Source: Candidatus Staskawiczbacteria bacterium
GTDB lineage: Bacteria > Patescibacteriota > Minisyncoccia > Minisyncoccales > Staskawiczbacteraceae
Assembly (NCBI GenBank): GCA_041659225.1
Contig: JBAZYR010000002.1
Coordinates: 8,439-72,438, forward strand
Reading direction: 5' to 3'
DNA length: 64,000 nt
The position numbers and the translations under genes are program-made. Shown here piece after piece: positions 1-64,000 of this stretch (the first letter of the stretch is position 1; every line of letters begins with the position of its first letter). The notes below the pieces were generated by a model. It ran no database searches. It was not told the origin of the DNA and saw only the letters and a program-made list of their open reading frames with translations.

Positions 1-1
1 A

Positions 2-745
2 GAAAATATTGAGATGAACACGAAAGTTCAGATTGTTAAGGTTAGCAACGATTCTCCTGCGCAGATAGCGGGAATTAAAAAAGGGGATGTCATCAAAGAA
101 TTATCTTCTGCTTCAGGAAATAAGTCGGTTGTTTTAATTAAGGATTTCCAGGAATTTATTGAAGCCAATAAAGGACAGGAAGTTATAGTCAGCTTTTTGA
201 GAAATGGCCAGCTTTTACAATCATCGCTGGTACCGCGGATTTCTCCGCCCGCGAATGAAGGATCTACCGGAGTCCAGCTGACCAGAACCGCCACCATAAT
301 TGAGAAATATCCCTGGTACCAAACTCCTTTCAGAGGGCTAGTCTTCTGCGGAGAATTAACATGGAAGTCCGTAGTAAGCTTGGCAGATCTTTTATTAGGC
401 TTAGTCACAGGCAAAGGTCTTCCAGCTGCAGCTGAACCGGCAGGTCCCGTAGGGATTACTGTATATATTGCCAAGGCAGCGGAATTAGGAATAGGTTTCT
501 TCCTGTACTTTGTCGGAGCGATATCTGTTTTGCTGGCGATATTCAATCTTTTGCCGATTCCAGCTTTAGACGGAGGAAAGTTATTGTTTATGGCAATTGA
601 GAAGATAAGGTCCAAACCAGTGTCTGCTAAAGTGGAAGGTGTAATTACCACCAGTTTTTTCGTTGTCCTGATTGCCTTATCCCTTTTTATTACAATTAAG
701 TTTGATATACCCAAACTTTCAGGATTCATAATGGGTAGCTTTTAA
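2..745 (+). CDS. rseP: RIP/site-2 metalloprotease RseP family, C-terminal part (5' end lies outside the window)
   Basis: The frame is open from base 2. A PDZ-like segment (VSNDSPAQIAGIKKGDVI) is followed by hydrophobic segments with LLPIPALDGGKLLF, typical of M50 peptidases. The HExxH region would lie upstream. Confidence 0.75.
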   Translation, partial: ENIEMNTKVQIVKVSNDSPAQIAGIKKGDVIKELSSASGNKSVVLIKDFQEFIEANKGQEVIVSFLRNGQLLQSSLVPRISPPANEGSTGVQLTRTATIIEKYPWYQTPFRGLVFCGELTWKSVVSLADLLLGLVTGKGLPAAAEPAGPVGITVYIAKAAELGIGFFLYFVGAISVLLAIFNLLPIPALDGGKLLFMAIEKIRSKPVSAKVEGVITTSFFVVLIALSLFITIKFDIPKLSGFIMGSF

Positions 746-747
746 AT

Positions 748-1824
748 ATGAAAAAGAGAAATATATTCAAAAGACTTTTATCTTTCCTTTCCGTAGATAT
801 GGCAATTGATTTAGGAACGGCCAATTCCTTGGTGTATATAAAAGACAGGGGGATTGTGATTAACGAGCCTTCGGTAGTGGCTGCCAACAATAAAACAGGC
901 CAGATTTTGGCTATCGGCGAGGACGCAAAAAAAATGGTAGGCCGAACTCCTGCATACATTACAGCCACCCGGCCTTTGGTTAACGGTGTTATCTCGGACT
1001 TCGAAGTTACAGAGCAAATGTTAAAGTACTTTATTGAAAAGTCTGCAAATTTGAGCAAAAAGAGATTCGGTTTGGCTTATCTCCCCCGCGTAATCATTGG
1101 CATTCCCTGCGGAGTGACAGAAGTGGAAAGGAAAGCAGTAAGAGATGCTGCCAAATCAGCCGGAGCAAGAACTGTTTTCTTGATTGAAGAGCCTTTGGCT
1201 TCAGCTATCGGGGCGCATCTTCCGATACAGGATGCCGGCGGAAATTTTATTGTAGATATCGGAGGCGGGACAACAGAGGTGGCTGTAATTTCTTTGGGAG
1301 GAATTGTTACTTTCCGTAGTTTGAGGATTGCCGGGGATAAATTAAACGACGACATTATGCAATTTGCCCAAAAAGAGTATAAACTGATGATAGGGGAACG
1401 AACTGCAGAAAATATTAAGATTTCCATTGGCTCTGCGATGCCCGCCAAGGAAAGAAAGGAGTTTTCAATGAGAGGAAGGAATATTGTTACGGGTTTGCCA
1501 GAAGAGGTCGTCATATTCAGCGACGACATACAGAGAGCTTTGGATAAATCAGTAAAACAGATAGTGGCTGCAGTTAAGACAACCATTGAAGAAACTCCGC
1601 CGGAGCTGCTGGCAGATATTATGGTAAATGGAATACACTTGTCCGGAGGAGGCTCGTTGCTCCGAGGATTGGCTGTATTAATAAACCGAGAAACAAAGAT
1701 TCCATGCAAAATAGTGGAAGACCCCCTAACCTCCGTGGTAAGGGGAGCCGGCATGGCTTTGGAGAATATAGAAACTCTTGCTGATATCCTGGCAAGAGAG
1801 GAAGAAGAAGGAGCTTTAGAATAA
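748..1824 (+). CDS. mreB: Rod-shape determining actin-like protein MreB
   Basis: 358 aa. Actin-fold ATPase motifs MAIDLGTANSLVY, DIGGGTTEVAVISLGG and IHLSGGGSLLRGL. Confidence 0.95.
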   Translation: MKKRNIFKRLLSFLSVDMAIDLGTANSLVYIKDRGIVINEPSVVAANNKTGQILAIGEDAKKMVGRTPAYITATRPLVNGVISDFEVTEQMLKYFIEKSANLSKKRFGLAYLPRVIIGIPCGVTEVERKAVRDAAKSAGARTVFLIEEPLASAIGAHLPIQDAGGNFIVDIGGGTTEVAVISLGGIVTFRSLRIAGDKLNDDIMQFAQKEYKLMIGERTAENIKISIGSAMPAKERKEFSMRGRNIVTGLPEEVVIFSDDIQRALDKSVKQIVAAVKTTIEETPPELLADIMVNGIHLSGGGSLLRGLAVLINRETKIPCKIVEDPLTSVVRGAGMALENIETLADILAREEEEGALE

Positions 1825-1825
1825 T

Positions 1826-2107
1826 ATGATATCTAAAGAAGAAGTAGAAAAGATAGCAAAACTAGCTCGTTTGGAATTAACTCCCGAGGAGGTGGTTAAA
1901 ATGCAAAAAGACCTGTCCGAAGTCCTAGACTATTTCAATGCTTTACAGAAAGTAGATTCCAAATCCTACATTTCTTCAAATATTCCCCGGGGAAACAATT
2001 TGAGAAAAGACGAAGGAAGGCATAGGGACGAAGAGCTGGTTGAAAAGCTGCTTGAACAGGCGCCTGACAAGAAAGATGAATATATTAAAGTAAAATCCAT
2101 ATTCTAA
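1826..2107 (+). CDS. gatC: Asp/Glu-tRNA(Asn/Gln) amidotransferase subunit C
   Basis: 93 aa. N-terminus ISKEEVEKIAKLARLELTPEE is typical of GatC, and the gene sits directly upstream of gatA. Confidence 0.9.
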   Translation: MISKEEVEKIAKLARLELTPEEVVKMQKDLSEVLDYFNALQKVDSKSYISSNIPRGNNLRKDEGRHRDEELVEKLLEQAPDKKDEYIKVKSIF

Positions 2108-2111
2108 TTCT

Positions 2112-3533
2112 ATGGAACTTCCGGGTTTAACGATCAGTAAAATCCACGACAGCTTAGTTAAGAAAGAGTATTCAGCTCTTGAGCTGACCAAGAAGTATTT
2201 AGAGCAAATTGCAGAGAGAGATGTTGCTATCTCTGCTTTTTTGTCTGCAAGTCCGGAATCAGCTATCTCACAGGCCAAGGAAACTGACAAACTAATCTTC
2301 GCGGGGAAGAAGATTCCAATGTTAGCCGGAGTTCCCTGCGCCATAAAAGACAACATTTTAGTGAAAGGTTTGAAGTGTACCGCAGGTTCTAAGATATTAG
2401 AGAGCTACGAGGCTCCATATGACGCAACTGTTGTTAAAAAGCTTAAAAAAGAGGGTGCAGTATTACTTGGAAAGACCAATTTAGACGAATTTGGAATGGG
2501 CGCCTCCACCGAGAATTCAGGCTTTAAAATGACCCGGAATCCAGAGGACCTAGATAGAGTGCCAGGGGGTAGTTCTGGGGGCTCTGCGGCCGCTATAAAG
2601 GCCTCAGAATGCTGTTTTGCCTTAGGTTCTGATACTGGAGGGTCTATCCGCCAGCCAGCCTCATTCTGCGGGGTTGTAGGCTTAAAACCCACCTATGGGG
2701 CAGTGTCCCGTTACGGCTTGATATCCTTTGCTTCCTCGTTGGATCAAGTAGGTGTTTTGGCCAGTACGGTAGCGGATGCTAAGATGATTTTTGACGTAAT
2801 TTCCGGCAAGGATTCTATGGATTCAACTAGCATCGAGCTGCCTAAGTTGTCTAACCCGAACTTCTCTATTAAAAACCTGCGTATTGGCGTTCCCAAGGAA
2901 TACTTTGTCAAAGGTCTTGATAAGGAAGTAGAGAAAACAGTAAGGTCAGCGATTAAAAAGATGGAAGCTGAAGGGGCGAAGATAGAAGAAATTAGCCTTC
3001 CCAACACAGAATACGCTTTAGCCACTTATTATATAATTGCGCCCTCCGAAGCCAGCGCCAATCTAGCAAGGTATGACGGAATAAAGTACGGGTTGTCTGA
3101 GAAAGAAGATAAACTGCTGGACGTGTATTTAAAATCCCGAGGCAAGGGATTTGGCGCTGAAGTTAAAAGAAGGATTATGATAGGAACTTATTGTTTGTCT
3201 TCCGGTTATTACGACGCCTATTACAAAAAAGCTCAGCAGATTAGGAATCTTTTACGAGAAGACTTTAAAAAAGCTTTTGGCAAAGTGGATATGATATTTA
3301 CTCCTGTAGCGCCGACAACTGCCTTTAAGATAGGAGAGAAGACTGCGGATCCTCTTTCTATGTATTTAAGCGATATTTATACAGTATCAGTAAGCTTGGC
3401 CGGATTGCCGGCAATCTCTGTACCGTGCGGCAGGGCGAATAATCTGCCAGTTGGCTTGCAGATTATCGGCAAGCATTTTGAAGAGCACAAGATTCTACAG
3501 ACAGCTTCTTTTATTGAGAAGTTGGTTATATAA
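2112..3533 (+). CDS. gatA: Asp/Glu-tRNA(Asn/Gln) amidotransferase subunit A
   Basis: 473 aa. Amidase signature GGSSGGSAAA...GSDTGGSIRQPA. Confidence 0.95.
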   Translation: MELPGLTISKIHDSLVKKEYSALELTKKYLEQIAERDVAISAFLSASPESAISQAKETDKLIFAGKKIPMLAGVPCAIKDNILVKGLKCTAGSKILESYEAPYDATVVKKLKKEGAVLLGKTNLDEFGMGASTENSGFKMTRNPEDLDRVPGGSSGGSAAAIKASECCFALGSDTGGSIRQPASFCGVVGLKPTYGAVSRYGLISFASSLDQVGVLASTVADAKMIFDVISGKDSMDSTSIELPKLSNPNFSIKNLRIGVPKEYFVKGLDKEVEKTVRSAIKKMEAEGAKIEEISLPNTEYALATYYIIAPSEASANLARYDGIKYGLSEKEDKLLDVYLKSRGKGFGAEVKRRIMIGTYCLSSGYYDAYYKKAQQIRNLLREDFKKAFGKVDMIFTPVAPTTAFKIGEKTADPLSMYLSDIYTVSVSLAGLPAISVPCGRANNLPVGLQIIGKHFEEHKILQTASFIEKLVI

Positions 3534-3540
3534 TAGAACA

Positions 3541-4068
3541 ATGGGATTTATTGAAATACTCAGTACAATTTATTATACCCTAACCTCTCCGGCCCTGCAG
3601 GATGAGCTTTTGCGCCCCAAGATTACCCTTATCTTGATCGGCCTTTTCTTTTTGCCCTTCCTCATCTATTTTTATTTTAAAAGTACCTACCTGCACTATC
3701 TCTTTATCTTTGACCTGGTTTCATTTTTTGATTGGCAGCCGCCAAATCTAGCCAGGATTATTAAGCGTTGGGACAAAATTAAAAAAAGAATGGAAAGCGG
3801 GTCGGATTACGAGTTCAAGCTGGCTATCGTTGAAGCAGACAATCTATTGCGGGATGTTTTAGTCGAGAAAGGGTTTGCCGGAAAGAGCTTTGAGGAAAGA
3901 GTAGGAAAGCTGGACAGCACGCAGGTTAAGGATATTGACGAGATACTTGAAGCGCACAAAATACGAAATTCTATTGTTTACGATCCAAATTTCAAGATAA
4001 CTGTGGATAGGATTAAAAAGATATTAGCGATTTACGAGAAGGGGATAAGGGGGATAGAGTCGTTCTAG
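3541..4068 (+). CDS. Hypothetical membrane protein
   Basis: ATG at 3541 (MGFIEIL...) lies just after the gatA stop. The ORF-track start at 3451 overlaps gatA. Two N-terminal hydrophobic helices are followed by a soluble C-terminal domain. Confidence 0.6.
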   Translation: MGFIEILSTIYYTLTSPALQDELLRPKITLILIGLFFLPFLIYFYFKSTYLHYLFIFDLVSFFDWQPPNLARIIKRWDKIKKRMESGSDYEFKLAIVEADNLLRDVLVEKGFAGKSFEERVGKLDSTQVKDIDEILEAHKIRNSIVYDPNFKITVDRIKKILAIYEKGIRGIESF

Positions 4069-4121
4069 CAAAATCACTTTTTAATGAAGTGGTTTTTTGA
4101 TACCGCTGTAAATAAAGTAAT

Positions 4122-4814
4122 ATGTTTAACGAGAAACTTCCATCAAGCGAGGATAACCAAGAAGAAATGGCTGTCCACCATTGGGATTTAATTGCGCACG
4201 CTATTAAGCGGATGAATGAAGAGGATATTGAACCGTCGGCAATTCCAGTTGAAAGCATGATTCGCGAGGAAGGGGATGTGGACGTGGACGGTAGCTCGGG
4301 GCGCATAAATTCCTTTGAGCAAACCGATGGAGCAATGGTGGAGGTTAATCGAAAGGTAGAGGAAGGCGGATTAAGCCGTGTAGAGGATGTTATCTTCCAT
4401 GATAAGACCGGGAAAGAAGTATTCAATCTGTTTAGCATTCTACCTAAGGATTATGTTGTTCTCGACGAAGCTAAAGAAGGCCATGATTTCATGGTTCCGG
4501 GCTCAGCAAGAATAATTGTGGTCACTCACGATTTTCTTTGTTCTGTTAACGGAAGGATGATCTTCTTGCATGAATTAGGCCACGCCTATGATTACGACGA
4601 AAAACCCAGGTCCCAAAGCGAGATGATCGACGCAATGGACGGCACAGCTGAAAAGGAGAGGGAGCGCAACGCATGGAAGCAGGCGAAGGAAGTAGTAAAG
4701 ATTATAAGAGATAAGGGTGTAAACTTTTTACCGGAAGGTTATGAGGATTCTGCTATGTGGGAGGATTTTGAAGAAGAATCCATAAAACAACATAACTATA
4801 GGGAAGAAAAATAA
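4122..4814 (+). CDS. Hypothetical protein with HExxH motif (putative zinc metallopeptidase-like)
   Basis: 230 aa. Contains FLHELGHAYD (HExxH). Followed by an intrinsic terminator at 4826-4849. Confidence 0.55.
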   Translation: MFNEKLPSSEDNQEEMAVHHWDLIAHAIKRMNEEDIEPSAIPVESMIREEGDVDVDGSSGRINSFEQTDGAMVEVNRKVEEGGLSRVEDVIFHDKTGKEVFNLFSILPKDYVVLDEAKEGHDFMVPGSARIIVVTHDFLCSVNGRMIFLHELGHAYDYDEKPRSQSEMIDAMDGTAEKERERNAWKQAKEVVKIIRDKGVNFLPEGYEDSAMWEDFEEESIKQHNYREEK

Positions 4815-4825
4815 GCTTGTATACC

Positions 4826-4849
4826 AAAAAACCGCTTTCGCGGTTTTTT
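4826..4849 (+). terminator. Rho-independent terminator (bidirectional A-run/stem/T-run)
   Basis: AAAAAACCGC-TTTC-GCGGTTTTTT. Confidence 0.7.
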
Positions 4850-4894
4850 GTTTTAAGTTGAATTTATCGTATAACTTGCTAAGATAAGGAATGG

Positions 4895-5002
4895 TTAGCT
4901 CCACATTGCAGGCGAGAGCCAAAGTATCATACTTAGGGTAACGATAGAGATCAGGATAATCCAGACTATTCTAAAAAGTTTCTTCGGTTTTATTCTCTTC
5001 AT
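4895..5002 (-). CDS. Possible small membrane protein (35 aa), below the ORF-track cutoff
   Basis: Reverse-strand ATG at 5002. Translation is MKRIKPKKLFRIVWIILISIVTLSMILWLSPAMWS, a basic N-terminus plus one TM helix. There is no other support. Confidence 0.25.
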   Translation of the reverse strand: MKRIKPKKLFRIVWIILISIVTLSMILWLSPAMWS

Positions 5003-5031
5003 GTTTAATAATTTTTATTTGTCTTTTATAA

Positions 5032-5448
5032 ATGGTATCACGATTTCGTAAAACAGAAAAGAGAGAGCACTCAAGCACTAATGTTCTTGGGATAGTAGCT
5101 GCAGTTGTGATACTGGGAATTGTTGGGTTTCTATTGGTGACGAATATAGAGATAAAGGGGAAGAAAGATAAGTTAAACGCGCAGATTGAGATTATTAAAA
5201 AACAAATCGCAGCGCTGCAGGGAAAGAACGATAGTCTGCAGGAGGGGATTGCCAGCGTTGGAGACGAAGCATATATTGAGAGAGTGGCCAGGGAGGAGTT
5301 GAGCCTTCAGAAGCCAGGGGAAAAAGTCGCCAGCTTTATACTTCCTCCTCAGCAGGAGGAAGTTAAATCAGATACGAAGTTCTGGCAAGGAGGTTATTGG
5401 CGGCAGTGGTTTGGTTCAAAGTGGCAGTGGGTCAAAGGCATATTTTAA
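5032..5448 (+). CDS. Septum formation initiator (FtsB/DivIC-like) protein
   Basis: 138 aa. N-terminal TM helix followed by a coiled coil (KLNAQIEIIKKQIAALQGKNDSLQEGI) and an EYIERVAREELSL-type motif. Confidence 0.7.
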   Translation: MVSRFRKTEKREHSSTNVLGIVAAVVILGIVGFLLVTNIEIKGKKDKLNAQIEIIKKQIAALQGKNDSLQEGIASVGDEAYIERVAREELSLQKPGEKVASFILPPQQEEVKSDTKFWQGGYWRQWFGSKWQWVKGIF

Positions 5449-5452
5449 TTCT

Positions 5453-5523
5453 GCGGGTATGGTTCAATGGTAGAACATGTCCTTCCCAAGGACAGGACAC
5501 GGGTTCGATTCCCGTTACCCGCT
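5453..5523 (+). tRNA. tRNA-Gly (anticodon CCC)
   Basis: Hand-folded cloverleaf. Acceptor GCGGGTA/TACCCGC, anticodon loop TTCCCAA, T-loop GGTTCGATTCC. No encoded CCA. Confidence 0.9.
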
Positions 5524-5524
5524 T

Positions 5525-5596
5525 GCCGGAGTAGCTCAGTGGCAGAGCAACTGTTTCGTAAACAGTAGGCCGCGAGTTCGACTCTCGCCTCCGGCT
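5525..5596 (+). tRNA. tRNA-Thr (anticodon CGU)
   Basis: Acceptor GCCGGAG/CTCCGGC, D-arm GCTCAGTGGCAGAGC, anticodon loop TTCGTAA, T-arm GCGAGTTCGACTCTCGC. Confidence 0.9.
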
Positions 5597-5658
5597 TAAG
5601 AAAGATTATTTTTATATTTCTAATAGATAAATATTAGTTTAACGATGGTAGCTGTGAA

Positions 5659-5889
5659 ATGTTTTTAACAGAATATCTTAATTTGATAGGACAGATAGGC
5701 CCCTTATTAGGATCGGTTCTAATCGTATTCGGTCTAGAAATATCAGAAAGCACCTTTGAACATTCTTTTGAAAACGGTAAAGAGTTCAGAACCGCGATTG
5801 TCAAGCAAAAATATCCTTGGATCTTAAAAATGGGAATTTGGTTATTAACCATAGGTTCTTTAGTCCAGACCGTCATAATAATATTTTAA
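5659..5889 (+). CDS. Hypothetical small membrane protein
   Basis: 76 aa with two hydrophobic helices. No recognisable family. Confidence 0.3.
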   Translation: MFLTEYLNLIGQIGPLLGSVLIVFGLEISESTFEHSFENGKEFRTAIVKQKYPWILKMGIWLLTIGSLVQTVIIIF

Positions 5890-5931
5890 TGGCGGGTTTC
5901 GGGGAAGTCGTATATAAATAATATTCTAATC

Positions 5932-6138
5932 ATGATTCAACGTAATTTAATAAAATATTCCGACGGTACATATGAAGCTTCTTCAGTTGAATGTTCTTCC
6001 TTTGAAGGAAACACGTGTAAAAAATTTCTTGACGATATCAAGTCAGGAAAAGCAAGGCGTATAGGAGAGCTAAAGTGCTTTGACGAGAACGGTAACTTCC
6101 AGATATACAGAAATTTGAAAAGTTCCTCCAACAAATAA
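5932..6138 (+). CDS. Hypothetical small protein
   Basis: 68 aa ORF. No recognisable motif. Confidence 0.3.
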   Translation: MIQRNLIKYSDGTYEASSVECSSFEGNTCKKFLDDIKSGKARRIGELKCFDENGNFQIYRNLKSSSNK

Positions 6139-6413
6139 TCTATTGTGTCGTTTTTTTACTATCATGGGATTCGCGTCCGCAGATTTGTAAGTAATGGAGC
6201 GGTGCTTTTTTAGTTGCCGCAGAAGGTCTCTAGACATTTTTTAGAAATTTGATTTTCTAAATAATAAATTTTAAGTTTCAGCATACGCACGGCTTGACCT
6301 GATTATTCGCGTGGAATAAAATATACATCGATGGCCACGGAAGTCTATCCTAAAAGTCGGCACCTCCTAAAGCTATTATTGTATTAAGCCGAAAGGCGTT
6401 TATTCTTAATAAT

Positions 6414-6701
6414 ATGGAACAAAAAAATCCACCGATTCCAATAAACGTAGATCCGAACATTTATGCTTTAACCAATGTTAGTATCTCCAGTAATGAAGAG
6501 GGGTTTGTTATGGCGATGTTTTCTGGCAATCAGGTAAGGCAATTCCTAAGCTCTCCGAAGCACGCGAAGAGAATTTATCTTTCTCTTAAAGGACAAATAG
6601 AAAGTTACGAAAAGAAATTTGGAGAGATTAAGACTCAACTTCCGATGATAGGTGACACCAAAAGAGGGGAGGATGAGATTGGCTTCTCGGCAAAAAAATA
6701 A
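6414..6701 (+). CDS. DUF3467-like small protein
   Basis: 95 aa. The pattern YALTNVSISSNEEGFVMAMF...SPKHAKRIYLSLKGQIESYEKKFGEI resembles the DUF3467 family as I recall it. Confidence 0.5.
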   Translation: MEQKNPPIPINVDPNIYALTNVSISSNEEGFVMAMFSGNQVRQFLSSPKHAKRIYLSLKGQIESYEKKFGEIKTQLPMIGDTKRGEDEIGFSAKK

Positions 6702-6964
6702 GTAGAAAAGGCTCTTAGAAATATATCTATTAGGTAGGCCCAACAATGAGATTTATCGGAAGACACGTTATCAGTTACATTTAGTTCATTGCGGGGTGAC
6801 CGAACGGTGTGGCCTCTATGAAAGAACTCCGGGGATAGCGGAGTTTTTATTTTATGTGTCGATGGGTATTGTTGCTCTTTTAAAAGTGTTAGTTATTTTT
6901 AGGGTCTTTTACGACGTTTCTCCTTCCGCTGGATATTTCCTCAAAAATCCGTTAGTATGTCCAT

Positions 6965-8422
6965 ATGTCCGGCGATGAAGTAATTGTAAAATTCAACAAC
7001 GTTTCCTTTGAGTGGGGAACAAACAAGCCAATCTTGAATGAGGCTAGTTTTAGCGTTCGTAAAGGTTCGAAAATAACCTTGATGGGCCAGAACGGCGCAG
7101 GAAAGAGTACGATTTTCCAACTAATAACCGGAGAATCAAAACCTGACTCAGGCGCAGTTAACTTGGATAATAATCTAACCATAGCTACAGCCAAGCAAGT
7201 AATCCCGAGAGAAGATTTAAACTTCACAATCAAGGAATTCTTCGAGAAGTGCTTTACGGGAAAAGTTTACGATATTGATAAACGAATTGACGAAGTGTTA
7301 AAAATAACAAACTTGTCGTTTCCGCACGATAAAGTAATAAAAAATCTTTCCGGCGGTCAGCAAGCTAGACTTCTTTTGGCTTCAGCCATAATTCAGGACC
7401 CGGATTTGCTGCTCCTCGACGAGCCGACAAATAACCTAGACAAAGCAGGAATAGCCCACCTAACCAAGTTTATTCTCGACTATCCTAAAACCTGCATTGT
7501 TATTTCTCACGACGCAGATTTTTTAAACACCTTTACACAAGGAGTTCTCTATTTGGATATCTTCTCAAAGAAGGTGGAACAATATACCGGAGACTACTTT
7601 AGCGTTGTTAAAGAGATTAGCGTCAGATTGGAAAGAGAGCGCATGAAGAACATCAGGCTGGAAAAAGATATTTCCCACAGAAAAGAGCAGGCTGCTTTCT
7701 TTGCCCAGAAAGGAGGACACTTAAGAGATGTTTCATCTAAAATGAGAAAAACCATAGAGAAGCTGGAGTCTGAGATTGTAGATGTGAGAAGGGAGGATAA
7801 AACAATAAAGAACTTTACTATTCCGGCCCAGAAAGATACCGGAGGAGTAATCCTACAACTGGATTCCGTTGCAATAATGAGAAACCATAAGTTTATTAAC
7901 AAGAAAGTAGACGTTAGCTTAGGCAAAAGAGAAAGATTACTTTTAAAAGGGCCTAACGGTATAGGCAAGACCACGCTTCTGGAGAAACTGGCTTCGGGAC
8001 ACGCAAAAGGAGAACATATTAAAGCCGGAGTAAAGATCGGATATTATAGGCAGGATTTCTCAACCTTAGACTTTACAGCCACTGTGCACCAGACCCTTAT
8101 GAAAGCAATGGGGGAGGACGGAACCGAGCAGGGGTTAAGGGCTCATGCGGCAGGCTTTCTTCTGGATGCAGAGATATTAAAAGCTAAAGTAGGGTCGTTG
8201 TCGGAAGGCCAGAAGGGATTGGTGGCTTTTGCTGCAATAGCTTTAGAAAAGCCCGGGCTCCTTATCTTAGACGAGCCTACAAACCATATTAACTTTCGGC
8301 ATATTCCAATAATTGCCAAAGCAATTAACAATTTTGACGGTGCTATGATACTGGTAAGCCACGTCCAAGACTTTGTAGATAAGATAAAAGTGAATTTTGT
8401 TTTAGATTTGGGAGAGTTATAA
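6965..8422 (+). CDS. ABC-F family ATPase (two ABC domains, no TM domain)
   Basis: 485 aa. Walker A GQNGAGKST and GPNGIGKTT. Signatures LSGGQQARLLLA and LSEGQKGLVAFA. Confidence 0.85.
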   Translation: MSGDEVIVKFNNVSFEWGTNKPILNEASFSVRKGSKITLMGQNGAGKSTIFQLITGESKPDSGAVNLDNNLTIATAKQVIPREDLNFTIKEFFEKCFTGKVYDIDKRIDEVLKITNLSFPHDKVIKNLSGGQQARLLLASAIIQDPDLLLLDEPTNNLDKAGIAHLTKFILDYPKTCIVISHDADFLNTFTQGVLYLDIFSKKVEQYTGDYFSVVKEISVRLERERMKNIRLEKDISHRKEQAAFFAQKGGHLRDVSSKMRKTIEKLESEIVDVRREDKTIKNFTIPAQKDTGGVILQLDSVAIMRNHKFINKKVDVSLGKRERLLLKGPNGIGKTTLLEKLASGHAKGEHIKAGVKIGYYRQDFSTLDFTATVHQTLMKAMGEDGTEQGLRAHAAGFLLDAEILKAKVGSLSEGQKGLVAFAAIALEKPGLLILDEPTNHINFRHIPIIAKAINNFDGAMILVSHVQDFVDKIKVNFVLDLGEL

Positions 8423-8434
8423 TAAGATATATAT

Positions 8435-9049
8435 ATGATTAAAGCAATTCTATTCGACTACGGCGGAGTATTGAAAAACTCGCACAGGTTGTCAGACGAC
8501 ATACCGGCAATCTATAACATTTCCAAGGAGGACGTAGCAAAAGCAAGAGAATTTACTGCTCCGATTTTTGATCTATTTCAAAAAGAACTTATTACCGAAG
8601 AAGATTTCTGGGAAAAGCTTTCTGAGGCAATTAAAAGACCAATGCCAAAAGATCCCGGGAAATTTGCTAGGGAATCTTATGCAAAATCGCTTATACTCTA
8701 CCCGGAGATTTTTAGCTTTGTTAAGGAACTACGGGCAAAAGGCTTCAAAGTAGCGGTTTTGTCGAATATTATAAAATTCCAGGCTGAAATAATAAGAAAG
8801 AACAAAGGGTACGAGGGATTCGACGAAGTGGTTTTGTCTTATGAAGAGAAACTGGCTAAGCCGGGAATTGATATTTACCTTTTAACTGTTAATAAATTAA
8901 ACGTTAAGCCGGAGGAGTGTATTTTCATTGACGATAAGGAAATAAACCTAATGGTCGCCAGAAATCTGGGGATGAAAACAGTACTTGCTGGAAACCCAAC
9001 TCAGGTCATAAACGACGTCTCTTCAATACTTAACTCTGGAAACACATGA
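8435..9049 (+). CDS. HAD-superfamily hydrolase
   Basis: 204 aa. [12 protein letters not shown] (motif I-like), VLSNI and FIDDKEINL. Confidence 0.75.
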
Positions 9050-9780
9050 AAATAGAATCAATCAAAAAAATCGTCAAAGATAAGTATAAAGAAATCGCAA
9101 CCAAGGGATCCTCCTGCAGCTGCGGCTGCAAGAGCGCATCAAACATCTCAAAGAGCATCGGCTACTCGGAGGAAGAGTTGAAAATAGTAGGGGAGGCGAA
9201 TCTCGGCTTGGGCTGTGGCAACCCCTTAGCATTCGGAAGGATAAAGGAAGGGGACACGGTTCTGGACCTGGGATCAGGAGCCGGCATAGACGCTATTTTG
9301 GCTGCCAAGAAGGTTGGCAGTAAAGGAAAGGTTATCGGCGTAGATATGACTGAGGAAATGATAGAAAAGGCTAAAGCCAATGCCAAGAAACAGAATATAT
9401 CAAACGTAGAGTTTTTATTGGGGGAAATAGAAAACCTGCCTTTGGCCGATAACTCCGTAGATACAATAATTACGAACTGCGTAATAAATCTCACGCCTGA
9501 TAAAGCTAAAACCTTCAGCGAAGCATACAGGGTTTTAAAGCCGGGAGGAAGAATCTACCTTTCCGACATTGTCTTATTGGAAGAACTTACCGAAAAACAA
9601 CGGAACGACAAGGATCTATTGTCTGGTTGTGTTGCCGGAGCGTTATTAAAAGACGACTACTTGAACAAAATAAAAGGTGCGGGTTTTAAAGTGAAAGTCC
9701 TATACGAAAATAAAAGAATAAGTAAGGAGCAGTACAACGGAATCAATTTAGAGAGTTTGATGGTTGAGTTGACTAAGTGA
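9046..9780 (+). CDS. arsM: Arsenite S-adenosylmethionine methyltransferase-like protein
   Basis: 244 aa. N-terminal Cys cluster SSCSCGC, then [10 protein letters not shown] and [11 protein letters not shown]...ITNCVINL...[12 protein letters not shown], collinear with ArsM. Confidence 0.8.
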
Positions 9781-9819
9781 CTGGTTTGATTTTTTCCTGA
9801 AACCGTGGTATCATGAGTT

Positions 9820-10077
9820 ATGACACCGACTAGCAAAGAACAATTCTTAGTCGAACATAACAAGTTATCTCCTCTGAAGCTGCAAGCTACCCTAGCTTTG
9901 CTTACTAAGTTCCAAGCGGAGAAAAGGCCTCTTTTAAAAGAGGACGGCTGGGTGGTAGATAAGTTAAGAATTCCTTTCATATCCTGGATGTTAGCCCTGC
10001 CTACAGTAGAAGAAAAGAAAGAAAAGAAAGCTCGGGGAAAGCGGCTTTTCGAAAACTATCCAAGAACTAAATCTTAA
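9820..10077 (+). CDS. Hypothetical protein (probably leaderless mRNA)
   Basis: 85 aa. An extended -10 box TGgTATCAT at 9806-9814 ends only 5 nt before the ATG. Confidence 0.45.
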   Translation: MTPTSKEQFLVEHNKLSPLKLQATLALLTKFQAEKRPLLKEDGWVVDKLRIPFISWMLALPTVEEKKEKKARGKRLFENYPRTKS

Positions 10078-10173
10078 GAAAAGAAAATATATTGCAACGT
10101 AAATAAAAAGAGCCCTCGACACATCGCTGTATCGGGGCTTTTGCCTCTTGTGGGGAGAATTTGTCTCCCGGCT

Positions 10174-10359
10174 TTACGTGGAGGAAGTGTCCGGTTTCAA
10201 GGCCTCGAGGGCACCGAGTCCGCGCGAGACCTCCTCAACCGTTGACACGATCTTGTCCGGGTCGCTGCCGTTCAAGATGAGTCGAATCGCCTCCACCCTG
10301 TCTTTGTCATCAACGCCCCAGGCACCGATGACTTTACGAATCGCCGACTCTGTCGTCAT
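10174..10359 (-). CDS. Hypothetical 61-aa protein on a short G+C-rich insert
   Basis: AAGGAG lies 8 nt upstream of the ATG at 10359. A reverse-strand TTGACA-16-TATATT promoter sits at about 10405-10435. Local G+C is clearly above the flanks. Confidence 0.6.
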   Translation of the reverse strand: MTTESAIRKVIGAWGVDDKDRVEAIRLILNGSDPDKIVSTVEEVSRGLGALEALKPDTSST

Positions 10360-10452
10360 GGCCGAATCTCCTTTTGTTGTTGCGGGCGAAGAAACGTTCT
10401 TCGTCCAGTAGTATTAATATAGCATATGTTTAATTATTGTCAAAGTTAGTAT

Positions 10453-10481
10453 TTGACATTTCTATTTTCTCCCTGTATAGT
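10453..10481 (+). promoter_or_regulatory. Sigma-70-type promoter of the DEAD-box helicase gene
   Basis: TTGACA (10453-10458), 17-nt spacer, TATAGT (10476-10481). Leaves a leader of about 40 nt. Confidence 0.6.
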
Positions 10482-10524
10482 GAATACGTGGCCTTCAGAA
10501 AGCTTCTCGGCCGCATATTTTTTT

Positions 10525-11784
10525 ATGATTACAAAACAAACAGACAAACAGACAACTTGTGAACCTGAAATGACTTTCGGCGGTCTTGGCATAGCTCCGC
10601 AGCTTTTAGATGTGCTTGCACGGGCTGGATTCAAAACCCCGACTTCTATACAGCATAAAGCAATCCCGGCAGCTGCCGAGGGTAAGGATATTATTGGGAT
10701 AGCACAGACAGGTACAGGCAAAACCCTGGCTTTCGGTATCCCTTTAGTCCAAAGGCTTTTGAGCGCAGGGAAAGGAAAGGGTTTAATTATTCTGCCAACC
10801 AGGGAATTAGCCATACAGGTGAATGAAGCCATACAAAAATTAGGCAGGGGATTTGGCATTAGAACAGCGGTGTTGATTGGAGGATCTCCAATGTTTCACC
10901 AGCTAAGAGATATACGCCAAAACCCTCACCTAGTTATCGGAACTCCGGGAAGAATTATTGATCACATTGAACAAAAAACCTTGCGATTAAACGACGTTAC
11001 AATTCTAGTATTAGACGAAGCGGACCGAATGTTTGATATGGGTTTTGCCCCGCAAATAGCTAAAATATTGCAGGTAGTGCCTAAAGAAAGGCAAACTATG
11101 CTGTTTTCTGCAACAATGCCGGATGGCATTGTGAAGATAGCCAGCCATCACATGAAACTTCCGGTCAGGGTGGAAATAGCTGTTTCCGGAACTACAGCAG
11201 CCAACGTAGAACACGAGCTATTCGTAGTTAAGAAAGACCAAAAGATGCAACTGTTAAAGAAGGTGCTTTACGAAACTAAAGGAAGCGTTTTAATCTTTTT
11301 AAGAATTAAGTTCAGCGCAAAGAAGATTTGCGACGAATTAAGAAATATCGGAATTGCTGCAGCTGAAATACATTCTAACAGGTCTCTCCGCCAGAGAAGG
11401 GAAGCCTTAGAAGGATTCAAAATAGGAAAATACAGAGTGTTGGTGGCGACTGATATTGCTTCAAGGGGAATAGACGTAAAAGGCATTGAGTCGGTTATCA
11501 ACTTTGATCTTCCGGAAAACCCAGAGGACTATGTCCATCGTATTGGAAGAACAGGCAGAGCAGGAATGGGCGGGAAAGCCATCTCTTTTGTTCTGCCGGA
11601 TCAAGGATCCAAAGTACGGGAAATAGAAAGGCTAACTAGACTTTATCTACCAATCTCAAAGTTGCCCGATCTTTCAGCTATTCCTAAGTCTGCACCCGTT
11701 ACTCCGACAGGTTTCCGCCGAAGTGGTTATCGCCCGCATCGGGGCAAGCCTTCCGGAGGGTTCCCCTACAGCAAACGGAGATAA
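10525..11784 (+). CDS. DEAD-box ATP-dependent RNA helicase
   Basis: Motifs AQTGTGKT, PTRELA, DEAD, SAT and HRIGRTGRAG. The start is moved to the ATG at 10525 because the track start at 10453 is the -35 box. Confidence 0.9.
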   Translation: MITKQTDKQTTCEPEMTFGGLGIAPQLLDVLARAGFKTPTSIQHKAIPAAAEGKDIIGIAQTGTGKTLAFGIPLVQRLLSAGKGKGLIILPTRELAIQVNEAIQKLGRGFGIRTAVLIGGSPMFHQLRDIRQNPHLVIGTPGRIIDHIEQKTLRLNDVTILVLDEADRMFDMGFAPQIAKILQVVPKERQTMLFSATMPDGIVKIASHHMKLPVRVEIAVSGTTAANVEHELFVVKKDQKMQLLKKVLYETKGSVLIFLRIKFSAKKICDELRNIGIAAAEIHSNRSLRQRREALEGFKIGKYRVLVATDIASRGIDVKGIESVINFDLPENPEDYVHRIGRTGRAGMGGKAISFVLPDQGSKVREIERLTRLYLPISKLPDLSAIPKSAPVTPTGFRRSGYRPHRGKPSGGFPYSKRR

Positions 11785-11884
11785 ACAGAGTATCAGAATT
11801 AGCCCCTAGAGGGGCTTTTTTGATTTTAATAATAATTTAATTATTATATATTAACATTTAGATATAATTAATATTAATAAATTT

Positions 11885-12031
11885 ATGCTTTTAGAAATAG
11901 GTATCGTTTTGGTAGTGCTCTGGCTTCTTGGCTTTGCGTTCTACCCATTAGGCGGCTTAATCCACATACTTTTAGTTGTGGCTATAATCGCTATTGTTTG
12001 GAATTTGATAAGTGGACGAAAGATTACATAA
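11885..12031 (+). CDS. Small membrane protein (48 aa), lmo0937-like family
   Basis: Not in the ORF track (<60 aa). Translation is MLLEIGIVLVVLWLLGFAFYPLGGLIHILLVVAIIAIVWNLISGRKIT, two TM helices with a C-terminal GR(K)xx tail typical of this small-protein family. Confidence 0.55.
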   Translation: MLLEIGIVLVVLWLLGFAFYPLGGLIHILLVVAIIAIVWNLISGRKIT

Positions 12032-12083
12032 AACCTTCGAATATATTTTGCGCCCAGAATAATTTTTTGTATACTCAAGAGAT

Positions 12084-13103
12084 ATGAGCAGGAAAATTTC
12101 TTTAATCCTAATTCTGATTACCTTTTGCTTCGTGATTTTAGTTATCGCATATGCGTCGTACCGATTTCAGAATCAAGCCAACATGCCGTCAGGCTGGGAA
12201 AAATATACGCAGATTAATGCGTTTACATTGTATCATCCGGCGGATTTTGCTATCCAGACAGGGGATACCGCGGGCGGGGGATATTTAAGGTTGCCATTGG
12301 TTAAAATGAGTTTCCCTGCAGGGGCCTTTAAAGACGAGGCTAAGACAAACTTAAGTGAAGTATTCTTAGTTATCAGCCAGGACAATAGTTCTAATTCCGG
12401 ATCTATCTGCGAAACATTTTCGGATTTTCCGAATATTTCTGGTTCAATTATTCAGACACAAACTATAAACGGAACAGTTTTCAAGGAGATGTCTGTTATC
12501 GATGCTGCGGCTGGCAATTTTTACGATAGCCGTATTTACCGGACTGTTTATGACGGCATCTGCTATGAGGCTGCTTTAGTTGTTCATACTGGGAATATTG
12601 ATAACTATCCTCCCGGGACGGTTCAGGAATTCGACAAAGAACCAGCATTCGCTGGGCTTAAGCAAGTTTTTGGTACGTTGAATTTCGATAAAGGGGCTGC
12701 TTGCACAACAGAGGCAAAGCTTTGTGCAGACGGTTCTAGCGTCGGTCGTATTCCGCCTAAATGTGATTTCTCACCTTGCCCGACAGAAACGTCGGGGATA
12801 AACGGGAATGTATTACTGGGTCCGATGTGTCCTGTGTCGCAAGACCCTCCTGATCCACAATGTTATGATAGACCGTATGCAACTGATTTGCTTATTTTTA
12901 AAAGTGACGATTTGCAGAAGGTGGTTCAAGAATTTCGATCAGATTCTGACGGTAAGTTCCGCATTCAGGTTCCGGAGGGAGAATATGTCATACAGTCATC
13001 GGCTTCGCCGGATTTGTTGCCGCGATGTTATAGTGAAGTTATAAGGGTTGAGGCTAACAAATATTCTGACATTACGGTTAATTGCGATACAGGCATTCGG
13101 TAA
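12084..13103 (+). CDS. Secreted/membrane-anchored hypothetical protein with C-terminal carboxypeptidase-regulatory-like beta-sandwich
   Basis: 339 aa. N-terminal TM/signal anchor and a Cys-rich middle region. The C-terminal segment SDSDGKFRIQVPEGEYVIQ is typical of CarboxypepD_reg-like folds. Confidence 0.55.
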   Translation: MSRKISLILILITFCFVILVIAYASYRFQNQANMPSGWEKYTQINAFTLYHPADFAIQTGDTAGGGYLRLPLVKMSFPAGAFKDEAKTNLSEVFLVISQDNSSNSGSICETFSDFPNISGSIIQTQTINGTVFKEMSVIDAAAGNFYDSRIYRTVYDGICYEAALVVHTGNIDNYPPGTVQEFDKEPAFAGLKQVFGTLNFDKGAACTTEAKLCADGSSVGRIPPKCDFSPCPTETSGINGNVLLGPMCPVSQDPPDPQCYDRPYATDLLIFKSDDLQKVVQEFRSDSDGKFRIQVPEGEYVIQSSASPDLLPRCYSEVIRVEANKYSDITVNCDTGIR

Positions 13104-13287
13104 TCTTGGTAAAAACGCGTTGAAATAGCGGTGAAAACCCTCGTCTTGAGTGGTTTTTTTATATCCTGCGCGATATAATAAAGCCGATATAGATAGGATT
13201 GATATTTGGGATTTTTACGTAATAAAATACGTATTAATGTAAGGATAACTGAGTGGCTTTTAAAGCCACGATTAGTTTAATTTTAAT

Positions 13288-14628
13288 ATGTCTGCAAACA
13301 ACGGAGATAAAGCCGGGGTTCTGAAAATATTCCAAAACAGCATAGGGTTATTCTCCGCTGTATTTTTGGCGTTAATCCCAGCGTTTCTTTGGTTTTTTAC
13401 ACAATCGATCAGTGCCAAGTTCACTGATTTTTCTTCGTGGTTGACTAGTATTGGTCAAATTACCGGATTAGTCGGCATGGCAATGATTTCTATAAATATT
13501 GTTCTCAGTAGCCGTCCGGTATTTCTTGATAGGTTTTTCAACGGCTTGAACACCCTTTATCGAGTTCATCATTATTTTGGCGTCATATCATTTCTACTTT
13601 TACTGGTGCATCCGCTTATTCTTGCAGGTTCCTATTTTACTTTTTCTGCAACAAGCGCTGGGTTGTTTCTGTTACCGAGCACGGATTTAGCCCGTAATTT
13701 TGGGATAGTCGCTATTCTGACAATGATGGTAATTATGAGTTTCACGGTTTTTAGCAAGGTGAAATATCAAATCTTAAAATTCATTCATGGGTTGATCGGA
13801 ATAACCTTTGTCTTTGGTGCTCTGCATACGTTTTTTGTGAAAAGCGATATTTCCCGGAATCCTTTTATCCACTGGTATATGCTGGCCCTTATGGCACTTG
13901 CCGCCTTTGTTTATTCCTACAAAACACTGTTCGGAAGGTTCTTGGTCATGAAATATGAATATCTAGTCAAGGAGGTTAATATCTTATCAGATAAGATAGT
14001 AGAGATTGTTATGTCTCCGGTGAAAAATCCAATTAAATATCTTCCGGGACAGTTTGTCTTTGTTAGCTTTCATGGTAAATTAATTAGCTCAGAGTCGCAT
14101 CCGTACTCGATTTCCTCTATACAGCCAGTCCGTGATTTACGTATTTTAGTGAAAGCGCTAGGGGATTATACATCTAAAATTAATAACTTATCACCGGGCA
14201 CGCGAGTAAAAGTTGAGGGGCCGTTTGGGAAACTATGCTACTCTACTATCGATAATAGAAATCAAATTTGGATCGCGGGCGGTATTGGAATTGCGCCATT
14301 TTTAGGAATGGCTAGAAATTTAAAAGTCGAAGGGGACGGTTATAAGATTGATCTATATTATTGTACTGACGACCAAAAAGAGATTGTTTTTTTAAATGAG
14401 TTTCACGCACTAATGGCTGATCGTCCGGGTTTTAAATTTATTTCTTTTTGCCAAAATAAAGATGGGCTTATAGACGTAGCGAAAATTATGTCGATAAGTC
14501 ACTCAATAAATGATAAGGACATATTTATTTGCGGTCCTCCATCAATGATAAATAGCCTGAGAAAACAACTGTTACGTATCCGGGTTCCTAAAAGTCAAAT
14601 ACATTCCGAAGAATTTAAACTTTTATAA
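13288..14628 (+). CDS. NOX/ferric-reductase-like transmembrane flavocytochrome (FRD domain + FAD/NAD(P)H-binding domain)
   Basis: 446 aa. Two His pairs 13 residues apart in TM helices (HHYFGVISFLLLLVH; HGLIGITFVFGALH). FAD motif HPYSISS, NAD(P)H motifs GGIGIAPF and CGPPSM. Confidence 0.8.
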   Translation: MSANNGDKAGVLKIFQNSIGLFSAVFLALIPAFLWFFTQSISAKFTDFSSWLTSIGQITGLVGMAMISINIVLSSRPVFLDRFFNGLNTLYRVHHYFGVISFLLLLVHPLILAGSYFTFSATSAGLFLLPSTDLARNFGIVAILTMMVIMSFTVFSKVKYQILKFIHGLIGITFVFGALHTFFVKSDISRNPFIHWYMLALMALAAFVYSYKTLFGRFLVMKYEYLVKEVNILSDKIVEIVMSPVKNPIKYLPGQFVFVSFHGKLISSESHPYSISSIQPVRDLRILVKALGDYTSKINNLSPGTRVKVEGPFGKLCYSTIDNRNQIWIAGGIGIAPFLGMARNLKVEGDGYKIDLYYCTDDQKEIVFLNEFHALMADRPGFKFISFCQNKDGLIDVAKIMSISHSINDKDIFICGPPSMINSLRKQLLRIRVPKSQIHSEEFKLL

Positions 14629-14632
14629 AAAA

Positions 14633-15397
14633 ATGAGAAAAATAATTATCGTTTCCTTAGCAGTTTTCTGGTTAGCTGTTCTTGGTATATTTGGTAGCGG
14701 TTTAATGCTGAAAACCGAGATACAATCTGTTTCTAGCAATACAACTTCTGCCATGGACGCTTCTACGCTATCTGAGCAAATCGTCAGCACGCATAACAAA
14801 CAAAATGATTGCTGGATGATTATATCGGGAAAAGTTTATGATTTTACTGAATATTTACCGATTCATCCTGGAGGGGCAGAAACCGTTATCTCGTATTGCG
14901 GGAAAGATGCGACTGTCGCCTTTTTGACAAAAGATCAAAATCCAGGGAAACCCCATTCGGAATATGCTCAAAGTTTGTTTGACCAATATTATGTGGGTGA
15001 ATTGGGGCTGAAAAAACCAGTTGTTTCTTTGGCAGATCCTAGTTCGAATAATCCAGGCGTTCCTGCTAAAATAAATACAGAAAGCCCGTCGACTACTTCG
15101 CCAGGATACACCTCAGCTCAAGTGGCCGCTCATAATTCTGCTGGCAGTTGTTGGGTTATAATCGGCAGCAAGGTTTATAACGTCACTAATTATATACCCA
15201 GCCATCCTGGGGGAGTTGGGGCTATTCTTCCGTATTGTGGAAAAGACGGGACCGCGGCTTTTACTGGTTTGCCTCATTCTCAGAGCGCCGTTAACCTCCT
15301 TGCTTCTTATTTTGTTGGGAATTTCGGATCATCTACTATGCCACCTCCGCCGCCTATTATTCCACCAAGAGACGAACAGGATGATGACGACGACTAG
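14633..15397 (+). CDS. Membrane-anchored protein with two cytochrome b5-like heme-binding domains
   Basis: 254 aa. N-terminal signal anchor. Two copies of H-N-x4-CW-x-I-x-GKVY-[DN]-x-T-x-Y-x3-HPGG, a poly-Pro stretch and an acidic DEQDDDDD tail. Confidence 0.8.
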   Translation: MRKIIIVSLAVFWLAVLGIFGSGLMLKTEIQSVSSNTTSAMDASTLSEQIVSTHNKQNDCWMIISGKVYDFTEYLPIHPGGAETVISYCGKDATVAFLTKDQNPGKPHSEYAQSLFDQYYVGELGLKKPVVSLADPSSNNPGVPAKINTESPSTTSPGYTSAQVAAHNSAGSCWVIIGSKVYNVTNYIPSHPGGVGAILPYCGKDGTAAFTGLPHSQSAVNLLASYFVGNFGSSTMPPPPPIIPPRDEQDDDDD

Positions 15398-15422
15398 TTT
15401 TTAGACGTTGTTAATCATAATT

Positions 15423-15448
15423 AAAGACGCTGCAAAAGCGTCTTTTTT
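15423..15448 (+). terminator. Rho-independent terminator
   Basis: AAGACGC-TGCAAAA-GCGTCTT followed by TTTT. Confidence 0.7.
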
Positions 15449-15542
15449 CATATTTTTAACAAAAGATTAATGAGTGAGGTTTATAATAAAAAAATAGTTT
15501 GAGAAATGGTCGACCTCTAAAATAATTTTAAAGTTATAGACA

Positions 15543-16013
15543 ATGAACATTTTTTATTGGATAATTTTTTCCGCTCTAATTTTAGCCCTAATTTGTACGC
15601 TCGTATATATTCTTCTTTTCCAAAGCGTTGCGCCCGCTACCCCAAATACTTCTAATCCAAGCGCAGATTTGAAAGAGGCGGTAATCGATACAATAACTAT
15701 AAGTTCCGACTCAGTCTTGGGCCAATATCTTGTCGGCCCTGACAAGAAAACCCTATACCGCTTTACAAGCGATAGCTCTGGCATAAGCAACTGTTACGGC
15801 CAGTGTGCTATTACTTGGCCGCCTTTCTACTCTGACAAAGTCGTCGTGTCTGACCCCTTAAGCCTGGAGGATTTTCTTCCCATAATCCGAAGCGATGGTA
15901 ACGGACAAATTACTTATAAAGGTCAGCCGCTCTATTATTATGCCGGAGGTAATAATGCCGGAGACACAAATGGGCAAGGACTTGACGGTTTTTGGTTTAT
16001 TGTAAATCCGTAG
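15543..16013 (+). CDS. Secreted-repeat protein (Lipoprotein_15 / COG4315-like)
   Basis: 156 aa. N-terminal TM/signal. GQYLVGPDKKTLYRFTSDSSGISNCYGQCAITWPPF and GQPLYYYAGGNNAGDTNGQG match the Yx(F/Y)xxD secreted repeat. Confidence 0.7.
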   Translation: MNIFYWIIFSALILALICTLVYILLFQSVAPATPNTSNPSADLKEAVIDTITISSDSVLGQYLVGPDKKTLYRFTSDSSGISNCYGQCAITWPPFYSDKVVVSDPLSLEDFLPIIRSDGNGQITYKGQPLYYYAGGNNAGDTNGQGLDGFWFIVNP

Positions 16014-16146
16014 AATCGTAACAAAAAAGGTTGAAGATGCTATAAATTTTGTTATGATAGATAAAGAGCTGTATTTGTTGAAGCCATCAAGAGATCGCCT
16101 CAGGCGTTTTTTTAAGAATTAAAAACCTTACTTTGAGTTATTAAAT

Positions 16147-16812
16147 ATGCAAGATATTAATCAAGTAATCGAGGCAATCGAAGGGGAAATACGAGAATTA
16201 TTTTCCCGCGATAGTAGCGGCCATGATATATATCATTTAAAAAGGACTCTAAACATTGCAACGCATTTACAAGAGATAGAAGGTGGCGATAAAATGGTCG
16301 TCGCTATATCTGCCTTTGTGCACGACGTGCATCGAATTATTCAAAATAACACGGGGGAATATTGTTCACCGAAGGACTCTTTACCCATGATAGAAAAGAT
16401 ATTAAAAAAAGTCGGTTTAGACGAAAAAGTGATATCCGGCGTTCTCCACTGCGTGGAGTTTCACGAAGAGTACGGATTTTCTGAAAACGGAAAAACAGTT
16501 AAAGACAAGGAATCATTAATTATTCAAGACGCCGATAATTTAGATGCCATGGGAGCGGTTGGAGTTGCTCGCGCTTTTGCGTTTGCTGGCACTAAAAATA
16601 TACCTATGTGGCTTCCTGATTTACCCCTAGAACGGGAGACCTTCGATGAATGGGCCGCAGACCCATCCGAGATACATCACTTCTACAGCAAGCTTTTGAA
16701 ACTAAAAGATAATATGAATACGAACACTGCTAAGGAGATGGCGCAACGGAGGCATGAGTTTTTAGAGCATTTCCTTAGCGAATTTTTTTATGAGTGGGCG
16801 GGCAAGACTTGA
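16147..16812 (+). CDS. HD-domain phosphohydrolase
   Basis: 221 aa. H...HD (AFVHDVHR) and a downstream DADNLD motif. Confidence 0.75.
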   Translation: MQDINQVIEAIEGEIRELFSRDSSGHDIYHLKRTLNIATHLQEIEGGDKMVVAISAFVHDVHRIIQNNTGEYCSPKDSLPMIEKILKKVGLDEKVISGVLHCVEFHEEYGFSENGKTVKDKESLIIQDADNLDAMGAVGVARAFAFAGTKNIPMWLPDLPLERETFDEWAADPSEIHHFYSKLLKLKDNMNTNTAKEMAQRRHEFLEHFLSEFFYEWAGKT

Positions 16813-16847
16813 TTTTTTATAAAAGAACAAGCGAGTAGTACTCGCTT

Positions 16848-18185
16848 TTATTTACAATAGGAACGTAGTTCGCAAACATCATTGGGTATGGTAGTCCCAC
16901 AACCCGCTTTTATGTCCCCGCCGACTATTTTTCTTATTCTATACGCTAATTTAGCCTTCTGCAGTAAATCCGCGAATCTTTCTACATCGTCCGATGTTGT
17001 GTCCGGGACATCGTTTAGCGACCCTTTTTCCAGAGCCATCAGTTTAATCTCAAAAGGTCTTTGGCCGAAGAACGCTTTAAGGGATTCGACATCGCTTGCC
17101 GAATCATTTAATCCTTTCATCAGAATCCACGATACGGTTGTTATTCTGCCAGTTTTTTCGGTTATCTTCTGAAAAATATCCCGGAGTCCTATTAGTGAGT
17201 GACCAGTGGTTGCAGGCATAAGTCTTTCTCGCAATCCCGGGTTTAGAGAGTTGAGAGACCAATAGAATGTAATGGGCAAATGAATGTATTTTTCGAAGAA
17301 TAGTTGAAGATTTTTTTCGTGGCCTATCGTGGTCATAATGAACGATAAATCGACGCCTTCAAGCTGAGCAAGCAGTTCAACTGCGCGACAGCTGTTATCT
17401 AGATTCGAAAAGATGCAATCTCCTTCTGTGGTAAAGTTGATGACAAGCGTCTTCAACCCCTCGAAAGCACCCCTTGCGTGATAGCTTTCCATGCCGTAAA
17501 GGACCTGGGCTATTAGTTCATTAACAGACAGTTTTCTTACAAAGGGTCTTTTGCGACTTTGACAAAATTCGCACCGACCTGCACAACCGACAGCCGAGGC
17601 GATGCCTATCACGTTTCTCGTTTCGTTTTTACCACGGATGTTATATACATCCCACACAATTGAAGCCCCATCTTCTTCTAGCAACCCTTCCAAACGTTCG
17701 GCTCCTCCACCGACTCTGTTAAACAATCTTATGGCTTTCTGGCGGGGAAGCAGACTTTGCATGACGGCGAACTGCTTCTGTCTTTGCTTATGTGGCTTTT
17801 GTTTGTTCCAGACAGCGTTAGATATTGCTTCATGCAGTACCGAATCGTCAAATGATTTATCGATGCAATCATCTGCGATTGCAGTAACTTCAGGCTTCAA
17901 GCGGTAAATCGATGGTTCTGAAGTAATCAAGATGATAGCCATATCAGGATCGACTCTTCGGTACCATCGCGCAACCTCGAATCCTTGTACGCCCAAATTA
18001 AGATTAACATCAATTAACGCGCAGTCGAACCTGGACGTGGCCATCAGTTTATTCGCCGTTTCGGTGTTTGTCGTGCCGTAAACGTCGAAATTTTCCCTAA
18101 GACATGCTTTAAGTCCCGCTAGAGAAACGGGGTGGTCATCTAAAACTAGAACTTTTATCGGACCGGGGTTAGCATCGGTCGCCAT
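16848..18185 (-). CDS. Response-regulator receiver domain fused to an RlmN/Cfr-like radical SAM domain
   Basis: 445 aa. REC features: VLVLDDHP, ALIDVNL (phospho-acceptor Asp), ILITSE and CIDKSF. C-terminal features: GCAGRCEFCQS (CxxxCxxC), RKLSVNELIAQV and RKIVGGDIKAGCGT, collinear with E. coli RlmN (GCALECKFCST ... RKTRGDDIDAACGQL). AAGGAGG lies 8 nt upstream of the ATG. Confidence 0.8.
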   Translation of the reverse strand: MATDANPGPIKVLVLDDHPVSLAGLKACLRENFDVYGTTNTETANKLMATSRFDCALIDVNLNLGVQGFEVARWYRRVDPDMAIILITSEPSIYRLKPEVTAIADDCIDKSFDDSVLHEAISNAVWNKQKPHKQRQKQFAVMQSLLPRQKAIRLFNRVGGGAERLEGLLEEDGASIVWDVYNIRGKNETRNVIGIASAVGCAGRCEFCQSRKRPFVRKLSVNELIAQVLYGMESYHARGAFEGLKTLVINFTTEGDCIFSNLDNSCRAVELLAQLEGVDLSFIMTTIGHEKNLQLFFEKYIHLPITFYWSLNSLNPGLRERLMPATTGHSLIGLRDIFQKITEKTGRITTVSWILMKGLNDSASDVESLKAFFGQRPFEIKLMALEKGSLNDVPDTTSDDVERFADLLQKAKLAYRIRKIVGGDIKAGCGTTIPNDVCELRSYCK

Positions 18186-18216
18186 GGGTATTGCCTCCTT
18201 TGTTTGCTTTTTCCCA

Positions 18217-27790: not shown

Positions 27791-28027
27791 ATGCGGAAAA
27801 TATCAAATGACAGTTTGGTGCGTCTAACCGCTTTGATACAAATAGTCGTTGTTTTAAGCTTGTTGTTTTTCTCTCCTTGCCCGATCCTTTTTCCCGCAAT
27901 CGCCTTATTCATTTTTGTGGTTATAACCGAAGTGTGGTTCATCAAAGATGTCTTCTTGATGACCATCAGCATTCACGAACATTCTTTTGTTATTTGCTTG
28001 ACAGCGATTGTCATAGGCAACCTGTAA
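27791..28027 (+). CDS. Small membrane protein (78 aa)
   Basis: GGAGG lies 5 nt upstream of the ATG. Two to three hydrophobic helices. Confidence 0.55.
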   Translation: MRKISNDSLVRLTALIQIVVVLSLLFFSPCPILFPAIALFIFVVITEVWFIKDVFLMTISIHEHSFVICLTAIVIGNL

Positions 28028-28058
28028 CGTTTTTATGGGCGACAGAAAGGAGCAAACC

Positions 28059-28235
28059 ATGAACGATCTCGGATTCCCCGATGATGTCCTTGATGACGAT
28101 CCCTACGACGAAGCCGAAGATGACTCCGGAGGAATTATACAAGGTCTTGTCATAATAGTTTTGTTGTTTTACTTTTTCTTTCACGACCTTATTCTTTTCC
28201 GCGGGAGGAACAAGCATGACTCATTGCGGTTGTAA
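28059..28235 (+). CDS. Small protein with acidic N-terminus and one TM helix (58 aa)
   Basis: AAAGGAG lies 6 nt upstream of the ATG at 28059. Translation begins MNDLGFPDDVLDDDPYDEAEDDSGG, followed by the helix IIQGLVIIVLLFYFFF. Confidence 0.5.
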   Translation: MNDLGFPDDVLDDDPYDEAEDDSGGIIQGLVIIVLLFYFFFHDLILFRGRNKHDSLRL

Positions 28236-28476
28236 AGCAAATGGTGGAAGCCCTGGCCATTCCGAACTTGGGCCGGATGACGACGACAAACAAACAAAGA
28301 GAAAGCGTGAGGTTTCTCAAACATCGCAAGTAGTTGGCTCGGAAACCACTAAGGAGTTTCCTTGGTTTCGCGTCGGTACTGGTGCCCTCCTCATAATATT
28401 ATTGCTCGTTTTGCTATTCATGCTGGCTCCAGACTGGGTAGCTTCTTTATGCAAAAACCCTGCGGCAACGTCGTAG
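28216..28476 (+). CDS. Small membrane protein (86 aa)
   Basis: GGGAGG lies upstream. Overlaps the previous ORF by 20 nt. N-terminal MTHCGCK, a charged linker, then the TM helix ALLIILLLVLLFML. Confidence 0.5.
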   Translation: MTHCGCKANGGSPGHSELGPDDDDKQTKRKREVSQTSQVVGSETTKEFPWFRVGTGALLIILLLVLLFMLAPDWVASLCKNPAATS

Positions 28477-28590
28477 GGATTTTTTTACATTGTTTTTCTA
28501 TAAGTAATGTGCTCTCTGTCAGGGTCAGTTTAGTTGTCTTTTGGAATGTTTATGGTTTTCACGGACTTCTTATTCTCTGAGTCCCACATA

Positions 28591-28618
28591 TTGACAAAGT
28601 ACAGTTTTCGTCTATACT
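28591..28618 (+). promoter_or_regulatory. Sigma-70-type promoter of the cold-shock protein gene
   Basis: TTGACA, 16-nt spacer, TATACT. Leaves a leader of about 55 nt. Confidence 0.6.
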
Positions 28619-28678
28619 TAATAATACGGAAACGTAGTCGAATTTCTCGTTAAAGTACTAATAACAATAATTCATTCA

Positions 28679-28876
28679 ATGGAAGGCACAATCAAAACCC
28701 TTACAGGGAAAGGATTTGGATTCATTTCTCGCGAAGGCGAAACAAAGGATCTATTTTTCCACTCTAAGGAATTGCAAGGTGTAACGTTTGAGGAATTGAA
28801 GGTTGGCGACAAAGTCAACTTCGAGGTTATTGAGACCGAAAAAGGTCCAGCAGCCACCAACGTATCACGAGCATAA
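28679..28876 (+). CDS. cspA: Cold-shock domain protein (CspA family)
   Basis: 65 aa. RNP1 KGFGFI, RNP2-like LFFHS, and EKGPAATNV at the C-terminus. Confidence 0.9.
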   Translation: MEGTIKTLTGKGFGFISREGETKDLFFHSKELQGVTFEELKVGDKVNFEVIETEKGPAATNVSRA

Positions 28877-28885
28877 AACTAAGAA

Positions 28886-28915
28886 AAACCGGCCTCTCAC
28901 GAGGCTGGTTTTTTG
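28886..28915 (+). terminator. Rho-independent terminator after csp
   Basis: AACCGGCCTC-TCAC-GAGGCTGGTT followed by TTTT. Confidence 0.75.
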
Positions 28916-28974
28916 TTTGACAAAATACAGGAATGTAATAGGATTTAATCAAGCTCATTTACAAGGAGGCATGT

Positions 28975-29256
28975 ATGAATACAATCGAGTGGGTTTGCGT
29001 CTCCTTTATTTTTATTGTATTCATTCTTTTCGGTATATCTGTGTTGGGGGCGAGGAGAAAAAAGTGCTGTCCTCTGTGCAGAAAGGAAGGTAAGCTTATC
29101 ACTATACGGAGAATTCCCCAGCCAAACCAGCCGAGCGATAGAAGCGTTTTTCATTTGGTCGTTAGGTACCAGTTGACGCGCGAATACGGGTGCGCAATTT
29201 GTCGCCAAAGGTGGAATATCGGAGGTAGGATCATTTCGGAGTGTTGCGATAACTAA
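28975..29256 (+). CDS. Membrane-anchored zinc-ribbon protein (93 aa)
   Basis: AAGGAGG lies 5 nt upstream. One N-terminal TM helix, then CCPLC...CAIC (two CxxC pairs). Confidence 0.55.
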   Translation: MNTIEWVCVSFIFIVFILFGISVLGARRKKCCPLCRKEGKLITIRRIPQPNQPSDRSVFHLVVRYQLTREYGCAICRQRWNIGGRIISECCDN

Positions 29257-29273
29257 AAGGAAGGAGAGTAGTA

Positions 29274-29558
29274 ATGGGGAGACGGATCGACCCAGAAAGA
29301 GAAACGGATTTGCAGGAATGTTCCGATAGATTAGATGCCATAACTACTTGGGACGAGATCTTGTATAATATCTCTGCGACCGGCGCTTTGATCTCTTTGA
29401 TTGTCATGCTTTTAGGTTTAGGCGTAGCCGTAATCACTGAACCGAACAATTGGACGGTTGCCCTTTTCGGGGCTTTAATATATGGCATAAGCCTTTTGTG
29501 CGCAGTAGCAACTGCAACCATTAAGGAAATATCGAATAAAGTCAGAGTTAATAAGTAA
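29274..29558 (+). CDS. Small membrane protein (94 aa, two TM helices)
   Basis: AAGGAAGGAG lies upstream. Followed by hairpin CCCTACGAC-AAT-GTCGCAGGG and a T-run. Confidence 0.5.
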   Translation: MGRRIDPERETDLQECSDRLDAITTWDEILYNISATGALISLIVMLLGLGVAVITEPNNWTVALFGALIYGISLLCAVATATIKEISNKVRVNK

Positions 29559-29617
29559 AGGCCCTACGACAATGTCGCAGGGATTTTTTTTGTATAAAAA
29601 AAGAGCGTTTGGCGCTC

Positions 29618-30715
29618 TTATACTTGCTCTTCAATATTCGGAAGGGGATCGATTGGAACATGTCCGAACGTTATCTCTGCCCTGGGCAGGCAAATCACTG
29701 CGAAGTTTCTGCTTCGTGCTACATCTCCCGGATTAATAATCCTTACGTCTTGTTCTTCCATAAACGTATCTCGAGAGCATCCGAAGAGTATGAAGCTGAC
29801 GAAAGGAAACCTTTCTTTAAGCGAAAGTATGTACTTATGCATTCCTACTTCGGACTCATCGAGAAGCTTTCGCGCTAAACCTAGTTGTATGAAGAATTGG
29901 TATCCGTTTATATCCACTAGCGGCGACTCAGGATCAATTAAATGCCAGTTGTCAGGAACATTTGCAGAATTCGTTTGAGAATCTCTTAGGTTGTAAAAGA
30001 CCTCGAAGTCATTCAGTTCAGGCCTGCCGATATCTTCTTCGGCAATATTTCCGCAGTGGATAATTCTGCTGACGTCTCGCCTATGGAATTCTTCAGCAAG
30101 TTTTTGCCAGAAGTCTATATCAAGCTGCGAGATCTTTAAGCTATCGGAAATAACGCCGACGGAAAATGGTTTTGTTAAGGGCTTGGTCTTTGGTATTCTG
30201 CCAAAGACGATTTCGTCGTTCTTCGTGTCGATCACGGCGAATTCATAGCCATCATACGAGTCGGAAATCGCCCCTGGGTTTATAAACGTCACTAGTTGAG
30301 TTTGGAACAGAATCTGATGGTGTGTGTGGCCTGCGAAAACCCACCGCAGGCCGTCATGATCTCGTCGTATTTCGTTGAGCTTCTTTGAGAATTCAAGCTC
30401 TGACCCCGTTAAGAAGTCAAAAGACATTTTGTGGCCGACATAACATCGGATATCGCCGATATCTACGACTCTTTCACCTGGCTTTGTCAGCTCCCAGTTT
30501 CTAGGGGGCGTCCTAAAGGCCGGCTTTTCGACCTGTTCGGCATTTAAGGCGCATACCACGGGTATGTCCAGGAATACTTCTGAAGATAAGTGTTTGGGCT
30601 CAATGTCTCCGCAGTGAATGATTAATTCAACCCCTCTTTCTCTCAACTCTTTAATAATATGGGGCAAGGCCCCAGCATTGTCTTCGTGCGTATCAGAGAT
30701 TAGTCCGATAATCAT
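29618..30715 (-). CDS. Tandem metallophosphoesterase (YfcE/MJ0936-like); the second domain is degenerate
   Basis: 365 aa. Domain 1 has GLISDTHE, IHCGD, GHKM, AGHTHH and INPGA. Domain 2 has GVISDSLK and IHCGNI, with GCSRD where GHTH is expected. AAGGAAGGAGG lies 5 nt upstream of the ATG. Confidence 0.75.
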   Translation of the reverse strand: MIIGLISDTHEDNAGALPHIIKELRERGVELIIHCGDIEPKHLSSEVFLDIPVVCALNAEQVEKPAFRTPPRNWELTKPGERVVDIGDIRCYVGHKMSFDFLTGSELEFSKKLNEIRRDHDGLRWVFAGHTHHQILFQTQLVTFINPGAISDSYDGYEFAVIDTKNDEIVFGRIPKTKPLTKPFSVGVISDSLKISQLDIDFWQKLAEEFHRRDVSRIIHCGNIAEEDIGRPELNDFEVFYNLRDSQTNSANVPDNWHLIDPESPLVDINGYQFFIQLGLARKLLDESEVGMHKYILSLKERFPFVSFILFGCSRDTFMEEQDVRIINPGDVARSRNFAVICLPRAEITFGHVPIDPLPNIEEQV

Positions 30716-30886
30716 AAATTCCTCCTTCCTTGTATATTTTAAAAGATCCTTTCCGGTATTATATTTCTATTCTTATTGAGGGTTTTTGTCAAAGATATTA
30801 TTGGTGTAGACATTGTTGACTTTCAACGGTGTTGGTATAATACAGTTGTGAGCGCTGACTAATAGTGATAAAATTAAAATAAAAAT

Positions 30887-31174
30887 ATGGAAACATCTAA
30901 AAAAACAATTATTATCGTAATCGCCGTCGTTGTTGTGCTAATTATTGCGGTCGGAGGATATTTCGGTTGGATTCGCTGGAAAGAATCCGATAAGTTATCG
31001 TCCGATGCGAACGGTTTGGATGCGATTGGAGATGCGTCCGACCAAATAATAGATGACGCAATTAAAGGGGCGCTGCCTTCAATACAAACAAACCCATTGG
31101 AGGACAAGCCGGATGTGAATCCCGCTTCTAAAACTAATCCGTTTTCGAATATAAAAACTAACCCTTTTGATTAA
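30887..31174 (+). CDS. Small membrane-anchored protein
   Basis: 95 aa. TM helix IIIVIAVVVVLIIAVGGYFGW. The 3' end overlaps the next gene by 8 nt. Confidence 0.5.
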   Translation: METSKKTIIIVIAVVVVLIIAVGGYFGWIRWKESDKLSSDANGLDAIGDASDQIIDDAIKGALPSIQTNPLEDKPDVNPASKTNPFSNIKTNPFD

Positions 31175-33080
31175 AAATATGAAATTAAAATATTTTGTCT
31201 GTTTCGTTGCTGTTAGTTTTCTTGTTACGGGATTCTTAATTCCGGCTGGACGAGTTTTCGCTCAGTTATCAAATATCCAGTATCCGGTGGAGGAGCTAGG
31301 GGGATGCAAGGACGAGGAATCCTGCCGTTCGTTTTGTGACGATCCTGCAAATCTGGATGCGTGTTTATCTTGTGGCGAGAAAAATAACTTGATGTCGGGT
31401 GAAGAAATAAAATTAGCGAAAAAATTTGAGGCAGCGGGAAAGAAGGGGCCTGGCGGCTGCAAAGACAAAGCTTCCTGCGAAGCTTTTTGTGATGACATGG
31501 CGAACATTGACGAATGTGTAACATTTGCAGAAAAGAATAATTTAATGTCGCCTCAAGAATTGGCTGAGGCAAAAAAAGTCAAAGAAGCTATAGGTCGGGG
31601 CGTAAAGCCGCCTTCTTGTGGTAATAAAAAGGCGTGTGACGCATACTGCGAAGACCCGGATCATATGGAAGAATGTATCACCTTTGGAGTAGAAGCGGGA
31701 TTTATACAAGGCAAAGAGCTCGAGGATTCCCAGAAGATGCTGGCAGCCCTTAAAAAGGGTGTCAAGCCTCCTCCATGTCGAGGCAAGGAAGCTTGCGACG
31801 AATATTGCAGTAGTCCGGACAATATGGAAGTTTGTATGAATTTTGCAATGGAAGCAGGTTTTATGAGCGACGAGGAAAAGGCGAATTCTCAAAAGATGCT
31901 GCAAGCTGTAAAAAAAGGAATTAAACCGCCGGCATGTAAGGGCCGGGATGAGTGCGATGCTTATTGTGCCGAGGAAAGTCATTTTGAGGAGTGTATAGCT
32001 TTTTCCGAAGCAGCGGGGTTTATGAATCCGGAGGAAGCTAAGATGGCTAGGAAAACAGGCGGTAAGGGCCCGGGTGGTTGCAAAGGGAAGAGTGAATGTG
32101 AGGCATTTTGTAATGATGTCAATAACCAGGAAACATGTTTTAATTTTGCTAAAGAAAACGGCATGATCCCGGAAGAGGATTTAAAAAGAATGGAAGAAGG
32201 CAAACAAAAGTTTAAAGGAACATTAGAAGAGGCTCCCACGGAGGTGCTTGATTGCCTTGACTCTAAGCTCGGGACTGATATGATGGAACAGTTGAAAAGC
32301 GGGGCTGTTATGCCTCCAAGAGAAATAGGGGATAAGATGCGTGAATGTTTTGAAAAGATGGGACCTGGAGAGCCGGGTTCTGGCGGGATGATACCTCCAG
32401 CCGGTCAGACTGGTCCGGGAGGATGCATGGACGAAGAAAGCTGCAAGGCATATTGTGAATCTAATCCCGAAGGATGCCAGAAATTCCAACCAGGTCCAGG
32501 TGAAATGAACCCTGGTGGTCAGATTATGCCGCAGCAAGCCGGCCCAGGGGGATGTAAGGGCCCGGATGAATGCAAAGTCTATTGCGAATCTAATCCGGAA
32601 GAATGCAAAAACTTTGGGAATTCCGGTGGCAATCAATTTGCCCCGGGAACGGGTCCGTCTGATTTGCCTAACGGACAGACTATTCAAGGAGGACAACCTA
32701 GTGAATTTAAACCAGGTCCGGGAAATTGTCAGAATCCTGAGGAGTGCCAGCAAAGGCAAGAAGGTGGCAATCCGCCCTTACCTCCAAAGGGATGTGAAGG
32801 GGAAAATTGCATGCAGGGACCCCCACCTAATTATCCCGGTGATCAATCCCAGCCTGGAGGAAACCCTCCTAATCCTCCGCAAGATCAGATACCTCCAGGA
32901 GATATGCAACCACCAGCTGGTTCATTTCCGCCCGGAGATAACCCCCCGCCCCCTGGAGAAAACCCGCCACCACCCGGAGATAATCCACCTCCACCAGATG
33001 GTTCTCCGACAAGTATGATTAACAATGGAACCTTATTAGGTGCTTTACTCAATCTATTTCTGTCTGCATTGAAACAATAA
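31167..33080 (+). CDS. Secreted repetitive cysteine-rich protein with Pro-rich tail and C-terminal hydrophobic anchor
   Basis: 637 aa. Signal peptide. About nine repeats of roughly 50 aa carrying C-x6-C-x3-C-x9/10-C (for example GPGGCKDKASCEAFCDDMANIDECVTFAEKNNLMS). A GDNPPPPGENPPPPGDNPPPP tail and a terminal hydrophobic segment. Confidence 0.7.
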   Translation: MIKNMKLKYFVCFVAVSFLVTGFLIPAGRVFAQLSNIQYPVEELGGCKDEESCRSFCDDPANLDACLSCGEKNNLMSGEEIKLAKKFEAAGKKGPGGCKDKASCEAFCDDMANIDECVTFAEKNNLMSPQELAEAKKVKEAIGRGVKPPSCGNKKACDAYCEDPDHMEECITFGVEAGFIQGKELEDSQKMLAALKKGVKPPPCRGKEACDEYCSSPDNMEVCMNFAMEAGFMSDEEKANSQKMLQAVKKGIKPPACKGRDECDAYCAEESHFEECIAFSEAAGFMNPEEAKMARKTGGKGPGGCKGKSECEAFCNDVNNQETCFNFAKENGMIPEEDLKRMEEGKQKFKGTLEEAPTEVLDCLDSKLGTDMMEQLKSGAVMPPREIGDKMRECFEKMGPGEPGSGGMIPPAGQTGPGGCMDEESCKAYCESNPEGCQKFQPGPGEMNPGGQIMPQQAGPGGCKGPDECKVYCESNPEECKNFGNSGGNQFAPGTGPSDLPNGQTIQGGQPSEFKPGPGNCQNPEECQQRQEGGNPPLPPKGCEGENCMQGPPPNYPGDQSQPGGNPPNPPQDQIPPGDMQPPAGSFPPGDNPPPPGENPPPPGDNPPPPDGSPTSMINNGTLLGALLNLFLSALKQ

Positions 33081-33102
33081 CGCGGATTAATTAAATCTGA
33101 TT

Positions 33103-34557
33103 ATGAAGAATAACAAAAAAAGCGAGGAAGGTGTAAAAACTATTACTCCTAGAAGCGCAAACTACTCTCAGTGGTATTTAGATGTGATTGCCAGCGCTGA
33201 TTTAGCTGAGCATTCTGTAGTTCGGGGCTGCATGGTAATCAAGCCCTACGGTTACGCCATTTGGGAGAATATAGTGGCAGTTTTGGATTCAATGTTTAAG
33301 GAACTTGGCGTAAAGAACGCATATTTCCCAATATTTATTCCCGAAAGCTTTTTGAAGAAGGAAAAAAAACACATAAAAGGTTTTTCTCCTGAATTGGCCG
33401 TTGTAACTCACGGCGGCGGAAGCAAGCTGGAAGAGCCTTTAGTGGTAAGGCCCACTTCCGAAACTATTATTTATGATTCCTTTTCGCGGTGGATTCATTC
33501 GTATCGTGATTTGCCGTTGATAATCAATCAATGGGCGAATATTGTGCGTTGGGAAATGCGGCCCCGTTTGTTTTTAAGAACAACTGAGTTCTTGTGGCAG
33601 GAGGGCCATACTGCTCATGCGACTTTAGACGAAGCTGAAAAGTACTCCTTGAACATACTCGAAAGCGTGTATAAACGTTTTGCACAGGATTTCCTAGCCA
33701 TGCCCGTGTATACGGGTCAAAAATCAGAATCCGAGAAATTTCCGGGAGCTCTCAAAACATTCTGCATTGAAGCAATGATGCAGGACGGAAAATCCTTGCA
33801 GTCCGGTACCTCGCACAATCTGTCTGATAATTTTTCTAAGCTGTTTAATGTTGCCTTTACTGATGAAAAGGGAGAAAAGAAAAACGTTTTCCAAACTAGT
33901 TGGGGAGTAAGCACACGCTTAATCGGCGGCCTAATTATGATTCATAGCGACGACAAAGGATTAGTCCTGCCTCCTAAAATAGCCCCTGTGCACGCCGTGG
34001 TTATACCTATACAAAACACCGAAGAAATACTAGAGGCGGCAAAGAGCATTAAAAGACAATTAACCGGCCTTTCTGTTGAAGTTGACTCACGGGATAACTT
34101 GAGGCCCGGGGAAAAGTATTATGAATGGGAGAAGAAAGGAGTACCTGTCAGGATTGAAATCGGACCGAAGGATCTGGAGCAAAAACAGGCAATTCTTGTC
34201 CGCCGGGATACCGGAGCAAAAGAATCCTGCCCAATGAATCAAATAAAGGAAAAAGTTGGCGCGCTTTTAAAAGAAATACAGGATAATCTTTTTGAAGTTG
34301 CGCTCAAGAGGAGAGAAGATAGTAATAAATTAGTCGACACCTGGAAGGATTTTGAGAAGGCGATCAAGGAAGGCGGATATGTCTTTGCGCATTGGTGCGG
34401 GGAAGAAGACTGCGAGGCAGATATTAAAAAGAAAACAAAAGCAGTAAGTAGGTTTTTGCCCCTTAGCGCTAAGGAAGAACCGGGAGAGCATGAATGTATA
34501 AAGTGCGGGAAAAAAACGAGTTCTAAAAAACGCTGGGCGTTTGCGCAGGCGTATTAA
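33103..34557 (+). CDS. proS: Prolyl-tRNA synthetase (archaeal/eukaryote-like type, C-terminal zinc-binding domain)
   Basis: 484 aa. YSQWYLDVI...GCMVIKPYGYAIWE, class II motifs, and C-terminal CIKCGKK...WAFAQAY. Confidence 0.9.
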   Translation: MKNNKKSEEGVKTITPRSANYSQWYLDVIASADLAEHSVVRGCMVIKPYGYAIWENIVAVLDSMFKELGVKNAYFPIFIPESFLKKEKKHIKGFSPELAVVTHGGGSKLEEPLVVRPTSETIIYDSFSRWIHSYRDLPLIINQWANIVRWEMRPRLFLRTTEFLWQEGHTAHATLDEAEKYSLNILESVYKRFAQDFLAMPVYTGQKSESEKFPGALKTFCIEAMMQDGKSLQSGTSHNLSDNFSKLFNVAFTDEKGEKKNVFQTSWGVSTRLIGGLIMIHSDDKGLVLPPKIAPVHAVVIPIQNTEEILEAAKSIKRQLTGLSVEVDSRDNLRPGEKYYEWEKKGVPVRIEIGPKDLEQKQAILVRRDTGAKESCPMNQIKEKVGALLKEIQDNLFEVALKRREDSNKLVDTWKDFEKAIKEGGYVFAHWCGEEDCEADIKKKTKAVSRFLPLSAKEEPGEHECIKCGKKTSSKKRWAFAQAY

Positions 34558-34655
34558 ACAACTATGAAGGGCGGGCACACATACGTGCCTGCTTTTTCTT
34601 TGCTTGTTTTTTGTTGAAAATTTTGGTAAATTTAATTTAGTAATAAAACCATTAA

Positions 34656-35781
34656 ATGAAGGTTCTGCAAATGATTGATAAAACTATCACAACCGAAGAA
34701 CTTGCAAAGCGGATCCATCATTTGGTGGACCGACTTTGACGTTGAAGGAAAGGAAAAGGAACTAAACCGTCTAGAAAAAGAAACACAGACGAAGAATTTC
34801 TGGGACGATAACGTTAAAGCGGGGGAAACGAATCAAAGAATCAATACGATTAAAAATGAAATTGCCAGCCTGGAGGAATTCCAGAAAGAAATTAATGATT
34901 TGAAGGAGTTAGAAGGATTAACAGGAGAAACTTTAACAGATGATATCGAAAAGAGAAAGCAGGATTTGGAAAGAAAGATTAAGAAAGAAGAAATAAAAAC
35001 ATTCTTTGCAGACGAGTACGACAAGAACAACGCTATTTTACAAATATTCAGCGGGGCAGGGGGAGTTGACGCACAAGACTGGGCAACAATGATTCTGCGT
35101 ATGTTTGAAAGATATTGTGCGACAAAGAACTTTGATGTTAAGGTTTTACACCAAGCATTCGGAGAGGGCGGAGGCCCGGAAGGAAGGATTGGAATAAAGT
35201 CAGCCACGCTTGAAGTGAACGGCCCCTATGCTTACGGGTTTTTGAAAAATGAAACCGGGGTTCACCGTTTAGTTCGTATTTCCCCATTTTCTTCGCAAAA
35301 GCTCCGTCATACTTCGTTCGTCTTGGTCGAGGTTTTACCCGAGCTAGGCAAAGGAGAAGAAAAGGAAATCGAGATAAAACCCGAAGACTTAAAAGTAGAT
35401 ACATTTAAATCGTCCGGTCCAGGAGGCCAGTATGTTAACAAACGGGAGAGCGCGATAAGAATTACGCACATACCAACGAATATTGTTGTTTCTTCGCAGT
35501 CAGAAAGATTGCAGGGAGCGAATAGGGAGAACGCAATGAAAATTCTTTACGCAAAGATTTACCAGTTAAAGAAAGAACAAAAAAAACAGAAGATGTCTGA
35601 GATAAAAGGGGGAAGGGTATCGGCAAGCTGGGGAAATCAGATAAGATCGTATGTCCTGCACCCGTATAAGATGGTAAAGGATTTAAGAACGGATGTTGAA
35701 ACGTCTGACGTGAATAAAGTATTAGACGGCGATTTAGACGAGTTCATCGAAGCGGAAATAAAAATAGTTTCAAATGATTAA
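34656..35781 (+). CDS. prfB: Peptide chain release factor 2, requires programmed +1 frameshift at 34734-34740
   Basis: Frame 0 runs from ATG 34656 to CTT TGA (MKVLQMIDKTITTEELAKRIHHLVDRL then stop). The +1 frame continues DVEGKEKELNRLE... and contains SPF (RISPFSS) and GGQ (SGPGGQ). Confidence 0.9.
34724..34740 (+). promoter_or_regulatory. prfB autoregulatory +1 frameshift site
   Basis: SD-like GGTGGA, 4-nt spacer, then CTT TGA C, matching the canonical CUU UGA C slippery/stop context. Confidence 0.85.
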
Positions 35782-36454
35782 ATTCAGCCACGTTACAAAA
35801 GTTTATCCGCCGAACACAGTTGTTCTGGATGATGTTTCTTTCGAAGTGAATGTTGGAGAGTTTGTTTCCATCATCGGTAAGTCCGGAGCCGGTAAAACAA
35901 CTTTAGTCCGTCTGCTTTTAGGGCTTGAAAAACCAACCTCCGGTGAGATTTTTTTTGAAGAAGCAAACGTTTTACATAAGCACCATCATCAACTGCAGGA
36001 ATTAAGGCAAAAGATCGGCGTTATTTACCAAGATTACCGGCTTTTACCGAATAAAACTGTTTACGAGAATGTTGCTTACGTTATGCTGGTGAAAGGGGAG
36101 AAGGAAAGTAAGATTGAAGAAGAAGTGAATAAAGTTTTAGAAATTACAGGGTTGCTGGAGAAAGCAAACAATTTTCCTGATGAGCTTTCTGGCGGGGAAA
36201 AACAGAGGCTAGCTGTTGCTCGGGCCGTAGTAAACCAGCCCGATGTCATAATCGCCGATGAACCCACCGGGAATCTTGATCCGTATAACAGCTATGAAGT
36301 TGTTTCCTTATTAAAAAAAATGAACGAAGCAGGTAATGTTATTATTCTGGCCACACACGATAAAGAAATAGTGAATAAATTAGGCAAAAGGGTAATTACC
36401 CTGGAAGACGGTAAAATAATAAGAGACGACAAAGAAGGTCGTTTTATGCTTTAA
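35774..36454 (+). CDS. ftsE: Cell-division ABC transporter ATP-binding protein FtsE
   Basis: 226 aa. GKSGAGKTT, LSGGEKQRLAVARA and [11 protein letters not shown]. Directly upstream of ftsX. Confidence 0.9.
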   Translation: MIKFSHVTKVYPPNTVVLDDVSFEVNVGEFVSIIGKSGAGKTTLVRLLLGLEKPTSGEIFFEEANVLHKHHHQLQELRQKIGVIYQDYRLLPNKTVYENVAYVMLVKGEKESKIEEEVNKVLEITGLLEKANNFPDELSGGEKQRLAVARAVVNQPDVIIADEPTGNLDPYNSYEVVSLLKKMNEAGNVIILATHDKEIVNKLGKRVITLEDGKIIRDDKEGRFML

Positions 36455-36466
36455 TAATATAAATGT

Positions 36467-37378
36467 ATGATGAACAATTTTAAAAGAGTTTTAAAATTCG
36501 CTTGGACTGATTTTTCAAGAAATCGCAGCAATAACTTTGCAGCAATTTTTGTCTTGGCCTTACCGATACTCTTGGCAACCTCTTTATTCGTTTTCCAGGG
36601 AATATCAGAATATATAATTTATGAAGTTAAAGGGAAGATGGATGTAACGGCATTTTTTCAACAGGATGTCGCCGAATCCGATATTTTAAGAGTAAAGGAC
36701 GAACTCATCGATCTTTCTCCTGAGATAAAGTCTGTCACATATGTTTCAAAAGATCAGGCTATGGAGAATTTTATCGCCCGTCACCAGAATGACCCGGATT
36801 TCTCTGAGGCTTTGGAGGAAGTGGGGGTCAATCCGTTTCTATCGTCTTTAGACATCGTGACTGATGACCCGCTTCAGTATGAGAAGGTTGCTTTCTTTTT
36901 AGAAGCTGGACCATATGCCCAACTCATAGATAAAGTGGATTATTCTCAGAAAAAAGACACAATCGAAAAGGTTTTTAGCATTACCGCCAATGTTAATAGA
37001 TTCGGCCTTGTCTTGGGGATTATTCTATTCCTAATCGCCATTCTTGTAGTTTTGAATACTATTAAGTTGTCTATTGATAGCTCCAAAGATGAAATTACTA
37101 CAATGAAGCTAGTGGGTGCGTCCGATTGGTTTATCCGGGGTCCATTTATTGTTCAAGGAATAATTTGCGGATTCGCCGCTTTTCTAATATGCTTTGTTAT
37201 CTCTGTTTCCCTCATTTTCCTCTTGTCGCCGAATATTGCTTTCCTTACGCCTGGGTTTACAATAGCCCATTATTTCACAAGCCACCTGCTTATTGTGTTA
37301 TTGATTCAGCTGGGGTTCGGTGTCGGCCTTGGGGCTTTAGCCAGCTTTATTCTTGCGAGAAGCTATTTGAAGGTGTAA
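36467..37378 (+). CDS. ftsX: Cell-division permease-like protein FtsX
   Basis: 303 aa. N-terminal TM, extracytoplasmic domain and C-terminal FtsX three-helix bundle (MKLVGASDWFIRGPF). Confidence 0.85.
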   Translation: MMNNFKRVLKFAWTDFSRNRSNNFAAIFVLALPILLATSLFVFQGISEYIIYEVKGKMDVTAFFQQDVAESDILRVKDELIDLSPEIKSVTYVSKDQAMENFIARHQNDPDFSEALEEVGVNPFLSSLDIVTDDPLQYEKVAFFLEAGPYAQLIDKVDYSQKKDTIEKVFSITANVNRFGLVLGIILFLIAILVVLNTIKLSIDSSKDEITTMKLVGASDWFIRGPFIVQGIICGFAAFLICFVISVSLIFLLSPNIAFLTPGFTIAHYFTSHLLIVLLIQLGFGVGLGALASFILARSYLKV

Positions 37379-37396
37379 TATTGAATTTAGCGATTT

Positions 37397-37467
37397 TCCG
37401 GGATCGTCTAATGGTAGGACATATGCCTCTGGAGCATAGAATCTTGGTTCGAGTCCAAGTCCCGGAA
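37397..37467 (+). tRNA. tRNA-Gln (anticodon CUG)
   Basis: Acceptor TCCGGGA/TCCCGGA, anticodon stem-loop TATGC-CTCTGGA-GCATA, T-arm CTTGGTTCGAGTCCAAG. Confidence 0.85.
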
Positions 37468-37478
37468 CAGTAGGGCTT

Positions 37479-37550
37479 GGGCGTGTAGTTCAGTGGTAGA
37501 ACGCTGTCCTGATAAGACAGAGGTCGAAGGTTCGATTCCTTCCACGCCCA
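37479..37550 (+). tRNA. tRNA-Ile (anticodon GAU)
   Basis: Acceptor GGGCGTG/CACGCCC, anticodon stem-loop CTGTC-CTGATAA-GACAG, T-arm GAAGGTTCGATTCCTTC. Confidence 0.9.
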
Positions 37551-37605
37551 CATCATATTCCGAGAGAAGGTCGCCTTTCTGGCGATTTTTTGATACAATT
37601 AAACA

Positions 37606-37926
37606 ATGACTTGGATTATCCCGCTTGTATTTTTAATATTGTTTGAAATTATCGCTGACATTCTTGCAAAGGGCTGGGCGTTACATGGTTCATCTATAAG
37701 GTGGATTGGAGCAATCTCGGCATATATAATCGCAAACTCTTTTTGGTTAATAGCTTTAAGACAGGGATCGGGTCTTGGTCGCGGAGCAGTTATTTTTTCT
37801 GTCGTTTCTGCGATATTAGCCGTAGCCGTAGGATTATTACTGTATAAAGAAGGTTTTACCCGAATACAGTTTGTTGGAATCTTTCTGGGTCTGATTTCTC
37901 TTATTTTGATATTCTGGAACAATTAG
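37606..37926 (+). CDS. Small four-helix membrane protein (SMR/DMT-like)
   Basis: 106 aa. Four hydrophobic helices with an EIIADILAK-type first helix. Confidence 0.5.
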   Translation: MTWIIPLVFLILFEIIADILAKGWALHGSSIRWIGAISAYIIANSFWLIALRQGSGLGRGAVIFSVVSAILAVAVGLLLYKEGFTRIQFVGIFLGLISLILIFWNN

Positions 37927-37992
37927 TGTTTTTAATGCTTTCTTTAATTTAATTTGATATTGTGCGAGTATTATTAACTCAATTAAGTAATT

Positions 37993-38187
37993 ATGCGCAT
38001 TTTTAAAACGTGGTCGTTTCTTTGGTGGGAAGTGGGTTTAATAAAAATATGTCTTATTTCTTTAGGCATAATTTTGGGTGTTTACTTTTCCAGTTATCTG
38101 GCCGGCCTGTTGTGGCTCTGGTGGATACTATTCGTTGTAACCGCAGTATATTTTATAATTAAATGCATAAAAGATTGCAATAAGTAA
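37993..38187 (+). CDS. Small membrane protein
   Basis: 64 aa with two hydrophobic helices. Confidence 0.35.
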   Translation: MRIFKTWSFLWWEVGLIKICLISLGIILGVYFSSYLAGLLWLWWILFVVTAVYFIIKCIKDCNK

Positions 38188-38191
38188 AATC

Positions 38192-38587
38192 ATGAAAGGA
38201 TATATATCAAATATTGAGCAGGACACTTTGGGAAATAGTAATTTCCGCAAAGTACTCTACACTGGCAAGCACAGCCAGTTAGTATTAATGTCGTTGGCTC
38301 CGAAAGAAGAAATTGGCATGGAGGTTCACGAAGAAAACGACCAGTTCTTCCGATTCGAGAAAGGCCAAGGCAAGTGTATTATTGACGGCAACGAATATGA
38401 GCTTTCCGACGGAGTAGCTGTTGTGGTTCCTGCCGGAGCGCAGCATAATATTATTAATACTTCTGAAACGGAAGAGTTAAAGCTATATACAATTTATTCT
38501 CCAGCTCACCATAAAGACGGTATTGTCCGTGCTACTAAGGCAGAAGCTGAGAATGGGCCGGAGTTTGACGGAGTTACTACTGAATAA
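38192..38587 (+). CDS. Cupin-domain protein
   Basis: 131 aa. GMEVHEENDQFF...VVVPAGAQHNI pattern (cupin motifs 1 and 2). Confidence 0.7.
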   Translation: MKGYISNIEQDTLGNSNFRKVLYTGKHSQLVLMSLAPKEEIGMEVHEENDQFFRFEKGQGKCIIDGNEYELSDGVAVVVPAGAQHNIINTSETEELKLYTIYSPAHHKDGIVRATKAEAENGPEFDGVTTE

Positions 38588-38747
38588 TTTCGATTGACAA
38601 GCCGTTTAGAATAAGTAGAATATATATAGGTAGCTTTATTTAGATACTTTAGGTATCCTAAGTAAATTCTGATTCTCTGGCGTCTTATTAGAGAGAATTT
38701 CAGGAAAGGTCGGGCTACTGAAAAATACGATGGAATTTTAAGAAAAC

Positions 38748-39062
38748 ATGGCAAAAGAAAACGACAAGGAGTTCCTTGAGTTCCTTATAAAGGCGTTAGT
38801 TGACCATCCGAAAGATGTCGAAGTCGACAGAAAGGTCGACGAAATGGGAGTATTACTTTCATTGAAAGTAAACCCCGAGGACATGGGTCAAATTATCGGC
38901 CGCGAAGGTTCAACTGCCAAAGCTATCAGAAGCTTGGTAAGAATCGTTGGACTTAAAAACCACGCCCGGGTTAACTTGAAGATTGAAGAACCAGAGGGTG
39001 GTCGCGCTCCAAGGAAAGAGGACAAGAAACCAGTTGAAGATATTGATAACATCACTCTCTAA
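38748..39062 (+). CDS. KH-domain RNA-binding protein (YlqC/UPF0109-like)
   Basis: 104 aa. Contains GQIIGREGSTAKAIRSLV (GxxG loop). Sits upstream of trmD, as in the common rpsP-KH-rimM-trmD neighbourhood. Confidence 0.8.
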   Translation: MAKENDKEFLEFLIKALVDHPKDVEVDRKVDEMGVLLSLKVNPEDMGQIIGREGSTAKAIRSLVRIVGLKNHARVNLKIEEPEGGRAPRKEDKKPVEDIDNITL

Positions 39063-39112
39063 TTTTGAGAGAAGCAAAAGCCGTGCTATGATAATAGTAC
39101 GGTTTTTGTTTT

Positions 39113-39778
39113 ATGAAATTCGATATTATTACAATTTTTCCCGATATATTTAAAGGATATTTCGGCCAATCTTTAATAAAAAAAGCCCAGGACAAGGGCC
39201 TTATTTCTATTCGTATCCATAACCTACGGAATTGGGCCAAAGATAGCCATAAAACTGTTGACGAAAAACCTTTTGGCGGCGGGTTGGGAATGGTTATGAA
39301 GGTTGAGCCTATTTACAAAGCAATCCAGGCCCTGAAAGGTAAAAAGAAAACAAAAGTTATTCTTTTTACTCCTCGGGGGAAAAAGTTCGATCAAAAAGTT
39401 GCCAACCAGCTATCAAAGCTTGACCAAATAATATTCATCTGCGGAAGATACGAAGGAATTGACGAACGAGTGGCAAAAAATATAGCGGATATGCAATTAT
39501 CAATAGGGGATTATGATTTAATGGGCGGGGAGTTGCCGGCAATGATTGCAATTGAGACCATAAGCAGGTTGATTCCTGGGGTTATCGGGAAAAAGGAGTT
39601 ATTGAAGGAAAGGGTTCAGAAAGGAGGAGGGTTTATTGAATACGAACAATATACCAGACCCGAGGTTTTTTCCCCGAAGAAAGGCGTGAACTGGAAAATA
39701 CCGAAAGTATTAGTTTCTGGCAATCACAAAGAAATACAGAAATGGAGGGAGAAACATCATAAGGTTATTGGCAAATAG
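39113..39778 (+). CDS. trmD: tRNA (guanine37-N1)-methyltransferase
   Basis: 221 aa. MKFDIITIFPDIF, CGRYEGIDERV and GDYDLMGGELPAMIAIE. Confidence 0.95.
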   Translation: MKFDIITIFPDIFKGYFGQSLIKKAQDKGLISIRIHNLRNWAKDSHKTVDEKPFGGGLGMVMKVEPIYKAIQALKGKKKTKVILFTPRGKKFDQKVANQLSKLDQIIFICGRYEGIDERVAKNIADMQLSIGDYDLMGGELPAMIAIETISRLIPGVIGKKELLKERVQKGGGFIEYEQYTRPEVFSPKKGVNWKIPKVLVSGNHKEIQKWREKHHKVIGK

Positions 39779-39808
39779 AGTTTTTTGTGTTAAAAATTAG
39801 ATAATTCA

Positions 39809-39894
39809 GGGTAGGTACCAAAGTAGTCAACTGGACCTGACTGTAAATCAGGTGGCTCCGGCCTTCGGGGGTGCAAATCCCTCCCTGCCCACCA
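39809..39894 (+). tRNA. tRNA-Tyr (anticodon GUA), long variable arm, CCA encoded
   Basis: Acceptor GGGTAGG/CCTGCCC, anticodon stem-loop CCTGA-CTGTAAA-TCAGG, variable arm GTGGCTCCGGCCTTCGG, and 3' ACCA. Confidence 0.9.
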
Positions 39895-39985
39895 GAAAAT
39901 AGTTGTAATTGGCAGACTAAAACCTATAGGTTTTAGTCTTGTTTCCTGGTTGTGTTTGACTTATAATTAGCTAAGTTAAACACAT

Positions 39986-40606
39986 ATGAAGAAATTATCA
40001 ATCGAAAAACTTAAGAATTTATATACCACTCAAGGAAAATCTGCTCAAGAAATATCTCGGATGATTGGTTGCTCTGAACACGGAATAAATTATTGGCTGC
40101 GTGTTTATAGAATAAAGAAGAGGACGATAAGCGAAGCGATTTATTTAAAAAATAATCCAAACGGCGATCCTTTCCGGATTAAAAAAGATCTAACCACAGA
40201 TGAGCAAAATTTATTGGGTTTGGGATTGGGTCTTTACTGGGGTGAAGGGAATAAAAAGAGTAAAACCGCAGTACGATTAGGTAATTCCGATCCCAAGCTT
40301 ATCAGAACTTTTCGTGAGTTTCTCGTGAAGATATGTAATGTTAAAGACGAGAAAATAAAGTATAATCTGCTTTTATTCAATGATGCGGATGAAAGGAGTG
40401 CAATTAATTTTTGGGGAAAGGAGCTTGGTTATTCCTCAAATCGGATAGGCTCCGTTACCTCTCTGAAACCTCGCGGGAAAGGAAATTACAAGAAAAAAAG
40501 CATGACAGGAGTTCTTATGATTGAGTTTAATAACATTAAACTTAAGAAAGAAGTAGACGCAATGCTGGATGACAATATGAGAAGAGTTTTAAAACTGCCA
40601 GGATAG
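39986..40606 (+). CDS. HTH + LAGLIDADG-like (homing-endonuclease-like) protein
   Basis: 206 aa. N-terminal HTH (KSAQEISRMIGCSEHGINYWL). A single LAGLIDADG-like motif LLGLGLGLYWGEGNK, followed by VRLGNSDPKLIRTFREFL. Lies between two tRNA genes, and its last 10 nt overlap tRNA-Thr. Confidence 0.4.
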   Translation: MKKLSIEKLKNLYTTQGKSAQEISRMIGCSEHGINYWLRVYRIKKRTISEAIYLKNNPNGDPFRIKKDLTTDEQNLLGLGLGLYWGEGNKKSKTAVRLGNSDPKLIRTFREFLVKICNVKDEKIKYNLLLFNDADERSAINFWGKELGYSSNRIGSVTSLKPRGKGNYKKKSMTGVLMIEFNNIKLKKEVDAMLDDNMRRVLKLPG

Positions 40607-40670
40607 CTTAGTCGGTTAAAGCACGTCATTGGTAATGACGAGAGCGGCGGTTCGATTCCGCCTCCTGGCT
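40597..40670 (+). tRNA. tRNA-Thr (anticodon GGU)
   Basis: Acceptor GCCAGGA/TCCTGGC, anticodon stem-loop CGTCA-TTGGTAA-TGACG, T-arm GGCGGTTCGATTCCGCC. Confidence 0.9.
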
Positions 40671-40702
40671 CAGGAAATATATAAATATAAAAAAATAAAA
40701 CA

Positions 40703-40864
40703 ATGGCAAAGAAAAAACAGTTTTCTAAAATTCAATGTACGACCTGCAAGGAAGTCAACTACTTCACAAAGAAATCGAAGGCGGCTGCGGAGAAGAAGTT
40801 GGAATCAAAAAAGTTTTGCAAAACTTGCAGAAAACATACGGCCCACAAAGAGGGGAAACGGTAA
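40703..40864 (+). CDS. rpmG: 50S ribosomal protein L33
   Basis: 53 aa, below the ORF-track cutoff. MAKKKQFSKIQCTTCKEVNYFTKKSKAAAEKKLESKKFCKTCRKHTAHKEGKR, with two CxxC pairs and the typical L33 length. Confidence 0.85.
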   Translation: MAKKKQFSKIQCTTCKEVNYFTKKSKAAAEKKLESKKFCKTCRKHTAHKEGKR

Positions 40865-40925
40865 TAGCCATTTATTCCTCCTCAGGAAGTGCGAAAAAAC
40901 CCGAGCCATTAGCCCGGGTTTTAAA

Positions 40926-40953
40926 TTGACAACGACGGCAGAAAACGTAATAT
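40926..40953 (+). promoter_or_regulatory. Sigma-70-type promoter of the pyrF-pyrE unit
   Basis: TTGACA, 16-nt spacer, TAATAT. Confidence 0.55.
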
Positions 40954-41035
40954 AAAGTCAACGTATTTCTGGCTTTCGCCAGACGTTTGATTGCGTCTTT
41001 TACAATTTGGCTGGAAAGCCGAAGGAAGGTGTCCA

Positions 41036-41932
41036 ATGATGGGTTTCCGGGAGAAGCTCGCCAGAAGGCAACACGAGGCGAAAACATTGGTGTGCGTGGG
41101 TCTTGATCCGCTAGTCGAGAATATGCCCGAATGCCTAAGAGGCAAGGAAGCATTTTTGGCCGCAGACATCGCATCCTGGATGCTCAAGATTGCAACGGCG
41201 ACAGCGCCGTTCGCTTCGATGTTCAAACCTCAAAGCGCTCACTGGGAGGCAATTCCCGGCGGTGCTGATGCGCTGAGGAAGGTCGTGAATGGCATTCACG
41301 ATGCCTTCCCGGGCATTCCTGTGTTTCTCGACTGCAAGCGCGGAGACATCGCCCGCACTCAGCAGCAGTATCGGGCCGCGCATTTCGGTTTTCAGGGGGT
41401 GGACGGAATGAACTTCTCGCCCTACATGGGTAAGGACTGCATGGCCGCACTCGTGGATAAAGGGAATCTCGGCAGAGCCCTCGTCGGGCTCTGCTATACG
41501 AGCAACCCGGATGCGCGAGAAGTGCAGAATGTTTGCATTCTGGGTCACGACCCCTATCAGTATTATTGGGAGTTTATCGCCGGACGTGTTCTGGCTTGGG
41601 CTGAAGAACTCGGCGTTGCCGAAAATGCCGGGCTTGTGATGGCCGCTGCCTACAAGCCCAGGAAAGACGGCTTGGAGATTTACTCCAAACACTTAACGCG
41701 TTGCCGGGAGCTTGTCGGCGACCGGTTGTGGTTCCTAATCCCCGGAATCGGAGCGCAGCACGGCTTTATCGAAGAAACCGTTCGTACTGCCTATGTTGGC
41801 CCGGGATCTGTTGCAATCAACTCCTCGTCGGAGATCGATTTTGCCAGTAACGGTACTGACTTTGCGGAAGCTGCGGCGAAGAAAGCAATGGAATTGCGTG
41901 ATGGCATCAATAGTGTCCTTGTTAATTCGTGA
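41036..41932 (+). CDS. pyrF: Orotidine 5'-phosphate decarboxylase (type 2)
   Basis: LVCVGLDP, FLDCKRGDIARTQ and SSEIDFAS-type C-terminus. The start is moved to ATG 41036, downstream of GAAGGAAGG. Confidence 0.8.
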   Translation: MMGFREKLARRQHEAKTLVCVGLDPLVENMPECLRGKEAFLAADIASWMLKIATATAPFASMFKPQSAHWEAIPGGADALRKVVNGIHDAFPGIPVFLDCKRGDIARTQQQYRAAHFGFQGVDGMNFSPYMGKDCMAALVDKGNLGRALVGLCYTSNPDAREVQNVCILGHDPYQYYWEFIAGRVLAWAEELGVAENAGLVMAAAYKPRKDGLEIYSKHLTRCRELVGDRLWFLIPGIGAQHGFIEETVRTAYVGPGSVAINSSSEIDFASNGTDFAEAAAKKAMELRDGINSVLVNS

Positions 41933-41964
41933 TACGGCTGACCCAAGAAAGGAGCGAACGAACT

Positions 41965-42735
41965 ATGGCCAAACGCAGGAAAATCGAAATTGCCGGTGAC
42001 AATCATTTGGAAACACTCGGCAGATGCGGAGGTTATTACGCTTGTCCGAAAGATCCGAATGGTTGCAGATTGGGCCCGCTCGTCGGTTACGCCGGCGACT
42101 ACGAGGCACCTGACGGCAGCAGGAAGCGTTTTGTCGGGGATGTTTACGCCAATTTCGCCCTGGCCGAGTCCCACCCCCACGTGCTGAAGTTCTTTGCGAG
42201 ATGTATCAGTGTGAGCTTGAATTCCCAGGTAGACCTAAGAACTATCGACGTTTTTTGCGGAGCTCCCATTGGGGGATACTCTTTGGCTGATGCCCTTGGC
42301 TTAGGTAATAATATCGGCATGATCAAAGCCGAGAAAAAGGTCCTTGCACTGAAGACGCCGAATTCCAGGGAGACCTCCAAAATCGTTTTTGCCCGGCACG
42401 AAGTCAAGGCCGGCCAACGCGTGGTCATAGCCGAAGATGTTTGCAATAACTTCTCGACAACTCGAGAGCTGATAACGTTGATCACTTCCGCCGGTGGAAT
42501 CGTCCTGGCAATTGTTTGTTTCCTTAACCGTTCGATGACGGTTGGCAGTACATACGTCTTGCCGCTCGAATCCGGTGTTCTGCAGATACCGGTGGTAAGT
42601 CTGGTGGGCATGCCTATCAACGAATGGAAACAGGAAGATCCGGCGGTTGCCGAGGATATTGCCAAAGGCAACGTGGTTTGGAAAGCTAAGGATGAATGGG
42701 ATCGCCTTATGCTGGCGATGAGCGCTCACGCCTAG
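41965..42735 (+). CDS. pyrE: Phosphoribosyltransferase-family protein, orotate PRTase-like (divergent)
   Basis: PRPP-binding loop VVIAEDVCNNFSTTRELI. Positioned directly after pyrF. AAAGGAG lies upstream of ATG 41965. The assignment to orotate as substrate rests on context only. Confidence 0.55.
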   Translation: MAKRRKIEIAGDNHLETLGRCGGYYACPKDPNGCRLGPLVGYAGDYEAPDGSRKRFVGDVYANFALAESHPHVLKFFARCISVSLNSQVDLRTIDVFCGAPIGGYSLADALGLGNNIGMIKAEKKVLALKTPNSRETSKIVFARHEVKAGQRVVIAEDVCNNFSTTRELITLITSAGGIVLAIVCFLNRSMTVGSTYVLPLESGVLQIPVVSLVGMPINEWKQEDPAVAEDIAKGNVVWKAKDEWDRLMLAMSAHA

Positions 42736-43022
42736 GCGTTGAATCCTTCGTAAGTTTATTAATCGACCAACAGGGCCCGAAATAGCGAGAAATCATTTTG
42801 GGTCTTTTTTTTGTAAAAATATTTACATAGTTGCGGGTTAGCGACATGAATGAGAAAACATAAATCGTTTGTTTAAAAAAATCCTGCTCAGTGCCCAGAG
42901 TTTTATCTTAATCAAGACATTGACATGCTTCCGCTATTTTAATAGAACAATAGTATAGTGTGTGACCTTTGACAACCATATTCTTGTAAGATTCCGCGAT
43001 GCGGAATCGGAAAGGCGGCGTT

Positions 43023-44489
43023 ATGTCGAAACATTCCCCTGCAAGAGCTAATTTCCCAATTTTGCCCGGGTTAGGGCAACCTATGCGCGGTAAAGTTCGA
43101 GATACCTACAATTTGCCCGACAACAAACTGCTGTCCGTCGCAAGCGACGGTATAAGCATTTTTGATTTTGTCCTAAACGCAACAGTGCCTGAAAAGGGAA
43201 GTATTCTTAACGCACTGAATCATTTCTGGCTTCAGTACTTTGCAAAGCTTGGATTCGAAACTCATTTTGTAGCCGCTGGTCCCGCTATTGCCAACTATTA
43301 TCTTCCAAACGGACTCGAGCCCGATGCTGATCTCCAATCCCGGGCGATGGTAATCAAGAAGCTCAGTATGGCTCCTGTAGAATTCATAGCTCGAGCTGTA
43401 TTAACCGGCTCCGCCGTAGGGAGTTATGCAGAGAACGGCCAGGTTTGCGGACACAAGCTTCCTTCAGGACTGCAAGACGGCGATGAGCTTCCGTACATTC
43501 TTGACACGCCTACCAGCAAGGCTGAGGCAGGGCATGATGAACATCTTCCAGCCAGTCGGGTGAGAGAGGCGTATCCATACCAGACGTATTTGCTCTTGCA
43601 GATGTTTCAGATTGCTTCAAACTACGCAGGGCAGCGGGGGATTAAGATTGCTGATGCGAAAGTCGAATTCGGCATAGCTGGAACAATCGGAGACGAGATA
43701 TTCACTCCGGATTCAAGCCGTTTTTGGGAAATGCAAACCTGGCTCGACGGCCGAGAAGTCGCTACCGGCAGAAAGGCACCGCCGTCCTATGATAAGCAGA
43801 TTGTCCGAATTTGGGGCATCGGCCAAGGTATCAACACGTTGAATCCCGAAAAGCCCGATGACGTCGCACAGGCGCACGCAATGGTTGTACCTGAGGGCCT
43901 TATTCGGCAAACTACAAAAACCTACCGATATATGTTCTGGAGATTGATCGGTCAAACAAGGGAACGTTATCTCCGGGATGTGATGGGAATTGACGTTAAA
44001 CCCAGCGTTAAAAACATCGCGATTATATGCGGAAGCGAAACTGATTTGCCCGCGGTTAGGGCGGTCCTTCCCGATTTTCCGGCCTCGGCTGCGCGAATTG
44101 CTGTCCACGTTATGAGCTGCCACCGAAATCCCGATGCTGTTGAGGCTTTTGCTGCGAGCGGTTGCGGCGGAGTGGATGCGGTTATCGCGGTTGGGGGCAA
44201 GGCTTTTGCTTTGCCGGGTATCTTGGACGCCTTCATCCACGCTAACGGTTTGGATGTCCCGGTTATCGGCGTTGCTCTTGGCAACCCCGGCAGCAGATCC
44301 TTTGAAGCAGCAAAACTTTCCATTGAAGAATTGCCAGGCACACCTGTCGTAATCGACGAATTCTCAGGTCACTGCTATTGCAGAGAAGAAGGGCTTTCTC
44401 AGGCCATCACCCGAGTCATTACGGGCGAATTACCGCCTCCAAAACCTCGCCTATTCCGGCCTGTTCTGGCGGTTGGCAGTAATTTCTAA
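43023..44489 (+). CDS. purC: Fusion protein: SAICAR synthetase (PurC) N-terminal domain + PurE-like (AIR carboxylase/N5-CAIR mutase) C-terminal domain
   Basis: N-terminal part: GKVRDTY...LLSVASDGISIFDFV...ADAKVEFG (PurC). C-terminal part: IAIICGSETDLPAV...VMSCHRNPD...AVIAVGGKAFALPGI...PVIGVALG (PurE fold). Confidence 0.75.
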   Translation: MSKHSPARANFPILPGLGQPMRGKVRDTYNLPDNKLLSVASDGISIFDFVLNATVPEKGSILNALNHFWLQYFAKLGFETHFVAAGPAIANYYLPNGLEPDADLQSRAMVIKKLSMAPVEFIARAVLTGSAVGSYAENGQVCGHKLPSGLQDGDELPYILDTPTSKAEAGHDEHLPASRVREAYPYQTYLLLQMFQIASNYAGQRGIKIADAKVEFGIAGTIGDEIFTPDSSRFWEMQTWLDGREVATGRKAPPSYDKQIVRIWGIGQGINTLNPEKPDDVAQAHAMVVPEGLIRQTTKTYRYMFWRLIGQTRERYLRDVMGIDVKPSVKNIAIICGSETDLPAVRAVLPDFPASAARIAVHVMSCHRNPDAVEAFAASGCGGVDAVIAVGGKAFALPGILDAFIHANGLDVPVIGVALGNPGSRSFEAAKLSIEELPGTPVVIDEFSGHCYCREEGLSQAITRVITGELPPPKPRLFRPVLAVGSNF

Positions 44490-44506
44490 ACAAGAATAGC
44501 GATAAT

Positions 44507-44535
44507 AGTCCTCGTGTCCGCACGCAGGACTTTTT
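44507..44535 (+). terminator. Rho-independent terminator after the purC-purE fusion
   Basis: AGTCCTCGTG-TCCG-CACGCAGGACT followed by TTTT. Confidence 0.7.
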
Positions 44536-44637
44536 GTTTGACATTTTATCGCCGCTATACTAGTTTTAATCAACAAGACTTTTTATGCGCCAAATCGATG
44601 TTTGGCGCAATGCAGTCCTTTGACAAAGGAGGATCAG

Positions 44638-46122
44638 ATGATCCGACGATATGAGGATAAAGACATTGCAGAAAAGTGGTCTAATGAAAGTAAACTTCGG
44701 CATTGGCAAGAAACAGAATTAGCTGTTATTCAAGCCCGGGCGAATCTGTCACATATTGACGCTGGCATTCCTGCCGCGATAAGAAAACTGCTTGAAGAAA
44801 ATCCGATTGATCTTGAATGGTGGCTTGCGCGGGATAAAGAGATCAATCACGATCTCAACGCTTTTATCGACGAGCGCCTTAGGTTTTTACCTGTTGATTT
44901 GCAGCAGTATTTTCATTCTGGGCTTACTTCCTACGATACAGAAGAGCCCGCATTCGCTTTAATGCTTTCCGATTCAATTTCTGTTTTTGGCGAGCATCTG
45001 TGCCTACTTGTCCAAACGCTTGAGGAAATGGCCAAACGTTACCGCTATACCATAATGAATGGCAGGACGCACGGGCAGGAGGCTGAGCTCCAATCATTCG
45101 GAAAGCGTTGTCTTACCTGGTTGGTTGCCTTGCAAGAGGGAATCAAGGGCTTAAGGAGTTCTGCAGAAAATCTTAATTATTCAAAACTTTCCGGTGCTAT
45201 CGGTAACTACCGCGGTCTGGAGGGGGAAGTGGAGAAAGAAGCTTTACGCATCCTTGGACTAACACCGTTCTATGGGGCGACACAGATTATGCCTCGAGAG
45301 CTTTATTCTTCAGTTGCTCATGCGATCTGCCAGATTGTTCTGACATTGGATAAAATCGCTATTGATATAAGGCTCGGCGCCCGTAGCGGCAGGCCGATTT
45401 ATCAGGAGCCATTCGGAAGGAAGCAAAAAGGTTCCTCGGCGATGCCTCACAAGAAAAATACTATTGCCAGCGAGCAGCTGGAAGGGATGGCTCGCATGGC
45501 AAAAGGATATCTGCGCATGATTATCGATAATATATCAACATGGGAAGAAAGGGCAATCGAGCAATCGTCAGTCGAGAGAGTCGCCTGGCCCGATCTTTTA
45601 CACGTTGCAGTTCATGCCATCAAAACAATGACGAAAGTCTTGCAGGGACTGGTTGTTTATCCGGACCACATGCTTGCAGAAATAGTTGACTCTTGCGGAT
45701 GTTACGCGGCCGGGGAGGCAAAGGAATTCCTGCGGCAACACGGAGCTGAATATGGGCTTTCCGCAGAAGATGCTTATAGGATTATCCAACTGGCGGCCTT
45801 CAACGCTTTTGCGGCCGATGAGCATACAAAGACTCTGAGGCGTAATTTGCCGGAATCTTTTGAGGAAGCGGATAGCTTTCTTCTGGCTTTTCGGCGCAGA
45901 CCTGTTATTAAACCTATTTCTATTCATGAGACTATTCTCCTCGGTAAACTCGCGGTTTCCGAACAATTGGAGGCAACCTTGGAGATTGTGGATGCATGGA
46001 ATAGTTTATTGAAAAGAATTTTTTCCGACCCGAATGTTTGCGAAGAGTGGAACTTGATATTCACACCCTCGTATCTGTTATTGGGCGAAGACACGCTCTT
46101 CAAAGAGATCCTAGGCGTGTAG
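44638..46122 (+). CDS. purB: Adenylosuccinate lyase
   Basis: Starts MIRRYEDKDIAEKWS. Fumarate-lyase signature GSSAMPHKKN. AAAGGAGG lies 6 nt upstream. Confidence 0.85.
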   Translation: MIRRYEDKDIAEKWSNESKLRHWQETELAVIQARANLSHIDAGIPAAIRKLLEENPIDLEWWLARDKEINHDLNAFIDERLRFLPVDLQQYFHSGLTSYDTEEPAFALMLSDSISVFGEHLCLLVQTLEEMAKRYRYTIMNGRTHGQEAELQSFGKRCLTWLVALQEGIKGLRSSAENLNYSKLSGAIGNYRGLEGEVEKEALRILGLTPFYGATQIMPRELYSSVAHAICQIVLTLDKIAIDIRLGARSGRPIYQEPFGRKQKGSSAMPHKKNTIASEQLEGMARMAKGYLRMIIDNISTWEERAIEQSSVERVAWPDLLHVAVHAIKTMTKVLQGLVVYPDHMLAEIVDSCGCYAAGEAKEFLRQHGAEYGLSAEDAYRIIQLAAFNAFAADEHTKTLRRNLPESFEEADSFLLAFRRRPVIKPISIHETILLGKLAVSEQLEATLEIVDAWNSLLKRIFSDPNVCEEWNLIFTPSYLLLGEDTLFKEILGV

Positions 46123-46307
46123 CGTCTATTCACTTGATCGTATTCCGGCCTGTCGTTTCTAACGCGATAGGCTCTTTTTTTATATAATGGTCTACTTAAT
46201 AAGAATACATTTTTTGTGCACATTTGATTTTGACAAAAATAGTCAGTTGCTCTAGGGTGATGTTACAGTGTCCTTTGACAACCAACAACCAAAGAAAGAG
46301 AGGTCTC

Positions 46308-49300
46308 ATGATAACCAGACTGGTCAGAAATGTAGGTTTTTTTGAGGTTTGTTTCTATATCGAATCTGTCTCTGAAATGACCGTTGAGGAACTTGCAAGG
46401 CTTAGATGGCTGATTACTGAAACATTTGAGCCTCTTTTGGTCCACGATTTTCCAGCATCCGGTGATAACTCGTTCGTGGAGATTGGTCCGCGTCTTAGCG
46501 TGGAAACTCCGTTTTCAACTAACGCGGTAGCAATTTGCCATGCAATGGGCTTGGGCAAGGTAAAGCGAGTTGAAGCATCGCGGTTGTACCGGCTGGCCGG
46601 AACTACGCGAGAAAAAATCCTCGCAACACATCTGGATGTAATGACCCAAGCCGTTTATAACCCCGGCGGGTTTGGCAGTTTTGAACTTTGTATAAAGCCC
46701 GAGGAAGTGCAAAGCATCCCGGTGCTTCAGGACGGCGAAGAGGCGATCCGCCAGGCGAGTAAACGACTCGGCCTCGGCATGGATGCATGGGATGTAAGAT
46801 ACTATACGGAACTCTTCCGCAGTTACGGGAGGGATCCCACCGATGTGGAGCTGTTTCAAATTGGCAACGCCAATAGCGAACATTCCCGGCATTGGTACTT
46901 TCGGGGAAAAATGATTATTGACGGGGAAGAAATGCCCGAATGTCTGCTCGATATGGTTCGATCGCCCCTTCAAGCTATTTGCTGGCCGAATGTCAGTGTT
47001 TTAGCTTTCAACGATAATGTCGGCGCGTTGCGTGGCTTTAACGTGCAGGTTCTTGTGCCGGCTGAACCGGGCAACCCGTCGTCGTTCAAGATAATGTATA
47101 GGGTTTTACATCCTGCCGCAACCGCTGAAACGCATAATCATCCGACTCTGATCGCTCCAAATCCCGGTGCAGCGACCGGGGCAGGAGGTCGTATTCGGGA
47201 TAATTGCGCCGGCGGGCGCGGATCCTCAACCGGACTTGGGATATCAGGATATTGCGTTGGCAATCTGTTCATCGTCGGCTACAGAATCAGCGGCGAAGTT
47301 GTAGGCGGTGAAGTCTGCGATACGCACGCGACTCCGCTTCGCATTCTCATTGAGGGAAGCAACGGAATTTCTAAGTATGCAAATGAATACGGTGAACCGC
47401 TAGGTTGCGGTTTTGCCAGAACTTTTTGTCAGCTTGTCAGCGATGAGCGGCGTGAGTTCCGCAAGCCCGTGTTGTATAGCGGAGGCATCGGCCATATTGA
47501 TAGCGCACATACGAAAAAGCAGAGCCCGGAAAAAGGAATGCTTATCGTAGCCATCGGTGGTCCGGCCTACGCCATTGGCGAAGGCGGGGGAGCTGCATCA
47601 AGCATGCTGCAAGGTCATAATGATGCCGGTCTTGATTTCAGGTCAGTCCAACGAGGCGATGCTGAAATGGGTAATAAAGCCGTTCGTGCCATTCAAGCGT
47701 GCATAGATATGGGAGATGATAATCCCATTGAAAGCATTCACGACCAAGGCGCCGGCGGTCCCAGTAATGTTTTGACCGAGTTGATGGAAACAGTCGGTGG
47801 GAAGGTGGACATCCGTCGAATTATCCTTGGAGACAAGACGATGTCTGTTCTTTCCATTTGGAGCGCGGAGTATCAGGAACGGTATGGCTTGCTGATCAGG
47901 CCAGATAAAGCCGGCCTACTGCAGCGCATTTGCAGCCGTGAAAGAGTGAACTGCGAGATTCTGGGAGAAATTACCGGCGACGGAAATGTAACTGTGGTTG
48001 ACTCTGCCGACAACACAACGCCGGTCTGTCTTCCGCTCCAGGATATATTAGGGAAGCTTCCGCAAAAGACTTTTGAATCAAGACATATCCCGAAGAGTTT
48101 TGACCCGCCGGATCTGCGCAATCTTACGCTCACAAGAGCTTTAGAGATTGTTTTTCAGCAGTTGTCGGTTGGCTCCAAGGGTTTTCTCGTGCATAAAATC
48201 GACCGAAGCGTCGGAGGCCGTCTTGCGCAGCAGCCATGCTGCGGCTCGTCCCAGGTTCCGATAGCTGACGTCGCGGTTCTTGCTGACAGCTTTTTCGGTT
48301 TTACCGGAGAAGCCTCCGCCGTCGGTGAACAACCGTTGAAGATGTTGATCGATCCAAAGGCAGGCGCCCGAATGGCGGTTGGCGAGATGCTTACCAATAT
48401 GATGGCAGCCGGAGGAATCGACCTTTCTGCTGTTCGTTGTCGGGCTAATTGGATGTGGCCGGCGAAACTAGCGGGCGAAGGCGCACTCCTGTACGATGCC
48501 GTTGCGGCAATGAGAGACGCGATGATTGCGCTGGGTATTGCACCTGACGGCGGGAAAGACAGCTTGTCTATGGCAGCAACAGTTGAAGGAAAGTTAGTGA
48601 AGTCGCCAGGCGAGTTGGTCGTTCTTGGATACGCGTCAATGCCCGATATCCGAAGAGTTTTAACGCCGGACATCAAGGCTCCTGGCGAAAGCTATCTTGG
48701 TTTGATTGATATTGGAATGGGGAAGAACCGTCTAGGCGGTTCCGCCTTACTTCAAGCCCTCGATCAAATTGGAGACGAATCGCCAGACTTTGACCCGGAG
48801 TTGCTTCGGGCAACATGGGAGGCTGTGCAGATTCTCCATAGTTGCGGAGCTATACTTTCCCTTCACGATCGAAGCGATGGGGGATTAGCTGCGACAATTA
48901 TTGAGATGTGTTTCGGCGGAAGTTGCGGGGTATCAATTAATGGGGATCCGAGCCTCGCTTCATTATTTGCAGAAGAACTCGGTATTGTTATTGAGTATTC
49001 CCCTAAAGACGAAGAGTTAATAAACAGAGTGCTTAGAAGAAAAGGCGCTCCCTTGTTGACGAGACTCGGAAAAACAGTAGCGAGCGACTCTCCGCATGTG
49101 TTCGGTTATAGTCTGCCGGTTCTCCGGCAATGTTGGGAATCGACCAGCCATCAACTGGAAAGGCTCCAAACCGGAAACGGAGTGGCTGATGAAGAATTCG
49201 CGAGCCATCAGGTTGTACACAAGCCGGTGTACAAGCTCAGCTTCAAGCCTAGCCCGTCAGCTGGGAAATCCGACGAGTTCCGGCCAAGAGTCGCAGTGGT

Positions 49301-50078
49301 GCGCGAAGAGGGAACTAACGGCGATCGGGAAATGGCCGCTGCATTTTTCACCGCAGGTTTGGATCCAGTGGACATCACAATGAGTGACCTCCTCGCGGGT
49401 CGAATCACTCTGGACGATTTCCAGGGTCTTATTGCCCCAGGCGGATTCTCATTCATGGATGTTTTCGACAGTGCAAAAGGATGGGCGGCATCAATTAAGT
49501 TCAATCCGAAACTCAAGGGCATGTTCGACCGGTTCTATGAGCGAAAAAATACATTTACCCTCGGGGTTTGCAACGGGTGTCAGCTTTTCGCGCTTTTGGG
49601 TTGGGTGCCATGGAAGGGCTTGCAAGAGTCAGCCCAGCCGCGGTTTATTCGCAATCGTTCTGAACGTTTTGAGTCAAGATGGAGCCAAGTGAAGATTCAA
49701 CCCAGTCCGTCAGTTTTACTGGCCGGCATGGCAGGGTCAACGCTTGGAATTCATGTTGCTCACGGCGAAGGGCGATTAACATTTCCTGATTCACAGGTGC
49801 TGGACACGGTGCGCGAGAAAAGTTTGGCACCGCTGGTCTATGTTGATTCGAATGACGAGCCGACCGAAGCATACCCGTTCAACCCGAACGGATCTGTCGC
49901 GGGAATCGCGGCTCTCTGCTCGCCCGACGGCCGTCATTTGGCAATGATGCCTCATCCGGAACGGGCCTTTCTTTCTTGGCAGTGCCACTATTGGCCTCCG
50001 GAATGGTCGGAAGTCCAGGGTTCTCCCTGGTTGCGACTTTTCCAGAACGCCCGTGAGTGGTGCTCGCAAAATAAATAG
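46308..50078 (+). CDS. purL: Phosphoribosylformylglycinamidine synthase, single-chain large type (synthetase + glutaminase)
   Basis: About 1256 aa from ATG 46308. Contains NSEHSRHWYF and ETHNHPT. C-terminal triad-type glutaminase with GVCNGCQ and HGEG. Confidence 0.9.
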   Translation: MITRLVRNVGFFEVCFYIESVSEMTVEELARLRWLITETFEPLLVHDFPASGDNSFVEIGPRLSVETPFSTNAVAICHAMGLGKVKRVEASRLYRLAGTTREKILATHLDVMTQAVYNPGGFGSFELCIKPEEVQSIPVLQDGEEAIRQASKRLGLGMDAWDVRYYTELFRSYGRDPTDVELFQIGNANSEHSRHWYFRGKMIIDGEEMPECLLDMVRSPLQAICWPNVSVLAFNDNVGALRGFNVQVLVPAEPGNPSSFKIMYRVLHPAATAETHNHPTLIAPNPGAATGAGGRIRDNCAGGRGSSTGLGISGYCVGNLFIVGYRISGEVVGGEVCDTHATPLRILIEGSNGISKYANEYGEPLGCGFARTFCQLVSDERREFRKPVLYSGGIGHIDSAHTKKQSPEKGMLIVAIGGPAYAIGEGGGAASSMLQGHNDAGLDFRSVQRGDAEMGNKAVRAIQACIDMGDDNPIESIHDQGAGGPSNVLTELMETVGGKVDIRRIILGDKTMSVLSIWSAEYQERYGLLIRPDKAGLLQRICSRERVNCEILGEITGDGNVTVVDSADNTTPVCLPLQDILGKLPQKTFESRHIPKSFDPPDLRNLTLTRALEIVFQQLSVGSKGFLVHKIDRSVGGRLAQQPCCGSSQVPIADVAVLADSFFGFTGEASAVGEQPLKMLIDPKAGARMAVGEMLTNMMAAGGIDLSAVRCRANWMWPAKLAGEGALLYDAVAAMRDAMIALGIAPDGGKDSLSMAATVEGKLVKSPGELVVLGYASMPDIRRVLTPDIKAPGESYLGLIDIGMGKNRLGGSALLQALDQIGDESPDFDPELLRATWEAVQILHSCGAILSLHDRSDGGLAATIIEMCFGGSCGVSINGDPSLASLFAEELGIVIEYSPKDEELINRVLRRKGAPLLTRLGKTVASDSPHVFGYSLPVLRQCWESTSHQLERLQTGNGVADEEFASHQVVHKPVYKLSFKPSPSAGKSDEFRPRVAVVREEGTNGDREMAAAFFTAGLDPVDITMSDLLAGRITLDDFQGLIAPGGFSFMDVFDSAKGWAASIKFNPKLKGMFDRFYERKNTFTLGVCNGCQLFALLGWVPWKGLQESAQPRFIRNRSERFESRWSQVKIQPSPSVLLAGMAGSTLGIHVAHGEGRLTFPDSQVLDTVREKSLAPLVYVDSNDEPTEAYPFNPNGSVAGIAALCSPDGRHLAMMPHPERAFLSWQCHYWPPEWSEVQGSPWLRLFQNAREWCSQNK

Positions 50079-50104
50079 ACGAAGTATATTCAAAAACCAT
50101 AATG

Positions 50105-50140
50105 CCCCCGTGCTAACTCAGCCGGGGGTTCTTCTTTTTA
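50105..50140 (+). terminator. Rho-independent terminator after purL
   Basis: CCCCCG-TGCTAACTCAGC-CGGGGG followed by TTCTTCTTTTT. Confidence 0.75.
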
Positions 50141-50146
50141 ATTGAT

Positions 50147-50174
50147 TTGACATATATACAAGATATGTTAATAT
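50147..50174 (+). promoter_or_regulatory. Sigma-70-type promoter
   Basis: TTGACA, 16-nt spacer, TAATAT. Leaves a leader of about 105 nt before ATG 50286. Confidence 0.55.
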
Positions 50175-50285
50175 CTATCCAGATCGTTCCACTACAAACC
50201 TGTCTCTGCCTGAGACCTTAGCCGGTAGTTCGGATGCTCCGAGCAGGTTAAGGGAGGGGGCCGAGCACAGTACAAGAGATCGGAG

Positions 50286-50990
50286 ATGCCAAGTAAATCA
50301 GCGATGATCAGCGGCATGGGACTAGGGATGTCGATTCTCGACAATCTGGTCTGGGCCGTTGAGAAGTGTCGGGGACAAGAGCGCGACGTTCATCGCCTCG
50401 CAGACCGGCAAAGCAGGAGCGGCTTACGTTTTCTGCTTGCGGTTGCTACGCGACTCGCTGACGAGGGCGGTGAGGCGCGAGGCGACATCCGGCGTACGGG
50501 GATGCATCTAAATCGTATGCATTCCGATTGGCTGGATGATTGCAACTTCACGGAGATTGACCCTCGGGTGAAGTTTTTCTCTGGGTCAATGATCACGGAG
50601 GACGATGTTCCTGTCACTATCCTGCATGGTGATGGCCGGTGTTTCTCCGGCCGTGACCAGATAGTGCATCACCTCGCCGAGGCCTGCTACCGGCCTGCGA
50701 CCTTCGTGGAACTGCTCGCTCTGTGTGCGTCGGACCAACTCAATATGGGCCTGACGTTCTCATTCGAGCCCGGCAGCGCGGATGAAGGGCACGGACTGTT
50801 GGTGCCCTACATTGAGGAAAATGCCCAGGGTCGATTCTTGAGGGTGGTAGGGTCCGAGCAGATCATGGACGTGATGATCGAGTATCAATCTTTGCGTATG
50901 CCTGACCCCACCTTCCGGACCTGGATCGCGGTTGTCCGCGACGTAGACGCCGCCATGGCCCTGGAGGAGGATCCCTCCCTCCGAGAGTAG
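50286..50990 (+). CDS. Hypothetical protein (G+C-rich island)
   Basis: 234 aa. GGAG lies immediately upstream. No recognisable motif. Followed by hairpins at 51005-51046. Confidence 0.5.
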   Translation: MPSKSAMISGMGLGMSILDNLVWAVEKCRGQERDVHRLADRQSRSGLRFLLAVATRLADEGGEARGDIRRTGMHLNRMHSDWLDDCNFTEIDPRVKFFSGSMITEDDVPVTILHGDGRCFSGRDQIVHHLAEACYRPATFVELLALCASDQLNMGLTFSFEPGSADEGHGLLVPYIEENAQGRFLRVVGSEQIMDVMIEYQSLRMPDPTFRTWIAVVRDVDAAMALEEDPSLRE

Positions 50991-51059
50991 TAGGTTCTCC
51001 TAACCGGAGAGCAACAAAGTCCCGTACGCGTGTATGGGACTTTTCATTTGTCCGATTCG

Positions 51060-51087
51060 TTGACAAAAGTGTAAAAGTATATATAAT
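51060..51087 (+). promoter_or_regulatory. Sigma-70-type promoter
   Basis: TTGACA, 16-nt spacer, TATAAT. Confidence 0.6.
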
Positions 51088-51217
51088 AATAAGGACAACA
51101 AGTCCTTTTACAAGACAATAGTTTGTTGCTTGATCAGATCTCGACGTTTACTTTCACCGACACATTGTGCCGGGTAAGCGACGGGATATGTGAATCTATC
51201 GTGAAAGGGATTTCGTT

Positions 51218-52306
51218 ATGACTCAGCCACTGTGGATTGACTCGGTGCCCGCATGGGCATTGGGTCCCCGCTCAAGAAACGCGAAGTTCGGAGGAAACAT
51301 CATTCTCGCCGGCATTCCTTCGGTATCGGATCGGCTTTTGGCTGTTCGGCATTTGAGCGACCGGCTCGGCCTGCCCGGGGATCGGGCGTTGCGGAGTTCT
51401 GGTCACATTCTGCTTGAGGTCGAAACCAGTATTCGACGGCTCCGGCAGTACAACGACCCGGGCGCCATCAAGTTCAAGGATCTGAAGGCCGGTATCCGGA
51501 GCGGTAAGTATCCGCGCTGGGTTGCCATGACCGCGCCCCAGTTCGGCTTCAAGGGAGCTGAGCGCGGCGGAATGATTTCCAAGAGCGCTGCGGATCGCTT
51601 GATGGCCCGCGACCTCCATATCGAGGCCATCACCCGTTCTCAGGATCTGGAAAGAGACGGCCTCGGCGCCGGAGTCAACATCTGGTGGCCGGCTTGGACC
51701 AGCCGCAAGGTGGATGACCCCAGTGATCCTCCGATGGATTTCCAGCGGGCATGGGATATGTTGCTGGAATTCTGGGTGTATGTGCTGAAGGCCACCGGCG
51801 GCGTGATGTGGTTGGAGTGGAAACCCGGAGATCCGGGTTTCGACTACCTCATGACGCCGTGGCTGGCCAACAAATTCTGCAAAGCCGTCAATGACGCGCT
51901 CGGCAGGATGGCCATGTATATCAACAACGAGTTCGCTCACATCCTGCTCGCGGGCATCAGCGTCACCGAGGGCGTGCAGATGACCGTGGACGCCGGCCTC
52001 TTCTTCAAGTTCCTGCATGCGAATGCTGGCATGAAGCTGCCGGTCAGCATCCAGAGTCTTCTCGACGCCGGCGTGAAACCCGAGAACATCCCGATCCTTC
52101 TGGACGCAGACTGGCCACTCGGCGTGGGCTCGCAGGCAGCGTGGAACGACCAGCGGGATGCCATCGGCGTGATGGACAGGACCGGCCAGCCAACGATTTT
52201 CTGCGAACACGACGTCAACCCCTCCGGTCTCGAACCGCTCGCAGTGTTCGAGTTGAGCATCCGCAACCGGCAGAAGATGCTCCAAGAGGCGCGTGCCGCG
52301 GCGTAG
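51218..52306 (+). CDS. Xylose-isomerase-like TIM-barrel family protein (function unknown)
   Basis: 362 aa. LEWKPGDP, NNEFAHILLAG and FLHANAG resemble the xylose-isomerase-type motifs (IEPKPxEP, E-x-x-H, H-x-D/N). Promoter and terminator flank the plus strand. Confidence 0.55.
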   Translation: MTQPLWIDSVPAWALGPRSRNAKFGGNIILAGIPSVSDRLLAVRHLSDRLGLPGDRALRSSGHILLEVETSIRRLRQYNDPGAIKFKDLKAGIRSGKYPRWVAMTAPQFGFKGAERGGMISKSAADRLMARDLHIEAITRSQDLERDGLGAGVNIWWPAWTSRKVDDPSDPPMDFQRAWDMLLEFWVYVLKATGGVMWLEWKPGDPGFDYLMTPWLANKFCKAVNDALGRMAMYINNEFAHILLAGISVTEGVQMTVDAGLFFKFLHANAGMKLPVSIQSLLDAGVKPENIPILLDADWPLGVGSQAAWNDQRDAIGVMDRTGQPTIFCEHDVNPSGLEPLAVFELSIRNRQKMLQEARAAA

Positions 52307-52358
52307 TTCCGGACCGACTTCGGAACAAGCCAATAGGTTCTCATTCAGACAGAACATT

Positions 52359-52393
52359 GCCCCGTGCTAACTACAGACGGGGCTCTTTTTTTA
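52359..52393 (+). terminator. Rho-independent terminator; near-duplicate of the purL terminator
   Basis: GCCCCG-TGCTAACTACAGA-CGGGGC followed by TCTTTTTTT. Confidence 0.75.
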
Positions 52394-52444
52394 CAATTAA
52401 TATTTTTTGAATTTGATTTTTTAAAACAAAAAGTGCACAATTGA

Positions 52445-53602
52445 ATGATGAAAAAAAATATATCTCTTGCAAAAAAATCATTGGACTACCATAGAAAACT
52501 AAACGGCAAGATTGGTGTTTTTGCCAAAGCGCCGTTAAAATCTATTGAGGATTTAAAACTTTGCTATACTCCCGGAGTTGGTGCAGTCAGCACATATTTA
52601 GCCGGACATAAAAACCAGGTGAAGCAATATACAATTAAAAAAAATGCAGTTGCTGTCGTATCCGATGGCTCTGCTGTATTAGGATTAGGCAATATCGGCG
52701 CTGAAGGGGCTCTGCCGGTTATGGAGGGCAAGGCAATGATTTTTAAGGAGTTTGCCAATATTGATGCTTTCCCTATAGTCTTAGATACTCAAGACGTCGA
52801 GGAAATTATCACAACAATAAAATGTATTGCTCCGGTTTTCGGAGCAATAAACTTGGAGGATATTTCAGCTCCTCGATGTTTTGAAATTGAGCGGCGGCTG
52901 CAGAAGATGCTTAATATTTTTGTACTACACGACGACCAGCACGCAACTGCCGTGGTTGTGTTAGCCGGATTATTAAATGCTTTCGTAGTGGCAAAAAAAG
53001 ATCTTAAAAAAAGCTCTATTGTCGTGATAGGCGCGGGATCAGCCGGGACGGCCGTAACCAAACTTCTATATGCATATGGCGTAAGGAATATTGTTGTAGT
53101 TGATAAAGATGGGATTTTATCAAAGTGCCGCGGGAAATTATTGCCGCACCAAAAGGAGTTAGCTTTGATTAGCAATAAAAAATGCAAGGAAGGATCATTG
53201 AGGGACGCATTGGCAGGGGTTGACGCAGTTGTCGGACTTTCAGCGCCGAATATTATAAAGCCGGAGTTTATAAAAACAATGAATGCAAAGCCGATTGTTT
53301 TTGCCTTAGCCAATCCTATACCGGAAATAATGCCCGATATTGCTAGAAAAGCAGGAGCTTTCATTGTTGCAACTGGTAGATCAGATTTTGAAAACCAGGT
53401 TAATAACGCACTAGTTTTTCCCGGAATGTTCCGAGGCGCTTTGGATAATAATGTTAGAAAGATGACAGACAAAATACAGATTAATGTTGCTAAGAATCTC
53501 GCAGGAATTATCAAAAGGCCTCAGCGTAACAAAATTATACCTTCTATTTTCGACTCGCGAGTTGTGCAGACAATCGCTTTAAGTCTTAAAAAAACAAAGT
53601 AA
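52445..53602 (+). CDS. NAD(P)-dependent malic enzyme (short form)
   Basis: 385 aa. LCYTPGVG, VVSDGSAVLGLGNIGAEGALPVMEGKAMIFKEFANIDAFPI and VVIGAGSAG. Confidence 0.9.
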   Translation: MMKKNISLAKKSLDYHRKLNGKIGVFAKAPLKSIEDLKLCYTPGVGAVSTYLAGHKNQVKQYTIKKNAVAVVSDGSAVLGLGNIGAEGALPVMEGKAMIFKEFANIDAFPIVLDTQDVEEIITTIKCIAPVFGAINLEDISAPRCFEIERRLQKMLNIFVLHDDQHATAVVVLAGLLNAFVVAKKDLKKSSIVVIGAGSAGTAVTKLLYAYGVRNIVVVDKDGILSKCRGKLLPHQKELALISNKKCKEGSLRDALAGVDAVVGLSAPNIIKPEFIKTMNAKPIVFALANPIPEIMPDIARKAGAFIVATGRSDFENQVNNALVFPGMFRGALDNNVRKMTDKIQINVAKNLAGIIKRPQRNKIIPSIFDSRVVQTIALSLKKTK

Positions 53603-53626
53603 GGTACTTCCTCATTCTGTGGTAAA

Positions 53627-54730
53627 ATGAGGCCGATGACCACACGAATCATCGCACATCTGGATATGGATGCTTTCTTCGCTTCGCTCGAAGAAGTTGC
53701 TACCCCGGGTTTTAAAGATAAACCGATTGCTGTTGGCGCCGACCCCGAGGAAGGGAGGGGCAGGGGAGTAGTTTCTACGGCGAACTATAAAGCAAGAGCA
53801 TACGGCATACATTCTGCCCTCCCGATATCAACTGCCTGGCGGATATCACAGACAGAGAAAGCAAAAGGCAACCCTGAAGTTATTTTTGTAACCACGAATT
53901 TTGAGATGTATGAAAAGGCTTCGGAAAATGTTTTTAATATCATTAAAAAATATTCCGGAGAGGTCGAGCCGGCGAGCATCGACGAGTTCTATTTCGATCT
54001 TAGTTTCGCTAAGACTTTTTCAAAAGCTGAAAAAACCTGTAAAAAGATTAAAGCCGAGATAAGAAAGAAGGAAAAGGTCACTTGTTCAATAGGAATTGGA
54101 CCGAACAAGCTTGTTGCGAAAATTGCGGCTGGTATTAATAAGCCAGATGGAATCCTGGCAATTTTACCTAAAAAAGTGGAAAGCTTTTTAGATCCGCTAC
54201 CTATCCGAAAGATTCCCGGCATTGGGCCGAAAACCGCCGATATTTTCTATAACGGTAATGTGCAGACCATAAAAGACCTCAAGAAGTTCTCGAAAGAAGA
54301 ATTAATAGAAACCTTAGGCAAATGCGGAGAAGATATATACTATAAATCCCGCGGAGTTGATGATTCATTAATTGTTCAGGATAGAGAGGTAAAATCCATC
54401 GGCGAGCAAATAACTTTTGAGCAGGATACACTGCAAGCCCTTTTCTTGATTGGAGAATTTGAAAAAATCAGGCGAAACGTTTTCAAACGATTTCGAGAAA
54501 GCGGTTTTGATTGTTTTAAAACCATAACAATTGTCGTCCGTTTTGCAGATTTCGAAACGAAAACTAGCTCGAAAAGCTTTAAAAAGGAGATAAAGGTGGA
54601 GGATAATAAAATTTTTGAGATTGAGACATTAAAATTGATTCTGCCGTTTCTTGATCAGAGAAGTAACCCGCGGGGGAAACTAATACGTCTGATTGGGGTG
54701 AGAATAGAAAACCTCGAGAAGGTCGAATAA
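53627..54730 (+). CDS. dinB: DNA polymerase IV (Y-family)
   Basis: 367 aa. IAHLDMDAFFASLEE, SIDEFYFDL and PIRKIPGIGPKT. Confidence 0.9.
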   Translation: MRPMTTRIIAHLDMDAFFASLEEVATPGFKDKPIAVGADPEEGRGRGVVSTANYKARAYGIHSALPISTAWRISQTEKAKGNPEVIFVTTNFEMYEKASENVFNIIKKYSGEVEPASIDEFYFDLSFAKTFSKAEKTCKKIKAEIRKKEKVTCSIGIGPNKLVAKIAAGINKPDGILAILPKKVESFLDPLPIRKIPGIGPKTADIFYNGNVQTIKDLKKFSKEELIETLGKCGEDIYYKSRGVDDSLIVQDREVKSIGEQITFEQDTLQALFLIGEFEKIRRNVFKRFRESGFDCFKTITIVVRFADFETKTSSKSFKKEIKVEDNKIFEIETLKLILPFLDQRSNPRGKLIRLIGVRIENLEKVE

Positions 54731-54790
54731 ACTATTGTGCCGACTTCTGGCCCAGCGTATAATAAGGAAGTAACAATTAACTATAATATT

Positions 54791-55810
54791 ATGCAATCAA
54801 AATACTTTTTTACGTTTATTATCCTTAGCGCCATTAGCTTGGTTTCAGTCTATCCAGCCGCTGTCTGCGCACAAACGGATGCAAGCACTATCAGCCAGCA
54901 AATGTTATCTGAAAGTATAGAAATATCAGGCGAACCGCAGGTGTTAGAAAGCGTCGTTATTGACGAGGTTAAGAACATTCCTTCCGGTTTTGGTTATTGG
55001 TGGCGTAATCTTAAGGAGGATATTTCTATCGGCTTGACCTTCAATCCCGTTAAAAAAGCCACGATTCAGCTAAAGTTTGCCGAGGAGAGAATGAAGTTAG
55101 CCGAATATATGACTCAAAACAGTACAGATCCGAAAGTCCAGGAAAAAGCTCAGCAAATGATAGAAAAAGCTAATGAGTATATGCAAAAGATTGAAGAAAA
55201 ACGGGATGAGTTCGCTCAAAGCGCAGATCCCAGCGTTAAGCCTTTATTAAAGGATGTTTTAAAACATAATTTAAATACAATTCGTGTTTTCGAGAAAATT
55301 GAAGATATGCTACCTCCGGAAAAATTGGAGCAGTTCCAGCAAACCCGTGCTCGAATTGAAGGATTTCAAACTAATTTTCTTGAAAAGTTAAAAGAAAATC
55401 CCAATGTTTCTAAGGAAGTGAAGGATAGAGCGATAGAGGCCGTAAGTTCTCTAAAAGCAACTTTAGAAGCTAGAAAGGAGATAAGGCTGGAGCAAAAAGA
55501 CATTTTAAATGAGATTAAAGCAGGGAATCAGGAAGCGAAACAAGAGTTGGAAGTTTTAAGAGGGGAAAGGAAGGAAAAAATCGAGCAATTAAGGCAAGAG
55601 TATAAAGAGGAAAAGGGGACTATTATTGAAAAAATACAGGCAGGCGATAAGGACGCGGTTAACGAATTAAAAGCTCTTAATGATGAAAAAAAGATCGAGC
55701 TGAAGGGCATTCAGCTGGAAATAAAGGACAAAACGAAAGAAGTGAAGGAAACGCTTAAACAAAATAGAGAAGAACTCAAGGGTCAGCTGCCGAATAAAAA
55801 CAATCAGTAA
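54791..55810 (+). CDS. Secreted coiled-coil protein
   Basis: Signal peptide MQSKYFFTFIILSAISLVSVYPAAVCAQ. Long K/E-rich helical repeats. The start is moved from the GTG at 54737 to the ATG at 54791. Confidence 0.6.
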   Translation: MQSKYFFTFIILSAISLVSVYPAAVCAQTDASTISQQMLSESIEISGEPQVLESVVIDEVKNIPSGFGYWWRNLKEDISIGLTFNPVKKATIQLKFAEERMKLAEYMTQNSTDPKVQEKAQQMIEKANEYMQKIEEKRDEFAQSADPSVKPLLKDVLKHNLNTIRVFEKIEDMLPPEKLEQFQQTRARIEGFQTNFLEKLKENPNVSKEVKDRAIEAVSSLKATLEARKEIRLEQKDILNEIKAGNQEAKQELEVLRGERKEKIEQLRQEYKEEKGTIIEKIQAGDKDAVNELKALNDEKKIELKGIQLEIKDKTKEVKETLKQNREELKGQLPNKNNQ

Positions 55811-55917
55811 ATCTTAAAAAGTCCGGAGAAACGTCGAATACGCCCTCGGTTTTTGGGTTGGATAAAAATGGAAAATGAGTTGTCCGCCTATTTTTTTTAT
55901 GATAGTATATTAAGAAT

Positions 55918-55991
55918 GGGGGCGTAGTTCAATGGCAGAATAGAGGTCTCCAAAACCTTTGATCAGGGTTCGAATCCTTGCGCCCCCGCCA
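55918..55991 (+). tRNA. tRNA-Trp (anticodon CCA), CCA encoded
   Basis: Acceptor GGGGGCG/CGCCCCC, anticodon stem-loop GAGGT-CTCCAAA-ACCTT, T-arm CAGGGTTCGAATCCTTG, and 3' GCCA. Confidence 0.85.
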
Positions 55992-56014
55992 AGATATAAT
56001 TAAAGAGATTAAAT

Positions 56015-57538
56015 ATGAAAATTACTAAATTTTTAAAGAAAAAGAGGGTTGTTTGGACGATAATAATCCTATTGGCGGTAATCGCTATTGGATATTTTGC
56101 GTTCGGGGGGAATAATAAAACGAGCGGGATACAGACTGCGACAGTCGCAAAACAGAATCTGCAGGAGACGGTTTTGTCTACGGGCCAGGTTGTCAGCAGA
56201 GTGGATTTAAGCCTTAGTTTCCAGGGAAGCGGAGTTGCCAGGCAGGTATTTGTGAAGGAAGGAGATGAAGTTGCGAAGGGCAAGATTTTGGCCTTACTGG
56301 ACCAAAGTAGCGCACGCGCAAGCTTGATGACTGCTCAAGGCGCCTTAGCCCAAGCTCAAGCTAATTACGACAAAGTGATTAATGGGGCAACCCCTGAAGA
56401 CATACAGATATATGAGGATGCTGTGCTATCGGCGCAAGAGGATTTGCGAGACACATACAACGGATCTTCGAATACCTTAAACGATGCATATATTTATGTG
56501 TATAATGCATATCGTTTTGTGGTTCTTCTCCAAAATAACTATTTCGGCGCATCTGATCAGGAGGGTATTCGGGTGCAGGATAATAAGAATAGTATAAATG
56601 AAAAAATGGCCGATATAAGAACTGCTATCGACGGCGCTACCACGAATGAAAAAATAGATTCCGCAGTTTCTGTAATAATCGGCGATTTAAACAGCGTACA
56701 GGATTCTTTAAGAATAATTCGCGAGCAATGCGACGAAGGAGCTTACGCGAACAAGGTTTCTACAGCCGATAAGACTTCCTTAGACACGCATAAGGCTAAT
56801 ATAGTCGCTGCCATAACTAGTATCAATTCCCTGCAGCACAGCATCGCCTCCGACAAAATTGCTCTCCAAAAAGCAGAAAACACTTTAACGCAAAAAACCG
56901 TAAAGCCTCGTCAGGAAGATGTTGACGCCGCTTATGCTCAAGTAATCTCCGCCCAAGGTCAGGTTGCCTCCGCGCAAGCAACCATCAATAACTTAACCTT
57001 ATGGGCGCCCGCCGGTGGAACGATCACCCACGTAGGAATAAAGGTGGGGGAGCAGGCTGCCGCTATGACCGAGGTTATGGTTTTGCAGAATGTCAGCGAT
57101 GTATATGCAGAAGCGAATGTAAGCGAAGCAAATATCGCTTCCTTGGAGGTTGGTCAGACAATCGATTATACTTTTGACGCACTGGGACCAGACGAAACTT
57201 TCCAAGGAAAAATATTGACCATCAATCCTGCCTCGACCGTAATCTCCGGTGTGGTAAACTATAAAGTTACGGGTAGTCTTGAAAATATCCCGGATATTAA
57301 GCCCGGTATGACCGTGAACATGACTGTTCTGGTTGCCGAAAAAGACAATGTATTGGCCGTGCCTTCATCGGCCATAATTAACAAAGACGGGAAAAAATAT
57401 ATACGGGTAATTGATGACTTGAAAACAAAGAAATACCACGAGGTTGAAGTCCAGATTGGCATGCAGGCCGATGGGGGATTGGTTGAAATCATCTCCGGCC
57501 TCACAGAAGGACAGATGATTATTACTTACATGAAATAA
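56015..57538 (+). CDS. HlyD/MacA-family periplasmic adaptor-like protein
   Basis: 507 aa. N-terminal TM, a lipoyl-like hairpin (GDEVAKGKILALLD), a long coiled coil and a beta-barrel C-terminus. Confidence 0.8.
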   Translation: MKITKFLKKKRVVWTIIILLAVIAIGYFAFGGNNKTSGIQTATVAKQNLQETVLSTGQVVSRVDLSLSFQGSGVARQVFVKEGDEVAKGKILALLDQSSARASLMTAQGALAQAQANYDKVINGATPEDIQIYEDAVLSAQEDLRDTYNGSSNTLNDAYIYVYNAYRFVVLLQNNYFGASDQEGIRVQDNKNSINEKMADIRTAIDGATTNEKIDSAVSVIIGDLNSVQDSLRIIREQCDEGAYANKVSTADKTSLDTHKANIVAAITSINSLQHSIASDKIALQKAENTLTQKTVKPRQEDVDAAYAQVISAQGQVASAQATINNLTLWAPAGGTITHVGIKVGEQAAAMTEVMVLQNVSDVYAEANVSEANIASLEVGQTIDYTFDALGPDETFQGKILTINPASTVISGVVNYKVTGSLENIPDIKPGMTVNMTVLVAEKDNVLAVPSSAIINKDGKKYIRVIDDLKTKKYHEVEVQIGMQADGGLVEIISGLTEGQMIITYMK

Positions 57539-57540
57539 CA

Positions 57541-58257
57541 ATGGAGCTAGTCAGAGTTGAAAAGCTTAAAAAGAACTATGACAACGAGGGCGTTGTAACC
57601 CATGTTTTGCATGATATAAATTTCAGTATTAACAAAGGCGAGTTTGTAGCTATCATGGGTCCGTCAGGGTCCGGCAAGTCAACCTTGATGCATATATTAA
57701 GTTTTCTCGACCGACCTACGTCCGGGACATACAAATTCGAGGGCGAGGATATTGAGAAATTTACTGACGATTACCTTGCCAAGTTGAGAAATGAAAGAGT
57801 CGGGTTTGTATTCCAATCTTTTAATTTGCTCAGCCGGACTACTGTTTTAGATAATGTAAAGTTGCCTTTAGTCTACAGCCATAAAAAAGACCATGACAAG
57901 TTAGCCAAAGAAGCCTTAGAATCCGTAGGGCTTTCTCATAGATTGCACTATTTTACCAATCAAATTTCCGGAGGCGAAAAACAGAGGGTGGCAATCGCCC
58001 GGGCTTTGGTTTGCAATCCGGCCGTAATTTTTGCCGACGAACCTACGGGTAACTTAGATTCCAAGTCCGGCAACGCTGTAATGTATATTCTTCAGAAGTT
58101 GAATAATGACGGCCACACAATCATTCTTGTCACACACGAAACCGATACGGCCAACCATGCCGACAGAATCATCCGGCTTAAAGACGGTGGAATTATCTCT
58201 GACGAAAAAGTAAAGCAAAAAACAGCTGCAACCGCAGAAAGAGATCTTATAAAATAA
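57541..58257 (+). CDS. MacB/LolD-type ABC transporter ATP-binding protein
   Basis: 238 aa. [23 protein letters not shown] and [11 protein letters not shown]. Confidence 0.9.
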
Positions 58258-58260
58258 TCT

Positions 58261-59532
58261 ATGGATTTTTTAGGCACCATAAAACTTGTAGCGCGAACAT
58301 TGCTTGCTAGAAAAGGCAGGTCTTTTTTAACTATTTTAGGAATTGTTATAGGAGTAGCGGGTGTAATTATCATCATAGCCTTGGGGGCAGGCGCCCAAAG
58401 TTTAATTTTAGGGCAGGTTACAAAGCTGGGCTCCGATCTTTTAAGTATTCAGCCCGGAAAAAGCAATGAAAAAGGCCCTCCAGCTCAGATATTCGGCATT
58501 GTCATAACCACATTAGTAAACGGAGATGCCGATGCATTGCGGAGCAAGTCGCAGGTCCCGCACGCTCTAGCTGTTAACGCTATGGTTCAGGGTTCTGCAT
58601 CAGTTACCTGGCAGGATAAGACCATAGATACGAATTTTACCGGCACCGAATATACATATACCGACGTTGTAACTTTTACAATGCAGAAAGGACAGTTTTT
58701 CGACCAGCAACAAGAGAAGGGAGACGCTAATGTTGTGGTGTTGGGCTTTTCTGTAGCCAATCAACTGTTTGAAGGAACAAATATAGACCCGATCGGACAG
58801 GTTATTAAAATTCGTAGCGCTTCGCAGGAACAGGCAGGCGGAATTCCTTTGCGCGTGATTGGGGTGGTTGACGAAAGGGGAAGCGCTTTTTTCCAGGATC
58901 AGGACGATCAGGTTTTCGTCCCTTTGGGCATCGGCCAGCAGCAGCTGCTGGGAATACACTATTTGCAGTCAGTGAATATTAAAGTTGATTCAGCTGACAA
59001 CGTTGACTCGACCATTGCTGACGTGACTAGGGTGTTAAAGCAGACCCACCGCATACGACGCGATATAGATGTTGATTTCACGGTGCGTAATGTTGCCAGT
59101 GCTATAGAAATTCTGAGCACCATAACGGACGCGCTTCGTCTTTTCTTAACGGCAATGGCAGCCATTGCTTTAATAGTCGGTGGAATTGGAATTTTAAACA
59201 TTATGATGGCAACGGTTGCAGAGCGAACTCGCGAGATCGGGCTTCGTAAGGCGGTCGGGGCAACTAATTCTGCCATCAGGAACCAATTTTTATTGGAAGC
59301 AGGCTCCTTAACTTTCCTGGGAGGTATTATCGGAATAATTATTGGAACATTAGTCTCTTATCTGATATCTATACTGATGCACTATCTTGGATACGAATGG
59401 GCTTTTATCGTTTCAATTTCCTCAATTATTCTCGCCGTCGGGGTTTCAATTCTGACAGGAGTAATTTTCGGATTGTATCCTGCTTTTAAAGCAGCAAAAT
59501 TAAATCCAATAGACGCGCTAAGGTACGAATAA
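58261..59532 (+). CDS. MacB/FtsX-type ABC permease (paralog 1)
   Basis: 423 aa. MacB_PCD-like extracytoplasmic domain between TM1 and TM2. C-terminal FtsX domain ending LNPIDALRYE. Confidence 0.85.
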   Translation: MDFLGTIKLVARTLLARKGRSFLTILGIVIGVAGVIIIIALGAGAQSLILGQVTKLGSDLLSIQPGKSNEKGPPAQIFGIVITTLVNGDADALRSKSQVPHALAVNAMVQGSASVTWQDKTIDTNFTGTEYTYTDVVTFTMQKGQFFDQQQEKGDANVVVLGFSVANQLFEGTNIDPIGQVIKIRSASQEQAGGIPLRVIGVVDERGSAFFQDQDDQVFVPLGIGQQQLLGIHYLQSVNIKVDSADNVDSTIADVTRVLKQTHRIRRDIDVDFTVRNVASAIEILSTITDALRLFLTAMAAIALIVGGIGILNIMMATVAERTREIGLRKAVGATNSAIRNQFLLEAGSLTFLGGIIGIIIGTLVSYLISILMHYLGYEWAFIVSISSIILAVGVSILTGVIFGLYPAFKAAKLNPIDALRYE

Positions 59533-59534
59533 AT

Positions 59535-60791
59535 ATGTTCAAGATTTTACAACAAGCTATAAAAGCTTTATCTGCGAATCTGGCTAGAACGGTGTTAACA
59601 ACGTTAGGTATTGTCATCGGCATTGCCACTGTTATTTTAGTTTTGTCCGCCGGCGCCGGCTTTCGAAGCCTCATTGACGACCAAATATCTTCCTGGGGTT
59701 CAAATATGTTGTTTATTGAGACAAGAGTTCCGCCCACGACAAAGAATCGGGCGAGTGGCGCAGCCAGTGCGGATTTAAGCAGGGCTACATCAGCGGTGGC
59801 GATTACCTCATTTAAACAGCGCGATCTGGAGGAAGTTAAAAAATTAGGAAATGTTATAAACGCCTATGGCATGACCACTGGCCTGGCTGTGGTCAGTTAC
59901 CGCGGCAATGAAAAAGATGTTATTTACTACGGCGCCTCGGCCGAGCGTTTTTTAATGGATAAGCACGAGCTGACAAGCGGGAGATTCTATACTCAAAGCG
60001 AGGACGACGGCGCCTCGCAAGTAGTAATTTTAGGAAGCAATCTTGCCGCTGATTTATTCAATCAAGACGATCCCATAGGCAAGCTGGTCAGGATAGGGAC
60101 GCTTAACTTCCAGGTGATAGGAGTTTACGAGCCCCAAGGAGCGGTTGGAGGCCCGAGTGCAGATGACGGCCTATACATGCCCTTGGTTACCGCTCAGAAA
60201 AAGATGCTAGGCATTGATTATTTGGTTGTCGGGGTCGTACAGGTGGAGAACGTTGACTTGTCTGATGCAACTGCCGAATCTATAAAACAAGTGATGAGGC
60301 GCAACCACAACATCACGGATCCGGAGAAAGATGATTTTACTGTAACCACCCAGGCCCAGGCCATGGATACTTTCAACGTTATATTTAACGGCATCACTAT
60401 CCTGCTAATTTGCATCGCCGCCATTTCCTTGATTGTCGGAGGAGTGGGGATTATGAACATCATGTATGTAGTGGTGACGGAGAGAACAAGCGAAATTGGT
60501 TTGAAAAAAGCCTTAGGCGCAAGAAGTTCTGATATCTTAAACGAGTTTCTTATAGAATCAGTTTTAGTAACCGTAATAGGCGGAATTATCGGAATAGTAG
60601 CCGGAGCTTTTCTCGGTTGGATAGTTTACGTCGTTGCCGTCTCCAATGGTTTGGCATGGACTTTTTCTGTTCCTCTGTACGCGATAGCTATCGGAGTGGG
60701 AGTTTCCGGAACCATTGGAATTGGCTTCGGCGTTTTACCGGCCCGTAGCGCAGCTAAACTTGATCCGATAGAGGCTTTGAGGTACGAATAG
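59535..60791 (+). CDS. MacB/FtsX-type ABC permease (paralog 2)
   Basis: 418 aa. Same architecture as paralog 1, ending LDPIEALRYE. Confidence 0.85.
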   Translation: MFKILQQAIKALSANLARTVLTTLGIVIGIATVILVLSAGAGFRSLIDDQISSWGSNMLFIETRVPPTTKNRASGAASADLSRATSAVAITSFKQRDLEEVKKLGNVINAYGMTTGLAVVSYRGNEKDVIYYGASAERFLMDKHELTSGRFYTQSEDDGASQVVILGSNLAADLFNQDDPIGKLVRIGTLNFQVIGVYEPQGAVGGPSADDGLYMPLVTAQKKMLGIDYLVVGVVQVENVDLSDATAESIKQVMRRNHNITDPEKDDFTVTTQAQAMDTFNVIFNGITILLICIAAISLIVGGVGIMNIMYVVVTERTSEIGLKKALGARSSDILNEFLIESVLVTVIGGIIGIVAGAFLGWIVYVVAVSNGLAWTFSVPLYAIAIGVGVSGTIGIGFGVLPARSAAKLDPIEALRYE

Positions 60792-60866
60792 TTTGCATGA
60801 TATATCGTACGGCGGTATAGTAATGTAACTTACGCACATTTACATCGAACCTGAAAGGAGGTTCTC

Positions 60867-61568
60867 GTGCGAGAAATTGCCGAACAGTTTGTTGATTTAG
60901 TTTTACGATACGAGTGCTGGTCTCAAGTGCAAGGATTACCTCATGAAGAGGTTCAAATACTTTTTCATACGGTTTCTGCCGCAGGATTTAATCCGCAAGC
61001 TATTGCGCATGGGAAAGTGAAAGATGAATCACAGTTTCCAACTCCAGATTGCGCAATCAACGTAATATCACCGTACAAGGTGGTTGATAAAACGGGGGAA
61101 GATCATTGTTTCGCTACCGGTTGGCTCGACTGCGCTTTACGCCTCGTACTTATGGGAAAAAACCTACACGATGAACCTCGCGATAAAATAATCGATACTA
61201 TTCTTTCAGAAATACTACGAAGCGTCCCTTTGCAACCAATTCTTCTTGATTCTAAAGGTGATATTCTTTGGGAACATCCGCGCCAACCTTTGGCGCCAAG
61301 TCGCGAAGTTCATGGCCTTGTCTATTTCGTCGCCCACACCCGCGATGCAGACGGCTTGCACCTTAACGCATGCGTTGGGGTACATCTCAATTGCACCGGC
61401 TATATGGATCGTTTTCGGGCCACAGATATATTCGACTGCCTAACTTGCCGAAAGTGCAATCTTCGAGTATTCTTCCCGAAAGAAATACAAACCTATGGCG
61501 ACCTACGCCAGTACTTTATTGAAAAGCTGCAAGGCGAGGCCTCGGCCCAACCAAATAATCTAGTATAG
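60867..61568 (+). CDS. Hypothetical protein (higher G+C, SD-bearing singleton)
   Basis: 233 aa. GTG start preceded by GAAAGGAGG with a 6-nt spacer. Cys/His-rich C-terminal part (HLNACVGVHLNC...CLTCRKC). Confidence 0.5.
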   Translation: MREIAEQFVDLVLRYECWSQVQGLPHEEVQILFHTVSAAGFNPQAIAHGKVKDESQFPTPDCAINVISPYKVVDKTGEDHCFATGWLDCALRLVLMGKNLHDEPRDKIIDTILSEILRSVPLQPILLDSKGDILWEHPRQPLAPSREVHGLVYFVAHTRDADGLHLNACVGVHLNCTGYMDRFRATDIFDCLTCRKCNLRVFFPKEIQTYGDLRQYFIEKLQGEASAQPNNLV

Positions 61569-61650
61569 GACGAAGGGAAAACCTTTGCCCTTTTTCTTTA
61601 AAAATATGGATTTTCTGGTATAATGGCAATATGGTAGCTAGAATAATCTT

Positions 61651-61980
61651 ATGCTCAAAAAATTCAATAGAAATTTAGCATTTGATAAGGTTTCGATTAA
61701 CGATTTGATATTATTTAGTGCTTATTCGATCCTACGGAATAATGAAATTTGTACGTTCGATAGATTACTGAAGGAATGCTTTACATTATTCCCGGAGCCA
61801 TTTGGATTTTCCCGTTATCCCATATGGCCTGACTCCCGTAAACTTGATAGGCCGTTAAGGGCGCTCCGCAGCGAAGGTCTGGTAAAGGGGGATCCTAAAA
61901 TCGAGTTTTTTATAACCCCCGAGGGTAAGGATAAAGCCCAGGAAGTTGGTAAAATATTGAGACAAGGAAAACTATTATGA
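61651..61980 (+). CDS. Hypothetical protein
   Basis: 109 aa. Overlaps the pcm start by 4 nt (ATGA). Confidence 0.45.
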   Translation: MLKKFNRNLAFDKVSINDLILFSAYSILRNNEICTFDRLLKECFTLFPEPFGFSRYPIWPDSRKLDRPLRALRSEGLVKGDPKIEFFITPEGKDKAQEVGKILRQGKLL

Positions 61981-62603
61981 ATTTAATACATTCTTTAGTG
62001 CACGAAGGCTGGATAAAAACAGACTCAATCAAGAAAGCTTTTAAGAAAATTAGAAGAGAGGATTTTTTGCCTGACGAGACGAAAAATCTTGCCGAACTGA
62101 ACGAAGCTTTGCCTATCGGGTTTGGTCAGACAATTTCTCAGCCGTTAGTAGTTGCATTTATGCTAGAACAGTTGCAGCCTAATTCGGGAGATAAGGTTTT
62201 AGATGTTGGCTCCGGTTCCGGCTGGACTACAGCGCTGTTAGCTCAGATAGTAGGAGAGAAGGGAAAAGTCGTGGCTCTGGAGATTGTGCCGGAATTAAAG
62301 GAATTTGGCGAAAACAACGTTGCCAAATACGGGTTTGTCGAGAAGGGGATTGTTAAGTTTTCTAATACCGATGGTTCAAAGGGTTATGGCGATATAGGCG
62401 AGTTTGCCGGAGGGTTTGATAAGATTTTAGTTTCTGCCTCTGCAGAAAGCATCCCTAGTATTTGGAAAGAGCAGCTCCGAGTTGGCGGAAAGATAGTTGC
62501 TCCAGTCGGTTCGTCCATAAAAACAATTATTAAAAAATCTGAAACCGAATTTGAGGAAATTGATCATCCTGGATTTGTTTTTGTTCCTTTAATTCAAAAG
62601 TAG
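61977..62603 (+). CDS. pcm: Protein-L-isoaspartate O-methyltransferase
   Basis: 208 aa. GQTISQPLVVAFMLE, VLDVGSGSGWTTALLA and DKILVSAS. Confidence 0.85.
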   Translation: MNLIHSLVHEGWIKTDSIKKAFKKIRREDFLPDETKNLAELNEALPIGFGQTISQPLVVAFMLEQLQPNSGDKVLDVGSGSGWTTALLAQIVGEKGKVVALEIVPELKEFGENNVAKYGFVEKGIVKFSNTDGSKGYGDIGEFAGGFDKILVSASAESIPSIWKEQLRVGGKIVAPVGSSIKTIIKKSETEFEEIDHPGFVFVPLIQK

Positions 62604-62616
62604 GGGATAAGTAATT

Positions 62617-63609
62617 ATGAAATTTATAACTTCTTTTGTTTTATTCGTTGTCCTAACCGGCAGTTTTTTTATTTCCGCAAATCTTTTCATTCCTGTATCA
62701 TCCGGATCCCTAGAAAATATTGATTTTACTGTTCAAAGAGGGGAGGGGGCAAAAGATATTGTATCAAATCTTAAAAAGGAAGGGCTAATACGCAGCAGCG
62801 TTGTTTCTCGCGCTTTTATTCTATCATCCGGTTTATCCCATAAGCTTCAGGCCGGACAGTATTTATTTTCTCCGTCAATGAGCACGTGGTCTATCTTTCG
62901 TAAAATATCATCTGGTGACATCGCAACTAAGAAAATTACTATTATCGAAGGGTGGAAGTTAGAAGAAATAGGCCAATATCTGGAAGACCAGGGAATTTGC
63001 ACTAAACAGGAATTTTTAGAACTGTCCAAAAAAGACTTTAGCGAGGAATTCACTTTTTTAAACGACAAGCCCAAAAATCTTAGTCTGGAGGGATATATTT
63101 TCCCTGATACTTACGAGTTTCTTCCCGGGGCAAGCGTCGAGAATATCATTCGAATGTTTTTGAATAATTTTGATCAAAAGTTTACGTCCCAACTGCGCGA
63201 TGAAGTTAAAAGGCAGGACAAGTCGATTTTTGAAACTGTAACTATGGCTTCGATTATTGAGAGGGAAGTAAAGAAAATAGAGGATAAGAAGGTTGTCTCC
63301 GGTATTTTTTGGAAAAGACTAGAAATTGATATGTATCTTCAGTCATGCGCAACAGTTGTGTATATTACCGGCAACAATGGATATGGCGTTTCCTTGGACG
63401 ATCTGACGATTGACTCGCCATACAATACGTATAAATACATGGGCCTGCCCGTGGGTCCTATCTCGAATCCGGGGATAAGCAGTATTGAAGCTGCTATTTA
63501 TCCTACTAAAACAAACTATTTGTATTTTCTGTCGACGCCTTCCGGTAAGACTATTTTTAGCAAAACCTTTGAAGAACATTCGGCGGCCCAGGAATCTTAT
63601 TTGAGGTAG
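62617..63609 (+). CDS. mltG: Endolytic murein transglycosylase MltG (YceG-like)
   Basis: 330 aa. N-terminal TM. LEGYIFPDTYEF, ASIIEREV and SPYNTYKYMGLPVGPISNPG. Confidence 0.9.
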   Translation: MKFITSFVLFVVLTGSFFISANLFIPVSSGSLENIDFTVQRGEGAKDIVSNLKKEGLIRSSVVSRAFILSSGLSHKLQAGQYLFSPSMSTWSIFRKISSGDIATKKITIIEGWKLEEIGQYLEDQGICTKQEFLELSKKDFSEEFTFLNDKPKNLSLEGYIFPDTYEFLPGASVENIIRMFLNNFDQKFTSQLRDEVKRQDKSIFETVTMASIIEREVKKIEDKKVVSGIFWKRLEIDMYLQSCATVVYITGNNGYGVSLDDLTIDSPYNTYKYMGLPVGPISNPGISSIEAAIYPTKTNYLYFLSTPSGKTIFSKTFEEHSAAQESYLR

Positions 63610-63747
63610 CGGCTAGAATTGACTCTTCTATGGCCGGTGGTATATTAGAATAATAGTGGTATTGATATAATTAATTAACTCCACTGAATAATCACCTTCT
63701 CAATAATTTTAGTTATTGCGAAGAGATCATTCTGCGGATAAAAATAT

Positions 63748-64000
63748 ATGGATATCATGCGAACTAAATTTTTAGCAGCGATATTTTCTCTTTCGTTGCT
63801 GTCTTTATGCGTCCCGATCCTCGCAAGCGCCGCCGCGCTTAACGTATGTGCCAAAACAGATGTTAATAATGACAAGAAAGTTGACGCCCAAGATACCGCT
63901 TTTATTCGGAATAATATCGGTTGCACTACCCCCGGAAATGATTGCCATAAGGCAGACGTTAATCGTAACGGCAAAGTAGATAACTTTGACGTTCTCTTAG
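63748..64000 (+). CDS. Secreted dockerin-repeat protein, 5' part (runs off the window)
   Basis: ATG at 63748. Signal peptide MDIMRTKFLAAIFSLSLLSLCVPILASA. Two dockerin-type Ca-binding segments, DVNNDKKVDAQD and DVNRNGKVDNFDVLL. Absent from the ORF track because no stop lies inside the window. Confidence 0.65.
   Translation, partial: MDIMRTKFLAAIFSLSLLSLCVPILASAAALNVCAKTDVNNDKKVDAQDTAFIRNNIGCTTPGNDCHKADVNRNGKVDNFDVLL

Follow-up and report, generated by a model that had tools for sequence, protein, structure and literature searches.

We found that gene starts in the window, a 64,000-nucleotide stretch of DNA from Candidatus Staskawiczbacteria bacterium, fall into two classes, one led by an SD sequence and the other SD-less. 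Both classes are conserved in homologs and track synteny and predicted leader length, and the anti-SD stands alongside SD-less core genes in related contigs. It is probable that two initiation modes coexist in this genome, each being inherited with its gene families throughout the lineage. On comparative grounds the SD seems to serve as a second, functional start signal and not to be left over from foreign DNA, since relatives of the SD genes in other CPR bacteria carry an SD too. The window is part of a 785-kb contig from a Candidatus Staskawiczbacteria MAG (Parcubacteria/CPR, tiny genome), and an extended region of 81.5 kb of this 785-kb genome was analysed. Membership in Parcubacteria is indicated by an exact protein deposited as Candidatus Staskawiczbacteria, and the nearest TrmD relatives belong to Nealson-, Wildermuth- and Gribaldobacteria and Paceibacterota.

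SD strength was scored as the duplex energy of positions -20 to -3 with ACCUCCUUA, a cut-off of <= -7.9 kcal/mol defining an SD and <= -10 a strong SD, and 2043 non-start ATGs served as the control for SD frequency. By this cut-off an SD was present in 14 and absent in 46 of the 60 called genes of the window. Across the 81.5-kb region, 19 of 79 genes (24%) carried an SD, compared with 3.4% of the control ATGs (binomial p=1.4e-11), and a strong SD preceded 8 of the 79 genes versus 0.9% of controls (p=5e-7). Of the 15 AAGGAGG heptamers on both strands of the region, six were placed 5-8 nt upstream of a called start. Core genes had an SD no more often than expected by chance: the 60 of 79 genes without an SD included rpmG, prfB, proS, trmD and, just beyond the window, rplJ and rplL. 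The SD-less starts more often had T at -1 (42/60 versus 5/19 SD starts in the 81.5-kb region; p=0.001), and the A+T content of positions -12 to -1 was 79% at SD-less and 49% at SD starts. All 27 upstream sequences quoted in the preliminary description were as it gave them, and its observation of two start-signal classes was partly confirmed: the classes are real beyond chance, but a perfect split by composition overstated them.

SD-less stretches of the window included the following.

748..3533, + strand: mreB-gatC-gatA, SD-less, tightly coupled core genes with gaps of 1-4 nt and A/T-rich upstream sequence
34656..35781, + strand: prfB (RF2), SD-less ATG at 34656, programmed +1 frameshift CTT TGA C at 34734-34740
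39113..39778, + strand: trmD, SD-less core gene that anchored the search for relatives
40597..40864, + strand: tRNA-Thr(GGT) and rpmG (L33, 40703-40864, SD-less), the final core features ahead of the island
52448..60791, + strand: malic enzyme, dinB, DUF5667, yknX, MacB ATPase and two MacB permeases, all SD-less, with tRNA-Trp in the run

The AAGGAG near gatC (1808-1813) lies 12 nt from the start, within the end of mreB, and there is no SD at functional spacing. The prfB start was misplaced by pipelines at TTG 34675. The SD genes of the window region are short, and most encode unannotated proteins of unknown function. Those outside the higher-GC block, together with a kinase partner, are listed below.

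10174..10375, - strand: 61-aa ORF, GC 0.58, SD AAAAGGAG at 10368-10375 (duplex energy -8.7), also among the gene calls of an independent pipeline; no match in a Pfam search
16848..19455, - strand: histidine kinase and response-regulator/radical-SAM pair, kinase gene first
18217-19455, - strand: the histidine kinase, no SD, GC 0.41
16848-18185, - strand: fusion of a response regulator with an RlmN/Cfr-like radical-SAM domain, SD AAAGGAGG at 18194-18201, GC 0.45
27776..29558, + strand: five short ORFs (58-94 aa), each led by an SD, with starts at 27791, 28059, 28216, 28975 and 29274, SD energies -7.9 to -12.0, GC 0.39-0.49; no match in Pfam or PHROG
29618..30731, - strand: YfcE-like double metallophosphoesterase, SD AAGGAAGGAGG at 30721-30731 (duplex energy -11.7), GC 0.45
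60854..61568, + strand: hyp233 (GTG 60867), SD AAAGGAGGT at 60854-60862 (duplex energy -12.3), inserted alone, with the second MacB permease gene on one side and hyp109 on the other

We compared SD strength with base composition, for which a perfect correlation had been claimed. The link was only moderate (Spearman rho -0.36 with GC and -0.41 with GC3), the median GC being 0.454 for SD genes and 0.414 for SD-less genes (Mann-Whitney p=0.003). Nine of the 14 window SD genes lay within the 5-95% GC range of the SD-less genes, among them 27791 (0.39), 29274 (0.43), 18185(-) and 30715(-) (both 0.45) and 60867 (0.46). The statement that every higher-G+C gene carries AAGGAG or GGAGG did not hold. 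The gene at 50286 had only GGAG abutting its ATG (duplex energy -2.9), those at 51218 (-5.1) and 43023 (-7.1) had weak SDs, and no SD was found at 31179 (GC 0.47) or 65919 (GC 0.58, outside the window).

Composition deviated strongly in a block that separates trmD from the MacB operon; its GC was 0.47-0.61 versus 0.41.

40920..52392, + strand: higher-GC accessory block, seven genes, 11.5 kb
41036, 41965, 44638 and 46308, + strand: block genes with an SD (pyrF, pyrE-like, purB-like and purL)
44625..46122, + strand: PurB-like lyase, SD AAAGGAGG at 44625-44632
43023, 50286 and 51218, + strand: block genes with a weak or no SD (purC-purE-like and two of unknown function)

Two alike GC-rich terminator hairpins lie in the block at 50106-50138 and 52360-52392. 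In relatives the block was missing between trmD and the MacB operon, the trmD-to-yknX gap being 550 bp in relative L027 and 16.2 kb here, and hyp233 was missing from its syntenic place in L022 and L027. Both block junctions recurred at 100% identity in L005, which was assembled independently from a different sample. Among 1114 ORFs of relatives, SD ORFs were 4-5 times likelier to lack a homolog in other loci (67-73% versus 31-33%, p down to 6e-13). The SD genes had been called foreign. They are accessory, being absent from the conserved trmD...rplJL synteny; as recently imported relics they do not seem to fit, because the SD is kept in CPR homologs of PurB-like, hyp233 and PurL in spite of protein identities of 50-70%.

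Homology-anchored starts were examined in these homologs. The SD was found in 48 of 73 PurB-like homologs (66%), in 1 of 77 TrmD, 0 of 35 KH and 0 of 11 L10 homologs, and 57 of 61 unique PurB-like upstream regions scored <= -5; T occupied -1 in 74% of TrmD homologs. The PurB-like proteins, drawn from CPR metagenome loci, were only 52-73% identical, and the SD spacing was correct. Both hyp233 homologs examined (L175 and L177) were SD-led in different genomic contexts, on contigs (Wolfebacteria, Minisyncoccia) where L13, S9, MurA, MreB, L33, ClpB, TopA and SerS were SD-less. PurL and PurB-like homologs occurred together on CPR contig L116, the PurL homolog carrying SD AAGGAGGT. The histidine kinase/RR-radical-SAM pair was kept in other CPR contigs, with a strong SD in one and a weak SD in another of three RR-radical-SAM homologs, so SD conservation is incomplete in this family (1-2 of 3) as in PurB-like.

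About 60 related Parcubacteria loci were all SD-poor (0-25% versus 4-10% in the internal control), and this poverty was equal in relatives with a canonical anti-SD 16S (four loci) or without it (one locus). In ~1400 ORFs the upstream context was A-rich at -6 to -2 (45-56%) and poor in G (8-16%), with T at -1 in 54-56%. The scan of the 81.5-kb region found no rRNA. In relatives, four of five 16S 3' ends contained GATCACCTCCTT, the canonical tail GGATCACCTCCTTTCT being found on contigs L055, L073, L086 and L087; the 16S of L085 ended in ...GGATGGAAAATATTTTT, with no CCTCC. Among scanned ORFs, SD-led ones were present on L055 and L087, while the core genes of L055, L073 and L087 lacked an SD. How one ribosome could translate both classes is therefore no paradox, since a canonical anti-SD, an SD-less core and a few SD-led genes occur together on L055 and L087. 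We infer that this organism's 16S rRNA retains a usable anti-SD and that its SDs are functional; if that 16S lacks the anti-SD, the SDs cannot act through pairing.

Promoters and leader lengths were predicted from consensus matches alone. By full promoter matches, a -10 box lay <=20 nt from the ATG in 0 of 39 SD ORFs and 43 of 150 SD-less ORFs (p=2e-5), the SD-less ones peaking at 5-10 nt; the -10-only profile had just a weak peak at 6-8 nt. Predicted leaders of SD genes were at least 30 nt, and many SD-less genes had a predicted -10 box 5-15 nt before the ATG. Core genes would be initiated independently of an SD in more than one setting: for first genes of transcription units, the nearby -10 box would imply leaderless or very short leaders, and for operon-internal core genes, 0-25 nt after the preceding stop, coupling or re-initiation is suggested. 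T at -1 and an upstream context rich in A and poor in G would be common to all core starts. A patchily distributed accessory pool, including purB-like, purL, hyp233, the small ORFs at 27.8-29.6 kb and the metallophosphoesterase, would be expressed from self-contained units, each apparently with a sigma-70-like promoter, a leader of at least 30 nt and, 4-8 nt ahead of the start, an SD of the canonical AAGGAGG type. Leaders like these require internal loading of the 30S subunit, and SD/anti-SD pairing would therefore still be needed and may be maintained by selection.

The preliminary description had read the SD genes as foreign; in the corresponding relic model they would be recent imports from SD-using donors, their SDs being undecayed, non-functional passengers that the native ribosome ignores. 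Compositionally atypical islands acquired by horizontal transfer, and their amelioration as conceived by Lawrence and Ochman, are well known, and the 40.9-52.4 kb block resembles them in its +0.1 GC, its position adjoining a tRNA gene and its absence at the syntenic site. The non-syntenic insertion of SD genes, their higher mean GC, the block GC of up to 0.61 and the anti-SD missing from one related 16S agree with this reading, and anti-SD loss is reported in about half of Parcubacteria (PMC9297842). The block is unlike such islands in that no integrase domain or flanking direct repeats were found in it, nor a repeat of the end of the upstream tRNA-Thr. No closest homologs from foreign lineages were found for PurB-like or hyp233: all homologs with a named organism, including those of the RR-radical-SAM protein, were CPR bacteria. 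PurB-like, the best-studied block family, is widespread in CPR, and its GC excess (+0.056, seen in 96% of host genomes and partly tracking host GC) is constant across the family and thus gives no indication that this genome acquired the gene recently. Most window SD genes have ordinary GC, and the most deviant genes, 50286 and 51218, lack a good SD. A neutral motif of 6-8 nt would have decayed in SD-poor hosts, and its retention before PurB-like homologs, as before those of hyp233 and PurL, counts against a relic. The foreign-relic reading is only partly right, and as a whole we consider it unlikely.

A switchable ribosome, in which the anti-SD is normally sequestered (for example by bS21, bS18 or bS6) and SD genes are translated conditionally or by a ribosome subpopulation, seems a fairly unlikely explanation. 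Flavobacterium offers the precedent (PMC7797042, PMC9976891), and the situation here resembles that of SD-blind Bacteroidia such as Flavobacterium johnsoniae (PMC7797042, PMC9976891, PMC13000453, PMC13000457): SDs are near-absent genome-wide, a minority of genes has strong SDs, most related 16S genes (4/5) keep a canonical anti-SD despite the SD-less core on their contigs, and the upstream context is rich in adenines and low in G, Kozak-like as in Bacteroidia (PMC13000457). Sequestration itself would be hypothetical here. The phylum differs, the positional signal is strongest for T at -1, and the exact positions of the A-rich context differ from those published for Flavobacterium. The SD class comprises about a quarter of genes (24%), many and diverse, accessory or of unknown function, unlike the single rpsU case, and rpsU was not found within the region; bS21 is frequently missing in CPR (PMC9297842). 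The prfB frameshift site carries a weak SD-like GGTGG, and the strong SD is retained there in Bacteroidia (PMC10798248); the weak motif would also fit a ribosome that uses the anti-SD little, which counts against the favoured two-mode reading. The Parcubacteria subgroup lacking the anti-SD (Tsurumaki et al. 2022, PMC9297842) shares the superphylum and the lack of CCTCC seen in L085, but that study addressed rRNA only, and here SD-poor starts are equally found in relatives that keep the anti-SD. Absence of ribosomal protein uL1 is a further trait of that subgroup (PMC9297842); in the extended region, rplJ-rplL had no rplK-rplA upstream, which bears on this trait. GeneMarkS-2 mixed-signal genomes, with leaderless promoters plus RBS or non-SD RBS classes (PMC6028130), likewise have two upstream signals per genome and a -10 box near the ATG in a subset of first genes. 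Operon-internal genes carry an SD in the classical leaderless class (PMC6028130), whereas internal core genes here are SD-less and the presence of an SD goes with gene family and with being accessory.

That the SD class arose from RBS-favouring gene callers, wrong starts or a chimeric assembly of two organisms is very improbable and already largely refuted. Prodigal-type callers do reward RBS motifs, many SD genes are short ORFs without annotation, and the window and the ENA contig differ inside one repeat-rich gene. The SD nevertheless precedes the homology-supported first codon in the large annotated purB-like, purL, pyrF, metallophosphoesterase and RR-radical-SAM genes; AAGGAGG positions are tied to starts; ORFs of 58-94 codons are improbable by chance at 42% GC (a rough estimate); and the island junctions recur in the independent assembly. 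An independent pipeline's gene calls gave the same start coordinates at 10525, 41036, 41965, 44638, 46308 and 50286.

Gene calls and Pfam matches were obtained from an independent pipeline, and the readable region was extended to window positions -7888 to 73609. The starts picked in the preliminary description were those of this pipeline, and every upstream sequence quoted there was as described. The strength of the Shine-Dalgarno (SD) signal was scored at 79 called starts as the duplex energy of positions -20 to -3 with the canonical 16S tail (ACCUCCUUA). The results showed that 19 of the 79 starts had a duplex energy of -7.9 kcal/mol or lower, compared with 3.4% of 2043 non-start ATGs of this region (p = 1.4e-11), and that eight had -10 kcal/mol or lower, compared with 0.9% of these ATGs (p = 5e-7). 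On both strands of the 81.5-kb extended region, six of the 15 AAGGAGG heptamers were located 5-8 nt ahead of a called start. The SD-less majority, which included rplJ, rplL, rpmG, prfB, proS, trmD, gatCA and mreB, contained 79% A+T at positions -12 to -1, and T was found at -1 in 70% of the SD-less starts versus 26% of the SD genes (79 starts). The excess over control ATGs, the placement of AAGGAGG and the contrasts in T at -1 and A+T indicate that two start-region classes exist, and the dichotomy is real and statistically strong, well beyond chance.

In this genome, several mutually unrelated SD genes had a recurrent longer motif upstream, (T)TTACAA(A)GGAGG or TCCTTTGACAA, at the sites listed below. 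PurL in the metagenome contig L116 was preceded by the same type of motif (GTTCTTTAACAA).

Window 27776-27790, extended motif site
Window 28955-28974, extended motif site
Window 44615-44637, extended motif site
Window 46275-46307, extended motif site
Extended region 67030-67049, extended motif site

The gatA product was present on an ENA metagenome contig of 785,252 bp, contigs of two further samples also carried it, and the nearest relatives of TrmD (≤78% identity) were Parcubacteria/Paceibacteria MAGs (Nealson-, Wildermuth-, Gribaldo- and Portnoybacteria). The window agreed fully with the matching assemblies, the one exception lying within a repeat-rich gene for a surface protein. Since L005, a separate assembly, matched window 40696-55947 at 100%, the higher-GC block at 40.9-52.4 kb is not an assembly chimera. 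The excepted gene (24275-27399), which encodes a giant VWA/LTD/Fn3-like protein, is a single 1203-aa gene in the ENA contig and is broken in the window into ORFs of 616 aa and 411 aa, with ~487 bp of internal repeat missing and a 1-bp indel near 24486, suggesting assembly collapse or strain variation.

We examined the relation of the SD to composition. Median GC in the window was 0.454 for SD genes versus 0.414 for SD-less genes (p = 0.003), Spearman's rho was -0.36 for GC and -0.41 for GC3, and the link was still present after the higher-GC block was left out. The association is significant but moderate, and not the perfect correlation claimed previously: nine of the 14 window SD genes fell within the 5-95% GC range of the SD-less genes. 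Nor does every higher-G+C gene carry an SD, because five of the 12 genes with GC ≥ 0.47 in the extended region were below the threshold:

50286, GGAG only, abutting the ATG, although cited as an SD example
51218, no threshold SD
31179, no threshold SD
65919, no threshold SD
43023, weak SD

The SD genes were short (median 94 aa versus 298 aa for SD-less genes) and mostly unannotated (13 of 19 versus 17 of 60). Length, missing annotation and synteny separate the two classes better than GC.

Relatives share the gene order KH-trmD-(hyp206)-(yknX-macB)-hyp109-PCMT-yceG-rplJ-rplL...clpB-mraZ. The trmD-yknX distance was 550 bp in the related locus L027 versus 16.2 kb in the window, where the interval contained tRNA-Tyr, hyp206, tRNA-Thr, rpmG, an 11.5-kb block (pyrF, pyrE-like, purC-purE-like, purB-like, purL and two unknowns), and then malic enzyme, dinB, DUF5667 and tRNA-Trp. 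The strongest SD in the window preceded hyp233, the gene starting at GTG 60867, which is flanked by hyp109 and the second MacB permease gene; this position was empty in L027 and in another related locus, L022. Among 1114 ORFs of relatives, 67-73% of the SD-bearing ORFs had no homolog in other loci, versus 31-33% of the rest (p down to 6e-13). The description of SD genes as foreign thus holds in that they lie outside the conserved backbone, but the evidence points away from a signal left over from a donor, and "foreign" should be read as an accessory pool common to candidate phyla (CPR) bacteria. Integration targeted to a tRNA was rejected, as the tRNA-Thr end had no direct repeat and there was no integrase. 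Three viral-contig scans, with the metallophosphoesterase, the response regulator-radical-SAM fusion and hyp233, found no relatives that would indicate a phage origin, and PHROGs searches with ten SD or block proteins returned nothing but one marginal hit.

The interval also gives this CPR genome part of the nucleotide-synthesis genes (41036-50078). Such genes are usually held to be missing in Parcubacteria.

Window 40703-40864, rpmG, ribosomal protein L33, 53 aa, CxxC...CxxC, between tRNA-Thr and the higher-GC block, SD-less
Window 41036-50078, pyrF (subfamily 2), pyrE-like phosphoribosyltransferase, purC fused to a purE-like domain, purB, and purL (single-chain FGAM synthase, 1256 aa)
Window 50106-50138, GC-rich terminator hairpin after purL (CCCCGTGCTAACT...CGGGG and T-run)
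Window 52360-52392, similar hairpin after the last gene of the block

The surroundings of both hairpins are A/T-rich, unlike the hairpins themselves.

The SD-less backbone is not peculiar to this genome. In ~60 related Parcubacteria loci, 0-25% of long ORFs had an SD (internal control, 4-10%), and homology-anchored starts had an SD in one of 77 loci for TrmD, 0/35 for the KH protein, 0/11 for L10 and 0/7 for the PCMT methylase. The start context over ~1400 ORFs was A-rich at -6 to -2, with T at -1 and few G. In five related loci the 16S 3' end lay about 1-3 kb downstream of trmD; four (L055, L073, L086, L087) had the canonical anti-SD GGATCACCTCCTTTCT, and that of L085 ended in GGATGGAAAATATTTTT, without an anti-SD. 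SD-poor core genes accompanied either kind of tail (with anti-SD, L055, L073 and L087; without, L085), and in the anti-SD-positive L055 and L087 a few SD-led ORFs adjoined SD-less core genes. Loss of the anti-SD motif in part of Parcubacteria has been reported (PMC9297842). The puzzle raised previously, of two classes served by one ribosome, has a good precedent in Bacteroidia, which the window lineage otherwise resembles in behavior (PMC7797042, PMC13000457).

We investigated whether the SD is conserved in CPR homologs. Homologs of the PurB-like protein (52-73% identity) were common in CPR MAGs, and 48 of the 73 with a usable start (80 metagenome loci) had an SD of -7.9 or lower; 57 of 61 distinct upstream regions had -5 or better. 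Other ORFs of these loci had SDs at a rate of ~14%. PurB-like GC exceeded host GC in 96% of the loci by a steady offset of +0.056, partly tracking the host (r = 0.67), compared with an offset of -0.01 and r = 0.89 for TrmD. Because the offset is steady across loci, the PurB-like GC excess in the window is a family trait and does not indicate that the gene arrived recently. For hyp233, all homologs with a named organism came from CPR bacteria (Wolfebacteria, Minisyncoccia); two homologs on large contigs with differing neighborhoods were SD-led (AAGGAGG, AAGGAG) among SD-less genes (L13, S9, MurA, MreB, L33, ClpB, TopA, SerS), and further small unknown ORFs on these contigs had SDs. The PurL homolog of L116 (74% identity) had a GC of 0.46 in a contig of 33% GC and the upstream sequence AAGGAGGT. 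The histidine kinase/response regulator-radical-SAM pair was also conserved in CPR, the SD of the second gene being strong in one of three homologs and weak in another. In the window this pair (16848-19455, minus strand) consists of a PAS histidine kinase and a response regulator fusion that carries an RlmN/Cfr-like radical-SAM RNA methyltransferase domain (CX3CX2C). The family is rare, with 15 clusters, and occurs in CPR (among them L171, L173 and L174); the arrangement suggests two-component control of rRNA or tRNA methylation.

A motif of 6-8 nt held at the right spacing despite divergence argues for selection, and hence for a ribosome able to use the SD in most such organisms. This retention points against a reading of the SDs as undecayed passengers of genes imported from SD-using donors. 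No rRNA was found in the window or its flanks, nor a 16S end in the PurB-like loci; conservation, together with the related contigs, leads us to infer that the SDs of this genome are functional. An own tail reading GATCACCTCCTT would support functional dual-mode initiation, and one like that of L085, with no CCTCC, would return weight to imported leftovers. Alternatively, the anti-SD may be used conditionally, as in Bacteroidia.

Promoters were searched upstream of 1115 ORFs as full sigma-70-type TTGACA-N16-18-TATAAT with ≤2 mismatches. Among 39 SD-led ORFs, the -10 box never lay 20 nt or less from the ATG (median distance, 53 nt), but it did so in 43 of 150 SD-less ORFs (p = 2e-5), in which the distances peaked at 5-10 nt. 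Many SD-less window genes started ≤25 nt after the previous stop or had a TATAAT-like box 6-15 nt upstream. With promoters taken from consensus matches, the simplest model would be that core genes have no leader or a short one, or are translationally coupled, and depend on the A-rich context, and that accessory genes are leadered units that would need the SD for internal 30S loading. A purely leaderless explanation was set aside, as the -10-only positional profile had only a weak peak.

In many CPR loci the PurB-like leader (L091-L170) contained a TTGACA-N17-TATAAT promoter, followed by AGCACCTT or YCTTTRACAA as a start-proximal motif. In a subgroup, two hairpins separated by a T-run came next, the first carrying AAGGAGGG in its stem or loop, and ACCTTCC and the SD followed them. 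Window 44490-44637 contained GCGCCAAAtcgatgTTTGGCGC and then TCCTTTGACAAAGGAGG. The leader is possibly an unnamed cis-regulatory element. Rfam returned only tRNAs for the window at the gathering threshold, and an E-value search of eight loci for a known riboswitch or leader before purB-like gave tRNAs and sub-threshold noise alone. Sequestration of the SD by the CU-rich YCTTTRACAA was not supported in the window (pairing probability 0.51 versus 0.47 shuffled, p = 0.5) and was marginal at best for PurB-like (0.49 versus 0.43, p = 0.04). Its position 6-8 nt after the -10 box makes it more likely that YCTTTRACAA is an element close to the transcription start.

Both the existence of SD-poor genomes and the loss of the anti-SD from some Parcubacteria were known before; what is new is that SD use in reduced genomes is not random but tracks gene family, accessory status and the length of the leader, a pattern that candidate phyla have in common. 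The phenomenon is a variant of this SD-poor theme, with the SD as a putative marker of a Parcubacteria exchangeable pool as its extension. We consider it possible, but rather doubtful, that Parcubacteria keep a lineage-wide mobile pool of cassettes of promoter, conserved 5' leader motif and SD, in which the SD is a portable expression signal working in any CPR host, and that the streamlined core replaced SD pairing with initiation that is leaderless, coupled or A-rich. In that case the pool would include purB-like, purL and many small unknown proteins, the SD would serve as its simple sequence marker, and the SD-led class should collapse in sublineages without an anti-SD. Nucleotide-synthesis genes (pyrF, pyrE-like, purC/E, purB, purL) would travel in this SD-led pool; as far as we know, CPR organisms are usually thought to be without these pathways.

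A gene caller trained on a single start model will misplace the starts of one of the two classes. In the present data rpmG was absent from ORF lists of ≥60 aa, and the start of prfB was misplaced at TTG 34675 by both pipelines and the ORF list.

Window 34656-35781, prfB (RF2, SPF motif), true start ATG 34656, programmed +1 frameshift

Frame 0 of prfB runs from ATG 34656 (MKVLQMIDKTITTEELAKRIHHLVDRL) to CTT TGA C at 34734-34740. The site was preceded only by a weak SD-like GGTGG (-6.2 kcal/mol) and not by the usual stimulatory SD, which neither proves nor excludes anti-SD use; prfB in the related locus L024 had the same site, with GATGGA ahead.

Just past the window end (extended region 64781-65728), rplJ-rplL stand alone, with no rplK-rplA upstream. 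Ahead of them are a dockerin-like ORF and an ORF of 94 aa that is SD-led and has a GC of 0.52. The lone rplJ-rplL may be linked to the uL1-lacking group of Parcubacteria.
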